A stretch of 64,000 bases of DNA from Mollicutes bacterium Phil14 (GTDB taxonomy: Bacteria; Bacillota_I; Bacilli_A; ML615J-28; CAG-698): positions 35,393-99,392 of the forward strand of contig MSHB01000022.1 in NCBI GenBank assembly GCA_001940985.1, in the 5' to 3' direction. Position 1 is the first letter of the stretch; each line of letters starts with the position of its first letter. The notes below the pieces were generated by a model. The model saw nothing but the letters and a program-made list of their open reading frames with translations. It was not told the DNA's origin and did not search any database. This document shows positions 1 to 64,000 of this stretch, piece after piece. Made by a program: the position numbers and the translations under genes.

Positions 1-93
1 AATAACATCACTATTTTTAAATAATGATTTATAGTGATTAGCCTCTTCACTACTACCACCTTTTCCATGCACATAAACAACAACTTGTTTCAT
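1..93 (-). CDS. N-terminal 31 codons of an unidentified protein (MKQVVVYVHGKGGSSEEANHYKSLFKNSDVI...). The gene runs off the window start.
   Basis: ATG at 93-91 on the minus strand, preceded by an AAGAGG ribosome-binding site. The frame stays open to the window edge. Too short to assign a function. Confidence 0.4.
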   Translation of the reverse strand, partial: MKQVVVYVHGKGGSSEEANHYKSLFKNSDVI

Positions 94-214
94 ATTTAAC
101 CTCTTTAAATTTTTTATTATTTTTCTTATATATTACTTAAATTAGAATATTCTTTCTAAGTCTTATTGCATATTAAAGCTACATTAAAAGACCTACAAAA
201 TATATAGGTCTTCA

Positions 215-1336
215 CTATTTTTTCTTTATTAATTTGCTTTTTTCTTTGTATAATTTCTTATCAGCGCATTCTAAAAATTTTGCTATATCCATTGCATCTT
301 CAAATTTAGAATAACCAATACTTACTTTTAAATCATACTCTTTTTCAGTTGCCATCATAGCAATTTTATCTTTAACATACTCAACAAATTCTTTAACCTT
401 TACTTCATCATCATAGCGACATATGATTACAAATTCATCTCCACCAACTCTTGCTGCATAAACCTTCTTTTCATGTTCTACTTCTTTTAGTGCATCAGCA
501 ACTATGCATAAAACTTTATCACCAACAGTATGCCCATATGTATCATTTATCATTTTAAAATCATCAATATCTAAATATAAGGCATATAGTATTTGATTTG
601 AATTCTTGTGTTTATGGGTAGAAGTTTGATAATCTAAAAAGTTAAGTAAATCAAACCTATTATTCAAATTTGTCAAATAATCTTTAGTTATCTTTTGATT
701 TTGAATTTCAATAAATATACTCATTATCGAAAGTGTAGCACCTATTGCAATAAGTGGGATTCCTTTTAAGAATACTTGTGCTAATCCAAATGCAATAGGA
801 TATATTGCAAATTTAGAAACGCTTCTTGCTTTAATTCTCACTGTATAACTTTTATTTCTAGAAAAAGAAAGATTTCTAATTGATGCAAGTATCATATATC
901 CAAATGTAATTAGAGGTTGAAGAAAATAAAAATCACCTCTTTGATAGCAATTGTTTTCATCAAGGACATATATAATTTTATCAGAAAATGAAAGAAAAAT
1001 TAATATTAATGCTGGTATAAAAGTGATAAAATACCTTATCTTTTTTTGAAAGAATTTTGTATTTAAGAAAATTTCTGAGTATACCAACCAAGTATATGCA
1101 AATACACCTGATGTGGCAAAATATAGGGAGCAACATAAATATACTATAGTTCTATATTTTGTACCATTAAAAATTTTCCAAACGATATCAGAACCAAAGA
1201 AGGACATCATCATTATGAAAACAATATTTAAAACTTTTCTATCTTCTAACTTTTCATGGCTAAACACTTTAATAAACATTAAAAATGATATTGCCATACA
1301 AAAGGCATTTATCTCAATATAAAGTAGTTTTTCCAT
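215..1336 (-). CDS. Membrane-anchored diguanylate cyclase (multi-TM N-terminal domain plus GGDEF domain).
   Basis: 373-aa ORF with about six predicted hydrophobic helices. The C-terminal domain carries an intact RVGGDEF motif (YAARVGGDEFVIICRY) and the upstream DxDxFKxINDxxGH motif typical of GGDEF cyclases. Confidence 0.85.
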   Translation of the reverse strand: MEKLLYIEINAFCMAISFLMFIKVFSHEKLEDRKVLNIVFIMMMSFFGSDIVWKIFNGTKYRTIVYLCCSLYFATSGVFAYTWLVYSEIFLNTKFFQKKIRYFITFIPALILIFLSFSDKIIYVLDENNCYQRGDFYFLQPLITFGYMILASIRNLSFSRNKSYTVRIKARSVSKFAIYPIAFGLAQVFLKGIPLIAIGATLSIMSIFIEIQNQKITKDYLTNLNNRFDLLNFLDYQTSTHKHKNSNQILYALYLDIDDFKMINDTYGHTVGDKVLCIVADALKEVEHEKKVYAARVGGDEFVIICRYDDEVKVKEFVEYVKDKIAMMATEKEYDLKVSIGYSKFEDAMDIAKFLECADKKLYKEKSKLIKKK

Positions 1337-1352
1337 TCCCTCACCACCAATT

Positions 1353-1898
1353 TTATTTCAGTTTTTTATATACTTCGTTTAAAGGAAGTCCCATAACGGT
1401 ATAATAGTCACCATCTATTTTTTCAATAAATTTAGCAAAGATACCTTGAATTGCATATCCACCTGCTTTATCATATGGTTCAGCCGTATTAATATACTCT
1501 TCTATTTCATTTTCGCTCATTTTGCTAATATATACCTTTGTTTTTGTTACAAAAAGGTCGTAGTTAGCGTTATTTTTTTTAATGTAAACAGCTGTTAAGA
1601 CGTGATGATATCTACCATTTAACATAGTTATCATTTTTTTGGCGTCATTTTTATCTTTGGGCTTTTCTAGTATTTCTTTATCTAGTGTTACAATAGTATC
1701 AGCACAAATAACAGTATCATTAGGAAATATTTTTGAAGTTGCAAGTCCTTTTTTTAAAGCTGTCTTTTTTACATACTCTGAAGGACTTCTATATACACTA
1801 ACATCTTCTAAAACGTCTGGAGTGAAGACTTTAAACTCCACTCCTAACATTTCTAATATTTCTTTTCTTCTTGGTGATTTTGACCCTAAAATTACCAT
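1353..1898 (-). CDS. maf: Maf-like nucleoside triphosphate pyrophosphatase (septum formation protein Maf).
   Basis: 181 aa. N-terminus LGSKSPRRKEIL and overall Maf/YhdE family pattern. The stop overlaps the start of the upstream gene. Confidence 0.8.
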   Translation of the reverse strand: MVILGSKSPRRKEILEMLGVEFKVFTPDVLEDVSVYRSPSEYVKKTALKKGLATSKIFPNDTVICADTIVTLDKEILEKPKDKNDAKKMITMLNGRYHHVLTAVYIKKNNANYDLFVTKTKVYISKMSENEIEEYINTAEPYDKAGGYAIQGIFAKFIEKIDGDYYTVMGLPLNEVYKKLK

Positions 1899-2917
1899 TA
1901 TTTTCCTCTAGATTCGATTTTTTCTAATTGAGCTTGTACTTTTTCACATATTAATTTTCGAATTGATTTATCAGGAAATTTACCATCTACAAGTTCTTTT
2001 GCCCAAATGATTGCTCCGGTTGCTGGAGGTACTGTCAAAACTATAATGTTACATTTTTTCTTTGTATATTCATTAATCTTTTCCTTAAAAGTTTCAATTA
2101 GTATTGGATGATCTCCTTTTACCCAAACACTGCCAGCTAAAATTACATCAACACCATCTTGAAAATTAAGGCTTTTTACACAACCACCAGCACTTCTGGC
2201 AAGGTTGTTGGCCATTTCTTTTAATAAGTCAAGTGAAACTTCATCGCCTTTTCTAGCGCATTTAAATACTTTTATTCCTAAGATTCCTAACTCTTTTCTT
2301 TTTCTTGGTAAAACATCACTTATTGCTTCCATCAAATAATATGGATCATCAATTTCTAAATATGAAAAGACGTATTCAGAAAGTAATGTTTTTTTACCAA
2401 AGCGATAGTAATAATTGTATGTTTCAGTAATTGCTCTCCTAGATAGCCAACTTCCACCAGCTTCATCGCCAACAATTCCGCCTATTCCACCAACTTGAAT
2501 ATAAGTGCCATCTTCATCTATTCCACCAGCACTAGTTCCAGTTCCATTTATAGAACATACACCACTACCGTTAGTGCTTCCTGCTTTAATGCCTAAAAAA
2601 GAATCATTAACTACTTTATAATTGGCAAATCCTAATCTAGAAACTACTTCTTCTAGTCTTTTCTTTTGATATGGAGTATCCACACCAGCAAGGCCAAAGA
2701 CAGCCGCACTTATATCATTTACAGTAATATTATTTCTTTCAAACAATTTAGTAAATTCCTCTTTCATCACACGATAGCTACCTTCAAAACTATCAGGTAA
2801 TCCTTCATGAGAACATGTACCTGCTCTATGAAAGTCTATAAAATTACATTCATTATCAAATAAGAAATAATCAGTTTTGGTATTGCCACCATCAACACCA
2901 ATAATATATTTTCTCAT
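1898..2917 (-). CDS. BadF/BadG/BcrA/BcrD-type ATPase, N-acetylglucosamine-kinase-like sugar kinase.
   Basis: 339 aa. N-terminal IIGVDGGNTKTDYFLF phosphate-1 motif of the ASKHA/BadF kinase family. Adjacent to a GH4 glycosidase gene. Confidence 0.65.
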   Translation of the reverse strand: MRKYIIGVDGGNTKTDYFLFDNECNFIDFHRAGTCSHEGLPDSFEGSYRVMKEEFTKLFERNNITVNDISAAVFGLAGVDTPYQKKRLEEVVSRLGFANYKVVNDSFLGIKAGSTNGSGVCSINGTGTSAGGIDEDGTYIQVGGIGGIVGDEAGGSWLSRRAITETYNYYYRFGKKTLLSEYVFSYLEIDDPYYLMEAISDVLPRKRKELGILGIKVFKCARKGDEVSLDLLKEMANNLARSAGGCVKSLNFQDGVDVILAGSVWVKGDHPILIETFKEKINEYTKKKCNIIVLTVPPATGAIIWAKELVDGKFPDKSIRKLICEKVQAQLEKIESRGK

Positions 2918-2920
2918 ATT

Positions 2921-4210
2921 CTATTTTTCCTTTTTAAAGAATTGTGGTAAATGTGCCTTATGAGCTTCTTTTAATTCATCGAAACATGGTTTAGCTTTCT
3001 TATAGTCACCTACTAATGGATTGATAAGTAAAGCTCTCATAGCTTCATTTTCATCACCAGTTAATGCAGCTTTTACAGCATGTTTTTCATATGCTTTCAT
3101 CATTAACATATATTCTTTAATATGTTCATTATTACAATTCGTCTTGATAACTTTAGCACCATCTTTACCAATTCTTGCACAAACCTCAACAGCATCATTA
3201 TCTTGCATGAATGGGATAGCACCATTGTTTAAACAGTTAACTACTTGAATATCATTAATATCATTATATATTGAATTAACTAAATTAATAGCAACTTCAC
3301 TATATCTAGCCCCACCACGTTTACTTAAAAGTTCTGGTTTAGTATGTAATTCACTATTTGAATAAATATCAAGTAATTGTTCTTCAATTTCCATACAAAC
3401 TTCACCACGACATTTTAAAGCTTCTTTTGCTTTAGCAAGTTGTGCATCACGATAATAATAATAAATTAAATATGAAGTGGGAATAGCACCAACAGTTTTA
3501 ATCAATTCATGAGTAAAGTTAAATGCTGGGATGTTTTGCATTACTGCACCATTAATTCCTTCATCAATAGCTTGCTGCAAATAATCAACACCATCTTGTC
3601 TAATTCCAGTAATCCATGCTAAGTGATTTAATCCAACATATTCAATTTCAGCATTAGGTAAATCCATCTTGCTCTTGATTCCATCAATAGTATTAATAGG
3701 AACATTACATAAACCTAACATTTTTATTTTTGTATTATTTAAAACTGCCTCAGCAATCATACCAGAAGGGTTACTAAAGTTAATTAACCATGCATCAGGA
3801 CATAACTCTTCCATACGATGAGCAATTTTCATTATTTCTGGAATAGTTCTCATTCCTTTGAAAAATCCACCGATACCATTAGTTTCTTGACCAATCAAAT
3901 CATACTTTAGAGGTATTTTTTCATCAAGAACTCTTGCTGGAAGTTTTCCAACTCTAATTTGAGCCAAAACAAAATCTGCTTTATCAATTGCTTCATCAAG
4001 TGATTTTGTTAAAATAACTTTGCAATCTAAACCAGCTGCTTTAATCATTCTTTGACTTAAACCACCAACAATATTTAACTTTCTATCTTCAATATCCATC
4101 AAATATAATTCTTTTAAAGGTAAACTATCTTTTTTGTTTATTAGTCCTTCAATCAATTCTGGTGTATATGTACTACCTGAACCAATAATAGCAATTTTTA
4201 AACCTTTCAT
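2921..4210 (-). CDS. Glycoside hydrolase family 4 enzyme (6-phospho-beta-glucosidase or alpha-glucosidase type, NAD+/Mn2+-dependent).
   Basis: 429 aa. N-terminal Rossmann motif KIAIIGSGSTYTPELIEGL typical of GH4 (CelF/LicH/MelA family). Confidence 0.8.
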   Translation of the reverse strand: MKGLKIAIIGSGSTYTPELIEGLINKKDSLPLKELYLMDIEDRKLNIVGGLSQRMIKAAGLDCKVILTKSLDEAIDKADFVLAQIRVGKLPARVLDEKIPLKYDLIGQETNGIGGFFKGMRTIPEIMKIAHRMEELCPDAWLINFSNPSGMIAEAVLNNTKIKMLGLCNVPINTIDGIKSKMDLPNAEIEYVGLNHLAWITGIRQDGVDYLQQAIDEGINGAVMQNIPAFNFTHELIKTVGAIPTSYLIYYYYRDAQLAKAKEALKCRGEVCMEIEEQLLDIYSNSELHTKPELLSKRGGARYSEVAINLVNSIYNDINDIQVVNCLNNGAIPFMQDNDAVEVCARIGKDGAKVIKTNCNNEHIKEYMLMMKAYEKHAVKAALTGDENEAMRALLINPLVGDYKKAKPCFDELKEAHKAHLPQFFKKEK

Positions 4211-4245
4211 ATCATCTTTCTCCTTTTTTATATGATTTATATCTT

Positions 4246-4274
4246 ATTATACCACATTAAATATTTAATTTGAA
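4246..4274 (-). promoter_or_regulatory. Sigma-A-type promoter for the GH4/BadF/maf/GGDEF gene string (TTCAAA, 17 nt, TGgTATAAT).
   Basis: Minus-strand sequence gTTCAAAttaaatatttaatgTGgTATAAT about 35 nt upstream of the GH4 ATG. An AAAAGGAGAAAG ribosome-binding site follows. Confidence 0.5.
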
Positions 4275-4288
4275 CATAAATGTATATT

Positions 4289-4321
4289 TTTTAAAAAAAG
4301 ATGACCATAAAGGCCATCTAA
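4289..4321 (-). terminator. Rho-independent terminator after the 2549-aa gene.
   Basis: Minus-strand hairpin AGAUGGCC-UUUAU-GGUCAUCU with one mismatch, followed by UUUUUUUAAAAAA. It lies directly 3' of the stop at 4327. Confidence 0.6.
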
Positions 4322-4326
4322 CTAAA

Positions 4327-7300
4327 TTACTTATCCCAACTTATATCTTCATCAGTTAATCCCCAATTTCCACCTGATGTTTTTTCATTAACAACTAAAG
4401 CAAATTCTCTAATACGATTTTTTGTTGAACCACTAATAAAGTGATACTTACCATCATATTTATTATTTAAATCTAAATCATGAAGTTTATAAGAATCGCT
4501 ATTCCATCCATATGTTCCTTTAGAACCCGTCGCAAGATATATATCATATTCATATCTTCTTCCATTAATCAAAGTACCATTACTTTCACCTTTATATTTT
4601 GGAGTAATAGCCGTAAAACCATAGCATCCACTATAATTACGTCCAAACGAATACTGATATTTTGTTGCATCAATAGGATAATAAAACATTGACATTTGAT
4701 TATTCAAACCAGTAATATATTTTGTTATGCCTTCTTTATCAAGTTCACTTGCTTCATATGGATATATAATATGATTAGGATCATTTGGATCAATCGTAAC
4801 AGAATAATCAGCTAAATCACCTTGCAATTGATAATTTTTAATGGTAATAACTACTACTTGATTCTTGATTGGAGAACTAGGATCACTGCCCAATACAATA
4901 TTACCATTAGCAAAACGATAATAAATAGTAAATCTAATAGTTAAATTATATAATATATCGCTAGCAGTAATAAAATAATAAACTGTAGATTCTCCATCTT
5001 CAGAAACAATTTTATAAAGAATAACTGTATCTTTCTCTTCATCGTTACCAATAAAATCACCTTTCAATTCAGTTGACCAATTATTAGTATCACTACCATC
5101 CCAATTACTTCCAGTATATCTATATATACTAGAACCAATAGGATTCGTAAATGAAGGACTATAGTCATCTAAACTAATATTAGTAACTTTTCCATCAATT
5201 CTAAAATACCTAACATTATCATTATCAGCACCATCATAATCAATACCACCATAGTAAGTACGTGCATCATAGAGAGTATTGCTTATTTTATTTCCTAACA
5301 TATCTACTTCATATATATTAGGATATACTAAGGTAGTATCACTATCAAGTTGAAAATCTATATCTTCTAAATAAGCACTTTTACCAAGTAATTTATCTAT
5401 TACAATACTTAGCATTTCTTTTTCTTCACCATCACGAACCAAAATAAATTTATAACCTTTTGACCCTGGCTCTAATAATGAAGTAATATTAACAGAATAA
5501 TATGTTCCTATGTTCAAATAAATCTTAGATTTCATCTCTTCTTCATCAAAAACAATTTCATCAAGCAACATTTTAATTTGTCCATTTAATACTTCTCTGT
5601 CAATTTCAAATCCAAAATCAATATCAAATGTTGTTAGTAAATCCTCACGATAAACTATAAATGTAGTACCATATTGAATGTTATTATTTTTATAGACTAC
5701 TATGTTATCTGGTTCACGTTCAACAATTCTATGAACAATAGTATTAATACTACCTACTTCATTTTCAATTACATATGTCATTACATATTCTCTATTACCA
5801 TTAGTATATGTATAATACACACTTGTTTTAATTAATTTTGAAAATTCAGAAACATATATCCTTTCGATTTCAGTATCATCTATCTTTATTACGTAACTAT
5901 CTACATTATTTAAATATGATATCTCTTCTAGATTATTTATAGTTTCAATAGTTAAATCAATGCTGTTAGTCAAACCATATTTAACTTTAGAAAACATATA
6001 TCCAAATTGAATGTAAGTAATAAAATCTGTATCTTTTTCTTCAAGAAATTCTAAAATATTACCACTTATATCATAACTAAAAGTGTTATAAAAAACATTA
6101 GTAATATTATAATATTGAGATTTTTCTTTTGTTATAAATATAGAATAATCTTCTATTATATTATCATAGTAACGATATCTGATTTCATATTCCCCAGATA
6201 TTAACTTATTACTAAAGGAAATTGTGAAACCGAATTGCCTATTATTAAGTTTTACTATTTCTAATTTATAATAAGCACTATCTATCAAAGTATTTTCTCT
6301 GTATAATCCGATAACAGAAAGTTCATATTCACTTGCCAAAACACCATTATTATCAGTGAATAAACACTCTACTTTTCCATCTGGAGAAACATTATTCTTA
6401 ATAATATAACCATTTGTGATTGAATCCACTATGCTACTAGCACTATCAACAACAGCAGAAAAGTCTACTGATAACTCTTCACTTACACACTCAATAATAA
6501 TCTTATAATCTGTTACATATTTTTCAACTAGACTACTAACATTGCAAGCTATTTCAGAATATACACGTATTTTATCTTCAAATTCTAAACGAGAATTTTT
6601 AGTTAAAGTTCCAGATATACTTGCTTCATATATACCATCTAAAACATTACTACTTCTTAAGTTATAATAATTTCTAAAATCATGGTGTTCATTAGCAGTA
6701 ATACCATATTTAGCAATTACTGCATTTTCACTTAATACTGCACTTTTAACATAATAATTCAAATCAGTCTTATTATTAACAAAATTAAAAGCACTATTAG
6801 AAACAGTAAACGTGATTGTTGGTAAACCATACTCATCACTTCCAACAAGCCCTCCTCTTAAAATCGGAGAATTATTATTTTTATCATATAAAACTAAGTC
6901 ATATAAAGTAGAACCATTATCATCTTTTTGTTGGATCAAAGACTTATCACTATAACTAATTTGAAACATTGATTTATAATCTAATAACATTTCCTCAACG
7001 TTTAAACCACTATCTATTAAATCTTTAGAACTTACATTAGACAAATCAATATATTTTATTTCATCCTTCTCATTTAATTTATACAAATCATCAATTTTAA
7101 GATTTCCTGGTAATACATCACCAGCATCTCGACCTTTGGTTGTTGCTAAAACATACATGCCATTTGGTTTATAATTAAGTGATGTTTCATTTTTAAATCT
7201 ATCTGCTAATACATCATTACTAGCTGCATATATATAATTAGCTTGTTCTGAATCCATCAAAGGAAAACTATCACTGAATATATATGTTTTACTAGTATCA

Positions 7301-10300
7301 CTCTTATCATCGGTTACTATTTCAATTTGATATTGACTAATTGTAGAACTACTACTATTAGAACCAATACTTATATTATTTTGTAATAAACTAGCCACAT
7401 TACTAGGATTAGTTACAGTTGCTCTATTACTGCTATAATTTAAGTTAGATACACTAGTATTACCTGATACAACTACATTTCCATTAATAGTAGTATTTAG
7501 ACTAATAGTTTTATTATCTGAACTTTGTTTTTTTACAGTCCTTTGAACAGTTTCAGTTGCATAATTTGAAGTGTAATTGTTACCATTTATATTTTCGTTG
7601 TATGGTGCATATCTTCTTGTACTTGTAGTTATCTCTTCATATTCAAGTGAATCTAACGTAACTGAAGTAATTCTATACGTGTAGTTATTTCCCCAGAAAC
7701 TTCTTGTAATTGTAATAGATTTTATATCACTATCTGTTAAAGCATTTACTAATTCACTTGTAGTAGTACTTCCTGTAGTATAACCAACAACTAATGCTTG
7801 TGTTGTATCATTACTTCTTGCAGAATAATACGTATCTTCTTTTCCTGTTACTTTTAATCTATAAAATATATAAGCTCCATATGAAGAACCATCCACTCTA
7901 CCAATCATATCAACTTTAGAATCCATATTTAAAATATTCACAAAGTTATTTGATTGCATTACACCACTATTACCTCTTTGTAAACGTCCAAATATTCCTC
8001 CAAAACCACGTCTTGCATTAGGATATAATGACAAACTAACTGATTGGCTTGGAAAAATAAATGTGTTTTCATCTTTATAGATATAACTTGTATCACTTGA
8101 ATTATTCATATAATTGCTATTTGTGATATCTTTTAACACGGTATATGTAAAATTACTATAATTACTGTATTTAGCTGCTTTTACTTTTCCATAATGGATA
8201 GCAGTATCAATATTACAATATGTAATAGTAAGGTTACTTGTGTCTGCACTACCTAATACATATGTAGCTCCTACAATTCCACCAGCAACATCAGTTGAAA
8301 CAATAACTCCATGATTTAACATTCTAGTCATTATACATAATCCATATGATATTACTCCACCACTACAAGCAAAAATTCCTGGTCTACGACCTTGAGAAGT
8401 TCCACTGCCGTTGTTTTGGCCACTAGTAACACGAGTTCCATCTAAATTACCTATCTTATTTGAGATTGCGGTAATATTTCCAAAATTCAATCCATTTGAC
8501 AATTTACAATTAGCTATTCTATCGCCATTACCAACTGTGCACCAAGAAAATTTCTTTTGACCATTATTACTAGAATCAATTGATGCAGTTCCCGCGGTTA
8601 ATTCAACTCCCAAAGCAACAGCTAATATTCCACCACTTCTAACATATTGATTAGCTTTTCCTGATATATTACCATTGTTTGAAGAATCAACTATTTGCGC
8701 AGGCTCTACAACTTCATCACTATAACCAGCTAAAATTGTTGCACTAGTATCGGCCATTGCACTAACAACACCACCAAGTGCAAGTCCACCATTATATGCA
8801 AAAACTAATCCACCATATAAACAATTTGGTGTATCACCACCAGCTACATAAGTAGTACCACTACTTGAATTAATATATGTGATATCACCTGAATTAGCAC
8901 AATCTTGTATAAAGTTATAATTAAAAGTAACTATTCCTCCAACGAACGTATTGCACGTACCAATAATAGTTGCCCCATTACCATCATCAGAAGTTATATC
9001 AGCTCTATTCATAGAATTAGTGATTGAACCAACATTTAAATTAAATAATCCTGCTACATAAAGATTATTAGAATTAATAGTTGCCCTGAAACTAGTACTT
9101 GTTTGTGATGTTCCACTAACACCACTAATAGATGTATTCCCACTAATATTACTAGTTATAATCTTGCCTTCATTAATACAATTTATGGCTTTGTAAGTTT
9201 TATTATTTAAACTTGGTAAAATCCAAGATATCCCTGATATATATATATCTTTATTATTGCAAATTCCATTAACTATAATGTTACCACACATTGATACGTT
9301 TTTATAATCAACTTTATTAGCTAAAGTAATGCCTGCTACTTTCATTTCCCCATTGACGTTATTTTCGCCACCATCAATTGTAATATTACCATTGTTTTGA
9401 CAATACAACAATTCACATTCTTTATCATTAACAGACATAAAAAATGATGAGATATTAATACTTTCCACACTTTCATTAAAAAATGTAGAATCATATGTAT
9501 AAGAAGCTTCATTATAAGCTCTTGATAAAATAATACCATTACCATTATCTAATATTGTTGAACTATAATATATATTTCTGTTGTTATTATAACTATTATA
9601 GTTTTCTATTTCAAAACCAGCATTATTAATCATATAAGAAAAGCTAACTTTACTAATATCTGATGTATTTACTCCAATACCAGCTAAATAGTTTTTAGTA
9701 CTTGCGTTGTATTTACTAACAATAATACCATTATTTTCAAATCTACCGCTAATTAAATCACGATTATTTTTTGATATCTTAATTCCATTATTACTTTTTC
9801 CAAACACGCCACCAACATAAATATTAGCCGAAGCACTATTATCTATGGCTCCATTTATGCTACCATCATTTGTTAAGTAAAAATATTCATTGCTAGTTTC
9901 ACTATTATTATTCATATTACCAATAATGCCACCAGCGCAAATAACTACTTCATTTTCAGTAATGACATTGTTAATTGTTTTTATATTAGCATTGTTATAT
10001 GCATATTCAACTCTTAACCCCTTTTCACTACTTCCACCTATTATTCCACCATAATAATATTCTAAAGATGTATTATAATCTGTATAATTGTGCGTAGCAC
10101 TACCATCAATAGCACCATTAAGATTACAAACATAACTAATGTTACCACTTCCGTAGCCAACTATTCCTCCTATACAAGTTTTTCCTAAACCAGAATTACT
10201 AAAATCAAAATAATTAGTATTCTCATTAACTCTATTAGTAATATTTTTAATATTTCCAGAACTCAAATATGCACTAACTATACCAGCATATATCACTTTT

Positions 10301-11976
10301 CCATAATCACTATTATCACCAACTAAAGAAATAGTTGAGTCTATAAAATTAATATTTTTAATTGTTCCCTTGTTTATACCTACTAATCCATAATACACTT
10401 CTTTTTCTGTATAGTGAGAAGTAGTAATATTTAAATTCAATATACACTTATTATTATTGGTATTTGAATCTAAAGAAAAATCATCATCTCCACCTTTTAA
10501 AACTCCTTTAAATTCCGTTTTAGGAGTAGGATAATTAACATTTTTCATATCTATGTTATTATTTAAAACATATGTATGTTCATTAAATTGCTTTCCATAT
10601 GTTTTGCTTTTTAAAGATAAAAGTTTTGAAAATGTAATTAAATCAATATCTTTCTTTATCAAGTAACAATTATTACTTTCATCATATTCTAATCCAAAAA
10701 TTTGAGGCAAACTATCGCTTGCATAGAAATGCCATATTCTCTCATCATTTATTCCCTTTGAACTTAAGCTTACACTATTAATGTTTATATTTTCACCAGT
10801 AGTTATTTTTTCACTACTATATGCGCTTATTCCCAAAACATCAAGATTATCAGTACTAATCAAATCATCGTTATAGCAAACCCCACTAATCTCCCCACTG
10901 TTTTCGCAGACAATAGGATAACTTTTAAATAAATAACTTGAACCACTACTTACTACCCTTTGACTAATGTAATAGGAATTATAAATCTTACCTGTTTTGT
11001 TATTTTTATTTACTAAACCACTAGCATAAAATGTTTGTGTTTGTACTGCTCCTAATTGCAAATTCCAAATAATACCTGAATCATCCAAAGATACACCTGA
11101 ACTAATTTTAGTGCGTTTATCTATAACTGCAGTATTATAAACTAATCCATTATTTTCTCCAACCAAAATTGATGTATTAGTTAATCCATCAGGAATATCT
11201 AATAATTCAAAAATAGGATTTTCAATTATTAAATTGCAAATTATTCCACTTTCACCAACACTTGCAAACATTGAATAATAGTTATTAAGTGCAATATCTA
11301 CTTCTGTACTTTGATCATCTTGATTAAATCTGTAAATCATTGATATATAGTCATATCCAGCCAAATATAAATTCTTTATTTTAAAACCATTACCATCAAA
11401 ACTTCCCGTGAATGGATAATAGTTTCTAGTTTTTTCTTCATCAGGAGTAATAAAATCAATTCCTAATGGAATAAATTGTTTTGACTTCATTTTCGAATAA
11501 TCAATATCATTTATTAAACAATAATTAAAACTTAAAATTGTTTTTATTGTTTTTAAATTTGGATAAATATTAGCTGTTGCTTTATTTTTCCAATTATAAC
11601 AAGCATCAACTGATAGATAGTATAACTCTTCAGGAGTTGATATCGTTACTCGTTTGTCTAAAACAAACTCATTTATTTCATCACTCATTTTTTCATCTCT
11701 AACTGAAGATGATAAAGATGAATCATTCATATACTTCTCAATTATATTATGAATACTATTGTAATCTACCATCTTTTCACTACTAGTAGATTCACTATTA
11801 ATTAAAGCATTAAAAAAAGAAAAATCATTACTAAATTTACTATCAGCAGATACTTTTATGCTATTACCTTTATCAATGAATACACATAAAAATATAAAAA
11901 CAATGATGATAAAAGTTAACAATAATCCTAAACTTTTCTTTGAAATATTTTTAAAATTCATATTAGCACCTACCAA
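4327..11976 (-). CDS. Giant (2549 aa) N-terminally anchored or secreted surface protein. It is rich in Ser/Thr/Asn/Gly and has many G-G-(I/V)-(V/I)-G-type repeats. Putative beta-helical adhesin or matrix protein.
   Basis: Uninterrupted 7.65-kb ORF with an N-terminal hydrophobic signal or anchor (LGLLLTFIIIVFIFLCVF). It has dozens of motifs such as VAGGIVG, CIGGIVGYGSG, YYGGIIGGSS, CAGGIIGN and YVGGVFG. There is no LPxTG motif and no C-terminal TM. Its start overlaps the stop of the upstream TasA-like gene by 7 nt, indicating co-transcription. Confidence 0.8.
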   Translation of the reverse strand: MVGANMNFKNISKKSLGLLLTFIIIVFIFLCVFIDKGNSIKVSADSKFSNDFSFFNALINSESTSSEKMVDYNSIHNIIEKYMNDSSLSSSVRDEKMSDEINEFVLDKRVTISTPEELYYLSVDACYNWKNKATANIYPNLKTIKTILSFNYCLINDIDYSKMKSKQFIPLGIDFITPDEEKTRNYYPFTGSFDGNGFKIKNLYLAGYDYISMIYRFNQDDQSTEVDIALNNYYSMFASVGESGIICNLIIENPIFELLDIPDGLTNTSILVGENNGLVYNTAVIDKRTKISSGVSLDDSGIIWNLQLGAVQTQTFYASGLVNKNNKTGKIYNSYYISQRVVSSGSSYLFKSYPIVCENSGEISGVCYNDDLISTDNLDVLGISAYSSEKITTGENININSVSLSSKGINDERIWHFYASDSLPQIFGLEYDESNNCYLIKKDIDLITFSKLLSLKSKTYGKQFNEHTYVLNNNIDMKNVNYPTPKTEFKGVLKGGDDDFSLDSNTNNNKCILNLNITTSHYTEKEVYYGLVGINKGTIKNINFIDSTISLVGDNSDYGKVIYAGIVSAYLSSGNIKNITNRVNENTNYFDFSNSGLGKTCIGGIVGYGSGNISYVCNLNGAIDGSATHNYTDYNTSLEYYYGGIIGGSSEKGLRVEYAYNNANIKTINNVITENEVVICAGGIIGNMNNNSETSNEYFYLTNDGSINGAIDNSASANIYVGGVFGKSNNGIKISKNNRDLISGRFENNGIIVSKYNASTKNYLAGIGVNTSDISKVSFSYMINNAGFEIENYNSYNNNRNIYYSSTILDNGNGIILSRAYNEASYTYDSTFFNESVESINISSFFMSVNDKECELLYCQNNGNITIDGGENNVNGEMKVAGITLANKVDYKNVSMCGNIIVNGICNNKDIYISGISWILPSLNNKTYKAINCINEGKIITSNISGNTSISGVSGTSQTSTSFRATINSNNLYVAGLFNLNVGSITNSMNRADITSDDGNGATIIGTCNTFVGGIVTFNYNFIQDCANSGDITYINSSSGTTYVAGGDTPNCLYGGLVFAYNGGLALGGVVSAMADTSATILAGYSDEVVEPAQIVDSSNNGNISGKANQYVRSGGILAVALGVELTAGTASIDSSNNGQKKFSWCTVGNGDRIANCKLSNGLNFGNITAISNKIGNLDGTRVTSGQNNGSGTSQGRRPGIFACSGGVISYGLCIMTRMLNHGVIVSTDVAGGIVGATYVLGSADTSNLTITYCNIDTAIHYGKVKAAKYSNYSNFTYTVLKDITNSNYMNNSSDTSYIYKDENTFIFPSQSVSLSLYPNARRGFGGIFGRLQRGNSGVMQSNNFVNILNMDSKVDMIGRVDGSSYGAYIFYRLKVTGKEDTYYSARSNDTTQALVVGYTTGSTTTSELVNALTDSDIKSITITRSFWGNNYTYRITSVTLDSLEYEEITTSTRRYAPYNENINGNNYTSNYATETVQRTVKKQSSDNKTISLNTTINGNVVVSGNTSVSNLNYSSNRATVTNPSNVASLLQNNISIGSNSSSSTISQYQIEIVTDDKSDTSKTYIFSDSFPLMDSEQANYIYAASNDVLADRFKNETSLNYKPNGMYVLATTKGRDAGDVLPGNLKIDDLYKLNEKDEIKYIDLSNVSSKDLIDSGLNVEEMLLDYKSMFQISYSDKSLIQQKDDNGSTLYDLVLYDKNNNSPILRGGLVGSDEYGLPTITFTVSNSAFNFVNNKTDLNYYVKSAVLSENAVIAKYGITANEHHDFRNYYNLRSSNVLDGIYEASISGTLTKNSRLEFEDKIRVYSEIACNVSSLVEKYVTDYKIIIECVSEELSVDFSAVVDSASSIVDSITNGYIIKNNVSPDGKVECLFTDNNGVLASEYELSVIGLYRENTLIDSAYYKLEIVKLNNRQFGFTISFSNKLISGEYEIRYRYYDNIIEDYSIFITKEKSQYYNITNVFYNTFSYDISGNILEFLEEKDTDFITYIQFGYMFSKVKYGLTNSIDLTIETINNLEEISYLNNVDSYVIKIDDTEIERIYVSEFSKLIKTSVYYTYTNGNREYVMTYVIENEVGSINTIVHRIVEREPDNIVVYKNNNIQYGTTFIVYREDLLTTFDIDFGFEIDREVLNGQIKMLLDEIVFDEEEMKSKIYLNIGTYYSVNITSLLEPGSKGYKFILVRDGEEKEMLSIVIDKLLGKSAYLEDIDFQLDSDTTLVYPNIYEVDMLGNKISNTLYDARTYYGGIDYDGADNDNVRYFRIDGKVTNISLDDYSPSFTNPIGSSIYRYTGSNWDGSDTNNWSTELKGDFIGNDEEKDTVILYKIVSEDGESTVYYFITASDILYNLTIRFTIYYRFANGNIVLGSDPSSPIKNQVVVITIKNYQLQGDLADYSVTIDPNDPNHIIYPYEASELDKEGITKYITGLNNQMSMFYYPIDATKYQYSFGRNYSGCYGFTAITPKYKGESNGTLINGRRYEYDIYLATGSKGTYGWNSDSYKLHDLDLNNKYDGKYHFISGSTKNRIREFALVVNEKTSGGNWGLTDEDISWDK

Positions 11977-12680
11977 TCAGTGTCCCAAGGGGTTTTTTCC
12001 AAATCCCAATTATTTTGTGCCCCATCATAATATTGTACTGCTTCGATAATAAATCCAATTTGAAGAAAATATCTACTATCTCTAGTACCAAACATTTTAT
12101 CCGAATAATATTCTTTAATTAAAGGAATTACTAAAGGAGAACTTTCATTAACTCTCTTTACTTTTTCCATACAATAAATAAAGCCATCTTTTTCTCTATT
12201 ATCATAAAATAGGCCACTACTAGATGATTTAAAATTATAATTAAAATCTGTATACCCATCTTGTACAACAGCTAATTCACGAGTAACATCTCCAGTTTTA
12301 TAAAGTAAAGTAAGCTGTTCATATGTAGCAACTCTAAAATATGTATCAACATCACTATATACTTCAACATCAACTCTAAAATTTTCAGCAAAATATATAT
12401 CATCACGAGCAGATATATTAATCTTCACAACTCCAGTTTTAGTAAAATCACTATCTCCTAAATCAGCAGTATAATAAACGGGATCATATATATTACCATC
12501 CTTTTCAAAATAGGTTTTTAATCTTACCTTAACAGTCCCAATGACATACTCTTTATTTTCATTAATTCTACTAGTAATATAAGCAACTGTAGTGCCTACA
12601 AATAGCAAAAAGAATAGTACAATAGCACCAAACATTACTGCCTTTTTAAATCTTAATTTATTTATAATCAAAACAGTCAC
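11970..12680 (-). CDS. Secreted protein with a SipW-cognate-type N-terminus (TasA/camelysin-like paralog).
   Basis: 236 aa. N-terminal basic region, hydrophobic helix, then GTTVAYITS (compare TasA GGGTWAAFND and CalY GGGTFAYFSD). Overlaps the giant gene start. Confidence 0.5.
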   Translation of the reverse strand: MTVLIINKLRFKKAVMFGAIVLFFLLFVGTTVAYITSRINENKEYVIGTVKVRLKTYFEKDGNIYDPVYYTADLGDSDFTKTGVVKINISARDDIYFAENFRVDVEVYSDVDTYFRVATYEQLTLLYKTGDVTRELAVVQDGYTDFNYNFKSSSSGLFYDNREKDGFIYCMEKVKRVNESSPLVIPLIKEYYSDKMFGTRDSRYFLQIGFIIEAVQYYDGAQNNWDLEKTPWDTDW

Positions 12681-12767
12681 TCCTTTCTAAAAACATAAAT
12701 GGGTATTGAAAAAAGCCAATACCCAACCAAACTCTTTAATTAAATAATTGTTAAATAGTATTGAGTA

Positions 12768-13268
12768 TCATTCATCCTTTTGATGTGTTTTTAACAATTT
12801 GTATAATGAATTAAACAAAATCACTAGTACAACAATTATTGCTATTGACAATATAACGAAAGGATTTCTAATAAAATTTATTATAAATCCTAATATAGGA
12901 ATTGAAAAAGCATATATACCTTTTACTTGGCTAGCCTTTATTGGGGCATCATTAGCACTATTTTCATCTATACCTTTAGTTATTATTATATCTTTTTCTT
13001 TATCATAACTAATAACTCGATGAGTAACTGCCTTTCCATCTTCTCTTTCATAAGTTATAATAGTATCATTTTTTATTACGTCATAAACATCACTTTCAGA
13101 AATCTTTTTATAATACATAAGCGAACCTGTATAAATACGTGGTTCCATACTACCTGAAAGTACAATTTTTGCGCGATAATTACATATGTATAATCCTAAA
13201 GAAAATACTATTATAACTGCAAAAAGTCCTATTAATATATATTCAACAATATTTATTACTTTTTTCAT
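12768..13268 (-). CDS. sipW: Signal peptidase I, SipW (ER/archaeal) type.
   Basis: 166 aa. N-terminal TM, catalytic Ser box VLSGSMEP (near-identical to the Bacillus subtilis SipW box), a His box (THRVIS) and a C-terminal TM anchor. Confidence 0.8.
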   Translation of the reverse strand: MKKVINIVEYILIGLFAVIIVFSLGLYICNYRAKIVLSGSMEPRIYTGSLMYYKKISESDVYDVIKNDTIITYEREDGKAVTHRVISYDKEKDIIITKGIDENSANDAPIKASQVKGIYAFSIPILGFIINFIRNPFVILSIAIIVVLVILFNSLYKLLKTHQKDE

Positions 13269-13278
13269 TTTTACTTAT

Positions 13279-13881
13279 CTATTTTGCAAGCCCTGTTGTA
13301 AAATCAATATTTGCCATATTTTCCCATAAAACATATTCTGCTTGTTTTCCTTCAACTACAATAGTAATTGTATATGATTTCCCAGAATAATCATTTCCTA
13401 CTTTGCTTCCATCAAAAGTCATATTTACATTAAAATTTAAAACATCACCAACAGAAGGAACTGTAGCAGCACTAATATTAGCACTATCATCAGTTAATGA
13501 AGTAGGTTTTCCTTTATAATACCAGTAATCACCATCATTTACCCAATCAGAATTTTCATCAAAAGTTATTTCAACTATATCAGTTATTAAATCTGTTTTA
13601 TCTTTTTCAGTAACAGTTATTTTCACTCTTACGTTTGTAGCTACAGTTGATTTATTAGTAATAGTAATAGCATCAGCATTAAAAAGAGGTTGACCAGGTA
13701 CTACTATACTATCACTATTAATATTAAACTGACATTCGTAATTAACATCACCCATAACAAAGTTAATGTTTGAAGTCTTTGTGTCTGTTAACCATGCTAG
13801 AGTTGTTGCTACAAGACCAGCAAGCAAAACAACAATAGCACCACTTAAAAGTATAATTTTCTTTTTTAAATTCTTTTTCAT
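13279..13881 (-). CDS. TasA/camelysin-like secreted protein (SipW-cognate signal peptide).
   Basis: 200 aa. N-terminus ...LLAGLVATTLAWLTDTK. The C-terminal strand TIVVEGKQAEYVLWEN resembles the TasA C-terminal FSFEATQWNG. Confidence 0.6.
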   Translation of the reverse strand: MKKNLKKKIILLSGAIVVLLAGLVATTLAWLTDTKTSNINFVMGDVNYECQFNINSDSIVVPGQPLFNADAITITNKSTVATNVRVKITVTEKDKTDLITDIVEITFDENSDWVNDGDYWYYKGKPTSLTDDSANISAATVPSVGDVLNFNVNMTFDGSKVGNDYSGKSYTITIVVEGKQAEYVLWENMANIDFTTGLAK

Positions 13882-13892
13882 ATTTTTTCCTC

Positions 13893-14501
13893 CTAAGAAA
13901 TATCTATGGCAAAACCTAATTCATTCCATTCAACATAATCTTTTTGTTTTGCTTGAAAAGCTATTTTTATTATTAATTTTACATTTCTGTTTCCCATATT
14001 ACCATAGTTGTCACCATTAACACTTAAACTTTCTAGTACCGTGATACTTGTGCTTTCAGAACCCTTTATTACACTACCACTAATACTATCGCCATCAATA
14101 ATTCCACCATAATACCAACATCCTTTAAAATAAACCCAATCATCACCAATACTAGCTTTTATTTGTTGATTATTGGTATCATCAAATCCATTCCACTTCT
14201 CATTATCAATTGGACTATTTGCATCAGTAACAAATTGATAAAAAAGTTGAAACCTTATTTCAGAATCCACACTACTATGATTTGTTAGTATATATGGGTC
14301 ATTAATCAATGGTTTTTCAGGAACAATATAATCTTGTTCACATAAATTACCAACCAAATCATAACGAACTTCTCCACTAACAAAAACAATAGAGCTACTT
14401 CTTCTTAAAGAAATAAGCCATGCATATGAAGATGTGGCAAGCGTTATAGCTAAAATGAAAAGTGCTATTATGCTAATCAAACTTTTAGCATTTCTTTTCA
14501 T
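13893..14501 (-). CDS. TasA/camelysin-like secreted protein. It is the first gene downstream of c-di-GMP riboswitch copy A.
   Basis: The ORF track gives 13893..14534, but the first 11 codons would lie inside the riboswitch aptamer. An internal ATG at 14501-14499 is preceded by GGAGGA (MKRNAKSLISII...). N-terminus ...LAITLATSSYAWLISLRR. C-terminal IKIAFQAKQKDYVEWN. Confidence 0.6.
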   Translation of the reverse strand: MKRNAKSLISIIALFILAITLATSSYAWLISLRRSSSIVFVSGEVRYDLVGNLCEQDYIVPEKPLINDPYILTNHSSVDSEIRFQLFYQFVTDANSPIDNEKWNGFDDTNNQQIKASIGDDWVYFKGCWYYGGIIDGDSISGSVIKGSESTSITVLESLSVNGDNYGNMGNRNVKLIIKIAFQAKQKDYVEWNELGFAIDIS

Positions 14502-14502
14502 A

Positions 14503-14600
14503 CAATCCTCCGTTTTCTGGCGACTGGCTGTCATACACTAATTAGCTTCAGACCCTATAGTTTTGCGTCATCACTTTTCAGTGATTTTGCCTTTTTCTTT
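14503..14600 (-). promoter_or_regulatory. c-di-GMP-I (GEMM) riboswitch, copy A.
   Basis: Minus-strand RNA AAGGCAAAAUCACUGAAAAGUGAUGACGCAAAACUAUAGGGUCUGAAGC...GACAGCCAGUCG. It has GGCAAA, a perfect 6-bp hairpin capped by a GAAA tetraloop, then GACGCAAAaCUAUAGGG (receptor-like). This matches the Vc2 pattern GGCAAACCAUUCGAAAGAGUGGGACGCAAAGCC. About 75% identical to copy B at 23141-23215. Confidence 0.8.
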
Positions 14601-15242
14601 TTTTATATCCTCAAGTATTTTTTTCCTGATTTTTTCTCTTTCTGCTTCAATAAATTTTTGTTTTTCTTCATCATTTTTCTTATTTTGACTAGCGATTTTT
14701 TCCTCTTTAACCGCTATAAACATTTTTCCTATTTCAATGATTAAAAGAAAGAAAAACAATAACATTAAAATTAAAAATATTAAACTTCTGTGATTTGCAA
14801 TTAAACCACCAATTTTAAACAGTGTTAAAACCTTAACAACTTTTCCCACATAATTTTCCTTAGTAACAAACTCTGTATCAAAAGTACTATTATTAACACC
14901 TTTCATAATAAACGAACCATCTAAATTAACATCAACAATTCTATGAACTATATATATCTTATTGCTTTTTGAATAATAAATAATATCATCACCAATTGTT
15001 AATTTTTCAAATGGCACTTCTTTTGAAAGAATGAAATCACCTTCATTTATTACAGGTTCCATTGAATCAGTTGGTACAACCGAATATATATAACCAAATA
15101 TTTTTGTAGGTTTGTTGTTTTTATAAGCATTAATTCCAACGATTATTATGGCAATAGCCAAAACAAACAATAAACAAGTAAATATCCCTAAGCATTTGCT
15201 GATGATACTTTTTACTTTAGGTTCTTTCATACTATTCACCAA
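14571..15242 (-). CDS. SipW-type signal peptidase I paralog with a C-terminal TM and a charged tail.
   Basis: 223 aa. N-terminal TM, VVPTDSMEPVINEGDFIL Ser box, IVHRIVDV His box, then a second TM (LIFLILMLLFFFLLII) and a K/E-rich tail. The last about 10 codons overlap the riboswitch A aptamer. Confidence 0.7.
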   Translation of the reverse strand: MVNSMKEPKVKSIISKCLGIFTCLLFVLAIAIIIVGINAYKNNKPTKIFGYIYSVVPTDSMEPVINEGDFILSKEVPFEKLTIGDDIIYYSKSNKIYIVHRIVDVNLDGSFIMKGVNNSTFDTEFVTKENYVGKVVKVLTLFKIGGLIANHRSLIFLILMLLFFFLLIIEIGKMFIAVKEEKIASQNKKNDEEKQKFIEAEREKIRKKILEDIKKEKGKITEK

Positions 15243-16017
15243 TACTATTATCTATTATCAAATTTTTAATAACTAATCTTTGATTAGAATAAAACCTGCC
15301 ATCAAAAGATATATCACTAGGAATAATATCTTGATATATACTAGGAAAAATGGGTTCTGGTTGAAACTTTACTGTAAAATATAGCACTACATTTTTGCCA
15401 GCTTCTAATTTAAAATCTTTTAGTAAATAATAATTAGTTAAATCCTCGCCTTCACTATTAATAGTGTTAAAGTATGTAAATTCAGGACTAATCATACTAT
15501 TAGTTGTAATCTTTTTCCATCCCCATTCCTCAATTTTTTCATCGCTTGGAACAGTGATTAATTCATTTTCTTTTTCTTTTATTTCTGTTTTATACGGAAC
15601 TTCAACAAGCAAATCGCATCTATAACTATATGAATATTGTATCTTTTCATAGGCATTTTGATAATCACTTGTAAAGACTCCATCATTAAATCTTTCAGAA
15701 TGCAAATCAGAAAAATAAACATTTAAATTACAAACATCTTTACTTGTATTAGAAAGTATCAAAAGAAATATATTCATCTCTCCTGGCATCGCTTTTTCAG
15801 CAGTATAAGTATCAGATTGAATAATATTGTTACCTATAACTTGTGAGAACTGATATTCATAACCGTTTTCTCCAACACTAGCCACAAAGCTAGCACTATT
15901 ACTTTTAACAGTTACAAACCAAGCATAACCAACACTAACAAAAGCTATTAAAGATAATATGCATGAAAACAAGGCCATTAAAAACATTTTATTTTTAAAC
16001 ATTTTTCTCATCACCAT
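15232..16017 (-). CDS. TasA/camelysin-like secreted protein (SipW-cognate N-terminus).
   Basis: 261 aa. N-terminus ...LIAFVSVGYAWFVTVKSN. Overlaps neighbours at both ends. Confidence 0.55.
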   Translation of the reverse strand: MVMRKMFKNKMFLMALFSCILSLIAFVSVGYAWFVTVKSNSASFVASVGENGYEYQFSQVIGNNIIQSDTYTAEKAMPGEMNIFLLILSNTSKDVCNLNVYFSDLHSERFNDGVFTSDYQNAYEKIQYSYSYRCDLLVEVPYKTEIKEKENELITVPSDEKIEEWGWKKITTNSMISPEFTYFNTINSEGEDLTNYYLLKDFKLEAGKNVVLYFTVKFQPEPIFPSIYQDIIPSDISFDGRFYSNQRLVIKNLIIDNSIGE

Positions 16018-18010
16018 TTTGGTCCTTATTCATTAGTTTAATTAATTTATCTTTATTTTTGCTTTTTTCTTCGTTAGCTTTTTCAATTTCTTTTTGTTTC
16101 AATTCTTTTCTAACTTTTTCTGTTTGTGAGCGAGATTTTTCTTTTTCTTTCAACTTAAATTCTTTAATTTTTTTATCTTGAATTTCTTTTTGTTTTAATT
16201 TCTTTTCTTTTTTAGCCTTTAAGATTTTATCTAAATTAGCTTTTTCCAAAGCAATAATATCATTAACTTTCTTTGAATGAGCAGCTTGCATTTCTTTAAT
16301 TTTTTGTTTAGTTCTTTCTTTTTCATTTTTACTAATTTCACGCATCTTCTCTTTCAAAGTATCATTTATTAGTTTAAGACTATTCTTTGAGTCTTCCTTA
16401 GCCTTAACAACCTTTATTTTTTTACCATCTAAAGTTACCACACTAGAAGTAGCTTTAGCCTTAGCTTTTTTGTATATATCTATTTCTTTATCTAAATTAT
16501 TCTTAACTTCAAAAATAGCATCTTCATTGGTTTTTCCTTCTAAACTTTTAATAAGTTTAGTACTGGCTTTAGCCATATCTTTATTAAGACGTTTCTCAAG
16601 TCGAATTGCATTGTTATAATCAACTTCTTTTACTTCTCTAATTATCTTAGCAATTTGAGCTTTCTTTTTCGTTTCATCAAACTCTTCTTTAGGATCAACA
16701 TCCTTAACAAGTCTTGTAAATATATCTTCGTCTTCTAATTCAAAATATGATTGATATAAAGCATTAGATATATTATTCACCATGCGAATTGCTTGCTTTA
16801 ATGCAACTTCATCACTTGATGCTGTTTTTTTAAATTCATCTATGTTTTTCTTAAACATATTTTTATATTGTTTTAAATAATATTCATTTATACTATTATC
16901 TTCCTTAGAAAGTACTTCTGGATTAGTGATGATATCATCTTCATTTTTCTTAATCTGTTTAGCACTTTTCTTAATTGTCTTTTCATCACTCTTACCATCA
17001 AACTTTGTCTTTCTAACTGATTCATTAGCCTCACTAGAAAGATAGGCAAGCATTGCTGTTTGATTAAATCCATGTTCTATTTTTTTATCTATTTTTTTGT
17101 TCTTTTCTTTTACTATCAAATCATATGCCAACTTATTATATTTATCTAAAAACAACCACAACATATAGCAATTTTTAAAATCAGGATTTTTCATAATAAT
17201 ATTTGTTTGCATAATTGGAGGATTAACTTTAGGGGCATTAATCAATTTCTTGTATAACTCGGAATTTTTATATGCCATTATCATACGATTTAATTTTTCA
17301 ACACGCTTTAGTAAATATAAATTATTTTTTTCGTTTTGACTATTAACAGTTTTCTTGATTACCACATCAACATTTATATTTACCGAAGCATTGTTAATGT
17401 TAAAGTCAGACGATATATTAACATGATTTTTGTTTGATGATAAAACATTATCTTTAATAACATTGTATCTGTTATTTACAAAAACAAACAATCTATCTAT
17501 CAATGTTTTAATAAATCTATTTTCATAAATTGAGAATTCTTGTTCCGCATAACTTGTTAAAATCTTTTTGGGAATTACGTAATTTCCATCTCTTACTTCT
17601 TTTACAAAATGTGTATGTGAAGCAAGATGTCTTACTGATTCAGAATTAATTTTCTTAGCCTTTTCAACAGGAACTATTTCTTGCTCATATCTGATTCCTG
17701 TTTTAGGAGTGTTTGCAATCTTATCAATACTTGGAAAATATGATTCTAATGTTTTTATCCATTCTTCATCAAAAACTTTTGTTTCAATAATATCTTTTTG
17801 ATATATAACTCTATCACCAGATAAATATGAATCATAGAAAAGTTTGGCAAAAGCACTATCCACTTCTAATTCATCTAAATTAGTAGAAACTGTCTCAAAA
17901 TATTCATCTATATCCAAATCATCTGAATTTAAATCTAAAGGAGTTGCCTCACTTTCTTCTTTTTCTTTTTCGTTAACAAAGATATCGTCCATAGCAACCT
18001 CCTTAAACAA
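15995..18010 (-). CDS. 671-aa acidic, coiled-coil protein. Partner of the adjacent McrB-family NTPase. Function unknown.
   Basis: Acidic N-terminus (DLNSDDLDIDEYFE), a central globular region and an extremely K/E-rich predicted coiled-coil C-terminal half. No signal peptide. It sits 6 nt downstream of the AAA_5 gene. Confidence 0.6.
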   Translation of the reverse strand: MFKEVAMDDIFVNEKEKEESEATPLDLNSDDLDIDEYFETVSTNLDELEVDSAFAKLFYDSYLSGDRVIYQKDIIETKVFDEEWIKTLESYFPSIDKIANTPKTGIRYEQEIVPVEKAKKINSESVRHLASHTHFVKEVRDGNYVIPKKILTSYAEQEFSIYENRFIKTLIDRLFVFVNNRYNVIKDNVLSSNKNHVNISSDFNINNASVNINVDVVIKKTVNSQNEKNNLYLLKRVEKLNRMIMAYKNSELYKKLINAPKVNPPIMQTNIIMKNPDFKNCYMLWLFLDKYNKLAYDLIVKEKNKKIDKKIEHGFNQTAMLAYLSSEANESVRKTKFDGKSDEKTIKKSAKQIKKNEDDIITNPEVLSKEDNSINEYYLKQYKNMFKKNIDEFKKTASSDEVALKQAIRMVNNISNALYQSYFELEDEDIFTRLVKDVDPKEEFDETKKKAQIAKIIREVKEVDYNNAIRLEKRLNKDMAKASTKLIKSLEGKTNEDAIFEVKNNLDKEIDIYKKAKAKATSSVVTLDGKKIKVVKAKEDSKNSLKLINDTLKEKMREISKNEKERTKQKIKEMQAAHSKKVNDIIALEKANLDKILKAKKEKKLKQKEIQDKKIKEFKLKEKEKSRSQTEKVRKELKQKEIEKANEEKSKNKDKLIKLMNKDQNGDEKNV

Positions 18011-18015
18011 AACAA

Positions 18016-19572
18016 TTAGCTATTTTTAATAAAATTTTGAATACAATTAATACTTTCTAAGCAAGTATTTTTACCAAACAATTTGTCAAGTAAAGTAATT
18101 AATTGATTTAATTCTTCATGTAAGAAACTTAAATTTAAAGTTTCAAATTTTCTTATAACTTTATATGCCAAAAAGTAATCTAAACCTTGAACATCAGTTC
18201 CACCACACGCTACATAAACTGGAACAAATGTATTAATTTGTTTCATAATACGATTACCAAAAGTTATCTTAAACTCTTTAGTAATAAATTCATCTAGTTT
18301 TTGAATCTTTTCCACTAATTTCGCATCAAGTGGATATGCTTTTATTCCTTCTTGAAAAAGGTGCTCCATATATTCATAATTCATATTAACATTTTCTGTG
18401 TATGGTGCATCAATTAATTCAGCACGGGCATCCATTTCAATAGTTGTTGCACGATCATAAACTTTATCAGTAATTGTAAATGTTGAATCATCACGGTTAG
18501 CTGTACCAACAAACCAAACATTTTGAGGAATCAATAATTTTCCATCAACTAGTTTCTTAGGATCATTTGCTAAAGTATCTGGAACCAAATCTATTTTCCA
18601 TTCATTCTTATCTGGCATTTCCATTATTGATAAAAACTCAGCAAAATAATACTCAATTCTAGCTAAATTCATTTCATCTAAAATAATGAAATTCATATCA
18701 TCGCGATAGCTAGTTTCATAAACAGCTTTCAAAAAATCAGTTTCATTAAACTTTTTAGTGAATTCATTCAAATATCCAATTAACTCAGTTCTATCTCTCC
18801 ATGAAGGTTGAACAGAACAAATTGCCGCATCGTTTTTAAAAAACTTTCCCATCGCATACGGTAAAGATGTTTTACCAGTACCAGATATACCTTGTAAAAT
18901 CAAAATTTTGCTTGTGGCAAGTCCAGCGAAATATGCTCTAATAACTTTTTTATCATAATACAAATGTAATTGTGACGCTGAAAAATTAATAAATCTATTA
19001 ACTAATTCTTGTAAATTAAGCATATCATCAGGTCCCATCATAATTGATGTAATCTTTGTTTTGTATTCTTCATCAACAGCACTAAGTTTAATAAATCTTA
19101 AATCGCTAACAACTTTTTTGTCTTTAGACATTTCATTAGTAAGATTTTCTTCATCACTTTTTTCAGAATAATTATTCACACCACCAAGACCTAAATTAGA
19201 AACCTTTAATGCTAAAATCTTATTCTTTTCATCAATCAATTCTGCAGTCTTAGTATTTAATTGTGATACTTCTTCTAATAAGTCATCTTTCTCTATTTCT
19301 CTTCTTACAAATCTAACATATCTTCTAAGAATTTGGAAAATTCTCAAACCTAAGAAAATAAAGAAAGCAACTATTATAAGCATTGTAATAATTTCACAAA
19401 TCCAATCAAGAGCATTAAACTCATTACTGCCATTGATTAAATCTTCAAAATAACTAACAATATCTTTAAAAAATGCATGAGAAAATGCCTCCCATAATCT
19501 TACAAAGAACATCTTGAAATTATAGAAAAATGTTCTTAAAAAACCTATGAAATACCTAGCGAAGTTTACCAT
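18016..19572 (-). CDS. Membrane-anchored McrB-family (AAA_5) GTPase/ATPase.
   Basis: 518 aa. N-terminal TM (ITMLIIVAFFIFLGLRIF). Walker A ILQGISGTGKTS. McrB-type Walker B with NxxD region FIILDEMNLARIEYYFAEFL (compare McrB IDEINRANxxxxFGEL). Sensor motif VWFVGTANRDDSTFTITDKVYDRATTIEM (compare McrB IIGTMNTADRS). Confidence 0.7.
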   Translation of the reverse strand: MVNFARYFIGFLRTFFYNFKMFFVRLWEAFSHAFFKDIVSYFEDLINGSNEFNALDWICEIITMLIIVAFFIFLGLRIFQILRRYVRFVRREIEKDDLLEEVSQLNTKTAELIDEKNKILALKVSNLGLGGVNNYSEKSDEENLTNEMSKDKKVVSDLRFIKLSAVDEEYKTKITSIMMGPDDMLNLQELVNRFINFSASQLHLYYDKKVIRAYFAGLATSKILILQGISGTGKTSLPYAMGKFFKNDAAICSVQPSWRDRTELIGYLNEFTKKFNETDFLKAVYETSYRDDMNFIILDEMNLARIEYYFAEFLSIMEMPDKNEWKIDLVPDTLANDPKKLVDGKLLIPQNVWFVGTANRDDSTFTITDKVYDRATTIEMDARAELIDAPYTENVNMNYEYMEHLFQEGIKAYPLDAKLVEKIQKLDEFITKEFKITFGNRIMKQINTFVPVYVACGGTDVQGLDYFLAYKVIRKFETLNLSFLHEELNQLITLLDKLFGKNTCLESINCIQNFIKNS

Positions 19573-19599
19573 AATTTATCCTCTTTCAAGAAGAAATAA

Positions 19600-20391
19600 T
19601 TACTCTTTTATTTCTTCATTTTTTTCTTTTTTTTCCAATTCTGCTAGAAGTTCAGCACGCATCTTTTCTTTTTCATTTTCTAATTCAGCTTTAATGCGAG
19701 CAAGTTCATCTTCATGTTCCTTCATCATTGTTTCTTTATTCTTATGATTTTTAATTCTTAAAAAATTCATTACAAGCATTATTGCTTCAAAAACAAAGAA
19801 CAATGCCGTTGGCAATACTATACAAAGCAAGAATCCATTTGATGTTTGCAAGAACTTCATTGTATTGCCTGCACCAGTCCATTTACCAGTATAAACAGCT
19901 TTAATATCTTCATATGATATAGTTTCAAATTTAGCACTACTTAAGTTATCAGGATCATATTTGTATGCAGGGTTCATAGCATATTTATCACCTTGAGTTC
20001 TTATATATTGCTTACCATCACTACCTGTAGAAAAATCTACAATTCTGTGGGTATTAAGAATTGTTCTTCCTATCTCATCAGAATAATAGGCAAATGTAAC
20101 TATATCTCCAATTTCTAATTTACTAACTATTTTTTCTCTATTTTTTTCAGTTATAACTTTAACAAAGATTAAATCTTTTGGAGTAAATGAATCTTCTTCT
20201 TCTCCATCCATTGACGAAGTTTGAACTGTTAAATATCCTTTACCAAAAATACTTGGAATATCTAATTCAGTCTTCATTCCTAAATTACTAATTGAAAATA
20301 TTAATAATATTGCAACGAATAGATAAAACACACAATTCAATACAACACTAACAACCTCCCACCATTTTTTTTCTTTTTTCTCTTCTAACAT
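19600..20391 (-). CDS. Divergent SipW-type signal peptidase paralog with a C-terminal TM and coiled-coil tail.
   Basis: 263 aa. N-terminal TM, Ser box YLTVQTSSMDGEEED (the SM is retained but the usual EP is replaced by DG plus an acidic insert), His box NTHRIVDF, then a TM and a K/E-rich coiled coil. Confidence 0.6.
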   Translation of the reverse strand: MLEEKKEKKWWEVVSVVLNCVFYLFVAILLIFSISNLGMKTELDIPSIFGKGYLTVQTSSMDGEEEDSFTPKDLIFVKVITEKNREKIVSKLEIGDIVTFAYYSDEIGRTILNTHRIVDFSTGSDGKQYIRTQGDKYAMNPAYKYDPDNLSSAKFETISYEDIKAVYTGKWTGAGNTMKFLQTSNGFLLCIVLPTALFFVFEAIMLVMNFLRIKNHKNKETMMKEHEDELARIKAELENEKEKMRAELLAELEKKEKNEEIKE

Positions 20392-20419
20392 ATTGTCCTC
20401 TTTCTAAAACGAAGTTTTA

Positions 20420-20454
20420 TGTATAACAGAGGCAATTAAATGCTTCTGTTATAC
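20420..20454 (-). promoter_or_regulatory. Intra-operon stem-loop (13-bp stem) between the TasA-like genes and the downstream SipW paralog.
   Basis: Minus-strand GUAUAACAGAAGC-AUUUAAUU-GCCUCUGUUAUAC with one mismatch. No U-tract follows, so it is a candidate partial terminator, attenuator or processing site. Confidence 0.35.
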
Positions 20455-20478
20455 ATATTTAATTTTTAAAATATTTTA

Positions 20479-21381
20479 TTAATTTTCACCTAATGTTAAA
20501 CCTAATTTTACTGATAAAATTTGTTTGTATAATGCGTTAATGCAATCATAATCATATCCTTCAAGCCATACAATTACTGTAACTTTTGTAGCTGTTTTTG
20601 AAACAGTACCTAATTTTATATCAGCAGTTCCATTAATTGCTTGTGTAGTATAATTAGTTGAAGCAGGAATATTTGTACTAGTAATTTCAGTTCTAGCCTT
20701 TAAGTAGCCCATTGCTCCAGTTGTATCAGTGTTTGTTTGTAATCCGGCTGTATTATCATTTTGGCCAGCGCCTTTTTCTAAAATAACAGCAGTATTAGTT
20801 CCTAATTTCACCATAACTCTAGCGGCGTTACTAACTTTAAATTTTTCTGTTGCTGTACCTTGCTTAATATCATCACCAACAGTCTTATCAGGTGTCCAAG
20901 AAGAGTTATTACCAGCACCTTCAGTAATTAAAGAATTTGATAAATCTAAATATAATTCTTCTGTATCTTTAGAAGAATCTTGAGCTAATCTAACAGAAAA
21001 TTCTAATTTTAAAATACCAGCAGTTCCTAATATATCTTTAGCATCAGCTAAAGTTCCAATATCAGTTAATGATGCAGATTTTTTTACTGAATCAATTGCA
21101 AATTTTTTAAATTTGCCGTCATTATATGTAACATCGTTAAATGAAACAAAGTTTGCGCTCTTTAAATTAGTGAAATCATCAGAAGTGATTGAAGTTTTCC
21201 AATTAGTATCATCTATACTTACTTCAATACTTCCATCACCAGCTTTAACGCTACCTTCAAATGGATCTACAGAAGCAGTTCTACTTACTACTAACCATGC
21301 ATAAGTACTTGTTCCTAATGCTATAACTGCAAATGCTACAGCAAGACATGCAATAAATAATTTTCTTGATAATTTTTTCAT
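20479..21381 (-). CDS. TasA/camelysin-like secreted protein.
   Basis: 300 aa. N-terminus ...AVIALGTSTYAWLVVSRTAS. The C-terminal VIVWLEGYDYDCINALY motif is shared with the 329-aa and 232-aa paralogs. Confidence 0.6.
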   Translation of the reverse strand: MKKLSRKLFIACLAVAFAVIALGTSTYAWLVVSRTASVDPFEGSVKAGDGSIEVSIDDTNWKTSITSDDFTNLKSANFVSFNDVTYNDGKFKKFAIDSVKKSASLTDIGTLADAKDILGTAGILKLEFSVRLAQDSSKDTEELYLDLSNSLITEGAGNNSSWTPDKTVGDDIKQGTATEKFKVSNAARVMVKLGTNTAVILEKGAGQNDNTAGLQTNTDTTGAMGYLKARTEITSTNIPASTNYTTQAINGTADIKLGTVSKTATKVTVIVWLEGYDYDCINALYKQILSVKLGLTLGEN

Positions 21382-21411
21382 TTCTCTTTTTTCCTTTCAA
21401 ATTTTTAATCA

Positions 21412-22401
21412 TTAATAAGTTTTTTTAGGGGAATAACTTGAACCCATAAATTTTAATTGAACCATTACATTATCTGCAAATATTGCATTAAAGCAATCTG
21501 CATCCCAACCTTCAAGCCATATGTTAACTTTTACTTTTGCTACGTAACTTGGTGTGCCGTCACTATTTATAACTTTTTGAAACCTTGCACACATTGAATC
21601 ATCAGTTTTTGCCTCATATGGATTTTTAAATGTTGTTAGAGAATACTTGGTGTTTGGATATTCTTTAGGAGGATTAAGAATAGTCAATCTTTTTGAATAA
21701 TACTCAAAAGCTCCTGTTTGTACTCCATAACCCATTTTTTCATTTTCACTCGGATCATAAATAATCGAAAGCAAATCTTCTTTTTCATTAACACCAAACT
21801 CATTTTCCAAATTTTCTTCTATGATTGCAATTCTTATTGCGTTTGCAGCATAGTAAGACCCAATTGAACCCTTTTTTATATCTTCTTCTCCATAAGAGAA
21901 GTCAATATCAGATACCCATTTAACCCCCTTCGACACAACAAATGTACCATCAACTTTTTTTGTTTTTGCAATTTCATATGTTATTTCATGACTAACATTA
22001 TCCACCAAAAACAATTCTTTACTTGTTGGATTATCTGTTTTAAACCATAAATCAAAAGATATATAATTATCTTTAGCATCCTTGATTTCTTCACCTTGTT
22101 TAGTAAAGAATTTCTTTCCATCAAGCGAAGTAACATTATATAACTTCGGATTTTTACCAATGATTTTTTCTAAATCTTCTTGTTTTAAACATTCAGAATA
22201 ATTCTTTCCATCAAGTGATACATAAAAACCCGATTCCGCTATAACATTAAGTTGTGCATCTTCAAGTAGCGCTTCATTACTCAATGTTATCCAAGCAAAT
22301 GTTGCTTGACTAAATGCTAAAAACGAAAACATTACTGCGAAAAGTGAAAAATAAAATTTTCTTGTTATATTTTGAATTATATTATTTTTCATCTTTCTCA
22401 C
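21412..22401 (-). CDS. TasA/camelysin-like secreted protein.
   Basis: 329 aa. N-terminus ...FLAFSQATFAWITLSNE. C-terminal VNIWLEGWDADCFNAIF. Confidence 0.6.
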   Translation of the reverse strand: MRKMKNNIIQNITRKFYFSLFAVMFSFLAFSQATFAWITLSNEALLEDAQLNVIAESGFYVSLDGKNYSECLKQEDLEKIIGKNPKLYNVTSLDGKKFFTKQGEEIKDAKDNYISFDLWFKTDNPTSKELFLVDNVSHEITYEIAKTKKVDGTFVVSKGVKWVSDIDFSYGEEDIKKGSIGSYYAANAIRIAIIEENLENEFGVNEKEDLLSIIYDPSENEKMGYGVQTGAFEYYSKRLTILNPPKEYPNTKYSLTTFKNPYEAKTDDSMCARFQKVINSDGTPSYVAKVKVNIWLEGWDADCFNAIFADNVMVQLKFMGSSYSPKKTY

Positions 22402-23080
22402 CAGAATCGATTGCTGAGAATTTCATTTGAATCTTAATCTGACCACCTAATATATCACTTGTTGTATCAGGATCTTGACCTTCTAGCCACATAAATACTG
22501 TATATTTTATTACTTGGTCAGGAAAGAAACCATAAATCTTATCACGCATTATCAATCTTTCATTAACAAATTCTAAACAATCAGGGATATCTTCATACTG
22601 TGCTTCTTTATCATCTTTTGCCATAAATAACATTTCTCGAGAGACACCATCAATTTCTGTAATCACCATAAACCTTATTGCTTTATCAACATTTTTCTTA
22701 ACAGAAGTTATTTGAACATAATAACGCAAATCCGTTGACTGACTACCAAAATTTTTAACATAGAAAGTATATGCCAAATATTTAAAATTTGGATCATTAT
22801 AACTTCCTTCTGCTTTCTTAGCTTCTTCAATATTTAGCATCGTGTATGTTATATCTCTAGCATCGTAAACCGCATCAGCTTGTATTAAAGAGCTAGGATT
22901 AATAAAATCTTTAGTCTGTGACATATATATTTGTTTTTCTTTTAAGTCAGGATCAATTGACATAACAAAATTACCAACATTAGATCCATAAAATGTTAAT
23001 ACTGCAATTATAACTAGTGCTATTCCAAAAACAGTTATTCCCATTTGAAGAAACTTTTTATTCTTAAAAAATGCATTCAT
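22382..23080 (-). CDS. Secreted or anchored protein of the same paralog family (shared C-terminal motif). It is the first gene downstream of riboswitch copy B.
   Basis: 232 aa. N-terminal TM. C-terminal YTVFMWLEGQDPDTTSDILGGQIKIQMKF aligns with the IWLEGWDxDC motif of the 300- and 329-aa paralogs. GAGGTGGTGAG ribosome-binding site. Confidence 0.5.
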   Translation of the reverse strand: MNAFFKNKKFLQMGITVFGIALVIIAVLTFYGSNVGNFVMSIDPDLKEKQIYMSQTKDFINPSSLIQADAVYDARDITYTMLNIEEAKKAEGSYNDPNFKYLAYTFYVKNFGSQSTDLRYYVQITSVKKNVDKAIRFMVITEIDGVSREMLFMAKDDKEAQYEDIPDCLEFVNERLIMRDKIYGFFPDQVIKYTVFMWLEGQDPDTTSDILGGQIKIQMKFSAIDSGEKDEK

Positions 23081-23087
23081 TATGTCT

Positions 23088-23217
23088 CACCACCTCACTT
23101 GAAACAAAAAAGCCAGAAATCTCCACAAAAAATTTGAGATAACTGGCTACCATTTCAGGCCCTATAGCTTTGCGTCACAACCTTTCGATTGCTTTGCCTT
23201 TAACATATACGCTTATT
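23088..23217 (-). promoter_or_regulatory. c-di-GMP-I (GEMM) riboswitch, copy B, with a terminator-type expression platform.
   Basis: Minus-strand aptamer AAAGGCAAAGCAAUCGAAAGGUUGUGACGCAAAGCUAUAGGGCCUGAAAUGGUAGCCAGUU. It contains GGCAAA, a hairpin with a GAAA loop and GACGCAAAGCUAUAGGG. Then comes the hairpin GCCAGUUAUCUC...GGAGAUUUCUGGC followed by UUUUUUGUUU. The terminator's 5' arm overlaps the aptamer's 3' end. Confidence 0.85.
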
Positions 23218-23243
23218 ATACTATGTTTTGGGCTATTTGTCAA
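23215..23243 (-). promoter_or_regulatory. Near-consensus sigma-A promoter (TTGACA, 17 nt, TATAAT) driving riboswitch B and its operon.
   Basis: Minus-strand TTGACAaatagcccaaaacatagTATAAT. The riboswitch GGCAAAG begins about 16 nt after the -10 element. Confidence 0.7.
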
Positions 23244-23280
23244 GAAACACTTACATATTCTCAACATATTTTTCCTACTT

Positions 23281-24753
23281 TTAATCTTCTTCAGTAGTTT
23301 CAATATTTTCTTCTTTCATAATTGGAGAAATTAAGCTCTTTAAACTTCCTTCATTATTAATGTAATTTACTACATCTTCTTGAGGAAGAGGTTTAGAAAA
23401 ATAAAATCCTTGAGCGTATTCAATACCAAATTTTTTAATTTTTTCAACTAATTCGTAGTTTTCTATTCCTTCACAAATAATAAATTTGTTACTGCTTTTA
23501 GCCAAATCTACTAATAGTTCTATATACTTATCTTGAATGAAAGACTCCTCATAGTCAAAAAAAGTTTTATCTAATTTAATAATATCTATAGGAGAATTAC
23601 CTAGTTTTACTAATGTCTTTTGATCAAGACCAACACCATCAACTGCTACTTTGAAACCAAGTTCTTTTAAGTCATTAATATTTTTATATACTATTTCATG
23701 ACGTTCAAACATCGCAAACTCAGCAATTTCAATTGTAATTGCATTAACTGGTATTTTATACTTTTTAGCAACATTTTGGAAAGTAACACCTAAGTTTTCA
23801 CTCACTAATTGTTTGGGGCTTAAATTAAATGATAATTGTAAATTTTTATGAATAAATTGCTTTTTAAGTTCGATATACTCTCTTATCAAAGCTTCAATTC
23901 CCCATATACCAACACCATTAATATCACCTGACTGTTCTAAAATATTAATAAAACTACCTGGATATAAAATACCTAGAGTTGGATGCTTCCACCTAAGCAG
24001 TGCTTCAAATCCATAAATATTATTTTCAGAAATGTTGATAATTGGCTGATAATATAAACAAAATTGATGTTCTTTTATCGCTTGTTTAATTTCATAATAC
24101 AATTGTAAATTTTCAGTATCATTTTTATCGCATTCATCACTATAAATAGTTACATTATTTCCACCACTATTTTTACAATTGAAAACAGCTAAATCTAAAC
24201 TTTTCATTAATTGCTTTAAATTGTGTCCATGATTAGGATAGAAGGCAACACCCACACTTATAGTTGGATTAATGATTGTATCAGAATATATCTTTATATC
24301 AACAGATGCCGCCTCACAAATTTTATTGGCACACTTTAAAACTTCATTTTTATCATAATCTTCTTTAACTAATATTAGAAACCTATCGTCACTAATTCTA
24401 CCAATTAAAGTCCTATTAGGTAAAACACTTCTAATATTTTTAATACTCTCATTTAGTACCTTTTTTCCATTTCCTTCACCAAAAGCATTTTGGATTTCTG
24501 TCATCTTATCATAATCAATCAAAATTAGAGAAAAGAACATATCACTAGGTAATTTGCTAATATAACTGTTTATTGAAGATATTATTTCATTTCTCTTTAA
24601 TACTCCTTCAACAAGACCCGCAACTTCGTTGTGATAATTATGTTTTTCCTTTTTCACTTTAATATATAGTAAAACACCTAAACCGGCTATTATCAATAGA
24701 GCAATCACTGAAAATAAAACATATGCTCCACTATTCCAATTTGCTAAAAACAT
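23281..24753 (-). CDS. Membrane-anchored protein with a degenerate GGDEF domain and an EAL domain. Possible c-di-GMP phosphodiesterase or c-di-GMP-binding regulator.
   Basis: 490 aa. N-terminal TM. The GGDEF position reads RISDDRF (degenerate). The EAL domain has YYQPIINIS...GFEALLRW, but the DDFGTG metal-binding motif reads DGVGLD, so its activity is uncertain. Confidence 0.75.
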   Translation of the reverse strand: MFLANWNSGAYVLFSVIALLIIAGLGVLLYIKVKKEKHNYHNEVAGLVEGVLKRNEIISSINSYISKLPSDMFFSLILIDYDKMTEIQNAFGEGNGKKVLNESIKNIRSVLPNRTLIGRISDDRFLILVKEDYDKNEVLKCANKICEAASVDIKIYSDTIINPTISVGVAFYPNHGHNLKQLMKSLDLAVFNCKNSGGNNVTIYSDECDKNDTENLQLYYEIKQAIKEHQFCLYYQPIINISENNIYGFEALLRWKHPTLGILYPGSFINILEQSGDINGVGIWGIEALIREYIELKKQFIHKNLQLSFNLSPKQLVSENLGVTFQNVAKKYKIPVNAITIEIAEFAMFERHEIVYKNINDLKELGFKVAVDGVGLDQKTLVKLGNSPIDIIKLDKTFFDYEESFIQDKYIELLVDLAKSSNKFIICEGIENYELVEKIKKFGIEYAQGFYFSKPLPQEDVVNYINNEGSLKSLISPIMKEENIETTEED

Positions 24754-24773
24754 AACTTTTCTCCTTTTTGTAA

Positions 24774-27347
24774 TTATTTCTTGTAATTATATTTTTCTAT
24801 TAATTCTAAAGCGTCTTCATAAGGAACAGCTTTACTAATTAAGAAACCTTGAATTACTTCACATCCATTTTTCTTTAAAAATTGATATTGTTTTTCATCT
24901 TCAACGCCTTCAGCTATTATTTTCATATCTAAACTTATAGCTAAAGATATAATCTTTGAAACAATAATTCTTGAACTTTTATCGGTATTAATATATTTAA
25001 TAAATTCCTTATCTATTTTTATTGCATCAATTGGCAAATCTTTTAAGTATAACATCGAACTATAACCAGTACCAAAATCATCTAAGTGAATTATGAAACC
25101 ATGTTTTTTTAATACTTTCATTTTTTCTGCCATCAGTTTTATATTCTGTACTAAAAAAGTTTCTGTAATTTCTAGAGCTATCATATTAGGATTTACTTTT
25201 TCTTCTTCAGTCATTCCTATCATTTGAGTAACAAAACCATCTTGAATAAGTTGGGCAGGAGAAACATTAATTGAAATTGTTATCCCTTGACCTTCAAGTT
25301 TCTTAGCGATTTGTAAAGCTTGTCTTATTATGATTTTTCCAATAGGAATAATCATATTATTCTTTTCTGCTAATTCAATAAAATGCTGTGGAGAGTCATT
25401 AATATATTTAGGATTATTCCATCTAACCAAGGCTTCAAAACCAATAATCTTTCTATTACTAGCATCACATTGTGGTTGAATATAAACTATCAATTCACCT
25501 TTTTTAATCGCTTTACGTAAATCTTCTTCCATTAATTGTTCTTTTTTTATTAATTTACCTAAACTTATATCATAAATTATATAATCAGAAACATTCAAAC
25601 CTTTAGCTTTTTCAAATGCTATTTCAGCATATTCACAAATTGAATTATTATCTAATCCATCATATTTTTCCATTTCAATATTAAATATACCACTATGACA
25701 TCTAATTATTAAGGCATTAGCATCTATTTCTATAGGTTTTTTCAAAGTGTTTTTTAAATTATTCAACCAACTAATTACATCATTATATGTCTCAAGATTT
25801 TTAAATAATACTGCAAATTTGTCTTTACTTAAACAATATAAAATCATATCTTCTTTTAATAGTTCACTAACTAACTTTACAAAATTTAAAACAAGTTTGT
25901 TAATCATTTTATTACCAAAGATACGAGCATATCTCTCTAATGAATCAATACAAAATACTACTAAAGAACTTTCTATTTTTATTCCATTTTTTAAACTTGT
26001 ATTAACCTTCTCTAAATGTTTTTCTAAGTCCTTTAATAAAACTTCTTTTGTTGGGAGATGAGTAATTTCATCATAACTTATTCTCTTCACAGCATAATTC
26101 ATTTCTTCATATTGCTTTGTTACATCATCACCTATTATATAGTTATTAAATCCTATTTTTAAAGAAACTAAATTTATAACAATATTTTTTCCACTCAAAT
26201 CAACCAAGTGAATCATAAAGTGATTATTTTTTTCTATGTTTTCTAATATGTTACCATCACAATAGCAATCAAAATCCATTATATTCTTATAACTATTCCA
26301 ATCAATATTAAGTTTTTTAAAAGCAGAATTTCTATATATTATTTTTCCTTTTTTGTTAACTCTAAAGATATATGGTTTTGAATAATATAAAGATAATCTA
26401 GAAGATTGGATATCTTCATTTTTCTTAAAGCAGACACCAAATAATACTGCTAGCCCAACAACTAGTATCAATGATAATATCGTTAATAATAAAACTAGTG
26501 GAATAATTAACGATTTTTCGAATCCAACCAACTTTTCTTTATAAAAAACAGATATTAAATAAAAGTACTCACTTTGCTCGTTTATAACAATTTTATTATA
26601 TGTTAAATAACATCTTTGTCCTCGAACATAATAGCTATTATCAACACCTTCACTACCATTGATAATCATATCTATTAATTTTTCTTTATCTGAGTTTGTT
26701 GAAACACTGCTTAAATAATCATCATAGAAATAATCGCCTGTTTCTTTACCATTTTGGAAATATATATATCCATTTTTATTAATCAAAAATGCGTCTGGTT
26801 CATACTCTCGCCTCATACTAAATATGGGCATTAAAAATTCGTCTGCTCTAACAATGGCTACCCTATTATCATTAAAAAAGAATATCGCACATTTGCCTAA
26901 ATCGCAATCAGTAAAGGCATCTGTTAAATCGATTACACTAAATTTTTCATATGTAAAATTAGATAGAGAAAAACCACCTTTTATTTTGTGTGTTGAAGTT
27001 TCCAATATCAAATTCGAATTTTTTATTTCGCCAAATATTATATTTTCACAATTTATTAATTCAACATCATTTATATTTTTATTTAAATCTTTTAAAGTCC
27101 TATCGTGATAAGTGTTATAGAATGCATTTAAAGCCATAATATTATAATCTATTTGACTACTAATTGCATCGCTTGTTGAAAGATTATTTACATAAACTGT
27201 ATTTTCAATTCTTTTATCAATATAACCGTCTAGTATATGTTTGTAAAAGTTGTATGATACACCAATTATACATACAAAAACTAGCAAAAACGAAATGAGC
27301 GAACTAACAATAAACTTTTTCATAAATACCCTCTTAGTACACTGCAT
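24774..27347 (-). CDS. Sensor c-di-GMP phosphodiesterase. It has a periplasmic sensor domain between two TMs, a degenerate GGDEF domain and an active-type EAL domain.
   Basis: 857 aa. N-terminal TM, about 250-aa extracytoplasmic region, second TM, GGDEF-fold region lacking the GGDEF motif, then an EAL domain with YIQPQ...GFEALVRW and canonical HLDDFGTGYSS. Confidence 0.8.
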   Translation of the reverse strand: MQCTKRVFMKKFIVSSLISFLLVFVCIIGVSYNFYKHILDGYIDKRIENTVYVNNLSTSDAISSQIDYNIMALNAFYNTYHDRTLKDLNKNINDVELINCENIIFGEIKNSNLILETSTHKIKGGFSLSNFTYEKFSVIDLTDAFTDCDLGKCAIFFFNDNRVAIVRADEFLMPIFSMRREYEPDAFLINKNGYIYFQNGKETGDYFYDDYLSSVSTNSDKEKLIDMIINGSEGVDNSYYVRGQRCYLTYNKIVINEQSEYFYLISVFYKEKLVGFEKSLIIPLVLLLTILSLILVVGLAVLFGVCFKKNEDIQSSRLSLYYSKPYIFRVNKKGKIIYRNSAFKKLNIDWNSYKNIMDFDCYCDGNILENIEKNNHFMIHLVDLSGKNIVINLVSLKIGFNNYIIGDDVTKQYEEMNYAVKRISYDEITHLPTKEVLLKDLEKHLEKVNTSLKNGIKIESSLVVFCIDSLERYARIFGNKMINKLVLNFVKLVSELLKEDMILYCLSKDKFAVLFKNLETYNDVISWLNNLKNTLKKPIEIDANALIIRCHSGIFNIEMEKYDGLDNNSICEYAEIAFEKAKGLNVSDYIIYDISLGKLIKKEQLMEEDLRKAIKKGELIVYIQPQCDASNRKIIGFEALVRWNNPKYINDSPQHFIELAEKNNMIIPIGKIIIRQALQIAKKLEGQGITISINVSPAQLIQDGFVTQMIGMTEEEKVNPNMIALEITETFLVQNIKLMAEKMKVLKKHGFIIHLDDFGTGYSSMLYLKDLPIDAIKIDKEFIKYINTDKSSRIIVSKIISLAISLDMKIIAEGVEDEKQYQFLKKNGCEVIQGFLISKAVPYEDALELIEKYNYKK

Positions 27348-27420
27348 TTAGTATAGCATTTACAAATATAATTGTCAAATGTTTAAATAAAGCTTTTTTA
27401 AACTTTAAATACGAAACTAT

Positions 27421-27453
27421 TAAAAAAAGTCATTTTAGATAAACTAAAATGAC
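27421..27453 (-). terminator. Rho-independent terminator downstream of the S4-domain gene.
   Basis: Minus-strand hairpin GUCAUUUUAG-UUUAUC-UAAAAUGAC followed by UUUUUUUA. Confidence 0.6.
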
Positions 27454-27460
27454 ATTACAA

Positions 27461-27715
27461 TTAATTTTCAACAACGCTTATAACCTCATACATGTCAGAA
27501 GCATCATCTTTTTTCACTGTTTGTTGAAGAGATAAAACTTTAACAACCATTTTTTTCTTAAAATAGTTAATTTCAATTATATCTCCAATCTTCAACTCCG
27601 TACTAGGTTTAGCAACTCTACCATTAACATTAATCCTACTAGCATCACTGACGTCTTTTGCTACAGTTCTTCTTTTAATAATTCGTGAGACTTTTAAAAA
27701 CTTATCTAATCTCAT
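27461..27715 (-). CDS. S4-domain RNA-binding protein (Hsp15/YabO-like).
   Basis: 84 aa, [21 protein letters not shown]..., typical of small S4-fold proteins. Co-oriented immediately downstream of ftsH. Confidence 0.7.
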
Positions 27716-27717
27716 AA

Positions 27718-29805
27718 TTATTTATCTTCAGATTTGTTATTATCATTATCGTCTTCTAAAGCTTTACGATAAGATTCTTCAACATCATCATTTTTACTAT
27801 CTGTAGTTTGAGGAGCATCATTTGAATCTTGTTTTGCTTTTTCCATTGCTTCAAATTGGCGGCGATAAATATCTTGAAGTTCAGCTTCTTTTTCTTTAGC
27901 AATTCTTACTGCTTCTTCTTTAGCTTTCTTCTTTTCCCACCATTCTAAGCGTCCTGTATTAACAAGTTCGTAGATATCTTCTTTTGTTAATGTTTCAATT
28001 TCTCTTAAATGGTATGCTATATTTTCTAATAAGTCTTTATTTTCAGATAAGACTTTTTTACCACGTTCATAGCATTCCTCAATAATTCTTTTAACTTCAT
28101 GGTCTATTTCTAGAGCCATTTGATCAGAGAAATTCTTTTCACTCATATAGTCTCTACCTAAAAATACTGAATGATTACCTCTTTCATATTGAACTGGTCC
28201 TAATAAACTCATACCATATTCAGTAACCATAGCACGAGCAATAGCTGTAGCTTTTTGGAAATCATTATGAGCACCAGTAGTTATTTCGCCACACATCAAT
28301 TCTTCAGAAATTCTACCACCTAAAAGTCCAGTAATAGTATCTAATAATCCTTGACGAGTTTCTAAGAATTTTTCTTCTTCTGGTGTCATTAAGGCATATC
28401 CACCTGCTTCACCACGAGGAACAATAGTAACTTTTTGAACTATTTCTGCATTTTCAAGTTTTACGCCAAGTACTGCATGACCAGCTTCATGGTATGAAAC
28501 CATTGTCTTTTCTTTGTCTGTATATTTTCTACTTCTTTTTGCAGGTCCCATTAGAACTCTGTCTATAGCTTCATCAATATCATAAATTTTAATTTCTTTA
28601 CGATTTTCTCTTGCGGCAAGCAATGCTGCTTCATTTAATAAATTCTCTAAATCAGCACCACTAAAACCAGGAGTTCTACGTGAAATATCATCAAGATTAA
28701 TCTTAGGTGATAAGTGCTTATTACGAGCATGAACTTTTAATATTTCAGTTCTACCTTTGACATCAGGATTTGAAATTCTAATTTGTCTATCGAATCGACC
28801 TGGACGAAGTAAAGCTGGGTCTAAAACGTCAACTCTATTAGTAGCGGCCATAACAATAACACCACTATTTTCACTAAATCCATCCATTTCAACTAATAAT
28901 TGGTTAAGTGTTTGTTCTCTTTCATCATGTCCACCACCAAGTCCTGCACCTCTTTGACGACCTACAGCATCGATTTCATCAATAAAAACGATACATGGAG
29001 CACTTTGTTTTGCAGTCTTGAACATATCACGAACACGGCTAGCACCTACACCAACAAACATTTCTACGAAGTCACTACCAGAAATTGAATAAAATGGTAC
29101 TTTAGCTTCTCCAGCAACCGCCTTAGCAAGCAAAGTTTTACCTGTTCCTGGAGGGCCTACAAGTAGTACACCTTTAGGAATTCTTGCCCCAATTTCAAAG
29201 TACTTCTTAGGATTTCTTAAAAAGTCGATAATTTCTTCTAATTCTTCTTTTTCTTCATCACAACCAGCAACATCTTTGAATGTCTTGTCTGTTTTCTTAT
29301 TTAAGCGAGCTCTAGTTTTACCAAATTCAAAGGCTTTATTATTGCTATTATTAACATTTTTGCTCATAAAAACAATGAATGCAATAATTAAAACAATTGG
29401 TAACACAACCATAAAAATAATACTTACCCAATCAACAGGATTTAAAGTAATAATTTCTGGGTTAATGTTATATTTTTCCATTGCCTCAGGTGTTAATAGA
29501 TTTTCTCTTGTTGTAGTTTGATCTAAAAGAATAGTAAACTTTCTTGTTTCACCATTTGCATCTAGATATCTACCAGTTATACGATAAAAGTTTCTGTTTT
29601 CACTTCCACCAGCTGGTTGAATAATAATTTTTTGGAATCTTCCTTCCTCTAACAAACCATAGAAATCTTTTTGTGTTAACTCATCAGCTTTATTAAGCGT
29701 TCTGCCAACTAACCAACCGATTCCTATTATTACTAATACGAGTATAATAATGACCCCAATGTCTGATTTTTTCATTTTTCTTTGATTAGGTGTTTTTGGT
29801 GTCAC
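27718..29805 (-). CDS. ftsH: ATP-dependent zinc metalloprotease FtsH.
   Basis: 695 aa. Two N-terminal TMs, Walker A GPPGTGKT, second region of homology, HEAGHA zinc-binding motif and an acidic C-terminal tail. Confidence 0.95.
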
Positions 29806-29819
29806 TATAACCCACCTCC

Positions 29820-30359
29820 TTATTTTTCATAAACTGATCTTTTTAATACACCTACATATGGTAAGTTACGATATAATTCATCGTAATCTAATCCAAATCC
29901 AACAACAAACTTTCCAGGAATTTCTTGACCAACATAATCAGGATATAAATTTGGTACTGTCCTTCCAGAAGGTTTATCTAATAAAGTTGCAACTCTTATA
30001 CTTTTAGCTTTGCGATCTTTAAGTAAATTCTTGATTTCTTGAATAGTTAAGCCACTATCAACGATATCTTCAACAATTATTACATCTCTATCAACTAAAG
30101 GAGTACTAGTATCTTTAGTAATAGTAACTGCTCCAGTTGAATGAACGCCGCTATAACTAGAAACCTTCATAAAATCAACTTCCATTTCGATATCAATATG
30201 CTTCATTAATTCAGCTAAAAATGGTACCGAACCTTTCAATAAACCAATAAGTAATGGCTTCTTGCCAGCGTAGTCATGAGATATTTGTTTTCCTATTCTC
30301 TCAGCAATTGCTACGATTTCCTCATTAGTTAACAATACTTCTTCAATAAAATCATGCAT
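29820..30359 (-). CDS. hpt: Hypoxanthine-guanine phosphoribosyltransferase.
   Basis: 179 aa. PRPP-binding motif VIIVEDIVDSGLT. Sits in the conserved Firmicutes tilS-hpt-ftsH arrangement. Confidence 0.9.
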   Translation of the reverse strand: MHDFIEEVLLTNEEIVAIAERIGKQISHDYAGKKPLLIGLLKGSVPFLAELMKHIDIEMEVDFMKVSSYSGVHSTGAVTITKDTSTPLVDRDVIIVEDIVDSGLTIQEIKNLLKDRKAKSIRVATLLDKPSGRTVPNLYPDYVGQEIPGKFVVGFGLDYDELYRNLPYVGVLKRSVYEK

Positions 30360-31686
30360 AATTTTCCTCCACTCTTATGATAATATTGCAGTCTTCAATA
30401 GGACTCAAAATACTACTTTTTTTAACTCCAAAGACTATTAAGACATTGTCATCTTTGTCAACTGCCAACAAGATATTCTCTCTTCTTGAAAGAGTAACTT
30501 TAGAATCAATTAACAAATCTTTAATTTTTTTAGTTTGTTTACCTTTCCCTACGATGATTTTATCTCCAGGCTTCCTTGAGCGTATATGAATTGGTAACTC
30601 TTGCATATTATAACACAACTCATTAGATTTTGTAACAAAATTATCTTTTTTTTCTAATACATTTATACAAATACTGTCATTTACTACATATCTACCTAAC
30701 TTAGTAATTTCAATATCTATATCAATTGCCTCATCAATACAACTTAAAAAACTAATCTTATTATATTCTTTCAAGAAAACAATACCTTTATATTTGTTTT
30801 TAAAATTCTTTTTACTACTATTAATCCACTTAATAAATTCTAAAATATTTTTAGATGAAAATTTATGTTTCTTTAACATTTCAAATAAAACTTCTTTTTG
30901 CATATATAAACTCAAACACATAAATTCATCTTTATCAAAACTAAAGCCATTGTTTTCAATTCTTATTTTTTCTTTAATGAAATTATCTCTAACTCTATCA
31001 ATTTCTAGACTAGCATCATTTACTTGATTAGAAAATTCCAAGAACTTTTTAACACAACCACTTTCTATTTCTTTTAAATTAGGTAAAACCAAATGGCGAA
31101 TTTTATTTCTTGTATAATCTAGATGACTATTACTTTCATCTTCATAATAAATAAAATTTGTTCTCGCTTGATATTCTTTTATATCTTTTCTTTCTAAATC
31201 TAAAAAAGGTCTAATAACATACATATCTCTAACTTTAGTAATATGTTTCATAGCGCTATAGCCTTCTAAAGAACTACCTCTTAAAATTCTCATTATAATT
31301 GTTTCAACCAAATCATCACCATGATGAGCTAAACACAAGATATTACATCCTTCTTTTTCCATTACCTCATAAAAGAAATCATATCTATAACTTCTAGCAA
31401 CAGCTTGAAAATTATCAACATTAGTAAACTTCAAACTTTTTGTATAACATTTAAGACCATTTTTTAGGCAAAAATCTTTTATAAATGCTTCTTCTAATAT
31501 TGATTGTTCTCTTCTATTATGATTAACATGACAGACAATAATATCTAAATTTTTGTCTTCTCTAATTTCTAAAAAAGAATGTAATAAAGCCATAGAATCT
31601 ATTCCCGTTGAAACTGCTATTACAATCTTTTGATTTTCAATATTAAAATTATTTTCTTTAAAAAAATTCAATAAATACTTTTTCAT
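30352..31686 (-). CDS. tilS: tRNA(Ile)-lysidine synthetase TilS.
   Basis: 444 aa. N-terminal PP-loop SGGxDS variant (VIAVSTGIDSMALL). Positioned upstream of hpt-ftsH. Confidence 0.85.
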   Translation of the reverse strand: MKKYLLNFFKENNFNIENQKIVIAVSTGIDSMALLHSFLEIREDKNLDIIVCHVNHNRREQSILEEAFIKDFCLKNGLKCYTKSLKFTNVDNFQAVARSYRYDFFYEVMEKEGCNILCLAHHGDDLVETIIMRILRGSSLEGYSAMKHITKVRDMYVIRPFLDLERKDIKEYQARTNFIYYEDESNSHLDYTRNKIRHLVLPNLKEIESGCVKKFLEFSNQVNDASLEIDRVRDNFIKEKIRIENNGFSFDKDEFMCLSLYMQKEVLFEMLKKHKFSSKNILEFIKWINSSKKNFKNKYKGIVFLKEYNKISFLSCIDEAIDIDIEITKLGRYVVNDSICINVLEKKDNFVTKSNELCYNMQELPIHIRSRKPGDKIIVGKGKQTKKIKDLLIDSKVTLSRRENILLAVDKDDNVLIVFGVKKSSILSPIEDCNIIIRVEENYA

Positions 31687-31811
31687 AATTAACCTACTTT
31701 TAAATATTATATACTAAAATAATGAAAAAATAAAGTATTATATACTTATAAACAAAGATTTAATAATCAAAATTAATTGATCATTAAATCACTTTGTAAG
31801 AGGAAAAAATT

Positions 31812-32105
31812 TTAAAGTGGTAAGTCTTTCCTTACAAACTTAACAGTTCCTAGTATATAACCTATTAAACCAAGTCCTAATAGACATCCAAATTTCCAAA
31901 TAAATGCCGTTGTTTCTTCTAATATTGAAACAACATCAAACATAGATATTATAGTAATATAATTGAAATAATTCAAAGAATCAAGTCTTACAACTGATGG
32001 AATAGTTTTACTACCGAATAGGCCTAAAATTGCGGCTACTAAAGCAAAAATACTTAAACCACCACCAATAGCCATTGAGCCACTATCAACTTGACCAGAA
32101 ATCAA
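31812..32105 (-). CDS. Small hydrophobic protein (97 aa). Possibly a remnant of the permease partner of the truncated ABC ATPase.
   Basis: 2-3 predicted TM helices. Start overlaps the stop of the upstream ABC ATPase ORF by 4 nt. Confidence 0.3.
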   Translation of the reverse strand: MISGQVDSGSMAIGGGLSIFALVAAILGLFGSKTIPSVVRLDSLNYFNYITIISMFDVVSILEETTAFIWKFGCLLGLGLIGYILGTVKFVRKDLPL

Positions 32106-32695
32106 ATTGTTTTTCCTCTTTCTTTTTCTTGATGTATAAATTCAATAAAGCGTTCTTGCATAACTGGGTCTAACCCACTTGTAGGTTCATCTAAAATCAA
32201 GACATCAGGATCACTCATAAATGCAACAACAACCGCCAATTTTCTTTTAACCCCTAAACTCATTCTTTTGGTTTCACCATTTAATGCTATTTCATCTAAT
32301 TCAAATAAATCTAATAACATTTTTAATCTTTCATTAATATGTATGCCTTGTAAATCTTGCATCATTTTAATGAATTCTTTTCCTGTTATTCCTGCGGGCA
32401 AAGCTATTTCACCTGGTATATAACCTACTTTAGCCAAAATTTCATAATGCTTATTAAATGTTTCATAGCCAAAAATTTTTGTACTCCCACTATCTGGTTT
32501 AGAAAATCCCATCAGATGACTGATTGTTGTAGACTTCCCTGCCCCATTAGGTCCTAAGAAACCAAAAACTTCGCCCTTTTCAACATCTATACTTACGCCA
32601 AAAACTCCACGACCAGAGCCATAATCCTTAGTTAAATTTTTAACTTCTATTATGCTCATTTTTCCTCCTTTTTTCAACACTGTTAACATTTTCAC
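32102..32695 (-). CDS. ABC transporter ATP-binding protein, C-terminally truncated (no H-loop). Possible decaying gene.
   Basis: 197 aa. Walker A GPNGAGKST, Q-loop, signature LSLGVKRKL, Walker B and D-loop LILDEPTSGLD. The ORF ends at TGA right after ...ERGKTI. No H-loop sequence is present in any downstream frame. Confidence 0.55.
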   Translation of the reverse strand: MKMLTVLKKGGKMSIIEVKNLTKDYGSGRGVFGVSIDVEKGEVFGFLGPNGAGKSTTISHLMGFSKPDSGSTKIFGYETFNKHYEILAKVGYIPGEIALPAGITGKEFIKMMQDLQGIHINERLKMLLDLFELDEIALNGETKRMSLGVKRKLAVVVAFMSDPDVLILDEPTSGLDPVMQERFIEFIHQEKERGKTI

Positions 32696-32798
32696 ATTGT
32701 TGAATTATAATATATATAACAATAATTGCAAAGAACAATTTTTTAATCACTGTAAAAAAATCAACACTTTTTATTAAATTGTTAAAAAGGAGTAAAAT

Positions 32799-33377
32799 AT
32801 GAAAGTTAGAAATCTAAATAACTCATCAAAAAAGACAAAAGCTTTAATTAAAAAGACCTTTGCGGAGATGATGTCAGAAAAAAAAGAATTAGGAAAAATT
32901 TCAGTGAGTGAACTAGTAAAAAGAGCCGATATAAACAGAGGGACGTTTTATGCTCACTATGATGATATCTACTGCGTAGCAGAAGATTATGAAAATGAAT
33001 TAATTGATACTTTTTTTAGTAAAGCAAAACTAATAAAATCTACTAATTATGAAGATTTTATGGATTCATTTTTTAATTATATTGAAGAAAATAATGAAAA
33101 CTACAAAATGCTTTGTAAATCTAATGATTTTCTTTTTGCAGCAAAAAAGCTATCAACAATCGCCAGCAACAAATTCATTGAACTTTTTAATAATGATTCA
33201 AGATTAAAAAATAAAGATTTTTTAAATATTGAAATTAATGTTTTTATAGAAGGTCTACTTTGTGAATATGTTAAATACTGTCGAGGTTATTCAGAAAATG
33301 GCATTACACAATTATATGAATATACAAAATATTGGGTTAAAAACTTTGTTAATAAAAGATTCGGAGAACAATTATAA
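32799..33377 (+). CDS. TetR/AcrR-family transcriptional regulator.
   Basis: 192 aa. N-terminal HTH pattern ISVSELVKRADINRGTFYAHYDD. Divergent from the ABC ATPase gene. The only convincing plus-strand gene in the window. Confidence 0.8.
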   Translation: MKVRNLNNSSKKTKALIKKTFAEMMSEKKELGKISVSELVKRADINRGTFYAHYDDIYCVAEDYENELIDTFFSKAKLIKSTNYEDFMDSFFNYIEENNENYKMLCKSNDFLFAAKKLSTIASNKFIELFNNDSRLKNKDFLNIEINVFIEGLLCEYVKYCRGYSENGITQLYEYTKYWVKNFVNKRFGEQL

Positions 33378-33917
33378 AAAATACTACTTCAACAATTAAT
33401 ATGTATGTAAATAATGACAATGATTTTCTTTCAACGTATTCATTAGATGGCAATCCTGTTATATCTAGTGAAGTTGCTAGTTTTTTGGAAAATAGTGCTA
33501 AACAGTTCCACCCCAAAGAAGAACTTACTCTTAATATATAGCAATTGCATTGATGAAAAAGAAAAAAATCTTTACAAAAAAGCTATCAAGAATTATTTTA
33601 ATTTACAAATCAAATCATGTGATTTTGCCCTGAAAAGAAAAAGTATTGTTGGTATCTCATTTTCATTAATAGGTATATTATGTTTATTTTTTCTAGTTTA
33701 AATATCAAACAAATTTGGATTGAATGCATTAACATTTTTGCTTGGGTATTTGTTTGGGGGGGGAGTAGATCAACTATTTATCGAAAGAGGTATTTTACTT
33801 TTCCAAAGAAAAAGATTAATTTCTTTTTTGAATATGGATATCATTTTCTTTAATAAAAATTAAAAATAAAAATGCGAATTAGAAATGATATATATCAAAT
33901 CAACAATTCGCATTTTT

Positions 33918-35018
33918 TTATTTATTTAATCCATTAATATTTTTTAAAACATTTGTTGGGAAAGTTGCAATCTTTAGTTTTTCTAAATATCTGCTTTTAA
34001 TTCCTTCTTGAATCATCTTATCTAACAAAGTCGTAAAATCTAGTTCATCAAAAAGATAAAAAGCAAGAGATCCGGGAATAGAGTTTATTTCATTAACAAA
34101 TAGTTTTTTACTATCTAAATCATATAAATAATCAACTCTAATTACTCCACGAACAGAAAAACTTTTGGCTATTTTTTTAGTTGTTTTCGTAATTTCATCT
34201 TTTAAATCAAGATTTTCAAATTCAGCTGGAAATACTCTACTAACATCTACTCCTTCATACTTGTTAGCAAATGTTAAAAACTCTTTTGCTCCTTTTATTT
34301 CTTCTATTGCACTACAACTATCACCTAAAATAGCTTGATTATATTCTCTATAATTTGTCAAACACTTTTCCACTATTATTTCTTTGTCATACTTAAAAGC
34401 AGTGTTTAAAGCCCAAAACAAATCTTCTTCATTTTTAACTTTAAAAATTCCAATACTTGAACCTAAACTACAAGCTTTAATTATAACTGGAAAACCAAGA
34501 CTAGTAATTGATTTCAAACATTCATTAGCGTGTAAGACCCAGTCACTTTCTAAAATGTGAACATATTCAATATTATTAATATCATAATAATTTAACAATA
34601 CTTTCGTTATATGTTTATTTTGAAAAATGCTAGCACTTAAAACTGGACATGATGAATATGCAACTCCTAATGTTTCTAAAAAACCAGCAATTGTTCCATC
34701 TTCAACATTTTTACCATGAACTGCTGGAATAACAAAATCTATTTCTCTTTTTTTCTTAATTAAGCCTTCTCTTTGTAAATAAAGCTTATTCCCCTTATTT
34801 ATAAAATAGACGTCTTTCCCAAAAACATCATGCCTAAATGTTTCAATTTTATCAAAGTCACTATTTTCTAATAAACGATAATCATTAGTTAAATAAATAG
34901 GTATTACATTATACTTATTTTTATCTAAAGCATTTATTGTTTGAATGGCAGTAATGGTTGATATATCTTTTTCAACGCTATTTCCTCCAAACAATACAAC
35001 AATATTTTGTTTTTCCAA
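33918..35018 (-). CDS. ddl: D-alanine--D-alanine ligase.
   Basis: 366 aa ATP-grasp protein. N-terminal VVLFGGNSVEKDISTITA Ddl signature. Adjacent to a murF-like gene. Confidence 0.85.
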   Translation of the reverse strand: MEKQNIVVLFGGNSVEKDISTITAIQTINALDKNKYNVIPIYLTNDYRLLENSDFDKIETFRHDVFGKDVYFINKGNKLYLQREGLIKKKREIDFVIPAVHGKNVEDGTIAGFLETLGVAYSSCPVLSASIFQNKHITKVLLNYYDINNIEYVHILESDWVLHANECLKSITSLGFPVIIKACSLGSSIGIFKVKNEEDLFWALNTAFKYDKEIIVEKCLTNYREYNQAILGDSCSAIEEIKGAKEFLTFANKYEGVDVSRVFPAEFENLDLKDEITKTTKKIAKSFSVRGVIRVDYLYDLDSKKLFVNEINSIPGSLAFYLFDELDFTTLLDKMIQEGIKSRYLEKLKIATFPTNVLKNINGLNK

Positions 35019-35152
35019 TAAATTCCCTCCATATCAATACAATATATGCTTTTAAATAATAAATATATCATTTATTTATTTAAATTATGCTATTTATAGT
35101 ATTTTTTAAACTTAAAAACAAATTAAAAAGCACCACTAAGTGATGCTTAAAT

Positions 35153-36694
35153 TTATATTTTATATATATCTGTAATATCATTTTCAATCAATAATATTTT
35201 TTCTTTTTTAATACCTTTATATATATCAAATCCTTCATTAAAACTATTAACAATAGCTACATTATCATAACCTAATTCTTCTAAACCCTTCTGAATATAA
35301 CTTGATGCTTTATTTTTAACTAAAATTACCATATCACAAGATTCTTTTATATATTTAGCAAGAGAATAGTTAATTTCTTCTTCTAATTTGCCTCCTTCAA
35401 CAATCCCCGGAGTTATTAAAACTTTGTATGAGTCAAACATCTTCAAAGTATCTAAGGCATTCCTAAATCCGACTTTATTAGAGTTGTAACTATCGTTTAA
35501 CACAAGCTCATCATAAAAGTATTCTAATTTCAAACGGTTTTTCTCTCCATCATACATTAAAATTCCTTTTTCAATTGAACTTTTTTTAACATTAAAAACC
35601 TTTGCCATAGCTATTGCACACAAAATATTATAAATATTATGCCATCCTAAAATTTTAGTCACAATAGAATAATTTTCATCTCGACTAATCACTTCAAACT
35701 TTAGTCCTTCGCGATTATAGACAATATTTTGTGCCTTAAAATCGGCGTTTTCGTTTATTGCTACAGTTATTTTGTTTTTATATTTTTCTGATTCTTTTTT
35801 TATATTTTTATCATCTATATTTAACACTACTTTTTTAGTACTACTTGCTAAAAGCATTTTCTCATTAATTATGTTATCTAAACTTTTAAAAGTTTCTAAA
35901 TGCTGTTCTCCTATCGCAGTAACAATACCATAATCAGGTTTTACCAAATCAATCAAACGTTTTATATCATTTTTTTCACTAGCACCAAATTCAAAAATTG
36001 CTACCTCTGTATTTTTACTCATATTTTCATTAACACTTAAACAAATACCATTTAAAGTATTATAAGACTTTTCAGTTCTAAATGTTATAAACTCTTCTTT
36101 TAAAATATTATATAAAATTGCTTTTGTTGAAGTTTTTCCATAACTACCAGTAATTGCAATCTTTTTACAACCAATACGCTTTAGTTTTTTCTGACATTTT
36201 ACTTTATAAAACAAATATATTCCTTTTTCTATTGGTAACATTAAACAAGAAGATATAAAAACTAAAATGTTTTCAAATAAAATCAAAATAATAATAGCAG
36301 ATAACAACTCTTTAAGATTAAATTTCACTAATATCAAAGTCGCTAAAAGACTATTCACTATTAAAATTCCAATATATAATCTTATTATTCTTGTTGTGAA
36401 CTTTAATTTAACAATCTTTTTTTCTTTTTTTTTCAAAACTAAAAATAAAGAACCTATCAAGACAAACAATATCATTCCGTATATCTTATCACTTATAAAT
36501 ATTAATGGAATCATTGCTAAAAACAAATAGTTTTTATTTTTAAATTTATAATAATCCTTAAATATTTTTTTATAACCAGACAAATGATAATGAGCTTGTT
36601 GGTAGATTTGTAAAATATCATTAGTTATTCTTACTAAAACTAAAACACCCATCACAATTGATAAATATTCTAATATATTTCTTAATATTTCCAT
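35153..36694 (-). CDS. murF: MurF-like Mur ligase (UDP-MurNAc-tripeptide--D-Ala-D-Ala ligase family) with an unusual roughly 170-aa N-terminal transmembrane region.
   Basis: 513 aa. Residues about 1-170 are hydrophobic helices. The Mur ligase central domain follows with KIAITGSYGKTSTKAIL and TEKSYNTLNGICLSV (compare MurF TEGNxNNxIGxPLT), then a C-terminal domain. The usual N-terminal UDP-MurNAc-tripeptide-binding domain is absent. Confidence 0.65.
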   Translation of the reverse strand: MEILRNILEYLSIVMGVLVLVRITNDILQIYQQAHYHLSGYKKIFKDYYKFKNKNYLFLAMIPLIFISDKIYGMILFVLIGSLFLVLKKKEKKIVKLKFTTRIIRLYIGILIVNSLLATLILVKFNLKELLSAIIILILFENILVFISSCLMLPIEKGIYLFYKVKCQKKLKRIGCKKIAITGSYGKTSTKAILYNILKEEFITFRTEKSYNTLNGICLSVNENMSKNTEVAIFEFGASEKNDIKRLIDLVKPDYGIVTAIGEQHLETFKSLDNIINEKMLLASSTKKVVLNIDDKNIKKESEKYKNKITVAINENADFKAQNIVYNREGLKFEVISRDENYSIVTKILGWHNIYNILCAIAMAKVFNVKKSSIEKGILMYDGEKNRLKLEYFYDELVLNDSYNSNKVGFRNALDTLKMFDSYKVLITPGIVEGGKLEEEINYSLAKYIKESCDMVILVKNKASSYIQKGLEELGYDNVAIVNSFNEGFDIYKGIKKEKILLIENDITDIYKI

Positions 36695-36720
36695 ACATTT
36701 CCTTTCAAATTACCTATATT

Positions 36721-36802
36721 ATAGCAGCCATTTTATTTATCGCCAATAAAATTCAAAAGAATAGATAAAAACTTCTCTTTTTCATCCATATAACTAAAAT
36801 GC
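36721..36802 (-). pseudogene. Remnant of an alpha/beta-hydrolase gene: the last about 25 codons only (...WHFSYMDEKEKFLSILLNFIGDK*). It is homologous to the C-terminus of the intact gene at 40751..41515.
   Basis: About 90% nucleotide identity to 40755-40817. The translation matches the C-terminus of the 254-aa hydrolase (GHFSYIDEKEKFLSILLNFICS). Confidence 0.6.
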
Positions 36803-36895
36803 CACAAGATTTTAAATTATTAAAAAATAAATTTCTTTTATATTAAATATTATGTGATTCGTTATTACTTATGATTAAAATATATTAAAATATGT
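36721..36895. repeat. Direct repeat, copy L. It fuses the 3' end and the 5' UTR/promoter region of the alpha/beta-hydrolase gene with the gene body deleted.
   Basis: 36747-36802 matches 40759-40817. 36847-36895 matches 41518-41565 (AAATATTATGTGATT...TACTTATGATTA...). Copy R surrounds the intact hydrolase gene. Confidence 0.65.
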
Positions 36896-36926
36896 TATTC
36901 ATCAATCAATTTGATAGCATCTTTAA

Positions 36927-38723
36927 CTATTCATCAGCATTTTCAATTATGTATCTTTTATATTGTGATGTATACCATTTTTTATATAATCCATTTTTAT
37001 TAAACAATTCATTATGATTCCCAATTTCACACACCTTGCCATTATCTAAAATTATTATTTTATCAGCTTCCTTAGAATTAGCTATCATATGAGAAACTGT
37101 CAATGAACTTACTTCACCTTTTTCATTATAGATATTTCTAAATATCTTATCTTCTGTATAAATATCCAATGATGCTGATGGTTCATCCAAAATATAGTAT
37201 TTATTGTTAGTAAAATATGTTCTTGCCAAAGAAGTAAGTTGCCATTGTCCACCAGACATTTCGATTCCATCATCATAATATATACCAATAACTGTATCAA
37301 TTCCTTTTTCCCATGTAGAAACCAAATCAAATATTCCACTTTTCAAACAAGATTGTTTTATTAATTCATCATTATTTATTTCATTAAAATTTGATAAGGC
37401 TATAATTTCTCGAAAAGGAAGAGAATAGTTTATATAGTTTTGAAATAAAACAGCAAACTTTTTTCTAATAGTAGAAAAGTCATAATCATAAATATTTTTA
37501 TCATTTAATAAAATACTACCTCTCTCTATTTTATAAAAACACAACAATAATTTTATAATTGTTGACTTACCTGATCCATTGCTTCCTAACAAGGCAACTT
37601 TTTCTCCTGGTTCAATAGTAAATGAACAATCTTTCAAAACATAATAATTGGTATTTGGATATTTAAACCATACATTTTTAAATTCAATTTTGGGAATTGA
37701 TTTATCTTGCTTTAAACAACCTTTTTTTTCATACAAAATATTTTCATTAAAAAAATCATTTACAATAGAAACGTTATTAACATCATATAAAAAATTATTA
37801 AAATCAGAAAATATCAAATTTAAATTATCTTGAAAGTTAGTAATAATTCCTAAATAATACGATATTAAAGCAATTGTGATAGTTCCAATTTTGTACTGTT
37901 GTACAAAGACAATCAAAGAAAAAATATAGATCAATATTCCAAAAAATCTAACAAAATCGGAACTTCGGCTCTCTTTATTTTTAAAATGAAATTGATTATT
38001 ACTTAACTCGCTTTCTAGCGTTTCTATCTTTTCATAAAAAAAATCTTTATTATTAAACATTCTGGTTTCATAATTTGTAATTTTATTTTCTATAATTCCT
38101 TTATAATATAATATTTTTTTTGAAATTTTTTGAACGTTATTTGTATGTTCATTCTTCTTCTTAACCATATAATTACTTAAAAAAATTAATATTGGTAATG
38201 CTAATATAGCAATAATAAAGATACCTATATTTATCTTAATTAACACTAATATTAGCATGATTGAAGATATAAAATCACTTATTAAACTCAAAGTATTCCA
38301 TCCAATATCAGCAAAGTCATCATACTTACTTCTAATAAATTTCATTTTATCATTTAATGAACATTCTTCATAATATCTTTGATCAATGTTCCTCATTTTT
38401 TTTATAATATTTTTTTCTAAAAAAAACATCATATTCTCATTATATCTATCATTGATATAAATGTCGACTGGATTTAATACTTTTTTAAAAGAATATGCAA
38501 ATATCAATAACAAAGACAAAATCACAATTTCTTTATGAACCACATTGTTAACTTCAAATTGCGAAATTATATTACTTAAAATCTTAGAATAAAATATCCC
38601 ACTAAACGTAAATAACAAAGATATTACAATTTTAAGTATACAAAAAAAGGGACTTGCTAAAAAAGAAATTTTAACAGATTTCAATAATTCAATTATTTTT
38701 TTCTTCATTTGACCCTCCATCAA
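36927..38723 (-). CDS. ABC exporter, fused transmembrane domain plus ATPase (second subunit of a heterodimeric pair).
   Basis: 598 aa. Six N-terminal TMs then an NBD with LLGSNGSGKST, LSGGQWQ and ILDEPSASLD. Confidence 0.85.
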   Translation of the reverse strand: MMEGQMKKKIIELLKSVKISFLASPFFCILKIVISLLFTFSGIFYSKILSNIISQFEVNNVVHKEIVILSLLLIFAYSFKKVLNPVDIYINDRYNENMMFFLEKNIIKKMRNIDQRYYEECSLNDKMKFIRSKYDDFADIGWNTLSLISDFISSIMLILVLIKINIGIFIIAILALPILIFLSNYMVKKKNEHTNNVQKISKKILYYKGIIENKITNYETRMFNNKDFFYEKIETLESELSNNQFHFKNKESRSSDFVRFFGILIYIFSLIVFVQQYKIGTITIALISYYLGIITNFQDNLNLIFSDFNNFLYDVNNVSIVNDFFNENILYEKKGCLKQDKSIPKIEFKNVWFKYPNTNYYVLKDCSFTIEPGEKVALLGSNGSGKSTIIKLLLCFYKIERGSILLNDKNIYDYDFSTIRKKFAVLFQNYINYSLPFREIIALSNFNEINNDELIKQSCLKSGIFDLVSTWEKGIDTVIGIYYDDGIEMSGGQWQLTSLARTYFTNNKYYILDEPSASLDIYTEDKIFRNIYNEKGEVSSLTVSHMIANSKEADKIIILDNGKVCEIGNHNELFNKNGLYKKWYTSQYKRYIIENADE

Positions 38724-40479
38724 ATTTTTTCATTTGAAAATTGTAAAAATTATAATATTCACCCTTGCGAGACATTAACTCACTATGTGTGCCTTCTTCA
38801 TAAATTTTTCCATCTTTAAGCAAAAGTATTTTTGAAGACATCTTCCCCACAAAAATTCTATGAGATATTAAAAAAACTGTATGCTCATTAGATAATTCTG
38901 AGTATTTTTTAAACAATCGATCCTCAGCTTCAACATCTAAAGAAGCTGATGGTTCATCTAAAATAATGATATCTGATTTCTTAAAGTTCATTCTTGCTAG
39001 TGCTAATTTTTGCCATTCTCCTCCTGATAATTCTCTCCCATTATCATCAAATTTTTTAGAAATATTAGTCTCTAAATCTCTGTCAGAAAAAACATCTAAT
39101 AAATCAGCATCTTTAATAGCTTTTAATATATCTTCATCATTATTAATATTTTTCAAATCGCTTATGGCGATACTTTCTCTTAGTGACAACGAATACTTCC
39201 CAAAGTTTTGAAATAATGTCCCGATTTTTTCTCTTACAGAAGATAAATTATATTTCTCCAATTCTATTCCATTAATTTTTATACTGCCAGATAATGGTTT
39301 ATATAGTCCTAAAATTAATTTTACAACCGTACTTTTACCAGAACCATTTGTTCCAAGTAGACAAACTGTATCTCCTCTGTTGACTTTAAAACTAACTCCA
39401 TTAAGGACTAGTTGACTAGAGTTAGGATATTTAAAATACACATCATTTAATTCTAAAGTTTTGAAATCTTTCAAACAAATCCCTTCACTTGTATTATAAT
39501 TTCCACCTTGATTAATAAATTTGTAATATTTATCGTAATATAAAAAGAACCTATAACTTTGCCCCAAAACATTATTAACAAAACCTATTGAATATACATA
39601 TACCAACGAAACTATTGATACATAAAATTGTATATCACTAATAGCTATTCCATTATTAAATGCTTTTGTAAAAATTCTAATTATAACAATTCCAAAAGGT
39701 ATAATTGGTATTAATTTTATAATAATAGACAATATCATATTTTTTCTTGCTAACATTTCATTTTTATCTATATATTCTTTTTTCTCACAAAAATATTTCT
39801 TCTCAATATACTCATATGAATCGTATAATTTCATATCCCTAATAGGCACCCCATCTGTTAACATCCATCTATAATAAGCTGTTTTTCTAATGTCCGGTAT
39901 CATTTCAATATGCCAATCATCTAATTTTTTACCAAATATGAAACTTATAATTGAACAAGGTATAATTGAAACAATAAATAATATACCACCATAAAAATCA
40001 TATCCAATTAAAACATATGAATAATAAAAAAATATAATTATGCTTGTAACTTGACTCACCATAAGTAACGGGGAATTAACCATAACATTTATAGATCTTT
40101 TTATAGTCGCAATAATATTATAATACCTTGGATTTTCTAAGCATTCACAATCAATGGTCAATAACTTATCATAAAAAACTTTTTGAAAATGTCTTTTAAA
40201 ATTAAAATTAATTTTGACAGTTATTAATCTTTTTATACGTTTGAATATATAAGTTAACAAAAACGCGGCAACAATTAGACATATATATACATATATAATA
40301 TCAAAATCATTTGTTAAAAAACTATCAATTATTTTTTTTACTATTAATGTATCTATATAAGGACATACATATATAGCAAATGATAAAAAACAATATGACA
40401 AAAATAATAATTTGTTTTGAATAAATATAAATTTAATTATATAATTAATTTTTTTTATTTTTTTCAATACTACCTCCAA
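38689..40479 (-). CDS. ABC exporter, fused transmembrane domain plus ATPase (first subunit). Overlaps its partner by 35 nt.
   Basis: 596 aa. Six TMs then an NBD with LLGTNGSGKST, LSGGEWQKLALAR and ILDEPSASLD. Confidence 0.85.
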   Translation of the reverse strand: MEVVLKKIKKINYIIKFIFIQNKLLFLSYCFLSFAIYVCPYIDTLIVKKIIDSFLTNDFDIIYVYICLIVAAFLLTYIFKRIKRLITVKINFNFKRHFQKVFYDKLLTIDCECLENPRYYNIIATIKRSINVMVNSPLLMVSQVTSIIIFFYYSYVLIGYDFYGGILFIVSIIPCSIISFIFGKKLDDWHIEMIPDIRKTAYYRWMLTDGVPIRDMKLYDSYEYIEKKYFCEKKEYIDKNEMLARKNMILSIIIKLIPIIPFGIVIIRIFTKAFNNGIAISDIQFYVSIVSLVYVYSIGFVNNVLGQSYRFFLYYDKYYKFINQGGNYNTSEGICLKDFKTLELNDVYFKYPNSSQLVLNGVSFKVNRGDTVCLLGTNGSGKSTVVKLILGLYKPLSGSIKINGIELEKYNLSSVREKIGTLFQNFGKYSLSLRESIAISDLKNINNDEDILKAIKDADLLDVFSDRDLETNISKKFDDNGRELSGGEWQKLALARMNFKKSDIIILDEPSASLDVEAEDRLFKKYSELSNEHTVFLISHRIFVGKMSSKILLLKDGKIYEEGTHSELMSRKGEYYNFYNFQMKKFDGGSNEEKNN

Positions 40480-40565
40480 ATTTTTTTATTAATGTAAGAA
40501 TACTATACTTTAAAAAAAGACCCTTGATTAACTCAAGAGTCATAACATTTTAATTGATTAATATT

Positions 40566-40634
40566 TTAAAACAAACATACCACAAAGAGATATGATTGAT
40601 AGGAAATTAAAATTGTTGATGACTCTTTTTTCAT
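40566..40634 (-). CDS. Small ORF (22 aa, MKKESSTILISYQSYLFVVCLF) with a strong ribosome-binding site, immediately upstream of the ABC exporter pair.
   Basis: AAAAAGGAGGTATTTGAT precedes the ATG. It lies between a consensus-like promoter and the ABC genes. Not in the ORF track because it is below the length cutoff. Confidence 0.3.
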   Translation of the reverse strand: MKKESSTILISYQSYLFVVCLF

Positions 40635-40687
40635 ATCAAATACCTCCTTTTTGGATATTTTTTTAAAATATATTTACTTATGTCTAA

Positions 40688-40716
40688 ATTCTATCACATT
40701 AATAAATAAAATGCAA
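40688..40716 (-). promoter_or_regulatory. Sigma-A-type promoter (TTGCAT, 17 nt, TAGAAT) for the small ORF and ABC exporter pair.
   Basis: Minus-strand TTGCATtttatttattaatgtgaTAGAAT about 50 nt upstream of the small-ORF ATG. Confidence 0.5.
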
Positions 40717-40750
40717 GATTTTTGTATTCTAAAGTTATCATACATCTTAA

Positions 40751-41515
40751 CTAAGAACAAATAAAATTCAAAAGAATAGATAAAAACTTCTCTTTTTCAT
40801 CTATATAACTAAAATGCCCACCACGATAAAAAACTTTCATTTCACTTCCGTTGATTAAATTATTCATTGTTTTGCTATCATTTAGAGGTACTTCTTTATC
40901 AAAAACGCTTCCAATAACTAAAGTTTTACATTTAATCATTTTCATTTCTTTCTTTAAGTCCTTTTTAACAACTTTTTTAAAAGTGCCTCTCATATTATAT
41001 GAAAGCATATTATAATCCCTTGATCCATTTTTTCTAATAAAACTATCATAATTTTTATTATTAAAAACATAAACCATTAGTTTTTTTATCTTGTATAAAT
41101 AAAGCTTTGAGTAATACTTAAAATTATGGTGGCAAATGCCAGCAGCATTAACTAAAACAATCCCCTCAACGTTAAAACTGCTAGCATATTTAATTGCTAC
41201 TCTTCCTCCAAAAGAATGTCCAACAAGTATAACTTTATCAATTTTTTCTTCTTTTATTAATTGGTGCAAGTGATTACTATAATCATCTACACCTATTGCT
41301 TTGTTTGGTTCATCACTTAAACCAAATCCTAAAAAGTCAACATTATAAATATTATACTTTATCCCACTTTCTTTTATTTTTTCAATAACATAATCAAAAG
41401 TATTATGGCTTTGACCCCATCCATGTAAAAAAATAATACTTAGAGAATCATCACTATCTAGATGTTTCTCATAATACATATCACCATTTTTTGTTTTTAT
41501 ATATAAATCTCTCAT
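40751..41515 (-). CDS. Alpha/beta-fold hydrolase (esterase/lipase family).
   Basis: 254 aa. GHSFGG nucleophile elbow (GxSxG), with IFLHGWGQS near the N-terminus. Confidence 0.8.
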   Translation of the reverse strand: MRDLYIKTKNGDMYYEKHLDSDDSLSIIFLHGWGQSHNTFDYVIEKIKESGIKYNIYNVDFLGFGLSDEPNKAIGVDDYSNHLHQLIKEEKIDKVILVGHSFGGRVAIKYASSFNVEGIVLVNAAGICHHNFKYYSKLYLYKIKKLMVYVFNNKNYDSFIRKNGSRDYNMLSYNMRGTFKKVVKKDLKKEMKMIKCKTLVIGSVFDKEVPLNDSKTMNNLINGSEMKVFYRGGHFSYIDEKEKFLSILLNFICS

Positions 41516-41600
41516 ACTAAATATTATGTGATTAATTGCTACTTATGATTATAAAATATATCAAAATAAATAAAAAGGACTTTTTAAGCCCTTTATATTG

Positions 41601-43703
41601 TCATTCATTCTTTTTAAACAAACCATATTTTAAAACCTTATCATTAAAATCTTTATACTTTAAAACAGTATCGATTGCATCTTGAGGTTTTATTATTGGA
41701 TATCCACTATAGTTCTTATCATAACATACTTCCTTAGAAACACCAGAAATAGTTACACCATCTAAAATGATATCCATATTCCTTGGGTTATATCCATATG
41801 TGACTTCGTCTGATAAAATATCAACACCGAAACTATATTTATTATCTAAATTAAATAAATTAGATATTGTTCTAGATATTGAATTATGACTTCTTACTAA
41901 ATGATATGGTTCTAAAGAAAATTCTGTTGTTTCACTACCATCATAGATAATAAATGGTACTTCAAGTAACATTCTTCTTTCAATAAGCTCTTGATATTCA
42001 TTTCCCTCTTCAAGCATATCATTAATGTCATTACTTAAGATATCTTTGTTTTCATAAAACATATTATATATATCTATTCCACATCCATGATCGCCATACA
42101 TAATAACAACAGTATCTTCTAATAATCCTGTTTCTTCTAATTTTTTTAGCGCTTTACCAATTGCAAAATCGCTATATGAAGCATGTTCTAAATATGCCAT
42201 ATATTGTTCATCAATTGCATTATATCCTAAAGGAAATATTCTTTCCTTTTCTAAGAACATATTTTTACCTTCATCAGTTAATAACCCTTTATCACTAAAG
42301 CTCATTTCATATGGCATATGACAAGAAATAGTTATTGCAAAATTGAAAATCGGCTTATTAAGTTCATCTCTTTTTTGCTTCATAAGTTCTATATTGTATT
42401 CTAAAAAGTCAACATCATTAACCCAAGTATGCACTAATCTATTTTCATCATATACTCCTACACTTTGTAATACTCTTTCATCAATATGTTCATTAAACCC
42501 ATATAGTGTTGGATGTAATGTGCTTCTTAAATAGAATGTACCAATATTAGCATGAGATGAATAACTATAATATCCCTTTTGGTTAAATAACTTAGGAATT
42601 GTTTCATAATCTGTGTTTTCAGCATATTCATAAACAGTATAAGAATATCCAGTCGGATAAAGACCTGTCAAAACTGTAAACTCAGCATCACTAGTATTAC
42701 CAATTCCTACAGTTGTATAGTAATTATCAAAGTAAGCACTCGATGTTTTTTTAACTAATCTATTTAAATTAGGAGTAACTTCTTTTATTTCCCCATTAAC
42801 ATTAACCTTAAGGCCAATCAAAAAGTTATTCATCGATTCGATTTGAATTAGAAGTAAGTTCTTCCCTTCAAACACTCCTTTATATTTCTTATTATTTAAC
42901 TCTTCTTTGACTTCATCAGTTAGATATTTTTCAAGTTCGCTAGAAACATTTTTAATTTTATCATCAGTAGGATTTTTATCACTAAAGAACAAATAATCAG
43001 CTACTTCATAGAAATAATAATTAACTACTCCAATAGTTTGAACACCTTCAGCAACCAATTTTAAATCTTCATAACCTTTTTGTTTTGTTTCTCCTCGATA
43101 AAATGCTGTTGATGATACCATAGAAATAATACCAAAAACAATTAATGCAAAAGCTAAATATAGTCTTTTTGTTTCTCCAATCAATTGATGACCTTTAACT
43201 TGAGGAGACACTTTAATTTTCTTATGAGCAAAAACAAACCAAACAACTATCAATATTAAAAGTGGTAACATAAACAAAAATTGTGCATTTCTAATAAGCG
43301 TTAACAAAGAAGAAAGCAAAAAGATAAATGCATCTCCACCACTATCTCCAGAAAATGATTTCAAATTCCAAATTGAAGGGAATGTTTTGTAATAAGAATA
43401 ATACACACTTATTACTAACATAAAAAAGGAAGTTATTCCAGTTACCCATATTAAATACTTTCCTGCTCTAATGTCACTTTTAAATATAAAAATAGCAAAT
43501 CCCAAAGAAAGAATTAAAAATCCTAAATCGCCAAAAAAACATGATAGAAAAGTGGCAAAAGTTTTAGGTAAAACCAGCATATCACGAACATATATCTTGC
43601 TATTAATCACATATAAATTTAAGAAATTCAATAATAAAAACAGCCCTATAAATATAATTTTAAAACCATTTTCACTTTTAAGGAAATTTTTAATCTTTTC
43701 CAT
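41601..43703 (-). CDS. LTA-synthase-family (LtaS-like) sulfatase-superfamily membrane protein.
   Basis: 700 aa. Five N-terminal TMs followed by a large extracytoplasmic alkaline-phosphatase/sulfatase-fold domain (architecture of LtaS/YfnI). Confidence 0.75.
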   Translation of the reverse strand: MEKIKNFLKSENGFKIIFIGLFLLLNFLNLYVINSKIYVRDMLVLPKTFATFLSCFFGDLGFLILSLGFAIFIFKSDIRAGKYLIWVTGITSFFMLVISVYYSYYKTFPSIWNLKSFSGDSGGDAFIFLLSSLLTLIRNAQFLFMLPLLILIVVWFVFAHKKIKVSPQVKGHQLIGETKRLYLAFALIVFGIISMVSSTAFYRGETKQKGYEDLKLVAEGVQTIGVVNYYFYEVADYLFFSDKNPTDDKIKNVSSELEKYLTDEVKEELNNKKYKGVFEGKNLLLIQIESMNNFLIGLKVNVNGEIKEVTPNLNRLVKKTSSAYFDNYYTTVGIGNTSDAEFTVLTGLYPTGYSYTVYEYAENTDYETIPKLFNQKGYYSYSSHANIGTFYLRSTLHPTLYGFNEHIDERVLQSVGVYDENRLVHTWVNDVDFLEYNIELMKQKRDELNKPIFNFAITISCHMPYEMSFSDKGLLTDEGKNMFLEKERIFPLGYNAIDEQYMAYLEHASYSDFAIGKALKKLEETGLLEDTVVIMYGDHGCGIDIYNMFYENKDILSNDINDMLEEGNEYQELIERRMLLEVPFIIYDGSETTEFSLEPYHLVRSHNSISRTISNLFNLDNKYSFGVDILSDEVTYGYNPRNMDIILDGVTISGVSKEVCYDKNYSGYPIIKPQDAIDTVLKYKDFNDKVLKYGLFKKNE

Positions 43704-44358
43704 ATGATTTCAACCTCACTTTCTCAATCAAAAAACGATTTAGCAAAATAAAAACTAATATAACAAAAAATATAATTAGATTTGCTAAACTCGTACTATT
43801 AATTTTTTCTAAAAATACTATTAATAATACAGAAAAAAGCAATATACAAAAAAATGCTACTTTAGAGTTCAATTTTAAAAGTCCTAATAAAAATCCTACT
43901 AAACATGATAATGCTAATAGTTCCATCAAAAAAAGCAATCCCTTTTCAGCAAATATCTTAAATACTGATGCATGCACACCACTAAAATAGTCATCAACCA
44001 AAACATAAAACAAGCTTAAGAACAATGTAATAATAATAACTTGCCCAATTTTTTTAAATGAATCATAAAAGATTTCTTTTCTAGTCAAACCAAAGCATAA
44101 TTGAAACTTAAATGATTTCTTCCCTTGAGAATAAGTATAAGTAATGCCGCCTAAGATTGCACTTATATACAAACTTCTAATCAAATCATAAGAATCAACA
44201 ATAGTATTACCTCTATTAATATCTCTTAAAAGAACTATAGAAACTAAAATTAGTGAACATATAATAATAATTATCGCAATTAGTTGCACATAATACAAAT
44301 CAAATATCGTTTTTTTATTCTTTGGCATATGCTTCACCTCGATATTTGTCAATATCAT
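43690..44358 (-). CDS. Polytopic membrane protein, function unknown.
   Basis: 222 aa with about six hydrophobic helices. Overlaps both neighbours (operon with 44315..45151 and LtaS-like). Confidence 0.5.
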   Translation of the reverse strand: MILTNIEVKHMPKNKKTIFDLYYVQLIAIIIIICSLILVSIVLLRDINRGNTIVDSYDLIRSLYISAILGGITYTYSQGKKSFKFQLCFGLTRKEIFYDSFKKIGQVIIITLFLSLFYVLVDDYFSGVHASVFKIFAEKGLLFLMELLALSCLVGFLLGLLKLNSKVAFFCILLFSVLLIVFLEKINSTSLANLIIFFVILVFILLNRFLIEKVRLKSYGKD

Positions 44359-45151
44359 ATATTGATATTACTTTATATTTTATTTTTCTCTTATCAAAAT
44401 CTTTTAATTCTTCTTTTGAATAATCATTCAAACATATAACATTATTATAAATGCCATTACAAATAATATTTCTTAATCTAATGTTTTCTTCTATAACAAT
44501 CAAAGTATCACTACCATTTACTAAAAGCACTTTATTATCTCTTGTAAAAAACAATACTTTATCAAGATATCCTTTAAAGTTACTAATATTATCAAGCTTT
44601 AAAATAACATTATTATATCTAGTTTTATTAGTTATCTCTTTAACTATTATATCTTTTCTTTCATCGAGCACTTTATAAGTTGGATTAGATATAATTAAAT
44701 TCTTTTTATCAATACAATTAAGAAGTGAAAAGTTTACTAATGTATTACCTACCTCACTAAATTTATATTCAACATCAACAGTTGTCTCTTGACGTATTTT
44801 AAATTCTTTTATCCACTTCTTAAACTTATCTTGATCAAACTCAATTTGAAATCTATTAATAAAATTTTCAGCAATAAATTCTTTTTTTAATGTATTAGTA
44901 TATACTAAAGAAAAATCTAAAAAAACTCGATTTTTAAAGTAATTCAAATTATCAAAAACATCTTTCCCTAAGTTTTTACAACTCCCACATTTTTTATTTA
45001 TGCTATTTATCCCACTAATAATAAATAAAAACTCATCAATCTTTTTTTCTTGAATTACATCACTATATATCCCTATTACTTCTCTATCGAAGAAAGATAT
45101 ATTAATAGTAGTATCTTTTATTATTAAATTTTCAATTTCAATATAAGCCAT
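44315..45151 (-). CDS. Hypothetical cytoplasmic protein (278 aa).
   Basis: Long ORF with no recognisable motif. Co-oriented and overlapping the downstream membrane protein gene. Confidence 0.45.
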   Translation of the reverse strand: MAYIEIENLIIKDTTINISFFDREVIGIYSDVIQEKKIDEFLFIISGINSINKKCGSCKNLGKDVFDNLNYFKNRVFLDFSLVYTNTLKKEFIAENFINRFQIEFDQDKFKKWIKEFKIRQETTVDVEYKFSEVGNTLVNFSLLNCIDKKNLIISNPTYKVLDERKDIIVKEITNKTRYNNVILKLDNISNFKGYLDKVLFFTRDNKVLLVNGSDTLIVIEENIRLRNIICNGIYNNVICLNDYSKEELKDFDKRKIKYKVISIYDIDKYRGEAYAKE

Positions 45152-45289
45152 ACTCTCACCTTAACAAATATATTTTACCATTTTTCATTTGAAAAATAAA
45201 GCCTTTTAATCTCAAGTGACAAATTAAAGGCAATTGTAATAAAAAAAGTTTATATATCAATTTAGAAAATATATAAACTTTCATGATAT

Positions 45290-45958
45290 TTAAAAGTTTT
45301 TCAAAATAAACATTCTTCTTGGATAGTCTTTTTCTCTTTCACTCAAAACAAATTCTTTATACTCAACAAATTCAAAATATTGTTTAAATATATTTATCCA
45401 TTCTCCATTTGTCTTTAAGTTGCCTCTAAAAATGCTATCTTTATATATGCAACAATCTTTTTTAACATATCCTATTGACTGTAAAAACTCAAAAGAAAAA
45501 TCAGGATTGATAGCAATCATTAAATAGCCATTAGGTTTAACAGCTAAACTCAAATCTTTTAATACATCATAAATAATGTTATCTGGCAAAACATCAACTA
45601 AATTTATTGACATACAAAAATCAAATTCATTTTGATAATTTTTTAAACAATTCTGATCCCCAACAATAAATTCTATATTTTTTATGTTACTAAGTTCAGT
45701 AACCTTAGAAGCACATTCTATTCCATTGATAGATTGATCAATTCCAATACCTTTTTTAAAAGCAGTAGTATAACTAGCTTCTATTAATGCCCAACCACTT
45801 CCACAACCAAAATCTAAAACTTTACTGTTTTCATTAATATATTTTTTTAATGTTGAATTAAAATTATCATCGTTAATCCATTTGCCATTAATTTTATAAA
45901 CTTCATCTGATTTTAAAGCTTTATTCCAAAAATCTAATAATTTCAAATATTGTTCCAT
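45290..45958 (-). CDS. Class I SAM-dependent methyltransferase.
   Basis: 222 aa. Motif I VLDFGCGSGW and motif post-I pattern. Confidence 0.75.
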   Translation of the reverse strand: MEQYLKLLDFWNKALKSDEVYKINGKWINDDNFNSTLKKYINENSKVLDFGCGSGWALIEASYTTAFKKGIGIDQSINGIECASKVTELSNIKNIEFIVGDQNCLKNYQNEFDFCMSINLVDVLPDNIIYDVLKDLSLAVKPNGYLMIAINPDFSFEFLQSIGYVKKDCCIYKDSIFRGNLKTNGEWINIFKQYFEFVEYKEFVLSEREKDYPRRMFILKNF

Positions 45959-46037
45959 AATCTACCTCTTAACGTAATAATTATACCATACTTTCATATT
46001 TTAAAATTTTTAAAAATAATAAAAGGGGCATATACCC

Positions 46038-48545
46038 CTAATATTTTTTAGAAATCTTTCGGCTTGTTAAAAGGATAGAAAATCCAACTGACAAGACTAT
46101 CTCAAAGAAAATAATCATAAATTCAAGCGCATTAGTCCCAACAATATCCAAATCAACAACAACTCGATTAGATATATACTTTGAAACAGGTTCTTTTATT
46201 ATTATAAATGTTATTATTGTTATTATTAGGACTATAACTCCTATTATTAACCCCTGAAAACTTAGATTTTTCAATATGTTTTTTTTACTAGCACCTAATG
46301 TCAATAATATCTTGTTTTGCTTATTAGTCTCATCAAACAATATCAATAAATAATTAGTAAATAGTCCTATTGATAATAGTGATAACGCAAACGATAAAAT
46401 TAGAACAATTACTAATACATTATCTAAAACATTTCTTATTTTATCAACCTTAATTGTATAAATGTTACAATAATCATATCCATTTTCTCTTAATTTTGTA
46501 ATATCACTTTTATCAAAACTAATAACAAATCTTCTATATGGAAAGGCTTGAAGTTCGCTACGCAACTTGCTAGTAGTAGCATCATTAACAAAAAACTTTC
46601 CTTTACTATTTTCTGTATACCCTACTATCTTAAGTTCTACCTTTTTTTCTTTAGCCCTACAATTTATACCATATTCAATATTAATAGGAAATATATCATC
46701 GCTTTTAAAATATTCATCAATAAGTTCTTCCATTGCTAATTCATAGAAATAATAATAATTCTTTTCATCTTCAATATCTTTATTATTAATAATATACTCT
46801 AAATACTTACTACCAGTAGGAAATCTTCTATCTCCTGCTTCATATAAAGCTGCGTGTTCTTTAAAAACAGCTTTTTCCATATTGTTTTCTATTTTTAATC
46901 GATATTCATAAATAATATCTAAATCTACAATTGCCTCATTATCAAGCAATTCAGTTTTTTCATCGTCAAAATAAACTATATTGGTCAAATCCGTATAATT
47001 ATTAATAAAACCAGTTTTGTTACTACTTTTCAAGTCTTCATATAACAAGTCTTTACTAAAATTTTGCAATGTGTAAGTGATTTTTGATATATTAGTATTG
47101 TTAATATCAAGTTTTTCGTTATTTACGCCACTATAAACAAACAATATATCATTTAAGCTCCAATACATGCTTTCATAAATTCTATTACTATCACAAAAAT
47201 CACTCTTAATGATACCTACTATTTCAAATTCATAGTTTTCGTCCCTAATACGCTTACCTATTATATCTTGATAATCGCTAATAAAACAAATGTTATTATC
47301 ATACTGATAACCATATTTTTTGTATTCAAGGAATATATTTTCAGATAATACAACTTCATCACTTGAAATAGGTAATCTACCATAAAGCATTTCTAACTTT
47401 AAATCATTAAAGATAGTTTCATTTATTTCCATAAAACTAGCATATTCTTTGCTAGCAGTTCCATCTAGAAACATATCTGAATATATAAATGACCTATCGT
47501 AAAAAATGGGATAAGCATTAATTCCTATTTCTTCTAATTTTTTAATGTCATCTTTTGACAAATCATAACCAAGCGCAGTATTTCTATAGTAAATATTAAT
47601 ATCATATGGTGTTTCTATACCGCTAATCATAGAATGTGTAAATCCATCTTCTTCCATTTTACTTAAAATAAAATCTGTTTTATCAAAAAGTGTAGCAGAT
47701 AAAACTATACTCAACATAGAAAAAGATATACTAGATACTAATATCATTAAAATAAGTCTTTTTACTTTTAATCTTAAATTCTTTATTCCTAATTTTAACG
47801 CTTTTAGATTACTTAAACCTTTACTTTTAGTATTTATTTCTAGTCTTTTTTCTTCCTTAATAGTATCAGTATTAATATTTCCTATTACTTCTTTTATCTT
47901 GCCTTCTTCTATTCTTACTATTATATCTCCATATTCTTTTGCATACTCTTCATTATGACTTACTACTATTACTAAATGGTCTTTTGATATCTCTTTTAGT
48001 ATATCTAATATCTGTCTCCCTGTTTTATTATCCAATGCCCCTGTTGGTTCATCTGCTAATATTAATCTTGGTTTTTTTATTAAAGCTCTCGCTATTGTTA
48101 CTCTTTGTTTTTCTCCTCCTGAAAGTTCATTAATCATTTTCTTTTCATATCCACTTAAATTAACTTTCTTTAAGTTTTCTTTTATTTCTAAATCATTAAT
48201 TTTCTTTCCTTGGAGTTCATAACTTAATGCTATATTATCATATACATCAAATTCTTCTATTAGATTATACTCTTGAAATATAAAACCTATTTCTCTACTT
48301 CTATATACATTTGCTTCTGTTTCACTTAATTTACTTATATCTATTCCATCTACTATTATTTTACCTTCATCAAATGTATCTAATTTCCCTATTAGATTTA
48401 AAAGTGTTGTCTTTCCACTTCCTGTTTCTCCTAATATAAAACACATTCCTTTATCTGGTAAATCTAAATTAATATTATCAAGTGCTACTTTTTTCTCTTT
48501 TCTTTTTGAAATATATACTTTCTTTACCTTTTTTATTTCTATCAT
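46038..48545 (-). CDS. MacB-like ABC transporter: N-terminal ATPase fused to an FtsX-type permease.
   Basis: 835 aa. N-terminal NBD ([28 protein letters not shown]), then a TM, a large extracytoplasmic domain and C-terminal FtsX-like TM helices. Confidence 0.8.
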
Positions 48546-48727
48546 TTCTAACCCCTTTTTTTTAACTAAATATCACTTACAACATATTCAAAATTTTAAG
48601 TTATAAAAATTTATGGCTTGTAATTTGCAATCTCTTAAAAAGATATCTTACAAGTATTAATTTATATTGTTACTTTTTAATATAAAAAATATGTACTGAT
48701 GACTATCATAATCTAACAGCATTCAGT

Positions 48728-48787
48728 TTAATTGAATAAATAAATGATAAAAAATAAAATTGGAGTTGTAGTTATTATTATTTTCAT
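48728..48787 (-). CDS. Small ORF (19 aa, MKIIITTTPILFFIIYLFN) with a strong ribosome-binding site, upstream of the MacB-like transporter.
   Basis: GGAAGGAGATTATTT precedes the ATG. A near-consensus promoter lies 35-70 nt upstream. Confidence 0.25.
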   Translation of the reverse strand: MKIIITTTPILFFIIYLFN

Positions 48788-48828
48788 AAATAATCTCCTT
48801 CCTATTAACGTACTCTAATTCTAACATT

Positions 48829-48857
48829 TTTTACAATTTTTGTCAATTTTTAAAAAA
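48829..48857 (-). promoter_or_regulatory. Sigma-A promoter (TTGACA, 17 nt, TAGAAT) upstream of the small ORF and the MacB-like gene.
   Basis: Minus-strand TTGACAaaaattgtaaaaaatgtTAGAAT. Confidence 0.55.
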
Positions 48858-49148
48858 GGATGTGATTTTATATTATAAATTTGCATAAAAAAGTCAAAAC
48901 CTATACCAGTTTCGACTAATTTGTTGCAAATAAATTGCCGAGCTTGAATTTCTAATTTTTTTTCATTGGAAAATTCAATCTGTATTCAGCGACGCATCGC
49001 CTTTCCACCTTTGCAATTATTATACATCGTTTTTTTATAAATGTTAACATTTTTTATTTTTTTATAAAGTATAAATATAACAATGCATTAATACTATGCA
49101 TATTTTTATTTAATCTAATAACATATTTCTTTATTATAAAAAGAGCTA

Positions 49149-50573
49149 TTAACCAATAGCTCCATTCATTTCTAGTTTTATTAATTGATTTAGTTCTATC
49201 GCATATTCCATTGGAAGTTCTTTTGAGAATGGTTCAATGAATCCCATAACTATCATTTCTAAAGCTTGAGATTCTGTCAATCCTCTACTCATCAAATAGA
49301 ATAATTGATCTTCACTTACTTTTGATACTGTTGCTTCATGTTCAATTCTTGCTTTTTGATTTTGCACAAAATTAAATGGAATAGTATCACTCTTAGATTT
49401 ATCATCCAAAATTATTGTATCACACTCTACATGGCTTCTTGCTCCAATAGCATTTACTCCATGTTTAACAGTTCCACGATAATTTACCACTCCGCCACCA
49501 CGACAAATTGATTTTGAAATAATCGTACTAGTAGTATTAGGAGCAAGGTGAATCATTTTAGCTCCTGTATCTTGAAATTGTCCACTTCCAGCAAATGCAA
49601 TAGAAATTGTAGTTCCTTTTGCACCTTCACCTTTAAGGATACATGCTGGATATTTCATATTTAACATTGATCCAATATTTCCATCAATCCATTCCATATG
49701 AGCAAATGATTCGCATAAGGCACGTTTTGTTACTAAGTTGACAATATTGTTAGACCAATTTTGAACTGTAGAATATCTACAATATCCTCTGTCTTTAATA
49801 TATATCTCGACTACAGCTGCATGCAAAGAATCTTTTGAATATATTGGGGCAGTACATCCTTCAACATAATTCAAACTTGCACCTTCATCAACGATTATTA
49901 ATGTTCTTTCAAATTGACCCATTTGTTCAGAATTTATTCTAAAATATGATTGCAATGGTTTATCTAGTTTAACACCTTTAGGAACATATATAAATGATCC
50001 ACCACTCCATACAGCAGAATTTAAAGCTGCATACTTGTTATCACTATAAGGAACAACTTTACCAAAATATTCTTTTACTAAATCTGGATACAATCTAACT
50101 GCTGTATCAGTATCACAGAATAATACACCTAAACTTTCTAATTCCTTTAAAGTATTATGATATACTACTTCTGATTCAAACTGTGTTGACACACCAGCTA
50201 AATATTTCTTTTCTGCTTCTGGTATTCCTAATTTATCAAATGTGTCTTTGATCTTTTCAGGAACATCATTCCAATCCTTTTCAACCTTTTTGCTTGATTT
50301 TATATAATATGTATAATCATCAAAATCAATAAAATCTAGGTTAGGTCCAAAATCAGGTTGAGGCATTTCCACAAACTTTTTATAGGCTTTTTTTCTAAAC
50401 TCTAGCATCCAATCAGGTTCATTTTTAAATTTAGAAATTGCTTCAACAACCTCTAAGCTCAAACCTTTACCTGTGTTAAAGATATCATCAGTTTCAGTTT
50501 TAAAACCGTATTTATAATCACCTATTATTTTTTCAATTTTCTTATTGTTATCATTATTCATCATGTTCACCAT
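49149..50573 (-). CDS. sufB: Fe-S cluster assembly protein SufB.
   Basis: 474 aa. Last gene of the sufCDSUB order. Conserved SufB C-terminal core. Confidence 0.9.
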
Positions 50574-50997
50574 TAAGTAGCTTTTCTAAAGCTTTCCAAG
50601 AAATAGTTGCACACTTAATACGAGCTGGAAATTTACTAACCCCCTCATAGACAAGTGCCTCTTCTAATTCTTCTTCATCTTCAATTTTTTCACCTTTCAT
50701 CATTGAAAAGTATTTATTGATAATATCTTTTGCTTCATCAACAGTTTTTCCACTTAAAACTTCAGTCAATACACTGGCGCTAGAGCAACAAATAGAACAT
50801 CCTTGCCCATTGTGACGAACTTCTTTTATTACGCCGTTTTCAATGTTTGCTTCAATTGTTATGTCATCTCCACAAGATGGATTTTTCAAATGAATATGTG
50901 GGTACCCTTTTAATCCTTTATTACGAGGATTTTTATAATGATCCATTATTACTTGACGATATAAGTTCTCAATATTATTCATTGTTTTCACCTTCAA
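50554..50997 (-). CDS. sufU: Fe-S cluster assembly scaffold/sulfur-transfer protein SufU (IscU-like).
   Basis: 147 aa. NPSCGDDI and [10 protein letters not shown] cysteine motifs. Confidence 0.9.
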
Positions 50998-52237
50998 ACT
51001 GACTAAAAAACTCTATGCATTCTTTTACTCTTTCTACAAATTTATCCACATCATTATAATCATTATAAATATAAAATGAGCCTCGAAGTGTTCCAACAAC
51101 CCCTAACCATTTTGTTATTAATTGAGCACAATGATGTCCAGCTCTTAAGCAAATGTTTGCTTCATCAAAGATTGTTGAGGCATCATGAGGATGTACTCCT
51201 TTGATATTAAAAGCAAGTATTGCTAATTCGCTTGTTTTATTATATATTTCTATTCCTTTTATATCTTTTAATTTATCTAAAGCATATTGATGTAGAGTAT
51301 GGCAATGTTCATTAATATTATCAAAGCCTAAACTTTCAATAAAGTCAATAGCTTCTCCTAATCCAATAACCTCAGCGATTGCTGGTGTACCAGTTTCAAA
51401 TCTGAACGGGATATCTTTTACAGTTACACAATCTAAGCATACCTCATCATTCATATCTCCACCATATTCTAATGGTTCTAATTTTTCTAATATTTCCTTT
51501 TTACCATACAATACTCCAACGCCTGTTGGTCCCATCATTTTGTGTGATGAAAAAGCTAAAAAGTCGCAATCAAGTTTTTTAACATCGATTTTAAAGTGAG
51601 CTACAGCTTGAGCGGCATCAACGATAACTTTTGCACCAACTTCATGAGATAATTTAATAATCTCTTCAATTGGTGTGACATATCCCATAACATTAGAAAC
51701 GTATGTCAACGCTACTACCTTAACGTTTTCGTCTAAAGCTTGCTTAAAAGCATCAATTGTAATTCTTCCTTCTTCATTAAGTTTAACATAACGAAGAGTA
51801 GCTTTCTTTCTTTCACATAGTTTCATCCAAGGTAAAACTGAACTATGATGTTCAAGTTCACTAGTAATGACAACGTCTCCTTCTTTTAAATACTTTTCTC
51901 CATATGTTAAAGCAATAAAGTTTAAGGCTTCACTTACATTTCTTTTAAATACAATTTCAGAAAAACTAGCATTTAAAAATTTACTTACCTTTTCTCTAGC
52001 TTCATCATATGCTTCTGTTGCTTCATAACTTAGTCTATAGACGCCTCTGTGAATATTAACACCATACTTCTCATAATATTCATTCATTTTGTCTAAGACA
52101 CATTTTGGTTTTAATGACGTAGCACCAGTATCCAAATATACTAAATCAGGATGATTTTGATATATTGGAAACATCTCACGAATTTTTTTTACATCAAACA
52201 TTTTCTTCACCCTTTTTATAAAACCTTTTTTATCCAA
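50975..52237 (-). CDS. sufS: Cysteine desulfurase SufS (PLP-dependent).
   Basis: 420 aa. Class V aminotransferase fold, SSHKMMGPTG Lys-PLP region, RAGHHCA active-site Cys loop. Confidence 0.9.
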   Translation of the reverse strand: MDKKGFIKRVKKMFDVKKIREMFPIYQNHPDLVYLDTGATSLKPKCVLDKMNEYYEKYGVNIHRGVYRLSYEATEAYDEAREKVSKFLNASFSEIVFKRNVSEALNFIALTYGEKYLKEGDVVITSELEHHSSVLPWMKLCERKKATLRYVKLNEEGRITIDAFKQALDENVKVVALTYVSNVMGYVTPIEEIIKLSHEVGAKVIVDAAQAVAHFKIDVKKLDCDFLAFSSHKMMGPTGVGVLYGKKEILEKLEPLEYGGDMNDEVCLDCVTVKDIPFRFETGTPAIAEVIGLGEAIDFIESLGFDNINEHCHTLHQYALDKLKDIKGIEIYNKTSELAILAFNIKGVHPHDASTIFDEANICLRAGHHCAQLITKWLGVVGTLRGSFYIYNDYNDVDKFVERVKECIEFFSQFEGENNE

Positions 52238-53103
52238 TCTAAACTATAAGACTTCACACTTTCATCTTTTAGTTCATTAATAAAAGGATGAATAAACCCT
52301 TCAACAATCAATCTTTCACTATTTTCTCTAGTAAGTCCTCTACTCATTAAGTAATATAACTCTTCTTCGTCTATTGCTCCAATTGATGCTCCATGACTTG
52401 CCATACAATCATACTCATCAATTACAAGCCAAGGATTAGCACTAATTTGAGATGTTTCATCTAACAAAATTCCTTTTGTTTTTTGATTTAAATTTGTACC
52501 ATTAGAACCTTTCAAAATTGTTCCATTAGTATTCATATGAATAACAGAGTTATTCTTACTTATACAATAATTATGCATTTCAGAAGAACTGTTACGAACA
52601 CTATGAATAGTATTGAAATTGAAAATTTGACTCTTACCACTACTATTAATAACAATATCTAAAGAATCAATTTTGCTATTTTCTGCTAACAAATCAAATT
52701 CTTGATTATATAAAACATCAGACAAAATTGCAGTTATATTCTTATTTTCAATATATGCACCTTCATATATCTCTGTCTTGACATTTATCCTAATATTAGA
52801 CGCATTTTCGCTTTTCTTAAAACTTAAATATTCTAATTTACTATTTTCCTTACAAGTAATATTGATATTAATCAAAACATCACTTTTGATTTCATAAAAT
52901 ATTTCTTCTAAATGAACCACTTTATCTTTATCAATTACTAAATTAATATTTGTATCTTTATCAATAAAATGAATTACCTTAAGATTCATTGACTCACTGA
53001 TATTTAAACTTGCGCCACTGCTTTCAACTATTTCACCGTTTTTTAAGATTATATAGTCACTATCTTTAACTATATCTTTCAAAGAATCAACCATTTTTAA
53101 CAT
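52216..53103 (-). CDS. sufD: Fe-S cluster assembly protein SufD (short form, 295 aa).
   Basis: Its position between sufC and sufS and its C-terminal similarity to SufB/SufD (LYYLMSRGL...) support the call. It is shorter than the typical roughly 430-aa SufD. Confidence 0.75.
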   Translation of the reverse strand: MLKMVDSLKDIVKDSDYIILKNGEIVESSGASLNISESMNLKVIHFIDKDTNINLVIDKDKVVHLEEIFYEIKSDVLININITCKENSKLEYLSFKKSENASNIRINVKTEIYEGAYIENKNITAILSDVLYNQEFDLLAENSKIDSLDIVINSSGKSQIFNFNTIHSVRNSSSEMHNYCISKNNSVIHMNTNGTILKGSNGTNLNQKTKGILLDETSQISANPWLVIDEYDCMASHGASIGAIDEEELYYLMSRGLTRENSERLIVEGFIHPFINELKDESVKSYSLDWIKKVL

Positions 53104-53104
53104 C

Positions 53105-53944
53105 TTATTTTGCCTCTGTTTTTTTCTTAATTGCGCAGCTACCTAAAACAACATGTTGTTTTCTTTCTTCTTCTTCGTCTTCAAGTCCTAATTCTTCTTT
53201 CAACCAATCATAACCTAAAGCATCAATCTTAGCTATTAACTCTTTTCCACCTGTTTTAACTATTCTACCATTCATCATAATATGAACATAATCAACATTA
53301 ATATAGTCTAATAGTCTTTCATAGTGAGTAATAATTAATGCCCCAAAATCATCACCACGCATATTATTAACATTTTCACCAACTACTTTTAAGGCATCAA
53401 CATCAAGTCCAGAATCAATTTCATCTAAAATAGCAAAATTTGGTTTTAACATTTTCATTTGTAAAATTTCATTACGTTTCTTTTCCCCACCACTGAAACC
53501 TTCATTTAGATATCTATGTGGAAGATCGCTTCTCATCTTCAAATCGCTTACAGCTTTATCCAAAGACTTGATAAACTTAAACAAAGATACATGTTCATCT
53601 TCACCTAATCTTGCTTGCATTGCTGTTTTTATAAAATCAGAATTAGTAACACCGCTAATTTCATTAGGATATTGCATTGCTAAAAATATACCTTTTCTAC
53701 TTCTTTCATCAACTTTCATATCTAAAAGATTTTCGCCATCTAAAGTTATTGTTCCATCAGTAACTTCATATTTATAGTGTCCCATTATAGTTGATGCTAA
53801 AGTACTCTTACCAGTACCATTAGGTCCCATTATTGCGTGCATTTCTCCAGTTTTTATAGTTAAATCAACGCCTTTTAAAATTTCTTTTCCTTCCACACTA
53901 ACATGTAAATTTTTAATTTCTAATACTTTTGCCATTTTCTTCAC
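53105..53944 (-). CDS. sufC: Fe-S cluster assembly ATPase SufC.
   Basis: 279 aa ABC-type ATPase. GPNGTGKST, LNEGFSGGEKKR, LDEIDSGLD. Confidence 0.9.
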   Translation of the reverse strand: MKKMAKVLEIKNLHVSVEGKEILKGVDLTIKTGEMHAIMGPNGTGKSTLASTIMGHYKYEVTDGTITLDGENLLDMKVDERSRKGIFLAMQYPNEISGVTNSDFIKTAMQARLGEDEHVSLFKFIKSLDKAVSDLKMRSDLPHRYLNEGFSGGEKKRNEILQMKMLKPNFAILDEIDSGLDVDALKVVGENVNNMRGDDFGALIITHYERLLDYINVDYVHIMMNGRIVKTGGKELIAKIDALGYDWLKEELGLEDEEEERKQHVVLGSCAIKKKTEAK

Positions 53945-53989
53945 CTTATTTGTTATTATATTTTATTGTTTAAGTAAATAATAGTTTTA

Positions 53990-54030
53990 TATTTCTATTA
54001 TAACAGATTTTATTTTTTTTGCATTAAATA
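53990..54030 (-). promoter_or_regulatory. Putative extended -10 promoter (TGtTATAAT) for the suf operon.
   Basis: Minus-strand ...AATCTGTTATAAT... about 60 nt upstream of the sufC ATG. The -35 element is weak. Confidence 0.35.
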
Positions 54031-54096
54031 TGCTAATTTTTTTATATTAAAAATCTACCATAAAAATGGTAGAAGTATTTTAGAGTATATGTATTT

Positions 54097-54699
54097 TTAA
54101 AATTTGTCTACCCACTCATCAAAATATGCTACAACATCATCATATGCTAATGAGTCAGATGTAGCTTGCAAAATCTCTTCGCGAACATGTTGATAATTTT
54201 TATCCCAATCATTCAAATTAACATCTTTTGAATTTTCATCATAATGATAAGTATTATAACAAATTATCATTATCATCTCTTCAACCAGATCATCACACAA
54301 AGTTTTTATTTCTTCTTGCATATCGTGCAATTCTTTGTTTTTTTCATTCCATTCTTTAAAGAAATCTTTAGCCGCATTATCAGTCTTTTTATAGCTTATA
54401 ATTGCTAAAACTAAAAGTGCTAAACAAATAGCATATAAACCGCCAATTAAATATTCATTCTTTAGCCCACCTAAAATAAAGTAAACTGTTAAAACCACAA
54501 GCAAGCATATGCATATACCAATTAAATATATCTTATTTTTAATTCTTTTTTTAGTTTGATCAAAAATTGGCCAATATGCTTCACTTACTGCTTTGTAATC
54601 CACAGCGTATTTATCTTTTAAGTTGTGTAGTCTTACTACTTGTTCTTTGTATTTTTCATTTCTTTTTATTTCTTTATGACTATTTTGCATAATTATCAC
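54097..54699 (-). CDS. Hypothetical membrane protein (200 aa, two central TM helices).
   Basis: Continuous ORF. A terminator-like hairpin (CUACCAUUUUUAUGGUAG plus U-tract) lies at about 54055-54075 downstream. Confidence 0.45.
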   Translation of the reverse strand: MIIMQNSHKEIKRNEKYKEQVVRLHNLKDKYAVDYKAVSEAYWPIFDQTKKRIKNKIYLIGICICLLVVLTVYFILGGLKNEYLIGGLYAICLALLVLAIISYKKTDNAAKDFFKEWNEKNKELHDMQEEIKTLCDDLVEEMIMIICYNTYHYDENSKDVNLNDWDKNYQHVREEILQATSDSLAYDDVVAYFDEWVDKF

Positions 54700-54739
54700 C
54701 TATACTATTTTATCATAAAAAATAAAAATGTAAATCGTT

Positions 54740-55156
54740 TTAAGAAAAAACAACTAACATCGTTCCAACAATTAAGACAATTAATCCTATTATTGTCATT
54801 ATGGTTAGTTTTTCTTTCAAAAAAATTGCTGAAATAAAAGTAGAGAAAACTATACTAAACCTATCTATTGCTACAACCTTAATAACTGTTCCTTTTTTAA
54901 GGGCCAGAAAATAAAAAACCCATGTAAAGAATGTTGCAAAAGATGCCAAAGCAATATACTTCCATTCCCTTGGCGATATATCTTTTATGTTTTTTCCTTT
55001 ATTCATAAATAATATTAAAATCCATAGAAGTATAAATACCATACTTGTTCTTAAGCCTGTTACCAAAGTTGAATCTAAATTCTTTAAACCAACTTTCATA
55101 AAAATCGTCATCAAACTAGCAAATAAACTAGATAAAATTGCAAATATTAACCACAT
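54740..55156 (-). CDS. Small EamA/DMT-family membrane protein (4-TM half transporter).
   Basis: 138 aa with four hydrophobic helices. The pattern is similar to single EamA-domain proteins. Confidence 0.55.
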   Translation of the reverse strand: MWLIFAILSSLFASLMTIFMKVGLKNLDSTLVTGLRTSMVFILLWILILFMNKGKNIKDISPREWKYIALASFATFFTWVFYFLALKKGTVIKVVAIDRFSIVFSTFISAIFLKEKLTIMTIIGLIVLIVGTMLVVFS

Positions 55157-55275
55157 AAAATCACCACTATTAAATTACTAGTACTTATTATTTCCAAATT
55201 AAAATATAAACATACATATAGTAATAAAAATAAAAACTAGCCAAGTATTTTATGACTAGTTTTATATATAATTTT

Positions 55276-57669
55276 TTAAGCTCTTAAAGTTGCTTGATAT
55301 CTCTTTTCTAATTCTTTTAATATCTTATTAACTTTAGAGTTAATTACATCATCTGTTAATGTTTCATATGATGTAAATGTTAATTTAATAGCTAATGATT
55401 TTTCATCTTCTGCCACTTTATCACCAACGTACAAATCGAATATCTTAACATCACTTAACAATTTCTTATCAACACTAATAATTGTATCAATAATATCACT
55501 TGCATTAATATTCTTTTTCATTACTAAAGCGATATCTCTTTCTACGCTTGGCACTTTACTAATTGGTTTATAAATTACTGTTTCAAGTTCATTATTTAAG
55601 ATTTCATTTAATTTTATTTCAGCTACATAAACATCTTTCAAATCTTCTTTTTGAGCAAATTTAGGATGTAGCGCTCCAACATAACCACATAACTTGCCAT
55701 TGTAATGAATAGTAGCAGTTCTTAATGGATGCATCTCTTGACATTCTTTTTCAAGTGGACGATATTCAAATTTTATTTTCAAATTCTTAAATGCTGTATC
55801 AATTATTCCTTTAATTAAATAGAAATCACATTTTTCAACATTTCCACGCCATAAAAGCGAACTAAAATTATTACTCATAACTATTGAAAGAGTTTCTTCT
55901 TCAATAAACTTATTGTTCTTTTCATAATATACTTTACCAATTTCATAACTAGCTACGTCTTTAATCTTACGGTTAGTACAATATTTCATATAGTCAATAA
56001 TACTTGGTACTAATCCTTTTCTCATTTCGCTATGATCACTACTAATAGGATGCATCAACTTAATTGGATTAGATTCTGTATCGTGCAATATTGTAAACGT
56101 CTTATTTTCTTGCTCACTAACTAATGAATAAGTAATTACTTCGTTTAATCCCATATCAACTAAAGTATGTTTTAGTTCTTTTCTATTCTTTTGATAATTA
56201 GTTAACAAACCACTTCTACTATCATTAGGTAAAGTCAAAGGCATTTTTTCATATCCATATATACGACCAACTTCTTCAACCAAATCAGAAGGAATCGTTA
56301 TATCCATTCTTCTACTTGGAACTAAAACTTTAATATTTTTGCCTTCTATTTCACATTTAAAGTTAAGACGTTTAAAAATATCTATAATTTCTTCATCTTT
56401 TAATTCTATTCCAAGTCTAGATGAAATAAATTCATTTGTAACAATGATTTCTTTATTTTCTTTTTCTTTTTCACCTTTAAAACTAATGTTTTTACTTACC
56501 TTAGCATTAGCTAAAGTCTTGAATAAATAAGTTGCATACTCTAATGCTAACTCACATCTATTAGTGTCAACACCTTTTTCATAGCGATTAGATGATTCAC
56601 TTCTTAATCCTAATCTACTAGATGTAAGCCTAATGCATGTTGAATCAAAAACAGCAGTTTCTAATACCATATCTTTAGTATCAGTTGTTATTTCAGTATC
56701 AAGGCCGCCCATAACACCAGCTATTGCTACAGGTTTTTCTCCATCAGTAATAACTATATCATTTTTATTTAATGTTCGTAAATTATTATCTAAAGTAGTA
56801 ATTTTCTCATCTTCATTTGCTTTTCTTACTACTATTTTATTTCCTAATTTTTGATAATCAAAAGCGTGTAATGGTTGACCAAAAAGAGCTAAAATATAAT
56901 TTGTTATATCAACAACATTATTAATAGGTCTAACTCCAAAACTAATCAAACGTGAACGAAGCCATCTTGGAGATTCTTGAATTTTCAAATCTTTAAATAC
57001 TCTAGCATAGTATACTTTACAATCACTTGTTTGAATTTCAACATTAACACTATCTTCAAGCTCACCCTTTACTAAATCAAATGCAATTGGTTTTAAAGGA
57101 CGATTGAATACTGCACTTACTTCATAAGCAACTCCTAGCATACTTAAAAGATCCCCACGATTAGGAGTTAATCCTAATTCTATAACTTCATCTTCTAATT
57201 CTAAGCACTTTAAGGCATCATCACCTGGAGTAACTTTATCTTTGAAATAATAGATACCATTTTGATATTCTTCACTAATATATTTAGATTCTAATCCTAT
57301 TTCTTTTAATGAACATAACATTCCAAATGATTCAACACCACGAATCTTTGATTTTTTAATTTTGAAATCACCTGGTAAAACGGCATCTAGCATTGCTACT
57401 ATTACAAATAATCCAGCCTTTACATTAGGTGCTCCACATACAATTTGTAATACTTCGTCTCCAACATTTACCTTACAAATATGCAAGTGATCTGAATCTG
57501 GATGATCTACACATTCTAAAACTTCACCAACTACTAAATTAGTGCCACTAACAACTTTTGTAACTCCCTCAACTTCTGTTGAATATAAACTTAAAGTATT
57601 AACTATATCTTCTTTTGACAAACCCTCAAGGTCAACTAATTCTTTTAACCAATTTAATTTTACGTTCAT
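55276..57669 (-). CDS. pheT: Phenylalanine--tRNA ligase beta subunit.
   Basis: 797 aa. N-terminal tRNA-binding (EMAP-like) domain, B3/B4 and B5 domains and a C-terminal FDX-ACB domain. Directly downstream of pheS. Confidence 0.9.
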   Translation of the reverse strand: MNVKLNWLKELVDLEGLSKEDIVNTLSLYSTEVEGVTKVVSGTNLVVGEVLECVDHPDSDHLHICKVNVGDEVLQIVCGAPNVKAGLFVIVAMLDAVLPGDFKIKKSKIRGVESFGMLCSLKEIGLESKYISEEYQNGIYYFKDKVTPGDDALKCLELEDEVIELGLTPNRGDLLSMLGVAYEVSAVFNRPLKPIAFDLVKGELEDSVNVEIQTSDCKVYYARVFKDLKIQESPRWLRSRLISFGVRPINNVVDITNYILALFGQPLHAFDYQKLGNKIVVRKANEDEKITTLDNNLRTLNKNDIVITDGEKPVAIAGVMGGLDTEITTDTKDMVLETAVFDSTCIRLTSSRLGLRSESSNRYEKGVDTNRCELALEYATYLFKTLANAKVSKNISFKGEKEKENKEIIVTNEFISSRLGIELKDEEIIDIFKRLNFKCEIEGKNIKVLVPSRRMDITIPSDLVEEVGRIYGYEKMPLTLPNDSRSGLLTNYQKNRKELKHTLVDMGLNEVITYSLVSEQENKTFTILHDTESNPIKLMHPISSDHSEMRKGLVPSIIDYMKYCTNRKIKDVASYEIGKVYYEKNNKFIEEETLSIVMSNNFSSLLWRGNVEKCDFYLIKGIIDTAFKNLKIKFEYRPLEKECQEMHPLRTATIHYNGKLCGYVGALHPKFAQKEDLKDVYVAEIKLNEILNNELETVIYKPISKVPSVERDIALVMKKNINASDIIDTIISVDKKLLSDVKIFDLYVGDKVAEDEKSLAIKLTFTSYETLTDDVINSKVNKILKELEKRYQATLRA

Positions 57670-57678
57670 AGTTACCTC

Positions 57679-58701
57679 CTAAAATTGCTTCAAGAAACGA
57701 GGATCTGAGATATAGAAATTTCTAATATCATCAATACCATGTTTCAACATTGTAATTCTTTCAATTCCAATACCAAAAGCAAAACCTTTATATACATCTG
57801 GATCATATCCAGCCATTTTCAAAACATTAGGATGAACACTTCCTCCACCTAACACTTCAATCCAACCACTGCCTTTGCAAAGTGGACAACCCTTACCACC
57901 ACATTTGAAGCAAGTTACATCAACTTCAACGCTTGGTTCAGTAAAAGGAAAGTATGATGGTCTAAATCTAATTTTACAATTCTCACCTAACATTTTTTTC
58001 ATAAGCAAACTTAAAGTTCCCTTTAAATCACTCATTTTTATATCTTTATCTACTACTAGTCCTTCAAGTTGCATAAATTGATGTGAATGAGTTGCATCAT
58101 CATCATCACGGCGATATACCTTACCAGGGCATATTACTTTAATTGGACTACCTTTTGCTTTTAACATAGTTCTTGCTTGAACTGGAGAAGTATGAGTTCT
58201 AAGCAAAATATTAGGATTAATATAAAAAGAATCTTGCATATCACGGGCAGGATGATCATGAGGAAGATTCATCATCTCAAAGTTATACAAATCTTCTTCT
58301 ACTTCAGGGCCTTCAACTACATCATATCCCATCCCTACAAATATTTCTTCCATTTCTTCGATAGTTTTTGTTAACACATGCAAGTTTCCTAAAGGAATAT
58401 CTTTACCAGGTAAAGTTACATCAATAGCTTCACTTTTTAGTTTGCGTTCAACTTCTTCTTCTTTAATTTTTTCAAGACGTTTATTAACTTCTTCTTCAAT
58501 CATGTTCTTGAATTCATTAACTTTTTGTCCAATTTCTTTTTTCATATCGCCACTAAACTCACGCATATGAGACATAATTTCTTGTAATGGACTCTTCTTT
58601 CCTAAATACAAAGCTTTAGTTTCATTTAATTCTTGAATGCTTTTAGCTTCTTGAATTTTTTTCTTTGCAATCTCTCGCATTTCTAATAATTTTGTAATCA
58701 T
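57679..58701 (-). CDS. pheS: Phenylalanine--tRNA ligase alpha subunit.
   Basis: 340 aa. Class II aaRS motifs ([23 protein letters not shown]). GGAGGAAAGAA ribosome-binding site. Confidence 0.9.
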
Positions 58702-58704
58702 TTC

Positions 58705-58955
58705 TTTCCTCCAAATAAAAAATCCTTAGAAAATTAATTCTAAGGACGAAATCTTCGCGGTACCACCTTAGTTCAAAATACAAATGTATTTTGCACCTCA
58801 ACTGTAAAATTAACGCTTTTACTTAAACGGACTCTATTAAAGCCACTCCAAGGGTGAATTCATAGGGTTTTTACTATAAGAAATTTCAGCTACATTCTTA
58901 CTCTCTGAAAATAAAAACTAATCTACTACTACTTCCTTATCACAGTATTATATAC
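58705..58955 (-). promoter_or_regulatory. T-box leader (tRNA-Phe-responsive riboswitch) upstream of pheST, with a terminator/antiterminator.
   Basis: The minus-strand leader contains an AG-box (CAGAGAG), a candidate specifier region with UUC (GAAAUUUCUUA) and the conserved T-box sequence AAGGUGGUACCGCG. A terminator hairpin CCUUAGAA-UUAAUU-UUCUAAGG plus UUUUUUAUUU follows. A promoter TTGATT...TATAAT lies at about 58960-58990. Confidence 0.85.
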
Positions 58956-59000
58956 AGATATTATACCACTATTATAATTTTAATCAAGAACTTTTTATTC

Positions 59001-60641
59001 TTATCTTACGTATTTATACTGTTTTTTTATGATATTCATAGCATCAGAAAGACTCATTTTATTTTTTATAACATCAGTTCTCCAAAAACTTTTTGGACTA
59101 TATTTTATATCTTTAATAGAATATAAATCAACCACTTTGTTTTTTACAGGAATAATATGCAAGTCACTAGAAGAATATAAAGAAGAACCTATTTTATATA
59201 ACTTATCATATTTATACTCTTTAAAAGTAGTTGCATCATATATTTTATAATCTTCTTGTAACAAGTAAAAATATACGATTATATAATCTTGGCTCAAAAA
59301 GAAATTTCTTGCACTATCTAAATTTCTATATTCATCTAATTCTATTAACAAATTAATTGTTTCATCACTTTTAATGTTACTAAAAATGTCTTCAACAACT
59401 TTACATGTTAAAAGCATATGTTTTTTACTATTACTATCAATATATGGATTTTCATCAACAGAAATAACTTCTAATTGAGCAAATGATTGTCCATCTTCTT
59501 TCTTATAACTATTATAAAAAATTGATATACATCCAAGGTCTTTTACATTAATCCATAAGGTACGTAGACTATCATATAACTTTTCAAGTGACATACCATC
59601 AGTTATATATTTACTATAATTAGAATATTTTGTAACATCTCTTGTATATACTGAAACTTCTTCAATCGCATGTAAATTAACTTTATTATCTTTTATAGGA
59701 ATTATACTTAAAAAGTTTTCCAAACATGTGATATACATTTTTTCTTCGTATTGTAATTCCATATAATAACATAGAACATAATCTTGATTCAAAAGAAATT
59801 CTCTTGCACTTTCAAAATCTTTAAAATTATTTAAATCTATAAAAAGTTCTACTTTGCTTCGTCTTTCTTTTCTTTCAAAAAAGTCTTCAACTATTCTACA
59901 ATTTGCTATAAGATATTTTCTATCTTCTTCTCGATATACTCCTTCTAATATATTTTCTATTTTGAAAAGTGATAAAGCGCAATTATCAAAATCAGCATAT
60001 ACTTCTTCAATAGAACGATTATTTTCGAAACTTGTTGAAAAAGTTCTTAGATTTTGTTTTACATCTTCAAGACTCATATTATTTCTTATATAATCTTGAT
60101 ATGGAAAAGCACTATTTTGTTTTCTTACTTTACCTATTGCTTTTAAATCTACTTTATTATCTTTAATAGGAATTATACTTACTACACTATCAAGACATGT
60201 TCTATATGTTTTACTAAGGGCTAATTCTTCTAATGTAGCTTCATCATATACTTTATAACGATCTTCAAATAATAAAGTAAAATAAGCAATGATATAGTCT
60301 TGATTTAATAATACTTCTTTTATAGCCTCAACACTTTTATATTCACTTATATCTATTAAAAGATCTATAACTCTTCCATTAAGAAGTGAATCATAAAAAT
60401 CTTCGATAACTTTACACTTCACTTTTATGTATTCAATTGTTTCATCATCATTAGTATGCTTATATTTATTATCACTAATATCAATTACTTCTAATTGGGC
60501 AAATGATCTTCTCATCTTTTTTTCATATACTTCTTCAATAGATACATCTAAATACTTTTTATCAATGCTTTCTTCTTTTTCCTTACAAGCGAATAACATA
60601 AGACAAAAAGCAAGCATAAATAATGTTAGAATCTTTTTCAT
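59001..60641 (-). CDS. Lipoprotein with three tandem internal repeats of about 170 aa, function unknown.
   Basis: 546 aa. Signal peptide with lipobox LFAC. Three repeats, each containing ...SFAQLEVI(D/S)...KVxEDF...LLNQDY(I/V)... followed by ...IIPIKDNKVDL... Confidence 0.65.
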   Translation of the reverse strand: MKKILTLFMLAFCLMLFACKEKEESIDKKYLDVSIEEVYEKKMRRSFAQLEVIDISDNKYKHTNDDETIEYIKVKCKVIEDFYDSLLNGRVIDLLIDISEYKSVEAIKEVLLNQDYIIAYFTLLFEDRYKVYDEATLEELALSKTYRTCLDSVVSIIPIKDNKVDLKAIGKVRKQNSAFPYQDYIRNNMSLEDVKQNLRTFSTSFENNRSIEEVYADFDNCALSLFKIENILEGVYREEDRKYLIANCRIVEDFFERKERRSKVELFIDLNNFKDFESAREFLLNQDYVLCYYMELQYEEKMYITCLENFLSIIPIKDNKVNLHAIEEVSVYTRDVTKYSNYSKYITDGMSLEKLYDSLRTLWINVKDLGCISIFYNSYKKEDGQSFAQLEVISVDENPYIDSNSKKHMLLTCKVVEDIFSNIKSDETINLLIELDEYRNLDSARNFFLSQDYIIVYFYLLQEDYKIYDATTFKEYKYDKLYKIGSSLYSSSDLHIIPVKNKVVDLYSIKDIKYSPKSFWRTDVIKNKMSLSDAMNIIKKQYKYVR

Positions 60642-60661
60642 TTTTTACCTCCTACTTTTAA

Positions 60662-62599
60662 TTAATTTTCATCTTTAAGTTTTTTCTTATCAAATTCTGA
60701 TAGTTCACCTTCATTTTTAATTAGTATAATTACACCATTAGGCAAAATATATCTATCACCTTCATTAAACATATTTAAACCATTTAATTTTCTATCCGTA
60801 ATAATAAATCCTATTTCAGCTTGCCCATTGCATAGTAAGCATGTTGCAAATCTATCACCAGATGTGAAAGAGTCACTAGAAACTACATGTCCTTGATTTA
60901 CTGAAATACCACAACAGCAGAAAGCTTTATGCTTTGTATAATTTAACCAATCATATTCATGATTATAATTATGGTTAATATAACTAGTACTGATACTGTA
61001 ATTTATGCTACCACTATTATTAACATTACTAACAACTGCATATAGTTCAACTATATCACTACCAACATTATTTAAATCAATACTATATTGATTATTTGCT
61101 CCTACATTACCATAAATTATATTATGATTACCTGAACTATCTATTGTATATATCTGCACTTTACCACCACTACTGTCAAAATTAACCGTCAAATTCATAG
61201 AGTGGCTATTTACTGAAGAAGGAACACTTATTTTATAATAATTGCTAGCATAATAATCTACTGAATTGTTAGTAGAACTAGCAGACCCGTTTAAATATCT
61301 CATAAGTGGTAAACCATCAGAATAATCATAATCTAAATAATAGCTGTACCATTCATATGGTTTTGTTAAATATGTTGCCATTTTTATGTATACATCTTCA
61401 AAACTACCACTACTATTTGCTGATATTCCATTTGTAACAATTGTTTTCAATTGAGAAAAATTAGGAACACCTTCAAATAACTTATATTGTTCATATATTG
61501 ATTCTATTGTGCTAATTCCCCCAAATTCATTTTCTATCGTTATAGGGAAAAGAACTGAAGAGTACCCTCCTGTTTCAGTTATAGAAGTTTCTAATAAGTT
61601 ATCTAGGTAATTGTAAATATAACTTTGTGTTTCAGAAAAATCATCGCAAACGACTGTTGGTGCCCAAGATGCAAAGGCCTCAGTGAACCACCCATGTTGA
61701 CGATTATATGCACTTTGAATAGCATGAAAGTATTCATGTACAATTGTTGCTTCTACACTATTGATCAAAGAATAAAAACCGTATATCGTAATATAAGTTG
61801 CACGTGCATTTGGATTGCTACTAGGATTACTAACACCAATATTAGATCCAAGAATTTGACCATTATAATTATGATCTAATATCAAGCGATACTTGCTATA
61901 ATTTTCTTCAAGTACAGGTGTTTCAAAACCAAAATTTATAAACTGTTGCCTAATTGTTTCACAGTAATTTGCCACATTTTGTGCTTTATATTGTTGTATA
62001 TGGGTTTCATCATAATATATTATAAAATTATCACTTTGATAAGATGAAAGTTGTGTATCACTATTATCTACTAACGTACCATCAGCACTTCGATATTGAA
62101 ACAAAACATTTTCTACCTTTTGTGATAAAGCATCATTCTTAACATCACTTGATTCATAATATTCTCTTAGTTCATCATATACCATTGTCAAACAACTAGT
62201 ATTTTTAAAATTTTTGTTGCTAAGCAAATCGCAATAACTTTCAATCTTATCTTGATATGATATTATTCCTTCTTCGCATAACCAACTTGCGATATCATAT
62301 TTGCTTTTTTTATCGAAATTATAATAATCATTGATTTTTTTTACTGAATTTTTGACTAATACAGTTCCATCTATATTAAACACATCATCATCTATTATAG
62401 AAGAAATTATTTCTTTTTTCGAAGAATTAATCTTCAATATCTTCGCTTTAGATAAAGCTTCTATTTTATTTTCGATACTACATTCATTTTTTTCAAAATC
62501 AATTGCACTTATATTATTACTACTTGTAGAAAATAATACATTTAGCATTAATGCTAAACATATAAATATGAAAACTTTTTTAATTATTTTTTTAAGCAT
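60662..62599 (-). CDS. Secreted putative zinc metallopeptidase (HExxH) with a Cys-rich C-terminal region.
   Basis: 645 aa. N-terminal signal peptide. The HEYFH motif (TIVHEYFHAIQ) is followed by EAFASW. C-terminal HKAFCCCG...CLLCNG cysteine cluster. Confidence 0.6.
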   Translation of the reverse strand: MLKKIIKKVFIFICLALMLNVLFSTSSNNISAIDFEKNECSIENKIEALSKAKILKINSSKKEIISSIIDDDVFNIDGTVLVKNSVKKINDYYNFDKKSKYDIASWLCEEGIISYQDKIESYCDLLSNKNFKNTSCLTMVYDELREYYESSDVKNDALSQKVENVLFQYRSADGTLVDNSDTQLSSYQSDNFIIYYDETHIQQYKAQNVANYCETIRQQFINFGFETPVLEENYSKYRLILDHNYNGQILGSNIGVSNPSSNPNARATYITIYGFYSLINSVEATIVHEYFHAIQSAYNRQHGWFTEAFASWAPTVVCDDFSETQSYIYNYLDNLLETSITETGGYSSVLFPITIENEFGGISTIESIYEQYKLFEGVPNFSQLKTIVTNGISANSSGSFEDVYIKMATYLTKPYEWYSYYLDYDYSDGLPLMRYLNGSASSTNNSVDYYASNYYKISVPSSVNSHSMNLTVNFDSSGGKVQIYTIDSSGNHNIIYGNVGANNQYSIDLNNVGSDIVELYAVVSNVNNSGSINYSISTSYINHNYNHEYDWLNYTKHKAFCCCGISVNQGHVVSSDSFTSGDRFATCLLCNGQAEIGFIITDRKLNGLNMFNEGDRYILPNGVIILIKNEGELSEFDKKKLKDEN

Positions 62600-63165
62600 T
62601 GTTTTTATCTCCTATCATATATTTTTTTGTATCGATTTAATAATTTTATTTAATAAAGTATTCAATAATATGCGTTAGAAATCTGGTTAATTTAATTTAT
62701 AAACTTAACCAAACAAAAGTGCAGAAGATTATTGTCCCATTAAATAAATAAATTTTTCTTTTTTTAAAAAAATCATTTGCTTCACCACCAACCTATTCTT
62801 TCCAATCTCATTATATCAATATTTACTTTTCTTGTCAAATATATGATTTTTTAAAGTTATATTATCTTTTTTTCACAAATAATTGTATTATAAGAAAAGA
62901 ATTTTTTAACTACAAAATTAAATTAAAATAAGAATTATATATATGCAAGTACTAATAAAGCATTAATAATAAATTTTGAAAAAATAAGTAAAAACTTTGG
63001 TTTTATTAAATAGTATATAAAGGTTGTACTTTTAATGGTTATAACATCATACATTGCTAGTCCCCAACACAACATTATTAATATTGTTATCCATATCTTA
63101 TCTTTTTCTTTGATATTAAATTTTGATATAGTTTTAAAATGTCAATACTTTTTTAAAAAAATAAA

Positions 63166-63205
63166 AAAAGCTATGATTAATATAATTAAAAATCACAGCT
63201 TTAAT
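63166..63205 (-). terminator. Rho-independent terminator downstream of the partial ABC exporter gene.
   Basis: Inverted repeat AAAGCUGUGAUU...AAUCAUAGCUUU with one mismatch, followed by a U-rich run on the minus strand. Confidence 0.5.
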
Positions 63206-63212
63206 TTTAAAA

Positions 63213-64000
63213 TTATTGATAACTATCTTTTTCAAATTGCATCATATATAAATTATAATACTTACCTTTTTGTTTTAATAATGATTGATGATCACCTTGT
63301 TCTATTATTCTACCATTTTGGAAAACAAATATTTTGTTTGCATGTTGGATAGTTGACAAACGATGAGCTACCATTATCATAGTATTATTATTAATAATCT
63401 TTTCTAAAGAGTCTTGAATAATACTTTCAGTTTGAGTATCGATATTAGATGTTGCTTCATCTAAAATAATTAATTTTGGTTTATGAGCAACTGTTCTAGC
63501 AAATGATATTAGTTGTCTTTCACCAAGTGATAGATTGTTTCCTCTTTCATAAACTTCTTCATTTAAACCTTTTGGTTTTTTATTTATTATTGGAGTCAAA
63601 CAAACCTCATCGCAAGCTTTTTGGATATCTTTATCAGTAATTCTATCATCATCTAAATTAATATTAGACTTAATGCTTCCGCTAAATAAGAATACATCTT
63701 GTAACATTTGTCCAATTTGACTTCTCAGTGAAGATAACTTAATCTTTTTGATATCTATTCCATCGATTAGAATTTCTCCTTTTTGGATATCATAGTTTCT
63801 TGTTATTAATGATAGTATTGTTGTTTTGCCACTTCCTGTTGCCCCAACAAACGCCACAACATCTTTAGCATTAATTTTAAATGATACATCTTTTAATATC
63901 CATTCATCTTCAACATACTTAAACCAAACATTTTTAAATTCAATGTTTCCTTGTAAATCAATATCAATAGCGTCTTTATCTTCTTTTATTTCACTTTCCA
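63213..64000 (-). CDS. ABC exporter ATPase domain (C-terminal part of a fused TMD-NBD protein). The gene continues beyond the window end.
   Basis: The ORF track starts it at a GTG (63857). The frame stays open upstream to position 64000 (...NVWFKYVEDEWILKDVSFKINAKDVVAFVGATGSGKTT). It has Walker A, LSLGERQ signature and ILDEATSNID. Confidence 0.8.
   Translation of the reverse strand, partial: ESEIKEDKDAIDIDLQGNIEFKNVWFKYVEDEWILKDVSFKINAKDVVAFVGATGSGKTTILSLITRNYDIQKGEILIDGIDIKKIKLSSLRSQIGQMLQDVFLFSGSIKSNINLDDDRITDKDIQKACDEVCLTPIINKKPKGLNEEVYERGNNLSLGERQLISFARTVAHKPKLIILDEATSNIDTQTESIIQDSLEKIINNNTMIMVAHRLSTIQHANKIFVFQNGRIIEQGDHQSLLKQKGKYYNLYMMQFEKDSYQ

Follow-up and report, generated by a model that had tools for sequence, protein, structure and literature searches.

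Comparative sequence evidence supports the view that two adjacent genes encoding EAL-domain proteins are not chance neighbours but conserved constituents of a surface-fibre locus switched by riboswitches in relatives of wall-less bacteria, and that the c-di-GMP synthase encoded nearby belongs to a separate sugar operon. As the best overall explanation we propose, with moderate confidence, that the EAL pair is a fixed element of this locus and sets the c-di-GMP level seen by its riboswitches.

The window, that is the whole 64 kb stretch of DNA analysed, contains three c-di-GMP genes, all on the minus strand, with two c-di-GMP-I aptamers between them (ORF list, Pfam and Rfam), and no GGDEF or EAL ORF beyond these three was found in the 64 kb. 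A sequence-only reading of this DNA had described the three genes as bracketing the locus, which is true by position, but the GGDEF gene belongs to a different transcription unit. The EAL genes and the fibre locus comprise the following features.

27350..27378, minus strand: promoter-like site of the EAL operon, TTGACA-17-TG-TATACT, 11/12 (consensus scan only)
24774..27347, minus strand: predicted sensor phosphodiesterase gene, EAL857 (Pfam EAL 4e-66, GGDEF 7e-10)
23281..24753, minus strand: gene for a membrane-anchored GGDEF(SDDRF)-EAL protein with a variant loop 6, EAL490 (Pfam, MorA/DosP alignment, family statistics)
23215..23243, minus strand: sigma-70-type promoter, TTGACA-17-TATAAT, 12/12 (consensus scan)
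23135..23208, minus strand: c-di-GMP-I aptamer B (Rfam RF01051, 62.6 bits)
23105..23148, minus strand: predicted intrinsic terminator of riboswitch B, AGCCAGuuAUCUC...GAGAUuuCUGGCU followed by U6
14571..23080, minus strand: operon predicted to be gated by riboswitch B (ORFs, NCBIfam, conserved gene order)
14516..14601, minus strand: c-di-GMP-I aptamer A (Rfam, 70.5 bits)
4327..14501, minus strand: genes downstream of riboswitch A (ORFs, NCBIfam, hairpin scan)
12725..12700, minus strand: terminator-like hairpin among the genes downstream of riboswitch A

The operon behind riboswitch B encodes three paralogous secreted proteins (232, 329 and 300 aa), two SipW-like peptidases, a McrB-like AAA+ protein (518 aa), a DUF2357 protein (671 aa) and a 261-aa protein, and downstream of riboswitch A lie genes for two proteins whose signal peptides are of the SipW-cognate type, for the third SipW-like peptidase, for a 236-aa protein and for a 2549-aa surface protein. 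Two of the three peptidases exceed the cut-off of the archaeal-type signal peptidase I model TIGR02228 (78.9 and 81.4 bits versus 51.85) and the third scores below it, while a 200-aa protein passes the model for SipW-cognate signal peptides, TIGR04088 (20.2 versus a cut-off of 19). Judged by these profile matches, the locus combines a SipW-type signal peptidase with neighbours carrying the cognate signal peptides.

The long sensor-EAL gene and the short EAL gene are adjacent, with gaps of 0-250 nt, in 45 species-representative genomes from Acholeplasmatales, Anaeroplasmataceae, Izemoplasmatales and other Bacilli MAGs. The pair adjoins genes of the SipW/TasA-like locus in 35 of the 45; homologues of the 232/329-aa genes follow it in 26 genomes, and it is preceded by the giant gene in 8 and by the peptidase and AAA+ block in 1. 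Loci of the Izemoplasmatales type carry the 236-aa gene and the giant gene as a pair directly upstream of the EAL genes. One to three c-di-GMP-I riboswitches begin 47-190 nt past the stop codon of the short gene in 18 genomes, and in 6 further genomes a riboswitch lies directly upstream of the pair, before the long gene. Every one of the 41 aptamers found in a covariance model search lies in a locus of this clade, and the search found none at 29 outgroup EAL loci. In 17 of the 18 riboswitch-bearing loci no terminator separates the short gene from the first aptamer. Nine loci carry the pair and the fibre genes without a detectable riboswitch, which indicates that the role of the pair is not limited to feeding riboswitches; a strong terminator lies past the short gene in five of these, and in the other four the gap is short, in two of them no more than 5-9 nt.

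Both aptamer matches in the window span positions 1-87 of RF01051, for which the gathering score is 35. The promoter of riboswitch B (23243..23215) lies 38 nt past the EAL490 stop codon, bearing out the earlier remark that the EAL genes abut it, and 7 nt ahead of aptamer B; a TTGACA box occupies the same position in L008, L018 and L033. Riboswitch B is predicted to be a transcriptional ON switch because the 5' arm of its terminator is shared with the aptamer, of whose second helix it forms the 3' strand. The MFE fold includes the terminator, and enforcing the aptamer helices removes its outer 6 bp (-30.3 versus -15.4 kcal/mol; terminator alone -15.0 kcal/mol). The overlap of aptamer and terminator recurs in most of the 41 homologous aptamers. 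Aptamer A overlaps the 3' end of a SipW-like gene (14571-15242) and is directly followed by a GGAGG box (14511-14507) and the ATG of the next gene (14501); this ribosome-binding site can be drawn into a weak hairpin (-4.5 kcal/mol) with the tail of the aptamer. L017, L018 and L019 have an aptamer at the same position as A.

For the long EAL protein, the ORF and the canonical DDFGTGYSS noted from sequence alone were found as described, but the likeliest start is 27323, giving 849 aa as annotated on six same-species metagenome contigs. The protein comprises a TM segment, a stretch of ~250 aa, a second TM segment, a PAS-like region, a degenerate GGDEF domain (SKDKF) and an EAL domain; the sensor stretch between the TM segments had been called periplasmic, for which extracytoplasmic is the right word. 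This double-TM N-terminal domain gave no Pfam match, and PAS was found in 6 of 23 orthologues. The EAL motifs are complete (FEALVRW, NVSP, EITET, LDDFGTGYSS, IKIDK, AEGVED, QG; Pfam EAL, 223 bits) and contain the whole signature of active, class I EAL domains (ExLxR, N, ExxE, DD, loop 6 DFG(T/A)GYSS, K, E, Q). LDDFGTGYSS and the other EAL motifs are kept in all but 2 of ~47 loci. With every canonical EAL residue kept, the long protein is predicted to be an active c-di-GMP phosphodiesterase.

The gene for the 490-aa protein begins 20 nt past the sensor gene, and its product has one TM segment, a GGDEF domain (Pfam, E=8e-19, SDDRF) and an EAL domain (E=3e-50). In the alignment to MorA (PDB 4rnh) AVDGVGLDQKT faces AVDDFGTGYSS, in agreement with the earlier observation of DGVGLD in place of DDFGTG. 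Of the class I features the protein lacks two, the second Asp in DDFGTG and a consensus loop 6; the other metal, catalytic and substrate residues are present. Among 117 family members (31-100% identity), the position of the second Asp is Gly in 97% (114/117) and Asp in none, and a new Asp four residues on, D377, is 95% conserved. E250, R254, N310 and Q448 are conserved in 100%, E342 and K393 in 99%, and D372 and E428 in 97%, a level reached by only 15% of EAL columns in this family. Loop 6 follows the motif D-G-hydrophobic-(G/A)-hydrophobic-D across the family, and is non-consensus in every short-partner orthologue. The EAL metal site had been called degenerate, and its second Asp is indeed missing. 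Since the motif is family-wide and the remaining catalytic and metal residues are strongly conserved, the loop is, on the evidence of these alignments, a selected variant and not decay. Such conservation would suit either a regulatory partner that binds metal and c-di-GMP or an enzyme of an unusual kind; it suits a LapD-like dead receptor less well. Dimerisation and activity of EAL domains are mediated by loop 6 (PMC12943098), which serves LapD as a switch loop sensitive to nucleotide (PMC3032553). In five Anaeroplasmataceae genomes the short protein occurs on its own, in a more degenerate form.

The cyclase and its context (1353..4319, minus strand; ORFs, terminator and promoter scan) are arranged as follows.

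4319..4299, minus strand: terminator of the giant gene
4274..4246, minus strand: promoter of the gh4-badF-maf-ggdef operon
2921-4210, minus strand: gh4
1898-2917, minus strand: badF-type kinase gene
1353-1898, minus strand: maf
215..1336, minus strand: gene for a multi-TM GGDEF diguanylate cyclase, 373 aa (Pfam PF00990, 7e-31)

The GGDEF protein scores well above the cut-offs of PF00990 (107.5 bits versus 23.8) and TIGR00254 (104.7 versus 37.4). Aligned to the GGDEF domain of DosC, its active site is intact (DIDDFKMINDTYGHTVGD, RVGGDEFVI, ADKKLYKEK), with GG(D/E)EF, the Asp of DxD/F that binds metal, and the N and D by which INDxxGHxxGD binds substrate all found in RVGGDEFVI and LDIDDFKMINDTYGHTVGD; an RxxD I-site is absent. 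By sequence the protein is a predicted active cyclase that may plausibly supply c-di-GMP. The sequence-only reading had placed an intact GGDEF cyclase 3 kb from the distal end of the locus (2,990 nt from the GGDEF start at 1336 to the stop of the 2549-aa gene at 4327), and neither this active site nor the canonical EAL site of the long protein looks dead when the catalytic residues are scored. The gene is the fourth and last of the gh4-badF-maf-ggdef operon, whose genes overlap or are tightly spaced. This order is kept only in the sister species L087, where the GGDEF homologue is 62% identical, and more distant homologues are located elsewhere, not near the locus. Because the gene has its own operon and its position is conserved only in the sister species, its link to the fibre locus is weak, that of a loose neighbour in a separate sugar-catabolic operon. 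The suggestion that the c-di-GMP genes are tied to the riboswitch-controlled operons stands for the EAL pair, with locus synteny in 35 genomes and riboswitches in 24, but does not extend with any strength to the GGDEF gene.

Several other readings have to be weighed. The three genes might be ordinary members of a genome-wide c-di-GMP network whose position has no specific function. Relatives do encode many GGDEF/EAL proteins: the related A. laidlawii has 14 (PMC2408644), and an Acholeplasmataceae contig bears others outside the locus. The GGDEF gene, placed in a sugar operon behind a terminator and with distant homologues away from the locus, would suit this reading. It is contradicted by the synteny of the EAL pair across several orders in 45 genomes and by riboswitches that flank the pair in 24 genomes and at 0 of 29 outgroup loci, so that we regard it as highly improbable overall and, for the EAL pair, as largely refuted by the comparative evidence.

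Other alternatives concern the 490-aa protein. It could be a catalytically dead, LapD-like c-di-GMP receptor that signals to fibre assembly or secretion, for example through the membrane-anchored McrB-like ATPase or a SipW peptidase, with no role in turnover. There is a precedent in LapD, a receptor with degenerate GGDEF-EAL domains that controls an adhesin (PMC3032553); both the GGDEF motif and loop 6 are non-consensus here, the second metal-binding Asp is missing in 117/117 relatives, and the persistence of the pair in the nine riboswitch-less loci suggests a post-transcriptional role. LapD-type receptors, however, have lost the EAL signature (KVL, PMC3032553), which the 490-aa protein retains, with E250, N310, E342, D372, K393 and E428 conserved at 97-100%; it has a single, N-terminal TM segment and lacks a periplasmic LapD/MoxY domain, HAMP and an output domain, and the NCBIfam LapD model gives 62 bits against a cut-off of 1020. 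We consider this reading rather unlikely. The opposite possibility, that the protein is a fully active phosphodiesterase in which D377 replaces the lost Asp, so that two phosphodiesterases would respond to different inputs, is unlikely. Gly373 and Asp377 are co-conserved at 95-97% down to 31% identity and all other catalytic, metal and substrate residues are kept, as expected for a working active site, but the consensus loop 6, DFG(T/A)GYSS, is reported to be essential for activity and dimerisation (PMC12943098). Moreover, Izemoplasmatales-type orthologues keep DD within a scrambled loop (DDxGDQFEI) and have lost the Asp of the KxD motif, which suggests that the common denominator is a changed loop, not a relocated Asp.

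In the reading that we favour, where the EAL pair sets the c-di-GMP level for the locus, the two genes would form a two-gene operon belonging to the SipW/TasA-like fibre and adhesin locus. The long protein would act as a signal-regulated, catalytically competent phosphodiesterase, with an extracytoplasmic sensor, PAS-like region, non-catalytic GGDEF and canonical EAL domain. The 490-aa protein would be its obligate paralogous, membrane-anchored partner, probably still binding c-di-GMP and at least one metal ion, and the constant adjacency of the genes suggests that the two proteins may interact physically. Loop 6 of the 490-aa protein, which serves dimerisation and the active site, is rebuilt as D-G-x-G-x-D, so that a c-di-GMP-sensing or regulatory subunit, or a much attenuated enzyme, is most likely and a free-standing hydrolase less so. 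Jointly, both proteins would set the c-di-GMP level for the riboswitches immediately downstream. Relatives have many other GGDEF/EAL genes, however, and the pool on which the two proteins act may be global, not local as the sequence-only reading proposed. At riboswitch B, bound c-di-GMP would lock the aptamer strand that otherwise forms the 5' arm of the terminator, and in this ON state transcripts from its own promoter, together with read-through from the EAL operon, would enter the fibre genes. Riboswitch A would re-check c-di-GMP in mid-locus, probably at translation, and the GGDEF cyclase, expressed with the sugar-catabolic operon, is a plausible source of the nucleotide.

With its C-terminal non-catalytic GGDEF and canonical EAL domains, the long protein resembles PdeA/CC3396 of C. 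crescentus, DosP of E. coli and MorA of P. aeruginosa, and MorA and DosP are the best PDB matches; it differs from all three in its double-TM extracytoplasmic domain without a Pfam match and in the tie of its gene to a fibre locus. C. crescentus PdeA is activated by GTP. B. subtilis YkuI is an example of a loop-6-degenerate EAL domain. Such domains are placed in class II/III in a scheme derived from work on RocR (PMC12900916), and the 490-aa protein resembles them in that its catalytic residues are largely present and its loop 6 departs from DFG(T/A)GYSS; by this likeness it should still bind c-di-GMP and show low or conditional activity. Unlike these domains, it has a fixed, lineage-wide D-G-hydrophobic-G/A-hydrophobic-D with a compensating acidic residue, and its gene goes together with that of a canonical partner and with one specific locus.

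LapD of P. fluorescens is a degenerate GGDEF-EAL inner-membrane c-di-GMP receptor that controls the adhesin LapA (PMC3032553). The 490-aa protein shares with it membrane localization, a non-catalytic GGDEF and a non-consensus loop 6 (the 'switch loop'), is likewise encoded beside a giant adhesin system, and c-di-GMP would promote surface attachment here as it does there. In contrast to LapD, it lacks HAMP and a periplasmic output domain, keeps the EAL signature (KVL in LapD) and metal residues, and never goes without a canonical EAL paralogue as its partner; a LapG-type protease is absent here.

The closest parallel to the riboswitches is Bc3-5 of B. thuringiensis CT-43, a triple-tandem c-di-GMP-I riboswitch upstream of cspABCDE, which encode five cell-surface proteins, and for which the mutual exclusivity of aptamer and terminator was tested experimentally (PMC4759541). 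Both systems have class I aptamers with their own terminators that use nucleotides of the aptamer 3' helices, c-di-GMP switching transcription ON (predicted here), tandem complete copies (1-2 in the Phil14 species and up to 3 in Acholeplasmataceae L015, L017, L018 and L019) and surface proteins under control. They differ in that the present locus encodes SipW/TasA-like proteins, a McrB-like ATPase and a 2549-aa protein and not sortase-anchored proteins, belongs to a different, Acholeplasmatales-like lineage with 27% G+C, and has a conserved EAL pair directly upstream with no intervening terminator.

All open reading frames called between 215 and about 31,700 lie on the minus strand of the window, which has a G+C content of 27%. 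Three c-di-GMP signalling proteins were confirmed in it by Pfam and NCBIfam, and Rfam placed two c-di-GMP-I aptamers between their genes. The genes and control elements are as follows.

24774-27347, minus strand: long sensor-EAL protein; TM segment, outer domain, TM segment, GGDEF domain (SKDKF) and EAL domain (LDDFGTGYSS)
23281-24753, minus strand: short, 490-aa protein; single TM segment, GGDEF domain (SDDRF) and EAL domain
23243..23215, minus strand: promoter B, perfect, 38 nt past the stop of the short gene
23135-23208, minus strand: c-di-GMP-I aptamer of riboswitch B, before the 232-aa gene
23148-23105, minus strand: terminator of riboswitch B, AGCCAGuuAUCUC...GAGAUuuCUGGCU followed by U6
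14516-14601, minus strand: c-di-GMP-I aptamer of riboswitch A
4319..4299: terminator of the giant gene (2549-aa surface protein)
4274..4246: promoter of the gh4-badF-maf-ggdef operon
215-1336, minus strand: cyclase; multi-TM protein with a GGDEF domain (RVGGDEF)

No additional GGDEF or EAL open reading frame was found within the 64-kb window, and the coordinates, motifs and distances of a previous sequence-only reading agreed with the ORF calls and the Pfam, NCBIfam and Rfam matches. Since the long gene is called as 849 aa on same-species metagenome contigs, its start is probably 27323. In none of the three proteins does an RxxD I-site precede the GGDEF-type motif at a distance of five residues. 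The three genes are unlikely to be the entire c-di-GMP complement of the organism, because relatives carry more GGDEF/EAL genes (PMC2408644 and an Acholeplasmataceae contig). Elsewhere in the window, two ORFs of 340 and 797 aa (55276-58701) are preceded by a T-box leader (58739-58952, minus strand; RF00230, 104.8 bits).

The best-supported conclusion from comparative sequence analysis is that the two EAL proteins would form an integral, conserved regulatory module of the adjoining SipW/TasA-like fibre locus. When the alignment of the 490-aa family was run against 185,579 species-representative genomes, it returned 80 loci (numbered with the prefix L), mostly MAG-derived and with doubtful taxonomic labels for some, and all ORFs of these loci, with flanks limited to 10 kb, were compared with the proteins of the window. 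A homologue of the long sensor-EAL gene lies directly upstream of the short-EAL homologue in 45 genomes, with a gap of 0-250 nt, and 26 of the 45 have homologues of the 232- and 329-aa genes next on the 3' side. Further 3', where the sequence permits, come the 300-aa, SipW-like peptidase, McrB-like 518-aa, DUF2357 and second peptidase genes, in the order of the window. Eight genomes of the Izemoplasmatales type have the pair directly after the 236-aa and giant-protein genes, and in one it comes behind the block of peptidase and ATPase genes. Five Anaeroplasmataceae genomes have the short protein as a solitary copy, which is more degenerate. With the arrangement recurring to this extent, a chance neighbourhood of pair and locus is essentially excluded.

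The database protein P0106 (825 aa), in which the first third of the 490-aa protein is fused to giant-surface-protein-like sequence, is probably an assembly chimera. A locus from the same species, L090 (GCA_021628625.1, JAJXSM010000002.1, 1.49 Mb), has genes shattered by frameshifts that look like long-read error: ftsH is split into four, the long EAL gene is fragmented and the 490-aa protein is reduced to a 381-aa fragment.

The two partners differ in the EAL loop 6. The long protein has the motifs FEALVRW, NVSP, EITET, LDDFGTGYSS, IKIDK, AEGVED and QG, and LDDFGTGYSS is retained by the long partner at all loci but two. The 490-aa protein aligns with MorA and DosP over the whole GGDEF-EAL length; AVDGVGLDQKT stands opposite AVDDFGTGYSS of MorA, so that Gly replaces the second Asp and the consensus loop 6 is lost. 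Loop 6 of the short partner is non-consensus at every locus (DGFGLDYxT in Acholeplasmatales, DGFELDGQS in Anaeroplasmataceae, DDxGDQFEI in the Izemoplasmatales-type loci), and non-syntenic outgroup proteins are canonical. Relatives of the 490-aa protein were found by database search in a Bacilli and Acholeplasmataceae clade, down to about 31% identity. Among 117 family members, E250, R254, N310 and Q448 are conserved in 100%, E342 and K393 in 99%, and D372 and E428 in 97%; the second-Asp position is Gly in 97%, Asn in 3% and never Asp, and D377, at the second Gly of DDFGTG, is Asp in 95% and Asp or Glu in 99%. As judged from these frequencies, the altered loop characterises the whole family and does not reflect decay.

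These residues bear on what the short protein does. The sequence-only reading had suggested a receptor rather than an enzyme, and the EAL site does depart from the consensus, with Gly for the second Asp and the consensus loop 6 lost. A pure receptor would have a precedent in LapD, whose non-consensus loop 6 is a nucleotide-sensitive switch loop (PMC3032553). Within the family, however, the other catalytic residues are conserved at 97-100%, a level of 95% is reached by only 15% of EAL-domain columns, and the strong selection on the active-site shell implied by this excess argues against a simple dead receptor. The rival at the other extreme, an enzyme that is fully active because its Asp has been relocated, could draw on D377; the lost DFG(T/A)GYSS loop, in turn, has been described as essential for activity and as the mediator of dimerisation in EAL domains (PMC12943098). 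Our preferred reading lies between the two: the short protein would be a partner that binds c-di-GMP and metal and whose dimerisation and active-site loop has been rebuilt, and the long protein an active, signal-controlled phosphodiesterase (PDE). As to the signal, a search with the N-terminal sensor portion of the long protein gave no scoring homologue among 8000 candidates, and single-sequence AlphaFold2 gave an unusable model of the extracytoplasmic domain (mean pLDDT 35.8). Among 23 orthologous N-terminal regions, the Pfam scan gave zero matches to the outer domain and weak PAS matches after TM2 in six.

Aptamers accompany the pair across the clade. At four of the seven loci tested first, Rfam detected c-di-GMP-I aptamers shortly past the short gene, and a covariance model built from 11 aptamers and run across all 80 loci found 41, each within clade loci, and zero at 29 outgroup loci. 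The first aptamer begins 47-190 nt past the short-gene stop in 18 genomes; none was detected in nine genomes despite the presence of pair and fibre genes. Complete riboswitches stand in tandem in Acholeplasmataceae, two in L007, L008 and L022 and three in L015, L017, L018 and L019 (about 11470-11830 or 12410-12740), each copy with its own overlapping terminator. The same-species locus L001 has two complete tandem riboswitches before the 232-aa gene (11540-11790), whereas the window has one (23100-23215), and the extra copy explains the gap of 337 nt in L001 versus 200 nt in the window. Copy number thus varies from one to two within the species and up to three in relatives, suggesting that evolution tunes the sharpness of the switch. 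In Anaeroplasmataceae and gut MAGs (L028, L030, L033, L035, L040, L042), an aptamer instead lies directly upstream of the long EAL gene (about 60-110 nt); that of L033, as read from the sequence, comes with a terminator-like hairpin and a dedicated promoter, and a second aptamer there precedes the 232-aa homologue. An aptamer upstream of the pair would make the PDE pair itself c-di-GMP-induced, and hence a negative feedback.

The terminator of riboswitch B shares the 3' strand of the second aptamer helix. The unconstrained fold includes the terminator (-30.3 kcal/mol), and enforcing the Rfam aptamer helices costs it its outer six pairs (-15.4 kcal/mol); the overlap is present in most homologous aptamers. 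The same design in Bc3-5 of Bacillus thuringiensis is ON with c-di-GMP by experiment (PMC4759541), and the riboswitches considered here would likewise open at high c-di-GMP. No terminator was found in the window between the short-gene stop and promoter B, and the interval from short gene to first aptamer is terminator-free at 17 of 18 riboswitch-bearing loci. The nine riboswitch-less loci have a strong terminator after the short gene (five) or short gaps (four, just 5-9 nt in two). Given the terminator-free intervals at riboswitch-bearing loci, transcripts that read through from the EAL operon are probably subject to the riboswitch terminators as well. Riboswitch A is without a terminator; its 3' tail and the GGAGG box of the gene that follows can pair in a weak hairpin. 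In L017-L019 an aptamer likewise stands behind the second peptidase gene, and there a terminator-like hairpin follows. In the window, a terminator-like hairpin at 12700-12725 (minus strand) separates the third SipW-like gene from the 236-aa and giant genes, so that the control of riboswitch A over the giant adhesin gene may be no more than partial.

The fibre operon has further features of its own. A membrane-anchored McrB-like AAA+ protein (18016-19572, minus strand; PDB 6hz4, E=4e-5; PADLOC PDC-M26A, 7e-38) is encoded in its middle and is the best conserved protein of the entire locus (52-61% identity across orders); a DUF2357 (McrC-N-like) gene follows next (15995-18010, minus strand). The 232-, 329- and 300-aa proteins (20479-23080, minus strand) have no Pfam or PDB matches and appear to be paralogues, with a common C-terminal W-L-E-G-x-D-x-D(C) motif (MWLEGQDPD, IWLEGWDADC, VWLEGYDYDC). 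A 17-bp perfect palindromic hairpin (20418-20457) between the 300-aa gene and the next SipW-like peptidase gene may be an attenuator setting subunit stoichiometry.

For the cyclase, a chance position beside the locus is plausible. Aligned with the GGDEF domain of DosC, it has all signatures (DIDDFKMINDTYGHTVGD, RVGGDEFVI, ADKKLYKEK), in keeping with its earlier description as intact, and is probably functional. Its tie to the locus is circumstantial, because it belongs to a promoter-driven row of gh4, badF-type kinase, maf and GGDEF genes, overlapping or 16 nt apart, behind the terminator of the giant gene, because this order is shared only with a sister species (62% identical homologue), and because distant homologues (~30% identity) lie elsewhere, one adjoining another GGDEF gene and one adjoining GGDEF-EAL and GGDEF-HD-GYP genes. 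The arrangement is absent from L088 and L089. Mariniplasma-like loci (L009-L011, L013) do have a similar TM-GGDEF gene 3-7 kb upstream of the pair, with unrelated genes between. The idea that the cyclase gene regularly flanks the fibre locus was rejected, its order being kept only in the sister species. Nor is the local c-di-GMP pool proposed from sequence established, because A. laidlawii encodes 14 GGDEF/EAL proteins (PMC2408644).

Most c-di-GMP networks are extensive and diffuse. At this locus fibre/adhesin genes lie in physical linkage with a sensor-PDE, a variant EAL and predicted ON riboswitches, over several orders of Bacilli with small genomes, mostly uncultured and including gut and rumen lineages, and the locus offers a compact natural case for studying how one output may be insulated inside a second-messenger network. 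The D-G-x-G-x-D loop bears on the roles of loop 6 and of the second metal-binding Asp in EAL domains, and the pairing provides a flag for annotating an unannotated surface-fibre system. A far-reaching and rather doubtful extension is that D-G-x-(G/A)-x-D EALs constitute an unrecognised EAL class, in which the short protein is an obligate membrane-anchored subunit that heterodimerises with the sensor-EAL through loop 6 and so renders the PDE c-di-GMP-dependent, and which, with ON, often tandem riboswitches, marks an undescribed SipW/TasA-like fibre system with an McrB-like motor in Acholeplasmatales, Anaeroplasmataceae and Izemoplasmatales.

In the full-text literature we found no published account of Acholeplasma c-di-GMP riboswitches and nothing relevant on SipW, c-di-GMP and riboswitches together. 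Degenerate GGDEF-EAL receptors and EAL domains with a degenerate loop 6 have been known before, as have tandem ON riboswitches and the control of surface proteins by c-di-GMP riboswitches. Three features appear to be new: the constant association of a canonical EAL with a D-G-x-G-x-D EAL, the lineage-wide link of this pair to a SipW/TasA-like locus with an McrB-like ATPase, and the placement of riboswitches on either side of the pair. The tandem riboswitches of the Acholeplasmataceae loci are comparable to Bc3-5 of B. thuringiensis.

Follow-up and report, generated by a model that had tools for sequence, protein, structure and literature searches.

The combination of McrB, McrC and signal peptidases has been named CoCoPALM by Bell et al. 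(eLife 2024, PMC11090510), in a single paragraph that left it uncharacterised; the respective McrB clade was placed beside the CoCoNuTs, and homology of its N-terminal domain to FtsB was reported. A second point of reference is provided by TasA and the archaeal bundling pilin, which assemble through a freed N-terminal strand; in the system described here, such assembly is proposed by likeness. We analyzed a ~19-kb minus-strand gene cluster of an Acholeplasma-like bacterium (Mollicutes bacterium Phil14), contained in a 64,000-nucleotide stretch of contig MSHB01000022.1 (hereinafter, the window). Judging by the NxD motif and TM segment of the GTPase, the DUF2357 domain without a nuclease, and the signal peptidases, the cluster matches CoCoPALM, so that "undescribed", the term used in a previous sequence-only reading of this DNA, was too strong.

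Organization of the locus and its c-di-GMP riboswitches

All 13 minus-strand open reading frames listed in the sequence-only reading are present, from 22382-23080 down to 4327-11976 (Table 1).

Table 1. Predicted features of the locus and its surroundings (coordinates in the window)
Feature	Coordinates	Strand	Remarks
Two membrane GGDEF-EAL proteins, 490 and 857 aa	23281..27347	-	directly upstream; syntenic in Acholeplasma
Sigma-70-type promoter, TTGACA-17-TATAAT	23215..23243	-	12/12 matches; 7 nt upstream of riboswitch B
Riboswitch B aptamer, c-di-GMP-I	23135..23208	-	heads whole locus; RF01051 62.6 bits, E 7.4e-10
Intrinsic terminator, riboswitch B expression platform	23110..23148	-	-15 kcal/mol; hairpin in MFE fold
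WLEG-family paralog, 232 aa, first gene	22382..23080	-	N-terminal TM segment; hhalign to WLEG family
WLEG-family exported protein, 329 aa	21412..22401	-	signal ...ATFAWITL; C-terminal VNIWLEGWDADC
WLEG-family exported protein, 300 aa	20479..21381	-	signal ...GTSTYAWLVV; C-terminal VIVWLEGYDYDC
Stem-loop, 17-bp perfect	20418..20457	-	gap after 300-aa gene
SipW-type signal peptidase, 263 aa	19600..20391	-	TIGR02228 33.8 bits (E 2.7e-8), below cut-off; SipW_Bacil E 2.4e-10
McrB-like GTPase, NxD clade, membrane-anchored, 518 aa	18016..19572	-	PADLOC PDC-M26A, PDB 6hz4, TM
McrC homologue, 671 aa	15995..18010	-	Pfam DUF2357 3.3e-10
Small-family exported protein, 261 aa	15232..16017	-	signal ...VSVGYAWFVT
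SipW-type signal peptidase, 223 aa	14571..15242	-	TIGR02228 81.4 bits
Riboswitch A aptamer, c-di-GMP-I	14516..14601	-	RF01051 70.5 bits, E 8.6e-12
Small-family exported protein, 202 aa	13893..14501	-	signal ...TSSYAWLIS; C-terminal IAFQAKQKDYVEW
Small-family exported protein, 200 aa	13279..13881	-	sole one passing SipW-cognate signal model
SipW-type signal peptidase, canonical short, 166 aa	12768..13268	-	TIGR02228 78.9 bits
Terminator-like hairpin and U-run	12700..12725	-	between sipW-166 and 236-aa gene
Small-family protein, 236 aa	11970..12680	-	signal ...GTTVAYITS
Giant protein, 2549 aa	4327..11976	-	one N-terminal hydrophobic segment (16-34)
Intrinsic terminator, end of locus	4299..4319	-	
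373-aa protein, intact GGDEF motif	215..1336	-	3 kb downstream of locus

Both c-di-GMP-I riboswitches recognized previously pass the gathering score of Rfam RF01051 (35 bits). The 3' strand of aptamer B doubles as the 5' arm of the terminator (AGCCAGUUAUCUC), which implies an ON switch: binding of the ligand would prevent termination and allow transcription to enter the cluster. Riboswitch A is internal and directly precedes the distal module; the sipW-223 stop codon and its P1 helix overlap, and the aptamer leads straight to GGAGG and the ATG at 14501. This ATG, the start chosen originally for the 202-aa gene, was preferred over that of a 213-aa version of the open reading frame, which overlaps the riboswitch. 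Neither a promoter nor a terminator of its own was found for riboswitch A, and its putative SD-sequestering helix is no better than shuffled sequence (-6.5 kcal/mol, z -0.3); the missing terminator and the unexceptional helix count against the fibre reading considered below. Both riboswitches are genuine. Given that riboswitch A has neither a dedicated promoter nor a dedicated terminator and that its P1 helix extends over the preceding stop codon, the whole locus is more likely to be one transcription unit with an internal riboswitch than the two operons proposed earlier. Co-translation is indicated by reading frames that overlap or nearly abut, including a 7-nt overlap between the end of the 236-aa gene and the start of the giant gene. 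The stem-loop after the 300-aa gene, which has no U-run directly after it on the minus strand, is possibly a partial terminator or mRNA stabiliser, and the hairpin downstream of sipW-166 might attenuate the distal genes.

The 490-aa and 857-aa proteins encoded upstream retain intact EAL motifs, with GGDEF motifs degenerate or absent, and hence are probably phosphodiesterases; the 373-aa protein is a probable diguanylate cyclase. Orthologous riboswitch B aptamers are found at the matching position in A. laidlawii and A. hippikon. Across related loci, there are 57 strong aptamer matches, all on the strand of the system. Such aptamers head the operon in ~29 loci, often as two or three in tandem, and occupy the internal position of riboswitch A in nine (L009, L011, L015, L016, L020, L022, L023, L046 and L062); in Clostridia and Erysipelotrichaceae, they are independently confirmed by Rfam. 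The ON-type design, with a terminator sharing the 3' strand of the aptamer, is present in 51 of the 57, in support of the previous suggestion that the locus encodes a c-di-GMP-inducible surface or adhesion apparatus. Of 83 related loci, 37 have GGDEF/EAL genes at their flanks; in the Ruminococcus-type loci, a stand-alone EAL protein takes the place of the riboswitch. We found no earlier report in the literature of this predicted family-wide control by c-di-GMP, nor of the accompanying GGDEF/EAL genes and EAL protein.

Signal peptidases and exported proteins

The Ser (SME/DP/G) and His (HRI/V) motifs are retained in all three predicted SipW-type (SipW/ER-type) peptidases, two of which exceed the TIGR02228 cut-off of 51.85 bits, so that the original assignment stands with the 263-aa protein as a sub-cut-off member. 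Only the two core peptidase types have long charged tails: the 263-aa protein has a K/E-rich 56-aa tail after the second TM segment and the 223-aa protein a K/E-rich C-terminal tail of 51 aa, whereas that of the 166-aa protein is only 11 aa long. The tail is conserved among relatives: its median length is 57 aa, and it reaches 30 aa or more in 71 of 72. Members of this family normally have two tailed SipW genes and several substrates, and threefold peptidase and sevenfold substrate redundancy can no longer be considered a peculiarity of this locus.

The seven exported beta-sandwich proteins comprise two families, WLEG and the small family, with a conserved signal-plus-first-strand N-terminus (h-region, TxA-W/Y-F/L). 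W29 and A28 are invariant or nearly so in the WLEG family (69 proteins), and the small family has the consensus YAWFT (40 proteins). The N-terminal 55 aa are common to both (hhalign probability 96.9%), and only the segment just past the predicted cleavage site is conserved between them. The SipW-cognate-like motif (TxAW/Y) noticed before is indeed shared by seven small proteins, the exception being the 232-aa protein, in which YG..GNFV replaces the TxAWF cleavage motif. This paralog, which is similar to the WLEG family (hhalign probability 98.6%, E 8e-16, 206 columns) and without the cleavage motif would remain in the membrane, is proposed to be an uncleaved membrane anchor or initiator subunit; the 300-aa protein is a candidate major subunit. 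The SipW-cognate signal model TIGR04088 (cut-off 19 bits) is passed by one of the seven window proteins (20.2 bits) and six of 40 relatives. Peptidase_M73 (TasA/camelysin) has no match in the window proteins or 69 relatives, no Pfam or NCBIfam family matched the 329-aa protein, and the profiles of the exported proteins do not find TasA among PDB sequences. The designation "TasA/camelysin-like" is accordingly not supported: homology to TasA is not demonstrable. The predicted folds are generic beta-sandwiches; pilins, adhesins and biofilm scaffold proteins make up most of their structural neighbours.

The 2549-aa protein contains ten GG(I/V/L)xG motifs, and no known domains were found in it; its orthologues in A. 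laidlawii and A. hippikon are ~2450-2480 aa long. N-terminally anchored or secreted, it is a putative adhesin, in agreement with its earlier description as a giant surface protein.

Conceivably, the SipW-processed proteins are induced by c-di-GMP to form a coat rather than a pilus, that is, a non-filamentous layer or hydrogel-like matrix, with the McrBC-like pair only regulating peptidase activity or membrane organisation. We consider this unlikely, if still worth keeping in view, given that the sole part conserved between the substrate families is the segment after the cleavage site, as donor-strand polymers would require, and that a single motif-less 232-like paralog, suited to the role of polymer anchor or initiator, is encoded upstream of the GTPase gene (on the same strand and no more than 5 kb away) in 33 of 39 well-flanked loci.

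The McrB-like GTPase and the McrC homologue

The 518-aa protein contains Walker A (GISGTGKTS), Walker B (ILDEMN) and NxD (N359-R-D361) motifs and a single TM segment (residues 58-76), and matches McrB in PDB (6hz4, E 4.4e-5), bearing out its identification as a membrane-anchored McrB-family NTPase. The strongest match to it in the library is PDC-M26A, a defence candidate of PADLOC (7e-38); the 518-aa protein itself matches Pfam AAA_5 only weakly (E 0.025), but 14 of 16 relatives do match this family. The adjacent 671-aa product, previously taken for a coiled-coil protein, proved to be the McrC partner, with a DUF2357 core at residues ~93-179, a K/E-rich C-terminal half and a charged-residue fraction of 0.42-0.66 from residue 300 onward. 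Rather than a lone embedded motor, the NTPase is therefore one half of a McrBC-derived pair. The GTPase has a TM anchor in place of a nucleic-acid-binding N-domain, and the nuclease domain is absent from the McrC homologue; among 44 McrC-like relatives, none contains a nuclease family and 33 match DUF2357.

The McrBC ancestry of both proteins, the PADLOC match and the position of the clade beside the CoCoNuTs (PMC11090510) raise the prospect of anti-phage defence, by a CoCoNuT-like derivative of Type IV restriction that would sense infection via the McrB/McrC GTPase and employ the exported or membrane proteins as abortive-infection effectors or a receptor-masking coat. A distant TM-less relative, P0177, also fits: it adjoins helicase-like genes on a 17-kb contig that contains neither SipW nor substrate genes. 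The otherwise defensive prediction for this McrB clade and the context of P0177 count against the fibre reading. Nevertheless, we find defence improbable. The missing nuclease and the TM anchor argue against it, as do the ON riboswitches and GGDEF/EAL genes, which are typical of adhesion and biofilm functions. The fixed chromosomal position, GC content flat at ~0.27, and ~60% identity of the McrB-like protein across the Acholeplasmataceae are unlike mobile defence islands; the latter two, together with the upstream housekeeping neighbours tilS-hpt-ftsH, support our best explanation, under which the cluster is a native gene set.

The reported FtsB homology (PMC11090510) and a weak DivIC match in one of 16 relatives (E 0.012) would suit a device for cell division or envelope remodelling, linked to the divisome through the FtsB-like N-terminus of the GTPase with its TM segment and coiled coil, with the exported proteins as septal or envelope components. 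This is very improbable: FtsB similarity is undetectable in the window protein, the distribution is patchy rather than universal, and c-di-GMP ON control, a giant adhesin-like protein and fast-evolving exported paralogs are ill-suited to core division.

Conservation of the gene order

Relatives are encoded by at least 598 stretches in the collection of species-representative genomes. All 13 genes keep their order in A. laidlawii and A. hippikon. The core order (anchor-like paralog, one to five WLEG proteins, SipW, TM-McrB, McrC-like, SipW) and its association with c-di-GMP elements extend over many lineages of Bacillota; this order is shared by Acholeplasmataceae, Anaeroplasma, Izemoplasmatales, Erysipelotrichaceae, Ruminococcus, Lachnospiraceae and other Clostridia. 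Modules of the McrBC type are mobile, and the two gene sets are unrelated in ancestry, but chance insertion of a functionally unlinked McrBC-like defence cassette into an ordinary sipW-tasA-type operon is effectively refuted by the synteny census: the interleaved order SipW, McrB-like, McrC-like, SipW recurs in Acholeplasmatales, Erysipelotrichaceae, Ruminococcus, Lachnospiraceae and Christensenellaceae, all 39 well-flanked loci have SipW as a neighbour (and 35 of the 39 the McrC-like gene), the N-terminus with its TM anchor co-varies with this context, and co-translation is indicated.

A tentative model of the apparatus

From sequence, we infer everything that goes beyond gene content, namely the filament, the cleavage and the response to c-di-GMP. 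The exported proteins would enter via Sec, be held by their signal anchors and be cut after TxA by the dedicated peptidases; the freed N-terminal strand could then drive polymerisation or packing into a surface fibre or matrix. Donor-strand polymerisation is proposed by analogy, because homology of the substrates to TasA could not be demonstrated. The 232-aa paralog would stay in the membrane as base or initiator, and the giant protein would serve as the adhesin. Speculatively, since TasA-type fibres require no NTPase, a McrB hexamer with McrC might sit at the cytoplasmic face, touch the ~50-aa charged cytoplasmic tails of the two core peptidases, and hydrolyse GTP so as to gate or power both processing and assembly. 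With the whole locus under predicted positive control by c-di-GMP, we consider it reasonably probable that the cluster encodes a surface fibre or adhesion apparatus that is induced by c-di-GMP and couples its signal peptidases to a cytoplasmic GTPase.

Conservation of the gene neighborhood

The thirteen open reading frames listed in the sequence-only reading were recovered on the minus strand between 23080 and 4327, where neighbors either overlap or are separated by short gaps. At the core of the locus, SipW-type signal peptidase genes lie on both sides of a gene pair that encodes a 518-aa GTPase and a 671-aa McrC-like protein. The named sources of GTPase relatives with 57-68% identity are Acholeplasma laidlawii, A. 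hippikon, Peloplasma, and Acholeplasmataceae or "Bacilli" MAGs. The two named Acholeplasma species retain the entire gene order, including two upstream GGDEF-EAL genes and the gene for the giant 2549-aa protein, and possess the upstream riboswitch only.

When one genome per GTDB species was scanned, at least 598 stretches proved to encode a relative of the GTPase. The best 80 of these loci belong to Acholeplasmataceae, Anaeroplasma, Izemoplasmatales, Erysipelotrichaceae, Ruminococcus, Lachnospiraceae, Oscillospiraceae, Christensenellaceae and other Clostridia, and a census of these 80 with iterated HMMs revealed a recurring gene order, namely a homolog of the 232-aa protein (hereafter 232-like), one to five members of the exported WLEG family (named after its C-terminal motif), a SipW of the 263-aa type, the TM-anchored McrB-like GTPase, the McrC-like protein and a SipW of the 223-aa type. 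Among the 39 well-flanked loci (at least 4 kb on either side of the GTPase gene), all 39 encode a SipW within 5 kb of the GTPase gene, 35 have the McrC-like gene 3' of it, and in 33 it is preceded by a 232-like gene. The distal module, which consists of a second, small family of exported proteins, the 166-aa SipW and the giant protein, is found mainly in Acholeplasma-like loci.

Distant relatives of the GTPase that lack a TM are numerous (8323 representatives at E < 1e-3), and one of them, P0177, is located in a helicase-rich neighborhood of defense-like appearance. In a separate case (L006, 4623-8267), a TM-anchored homolog with 35% identity adjoins a phage holin/lysin module; its partners are proteins of 384 and 324 aa, and SipW and WLEG genes are missing, so that the same architecture appears in a different context.

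GC content is about 0.27 across the whole window. Of the 44 window ORFs that measure 150 aa or more, 43 are encoded on the minus strand, and GC skew stays negative throughout (-0.22 to -0.37), a pattern that fits a single replichore in the genome of a low-GC Firmicute or Mollicute. Acholeplasma is known as a wall-less genus; the window encodes a D-Ala-D-Ala ligase and a Mur-ligase-domain protein (33918-35018 and 35153-36694, minus strand), and therefore a lack of peptidoglycan precursors cannot simply be assumed. A T-box leader (58739-58952, minus strand; Rfam RF00230, 104.8 bits) is located upstream of ORFs of 340 aa (57679-58701) and 797 aa (55276-57669), which by their sizes may be an aminoacyl-tRNA synthetase pair such as pheS/pheT.

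A membrane-anchored McrB-like GTPase and its McrC-like partner

The 518-aa protein aligns to Escherichia coli McrB (PDB 6hz4, E 4.4e-5) and matches the PADLOC candidate PDC-M26A at 7e-38. Its Walker A and B motifs are intact, and the GTPase signature is of the NxD type (GTANRDDS, N359-R-D361), with N359 and D361 invariant in 16 diverse relatives. A single TM spans residues 58-76 and a basic stretch comes after it, and hence the GTPase domain should face the cytoplasm, tethered to the membrane; a helical, heptad-like segment comes next. The Pfam DivIC/FtsB model did not match the 518-aa protein and gave a match in one of 16 relatives, at E 0.012.

The 671-aa product, previously described simply as a coiled-coil protein, turned out to be an McrC homolog: it contains DUF2357, the N-terminal domain of McrC (3.3e-10), which was also found in 33 of 44 relatives. 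No nuclease family was detected in this protein or in the 44 relatives, and a PDB search with it produced no match. Its C-terminal half (approximately 370 aa) has 42-66% charged residues, a composition that suggests a coiled coil in this extension.

Signal peptidases and exported proteins

The identification of three SipW/ER-type signal peptidases holds, on the strength of scores against the NCBIfam model TIGR02228 (cut-off 51.85 bits) and of catalytic Ser and His residues retained in all three (Ser motifs SMEP, SMEP and SMDG; His motifs HRV, HRI and HRI); all three are probably active. The 166-aa and 223-aa proteins pass the cut-off, at 78.9 and 81.4 bits, and the 263-aa protein is a divergent member because it scores only 33.8 bits (E 2.7e-8). 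All three stay below 190, the cut-off of the Bacillus SipW equivalog. The two core types carry a charged tail after the last TM, with a median of 57 aa in the 263-type (at least 30 aa in 71 of 72 relatives) and 47 aa in the 223-type (at least 30 aa in 36 of 39); the distal 166-type has no such tail (median 20 aa). By analogy with the usual SipW topology, these tails would be cytoplasmic, like the GTPase and the charged extension of the McrC-like protein.

The seven exported proteins of the window fall into two families, WLEG (232, 329 and 300 aa) and small (261, 202, 200 and 236 aa), which have in common only the first 55 or so residues, comprising the signal peptide, the motif TxA(W/Y)(F/L) and the next strand (hhalign probability 96.9%, E 1.6e-10). 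The combination of hydrophobic region and TxA(W/Y)(F/L) motif is nearly universal in the exported families. The 232-aa protein is a full-length WLEG homolog (probability 98.6%) in which YG..GNF follows the TM in place of the cleavage-type motif. Because the conserved motif comes after rather than before the hydrophobic segment, type IV pilin-like signals were rejected.

The description of these proteins as TasA/camelysin-like was not supported. Peptidase_M73 matched none of the seven window proteins at E <= 0.1 and none of 69 WLEG-family proteins, each scanned singly, at E <= 0.01, and profiles of the WLEG, small and 232-like families detected no TasA, camelysin or pilin chain among PDB sequences. 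With the NCBIfam and Pfam models, the seven window proteins and their 69 and 40 relatives gave only marginal matches to TIGR04088, the 34-position SipW-cognate signal model: in the window, the 200-aa protein alone passes (20.2 vs 19 bits), and among 40 small-family relatives six match at E <= 0.1, with one match to TIGR04089. The predicted folds of the exported proteins are generic beta-sandwiches. The giant protein contains one N-terminal hydrophobic segment and ten GG(I/V/L)xG motifs, and showed no Pfam or PDB match and no known domain.

Riboswitches and the link to c-di-GMP

An Rfam check (RF01051) bore out both c-di-GMP-I riboswitches of the sequence-only reading, with scores above the gathering score of 35.

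Riboswitch aptamers and transcription signals of the locus
Feature	Position	Strand	Remark
Promoter TTGACA-17-TATAAT, perfect	23243-23215	-	7 nt upstream of riboswitch B
Riboswitch B aptamer (upstream)	23135-23208	-	Rfam RF01051, 62.6 bits
17-bp stem-loop	20418-20457	-	after the 300-aa gene
Riboswitch A aptamer (internal)	14516-14601	-	Rfam RF01051, 70.5 bits
Terminator-like hairpin	12725-12700	-	after sipW-166
Terminator	4319-4299	-	after the giant gene

Riboswitch B is followed by a hairpin with a U-run, the 5' arm of which, AGCCAGUUAUCUC, is the 3' strand of the aptamer; the expression platform is thus a terminator that has this strand in common with the aptamer. Riboswitch A has no terminator, and its P1 helix reaches into the 223-aa peptidase gene, where it covers the final codons together with the stop. 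Two operons had been proposed; because of this overlap and the missing terminator, one transcription unit with an internal riboswitch is more likely. The GGAGG and the ATG at 14501 come straight after riboswitch A, and for this reason the 202-aa start is correct and the 213-aa ORF is not. A helix sequestering the Shine-Dalgarno sequence of riboswitch A was no better than in shuffled sequence, and this model was dropped. The overlap with the upstream gene is in itself unusual: the 5' part of the aptamer, P1 stem included, lies within the sipW-223 coding sequence (14571-14601, minus strand), where it encodes the peptide ...KGKITEK before the stop.

The association with c-di-GMP elements extends across the family. 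A covariance model built from four aptamers and run on 1.25 Mb of related loci yielded 57 strong matches, all 57 on the strand of the system. In gene order, aptamers immediately precede the first, 232-like gene in about 29 loci and, as with riboswitch A, come after the second SipW gene in nine. Tandem aptamers in two to three copies, each with its own terminator, occur in seven of the numbered loci of the species scan (L008, 122-445; L062, 6127-6456; L046, L011, L023, L078 and L042), and tandem aptamers also lie ahead of the cluster in L015 and L020. Rfam independently confirmed aptamers at seven loci from Clostridia and Erysipelotrichaceae and typed one as a GGC variant. A hairpin with a U-run follows 53 of the 57 aptamers; in 51 of these 53 it starts inside the 3' end of the aptamer, and in most of the 51 its 5' arm is the aptamer's own AGCCAGUUG strand. 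Such overlap is the arrangement expected of an ON switch. It is quite likely that c-di-GMP induces the locus.

Three further observations concern individual loci. The aptamer ahead of the cluster in a Christensenellaceae MAG (L045, 8142-8216, plus strand) is the c-di-GMP-I-GGC variant (RF03167, 59.3 bits vs 59), and its ligand specificity may differ. One or two more c-di-GMP-I aptamers are located downstream of the giant gene, before a second 232-like gene, in L017 (20899-21111) and L021 (12399-12483), from which some genomes may possess a second, adjacent unit. A lysine riboswitch (100.2 bits) near the cluster of an Erysipelotrichaceae MAG (L055, 281-450, minus strand) is probably unrelated.

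GGDEF/EAL genes are present at 37 of 83 loci. The Ruminococcus-type loci have no riboswitch; here the gene just before the 232-like one codes for a stand-alone EAL-domain protein of approximately 255-290 aa (Pfam EAL, 1e-25 to 1e-33; L051 7777-8541, L076 7383-8141, L087 7406-8284 and others of this type), which may be a protein-level c-di-GMP input replacing the RNA one. In the window, two proteins encoded upstream of the locus have intact EAL motifs and a degenerate or absent GGDEF, and a 373-aa protein encoded downstream has an intact GGDEF motif; by their motifs, these adjacent genes are probable phosphodiesterase and cyclase genes.

Relationship to known systems

Bell et al. (eLife 2024, PMC11090510) have delineated a large clade of McrB GTPases that carry the NxD motif and are fused to an FtsB-like domain made up of a TM and a coiled coil, with coiled coils on the McrB as well as the McrC homologs and with signal-peptidase-family genes as genomic associates, and named it CoCoPALM; in the part of that paper drawn on here, the clade occupies one paragraph that gives no substrates, regulation or experiments and defers the analysis to a later paper, and the DUF2357 N-domain of McrC is described as activating the McrB hexamer. 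The present locus is alike in its NxD McrB-like GTPase with an N-terminal TM and helical segment, its DUF2357 McrC homolog with a long coiled-coil-like extension, and the signal-peptidase-family genes that adjoin this pair. Judged by the features of the clade as stated in that text, the locus is very probably of the CoCoPALM type, and the core was assigned there because of the NxD motif, the TM anchor, the nuclease-less DUF2357 partner and the flanking peptidases. The same part of the paper makes no mention of the two substrate families (WLEG and small), the first-gene paralog that lacks the motif, the peptidases with tails, a link to c-di-GMP riboswitches and GGDEF-EAL genes, or the additional adhesin module of the Acholeplasma lineage. 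In the literature open to non-subscribers, our search found no follow-up paper on CoCoPALM and none that connects SipW or TasA with c-di-GMP riboswitches or with Acholeplasma; nor did it turn up a description of the c-di-GMP control, the substrate families or the tailed peptidases. The finding of the sequence-only reading is real and more general than was thought; as a category it has lost some novelty, since this type of cluster already has a name, and the locus is best described as a named yet uncharacterized kind of cluster.

The tapA-sipW-tasA operon of Bacillus subtilis and the sipW-tasA-calY operon of B. cereus resemble the locus in placing a dedicated ER-type peptidase beside its own exported substrates, in the hydrophobic region followed by a small-x-A-aromatic motif in the substrates, and, as proposed here, in combining a minor anchor or initiator with major subunits and in an output of biofilm or adhesion. 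Unlike tapA-sipW-tasA, which is under the protein regulators SinR and SlrR, the locus is probably under c-di-GMP riboswitch control, its substrates do not match Peptidase_M73/TasA and have generic predicted folds, it encodes two or three peptidases, of which two carry long, charged tails predicted to be cytoplasmic, and a McrBC-derived GTPase pair is interleaved.

With McrBC Type IV restriction systems and CoCoNuT, the locus has in common the AAA+ GTPase core and a DUF2357 partner, but the motif is NxD rather than NxxD, a TM anchor stands in place of the DNA-reading N-domain, neither a PD-(D/E)xK nor another nuclease is encoded, and the locus is chromosomally fixed rather than island-like. A McrBC Type IV restriction system was rejected on the missing McrC nuclease (in the 671-aa protein and 44 relatives) and the membrane anchor at the McrB-like N-terminus.

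In the B. cereus group, c-di-GMP-I riboswitches include Bc2 upstream of cap and the triple-tandem Bc3-5 (PMC4933901, PMC4759541). There, class I aptamers precede a large surface adhesin, as they do the putative one here, and the tandem aptamers of the related loci resemble Bc3-5 of Bacillus thuringiensis; those riboswitches control a single collagen-adhesion protein, as opposed to a putative multi-gene assembly cluster with a second aptamer inside. Archaeal bundling pili (AbpA/AbpB) and Sulfolobus threads show low and non-specific likeness, and their operons conserve neither a dedicated peptidase nor a GTPase of the McrBC type.

A tentative model and its alternatives

In the model that we propose, c-di-GMP would relieve termination, and the substrates would be exported by Sec and cleaved after TxA. 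By analogy with TasA and AbpA fibers, the cleaved substrates could then polymerize or pack via the freed N-terminal strand, with the motif-less 232-aa paralog staying in the membrane as anchor or initiator and the giant protein serving as an adhesin. The McrB/McrC pair might gate or power the peptidases through contacts with their tails. That the locus builds a fiber or matrix is slightly favored; coupling of the GTPase to the peptidases through the tails is a doubtful proposal at this stage. In its fullest form, which we offer as a conjecture that may well prove wrong, CoCoPALM would be an unrecognized filament machinery of Bacillota and Acholeplasma-like bacteria, in which an exapted McrB/McrC motor or gate, coupled via coiled coils to two SipW tails, drives anchor cleavage and donor-strand polymerization of pilin-like WLEG proteins onto an uncleaved paralog, licensed by c-di-GMP via ON riboswitches or an EAL-domain receptor.

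Among the alternatives, a non-filamentous coat or matrix, to which the RbmA-like predicted fold and the fast drift of the exported proteins would point, is unlikely but fares best. An anti-phage defense system, suggested by the McrBC ancestry and the PADLOC match, is improbable considering the missing nuclease, the fixed chromosomal position with flat GC, and the predicted c-di-GMP control. A role in the divisome, for which the one argument is the likeness to FtsB reported in the part of the CoCoPALM paper drawn on here, appears very improbable, and insertion of a defense cassette next to a sipW-type operon by chance is ruled out by the conserved synteny, with SipW within 5 kb in all 39 well-flanked loci.

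Implications

If the filament model is correct, a GTPase module with no known role outside DNA and RNA restriction has taken on the construction of a cell-surface structure, which would represent a fourth solution to energy coupling in pilus or fiber assembly, beside the type IV ATPases, chaperone-usher and sortase systems. The census supplies starting points for experiments, which the 2024 naming paper, in the part drawn on here, deferred: substrate families, a cleavage motif, tailed peptidases and an ON-switch design. The locus also makes c-di-GMP signaling in the Acholeplasma lineage testable, given a defined riboswitch-controlled output with probable phosphodiesterase and cyclase genes adjacent to it; the complete locus is present in A. 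laidlawii, a described species whose genome assembly is complete. Carriers are frequent among Clostridia of the gut and rumen, Erysipelotrichaceae and Acholeplasma-like bacteria, with at least 598 stretches encoding a relative, and the system could therefore be a major unstudied c-di-GMP-dependent route of adhesion or biofilm formation in anaerobic Firmicutes.

Follow-up and report, generated by a model that had tools for sequence, protein, structure and literature searches.

A giant beta-helix and Ig-like protein with an invariant TasA-like partner and conserved c-di-GMP riboswitches in Acholeplasmatales- and Izemoplasmatales-type Bacilli

The window analysed here, a 64,000-nucleotide stretch of a Mollicutes bacterium contig, carries the gene for a giant protein of 2,544 residues that is best read as a c-di-GMP-induced adhesin, as a membrane-side anchor of a protein matrix, or as both; we put the probability of this reading at roughly 0.6. 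The word "adhesin" is suggested by the architecture of the protein and by its regulation. New here are an invariant 233-aa partner of the TasA superfamily, whose homologue is encoded immediately upstream of the giant gene in all 71 loci showing that position, and a c-di-GMP-I aptamer conserved in 45 of these loci. A literature search returned no paper linking TasA/SipW or c-di-GMP riboswitches with organisms of the Acholeplasma, Izemoplasma or Mariniplasma type. Much has been learned about c-di-GMP signalling, TasA-type matrix fibres and giant adhesins in bacteria with a wall, but almost nothing about attachment and biofilm formation by Bacilli that lack one and live freely or in the gut (Acholeplasma, Izemoplasma, Mariniplasma). 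The locus offers a concrete, conserved output for c-di-GMP in the form of a riboswitch-gated, uncharacterised giant and its TasA-like partner, a pair embedded in a large SipW/TasA cluster in many species. It also raises the question of how a cell bounded by a membrane alone retains a protein fibre or adhesin.

All features described below lie on the minus strand. The 7.65-kb ORF that had been reported as uninterrupted does run unbroken from TTG 11976 to 4327, giving 2,549 aa when counted from the TTG. The sequence favors ATG 11961 as the likelier start, preceded by the Shine-Dalgarno (SD) sequence AGGTG (11971-11967) with a 5-nt spacer, so that the CDS occupies 4327..11961 (2,544 aa plus stop); 2,544 aa is also the length called for this protein in public assemblies. 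The reported length of 2549 aa and overlap with the upstream gene hold for the TTG, but with the ATG start the stop codon of the partner gene (TAG, 11972-11970) overlaps the SD and not the giant CDS. An intrinsic terminator (4299..4319, an 8-bp stem followed by T7) closes the unit and is followed by the promoter of the next gene (4274..4246), making the giant gene the last of its unit, as had been claimed.

The partner gene (11970..12671, with TTG 12671 as its start) encodes a 233-aa protein with a SipW-type signal and the C-terminal end NWDLEKTPWDTDW. In 67 of the 71 loci the first ATG of the giant gene falls within -10 to +20 nt of the partner stop, and the two genes are probably translationally coupled. 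Most of the 71 partner homologues display the SipW-type N-terminal motif AWFT/AYLT (A-W/Y-F/L-T), which reads VAYITS in the window copy. The partner gave no Pfam or NCBIfam match above cutoff; Peptidase_M73 (PF12389) matched 2 of 35 members at 6e-3, and TIGR04088 and TIGR04090 matched one of the 35 each, below cutoff. When compared by hhalign, however, the partner aligned over 167 columns with the 200-aa TasA-like family of the same cluster (98.2%, E 3.7e-14). Eight of 27 members of that family match Pfam Peptidase_M73 (best E 4e-7), and two of its three weak PDB profile matches (E 0.31-0.39) are to TasA (5of1/8aur). By this transitive link the partner appears to be a member of the TasA/camelysin superfamily, and the proposed tie of the giant gene to SipW/TasA-like genes is borne out. 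The giant and its partner also have in common a short WGL..W motif at their ends. Homology of the giant C-terminal domain to the partner, suggested by this ending, was rejected after hhalign with full and trimmed profiles gave probabilities below 7%.

The giant gene ends a gap-free 19-kb cluster that comprises a promoter, riboswitch B, about seven TasA-like genes, three SipW-type genes and riboswitch A, with all intergenic gaps shorter than 100 nt. Transcription would begin at a consensus promoter, TTGACA-17-TATAAT (23215..23243), placed before c-di-GMP-I aptamer B (23135..23208; 62.6 bits against a gathering score of 35). The region 19600..23080 encodes three larger SipW-signal proteins (300, 329 and 232 aa) together with copy B of the SipW-type peptidase (19600..20391), a third copy assigned by homology across loci. 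Next come a 671-aa DUF2357 protein and a 518-aa P-loop protein (15995..19572), both conserved inside the cluster; an inserted McrBC-like defence island was considered for this segment and discarded, as the pair is conserved at the exact position across the family. Then follow a TasA-like gene of 261 aa (15232..16017), SipW-type peptidase copy A2 (14571..15242; TIGR02228, 81.4 bits against a cutoff of 51.85), aptamer A (RF01051, 14516..14601; 70.5 bits against the gathering score of 35), two TasA/camelysin-superfamily genes of 200 and about 202 aa (13279..14501; TIGR04088, 20.2 bits against a cutoff of 19) and copy A of the SipW-type, or archaeal-type, signal peptidase I (12768..13268; TIGR02228, 78.9 bits against 51.85). 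Between this last sipW and the partner gene lies a terminator-like hairpin with a T-run (12700..12725; -15.4 kcal/mol, z -3.3, then TTTATGTTTTT). Aptamer A upstream and the short gaps agree with the earlier note's claim that the giant gene is co-transcribed with SipW/TasA-like genes under riboswitch A, but the hairpin means that this co-transcription needs read-through. The hairpin is probably an attenuator that keeps the ratio of giant to fibre subunits low. It is absent in a 46%-identical relative (L004), in which the genes overlap.

Aptamer A shares sequence with the final codons of the sipW upstream of it; its end lies 5 nt short of the next gene's SD, and no terminator follows it. For riboswitch B, the 5' arm of the terminator overlaps the 3' strand of aptamer helix P3, an ON-switch geometry, and the default fold of the Izemoplasmatales leaders is a terminator. 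Because no confident assignment of the aptamer P1 helix was possible, the choice between ON and OFF for these leaders is a matter of inference. Judging from folding and expression-platform geometry, high c-di-GMP most likely turns the riboswitches ON. Across the related loci and the window, 69 aptamer matches were counted, all on the gene strand; among the 45 loci with an upstream aptamer, 27 have it directly before the partner and giant pair and 14 about 750-850 nt before, often in tandem. A. laidlawii-type loci have no riboswitch. Genes for c-di-GMP signalling adjoin the giant unit in both layouts. In the window, two GGDEF-EAL proteins (490 and 857 aa; 23281..27347) are encoded directly upstream of the cluster and a 373-aa GGDEF protein (215..1336) four genes downstream of the giant gene; in Izemoplasmatales loci, the giant gene is followed by two neighbouring ORFs, similar in size, that are related to the 490-aa GGDEF-EAL protein. 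The tie to c-di-GMP is far stronger than first noted; "induced", as the protein had been called, is a term that only expression-platform geometry suggests.

Full-length relatives of the giant occur in more than 100 species of Acholeplasmatales, Izemoplasmatales and Mariniplasma, and the family is confined to Acholeplasmatales/Izemoplasmatales-type Bacilli. Its named hosts include A. laidlawii, Paracholeplasma vituli, Mariniplasma and Izemoplasmatales, the first two being cultured and wall-less. The isolate genome of strain zrk2 has two giant copies (L018 and L069), and one MAG that carries the family, OKU7 (L049), derives from a biofilm community attached to rock. A. laidlawii has no wall and 14 GGDEF/EAL proteins without known output; since it grows in culture and its own orthologue (L006) is intact, experiments are feasible at least there. 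Peptidoglycan genes have been noted in some GTDB Acholeplasmatales and Izemoplasmatales, and the window itself contains Ddl-like and MurF-like genes, so that its host may not be wall-less.

The lineage bears on how the giant could be attached. No LPxT[GAS], NPxTG or LAxTG motif is present in the protein, and a hydropathy scan found no second TM segment, the only hydrophobic segment being N-terminal. Pfam and NCBIfam searches with the whole protein and with eight overlapping pieces found no GLUG, Big, pectate lyase, SLH, RTX, CAZyme or peptidase domain; for GLUG and M26_N (PF07581, PF05342), no match appeared at E<=0.1 for the whole protein or at E<=1 for the eight pieces. Motif, Pfam and hydropathy scans thus all agree with the stated absence of LPxTG, SLH and a C-terminal TM. 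The searches proposed for GLUG, Big and pectate-lyase domains all came out negative on Pfam. The lack of canonical Gram-positive anchors, though real, is better seen as a trait of the lineage than as an anomaly, because the family is limited to a lineage that includes wall-less species, in which a wall anchor would be unworkable.

Structure prediction divides the giant into a beta-helix, a variable insert, a connector and a rod. Residues ~100-1400 (7762..11664) are predicted to form a right-handed parallel beta-helix of ~1,300 residues (AF2 pLDDT 87.8, pTM 0.78) with two cap-helix starts, at aa ~110 and ~440. A conservation profile marks this helix as the best-conserved part of the protein, with invariant columns in PFTGxFDGxGFxIxNLYL, several GGIxG rungs, RGFGGIFGRLQRG and DMIGRxD. 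A PDB sequence search with the giant family profile found nothing at E<=1. By Foldseek, the best PDB match of the helix is 3n6z, a putative IgA1 protease beta-helix (aa 95-1294, E 3e-3) and the only match with probability 1.0; IgA1 proteases proper (7uvk, 6xjb) were weaker, 6xjb having a probability of 0.57. Weak matches (E>=0.2) were to IgA1 proteases, polysaccharide lyases and hydrolases, and the adhesins Ag43, EtpA and Hap; HxuA was also among the matches. The tails of the giant family profile reach proteins that carry PF07581/PF05342. These results uphold the beta-helix that had been proposed from glycine motifs. The "dozens" of GG(I/V)(V/I)G motifs reduce to 7 strict or 13 relaxed ones, four of them spaced 39-40 aa apart, and "repeat-rich" applies to degenerate beta-helix rungs but not to repeats proper, self-BLAST giving no off-diagonal matches and TRF only three trivial DNA tandem repeats.

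Beyond the helix lies a hypervariable insert (aa ~1401-1560, 7282..7761), predicted to form long beta-hairpins and spanning 90-185 aa in homologues. It is followed by a conserved mixed alpha/beta connector (aa ~1561-1674, 6940..7281), modelled with lower confidence, and by a rod in which about seven Ig-like beta-sandwich domains are predicted in tandem (aa ~1675-2544, 4330..6939; the model omits the last 50 aa). The protein ends in the conserved motif WGLxDxxxSW. The C-terminal half (pLDDT 84.1) gave 139 Foldseek matches at E<=1e-3, the best 50 of which are tandem Ig-, cadherin- and Fn3-like beta-sandwich arrays; the matches include the Ig-like domains of PrgB and, in second place, the B. anthracis S-layer protein Sap (9g93, E 3.7e-8). 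Nothing in the giant was recognised as an adhesin, lectin or ligand-binding domain.

A beta-helix of this kind also invites an enzymatic reading, in which the helix would be the scaffold of a lyase, hydrolase or protease, the Ig-like rod a spacer, and the whole a surface-bound or secreted enzyme digesting host or microbial polymers. Fold matches to PL6 alginate lyases, GH28, GH110 and inulin lyases point this way, as does a dense block of invariant charged residues at the helix end (R1326, Q1328, R1329, D1351, R1355, D1357 and D1385), and Acholeplasma MAGs have been described as polymer scavengers. The lyase and hydrolase matches all have E>0.1, however, and 3n6z is itself only a putative IgA1 protease of unproven activity. 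Neither the whole protein nor the pieces matched a Pfam CAZyme or peptidase, Peptidase_M26_C included, and the HExxH of the zinc-metalloprotease domain of M26 IgA1 proteases is absent. Control by c-di-GMP and a TasA-like partner suit a matrix or adhesion role better, and we consider an enzyme unlikely.

The prominence of Sap among the matches of the C-terminal half, together with the great size of the protein and its conservation in a lineage noted for having no wall, would fit an S-layer-like or glycocalyx-like structural coat that shields the naked membrane and is not a specific adhesin. This seems improbable to us: the hypervariable insert suggests diversification of a target-facing surface, and riboswitch control with an attenuating hairpin implies conditional, low-level expression, which speaks against a constitutive and abundant coat.

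The N-terminus bears on whether the giant stays with the cell at all. A hydrophobic segment at aa ~15-37, extending up to ~40 (11851..11919), follows a Lys-rich n-region and precedes VSA|DS, and the N-terminal signal or anchor claimed earlier is thereby confirmed as a single segment in the hydropathy scan. Its sequence would suit a Sec signal peptide as well as a signal anchor that stays uncleaved. Such a segment was present in all 33 giant homologues examined, none of which has the SipW-type AWFT motif; several have AxA-like sites behind it. The segment may be cleaved, in which case the giant would be released, and one could imagine an exoprotein like FHA or EtpA acting alone, as a bridging adhesin or contact-dependent effector, with the TasA/SipW neighbours merely co-regulated. 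In keeping with this, EtpA, HxuA, Hap and Ag43 are among the beta-helix matches, and in Izemoplasmatales the partner and giant pair stands without adjacent fibre genes. Against it, Pfam detected no TPS domain, RTX nonapeptide repeats or toxin-like C-terminus in the giant, nor any other match, and the partner, which is present every time, is TasA-like in its own right; we find little reason to favor a solitary exoprotein.

An origin of the long ORF in faulty assembly or annotation, or its being a pseudogene, can hardly be entertained: the one genome in which it is fragmented, GCA_021628625.1 (pieces of 59-540 aa), has all neighbouring genes equally fragmented, which points to an error-rich assembly, no DNA repeats able to cause mis-assembly are present, the protein is exact (2,544 aa, 15 contigs) or 99% identical (2,546 aa, 2 contigs) in the ~17 contigs examined, with records from four samples (ERZ27286953, ERR7738581, ERR7738268 and SRR30858907), and 59 of 80 related species-level loci have one uninterrupted ORF of 2,233-2,904 aa.

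We therefore return to the adhesin or matrix anchor. The N-terminal segment would take the giant across the membrane or hold it there, and the beta-helix, the hypervariable beta-hairpin insert and the Ig-like rod would follow in that order. The protein would be made together with the small TasA-superfamily partner from the gene directly upstream, class-I riboswitches would switch production of the pair by c-di-GMP, and the 19-kb cluster would also supply TasA-like fibre subunits and three SipW-type signal peptidases. In cells unable to use a peptidoglycan wall, the giant would do the work of the wall-anchored adhesins and TapA of Bacillus. Several observations weigh against an adhesin or anchor: the giant has no recognised adhesin domain, beta-helices also carry polysaccharide lyases and hydrolases, N-terminal cleavage is possible, the pair is preceded by a hairpin, A. 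laidlawii-type loci are riboswitch-free, the host may be walled, and profile comparison finds no partner-giant homology. Retention by TasA-like fibres, as the earlier note supposed, gains some plausibility from the invariant pairing. A more specific and much less certain proposal is that the giant and partner together serve to anchor SipW-dependent fibres to the membrane and to nucleate them, as a device dedicated to this task in bacteria without a wall: the giant N-terminus would sit in the membrane, the partner would dock on the distal Ig-like end (a WGL...W motif is conserved at the end of both proteins), TasA-like fibres would grow from there, and c-di-GMP would set the number of anchors. 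If so, the assembly machinery would extend to the conserved membrane P-loop/DUF2357 pair of the cluster.

The nearest known counterpart of the cluster is the tapA-sipW-tasA operon of B. subtilis. In both, a dedicated SipW-type peptidase stands beside substrates with an A-W/Y-F/L-T-D signal end, and the unit also encodes an accessory protein that is not a fibre subunit (TapA there, the giant here); the 200-aa family reaches Peptidase_M73 and has weak PDB profile matches (E 0.38) that include TasA. TapA, however, is small and acts at the cell wall, whereas the accessory protein here is a 2,544-aa beta-helix/Ig protein in a lineage that includes wall-less species, and three SipW copies and about seven TasA-like genes are present. 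B. subtilis is not known to have a c-di-GMP riboswitch, and the literature search returned no paper in which the two are combined.

Large surface adhesins under c-di-GMP riboswitches occur in other Firmicutes, among them CD2831/CD3246 and pilA1 in C. difficile and Cap in B. thuringiensis, and high c-di-GMP favors attachment. These are sortase/LPXTG-anchored proteins of the collagen-binding type or type IV pili. The giant gene resembles them in that a c-di-GMP riboswitch leads into a gene which, as we read it, codes for a large surface adhesin, but the protein has no LPXTG or C-terminal TM, other folds and an obligatory TasA-like partner. In the sipW-bsaABCRSD operon of C. perfringens, a SipW-dependent secreted polymer (BsaA) and accessory extracellular proteins are produced in a sortase-independent manner and without LPXTG (PMC7395162). 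The present cluster likewise appears to combine a SipW-dependent polymer and accessories in one operon without sortase or LPXTG, and faint TIGR04090 (BsaA family) signals, far below cutoff, are seen in partner relatives. It differs in that a two-component system and temperature, and no riboswitch, govern the C. perfringens operon, which lacks a giant protein.

At the level of the protein, the beta-helix recalls the N-domain of M26 IgA1 proteases and GLUG proteins, with an FxGxFDGxGxxIxNL start motif, GGIxG rungs and 3n6z as the best fold match, but the giant has no Pfam GLUG/M26_N match, M26 catalytic domain or HExxH. LapA of Pseudomonas is a T1SS/RTX substrate held in an outer-membrane pore and released by LapG, and c-di-GMP controls its retention at the surface. 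Here control would act at the level of RNA, with no outer membrane and no RTX repeats. Nevertheless, Ig-like domains make up a large part of both giant proteins, the N-terminal end of each would hold it at the cell, and in both c-di-GMP would govern presence at the surface.

Genes of the SipW/TasA-like cluster run on a single strand, the minus strand, from 23243 down to 4299, with gaps of less than 100 nt. The run opens with a perfect promoter, TTGACA-17-TATAAT (23243..23215), followed by a c-di-GMP-I riboswitch aptamer, aptamer B (23208..23135), three SipW-signal proteins (232, 329 and 300 aa) and the signal peptidase SipW copy B. Mid-cluster (15995..19572) are the genes for a P-loop protein of 518 aa and a DUF2357 protein of 671 aa. 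Then come a 261-aa TasA-like protein, SipW copy A2, a second aptamer, A (14601..14516), two TasA-like proteins of about 200 aa and SipW copy A. The last two genes, which encode a 233-aa protein, termed here the partner, and the giant protein, are set apart from SipW copy A by a hairpin and T-run (12725..12700). Two GGDEF-EAL genes (23281..27347, minus strand; 857 and 490 aa) lie just upstream of the cluster, and a GGDEF gene is found four genes downstream of the giant gene.

The 518-aa protein has no Pfam or NCBIfam match; by eye it looks McrB-like, with a hydrophobic segment at the N-terminus, a P-loop reading GTGKT and a DEMNLA box. It and the 671-aa protein are kept at exactly the same position in all Acholeplasmataceae and Mariniplasma loci (E ~1e-200 and ~1e-100). 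A defence island at 15995..19572 was rejected because of this conserved position, and the two look like a domesticated McrBC-like NTPase pair belonging to the cluster. A palindrome, nearly perfect and with a stem of 17 bp, also lies at 20418..20457, in the gap that separates sipW copy B from the last of the large TasA-like genes; it may act as a second attenuator inside the cluster or as a hairpin that stabilises the mRNA.

The giant ORF is uninterrupted over the 7.65 kb claimed for it in the earlier note (4327..11976, minus strand; 2,549 aa from a TTG). At its start the sequence reads ...TGG TAG GTG CTA ATA TGA AT..., in which the partner gene stops at TAG 11972-11970 and a good Shine-Dalgarno (SD) site, AGGTG (11971-11967), stands 5 nt ahead of ATG 11961, the start used in public gene calls (2,544 aa). 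A stem-loop followed by T7 (4319..4299) ends the unit and the next gene, a GH4 glycosidase, has its own promoter (TTCAAA-17-TATAAT, 4274..4246), so that the giant gene is indeed terminal, as had been proposed. Among 5.8 billion proteins searched there were 37 relatives, 28-99% identical and nearly all 2,400-2,660 aa long; none carries a Pfam domain of relevance. When one genome per species was scanned, 104 stretches were confirmed to encode a relative, and 80 loci were kept as the set of related loci. Hosts include A. laidlawii 8195, Paracholeplasma vituli, Mariniplasma, Candidatus Izemoplasmatales, Mycoplasmatota strain zrk2 and many "Bacilli/Bacillota" MAGs. A single uninterrupted ORF of 2,233-2,904 aa is present in 59 of the 80 loci; in the remainder it is mostly cut visibly by contig ends.

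N, S, I, G and Y are abundant in the giant protein. All relatives begin with a Lys-rich stretch and then about 20 hydrophobic residues, frequently followed by an AxA-like site. In agreement with the earlier description, the giant has an N-terminal hydrophobic stretch (aa ~15-40, the only one in the protein) and no LPxTG-like motif. The SipW-type AWFT motif is absent from the N-termini of the family, and the segment could, from its sequence, be either a secretion signal or an anchor. HExxH is also absent from the giant. The protein is repeat-rich only in its degenerate beta-helix rungs; no sequence repeats were found at the protein or DNA level. Of the "dozens" of GG(I/V)(V/I)G motifs, a strict pattern finds 7 and a relaxed one 13, including four at a spacing of 39-40 residues.

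Neither the whole giant nor its eight pieces matched Pfam or NCBIfam, so the GLUG, Big or pectate-lyase-like domains suggested for it were not recovered; the suggested beta-helix fared better. The family profile matched no solved structure by sequence, and weak tails of the profile search touch GLUG-motif (PF07581) and Peptidase_M26_N (PF05342) proteins. AlphaFold2, run on aa 95-1294 with an alignment of 40 sequences, predicted short beta-strands all along (pLDDT 87.8, pTM 0.78), with two starts capped by a helix. The best Foldseek match of this model in the PDB is 3n6z, a putative IgA1 protease beta-helix (E 3e-3, probability 1.0); next, all with weak E-values, come IgA1 proteases, PL6/GH28 enzymes and the adhesins Ag43, EtpA, Hap and HxuA. 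Conservation is highest over aa 101-1400, collapses at 1401-1560 and is moderate onward to the C-terminus. The collapsed segment (7282..7761, minus strand), placed between the conserved beta-helix and an Ig-like rod, is hypervariable both in sequence and in length, which ranges from 90 to 185 aa among relatives; it may be a part of the protein that faces a target.

Searches by phmmer with the neighbouring proteins from the window, run on every ORF in the related loci, placed a partner homologue directly ahead of the giant gene in all 71 loci showing it, across all lineages; in 67 of the 71 the first in-frame ATG of the giant lies -10 to +20 nt from the partner stop. Partner N-termini carry a SipW-substrate motif, such as ...SSYAWFTG... 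or ...AGWLT.... Curated models do not recognise the partner: of 35 family members, Peptidase_M73 matches two (at 6e-3) and TIGR04088 and TIGR04090 one each. An exhaustive profile search gave only 138 representatives, the distant members with faint BsaA-family signals. Profile-profile comparison showed homology over nearly the full length (98.2%, E 3.7e-14) to the 200-aa family encoded by the two genes between aptamer A and sipW copy A. In that family Peptidase_M73 matches 8 of 27 proteins (best 4e-7). The profile of the 200-aa family gave three PDB matches, all weak (E 0.31-0.39), and two of them are TasA, aligned on an ...F(E/Q)A.Q strand. By this transitive link the partner is, judged from profiles, a divergent TasA-superfamily protein. 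Retention of the giant by TasA-like fibres, put forward in the earlier note, is a possibility here. The partner and giant families share a conserved C-terminal WGL...W motif (NWGLxxxPWGGxW-COOH in the partner, WGLxDxxxSWxx-COOH in the giant), and profile comparison found no domain homology between them. These WGL-x(3-7)-W ends, encoded at 4330..4390 (giant) and 11970..12010 (partner) on the minus strand, resemble the ...ATQW... strand that TasA (5of1) displays in the PDB alignment; in TasA this strand continues as NGL.

Of five loci tested with Rfam, four had aptamers. Eight aptamers were used to build a covariance model, which, run on the 80 loci plus the window, gave 69 matches, every one on the gene strand. 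Upstream of the pair (partner and giant) an aptamer is present in 45 of 71 loci: directly before the partner gene in 27, mostly Izemoplasmatales, where riboswitch, partner and giant form a self-contained unit; about 750-850 nt upstream, often two or three in tandem, in 14 Mariniplasma-type loci; and further upstream, with fibre genes intervening as in the window, in four. The model found none in A. laidlawii-type loci. In Izemoplasmatales, two GGDEF/EAL genes also come after the giant; they are related to the 490-aa one of the two GGDEF-EAL proteins of the window, the one that served as query. Their placement suggests a conserved local c-di-GMP circuit, possibly with feedback, and together with the 45 upstream aptamers these adjoining genes bear out the c-di-GMP link first proposed from the window.

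The post-giant ORFs (e.g. L013 16971-21067) are adjacent, of similar sizes to the window genes, and both match the 490-aa protein. Mariniplasma-type clusters are headed by two or three tandem c-di-GMP-I aptamers about 120 nt apart (loci L020, L022, L025, L033, L044, L050, L052, L056 and L081; e.g. L050 47-373) and have an extra single or double aptamer about 750-850 nt ahead of the partner gene. Strain zrk2 (CP076020.1; L018, L069) has two partner-giant pairs, one inside an Acholeplasma-type fibre cluster and the other as the minimal unit, in which the pair comes with a riboswitch and GGDEF/EAL genes.

In the aptamer B leader the 5' arm of a terminator, GCCAGUUAUCUC, includes the 3' strand of aptamer helix P3, so that a ligand-stabilised aptamer would exclude the terminator; in the minimum-energy fold of the unliganded leader the terminator is formed. 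In Izemoplasmatales leaders the 3' tail of the aptamer, UGCCGUUGUCUU, is the 5' arm common to two nested terminators, both of which form by default. Aptamer A has no terminator and ends 5 nt ahead of an SD that can pair weakly with the aptamer tail. From these predicted folds we infer that all three arrangements fit ON switches. The roughly 100 nt after the Izemoplasmatales aptamer (L013, L014, L028, L065, L068 and others) form an unusual expression platform, in which the UGCCGUUGUCUU arm can close either the proximal terminator or a larger distal one enclosing an A/U-rich hairpin from the U-tract of the first. The hairpin at 12725..12700 (-15.4 kcal/mol, z -3.3) lies 20 nt ahead of the partner SD and leaves no promoter room downstream, so all transcripts reaching the pair read through it; we read it as an attenuator that limits the giant to a low level compared with the fibre subunits. 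L004, a 46%-identical relative, lacks the hairpin, and its sipW and partner genes overlap.

A Ddl-like gene (228 bits, cutoff 246) adjoins a MurF-like ligase gene (199 bits, cutoff 289), both just under their cutoffs, and an LtaS-like sulfatase-domain protein is also encoded; the pair and the LtaS-like gene between them occupy 33918..36694 and 41601..43703 (minus strand). Such genes are unexpected in a lineage regarded as wall-less. Peptidoglycan genes are also kept in some genomes placed in Acholeplasmatales and Izemoplasmatales (PMC12786226), and on both counts this host may not be wall-less. A. laidlawii has no cell wall (PMC2408644) and keeps the giant family intact, so retention of the giant cannot depend on a wall. 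Elsewhere on the minus strand, a T-box leader (58739..58952, 104.8 bits) precedes two genes (57679..58701 and 55276..57669), the second encoding the phenylalanyl-tRNA synthetase beta chain (pheT), and a 645-aa protein (60662..62599) weakly matches MXAN_6640-type HExxH metalloproteases.

From its N-terminus, the giant would thus comprise a stretch that either directs secretion or anchors the protein, then a long, rigid beta-helix, followed by the hypervariable insert and, last, a rod of Ig-like domains. This architecture, the obligatory TasA-like partner and the conserved riboswitch and GGDEF/EAL genes, in a protein with no enzyme signature, together suggest that the giant is an adhesin induced by c-di-GMP, a membrane-side anchor of a protein matrix, or both, a reading to which we assign a probability of about 60%. 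An enzyme built on the beta-helix, for which the weak PL6/GH28 matches might speak, seems unlikely given that missing signature. A structural coat is less probable again, as, to the same degree, is a released FHA-like exoprotein. An artefactual ORF is scarcely credible: a 99%-identical 2,546-aa protein occurs on 15 contigs examined, a further 2 encode the exact 2,544-aa protein, the records shown come from four samples (ERZ27286953, ERR7738581, ERR7738268 and SRR30858907), and the single fragmented copy is in GCA_021628625.1, where every neighbour gene is fragmented too. Decay of the gene in that genome was rejected, the equally broken neighbours being a pattern of sequencing error.

Within the literature collection searched, no paper linked TasA/SipW or c-di-GMP riboswitches to Acholeplasma, Mollicutes/Tenericutes or Izemoplasma. 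What is new here is an uncharacterised, lineage-restricted family of giant proteins with an invariant TasA-like partner, gated by c-di-GMP at the RNA level. The nearest described systems to the cluster are tapA-sipW-tasA of B. subtilis and sipW-bsaA of C. perfringens, along with LPXTG adhesins that are under riboswitch control in clostridia and bacilli.
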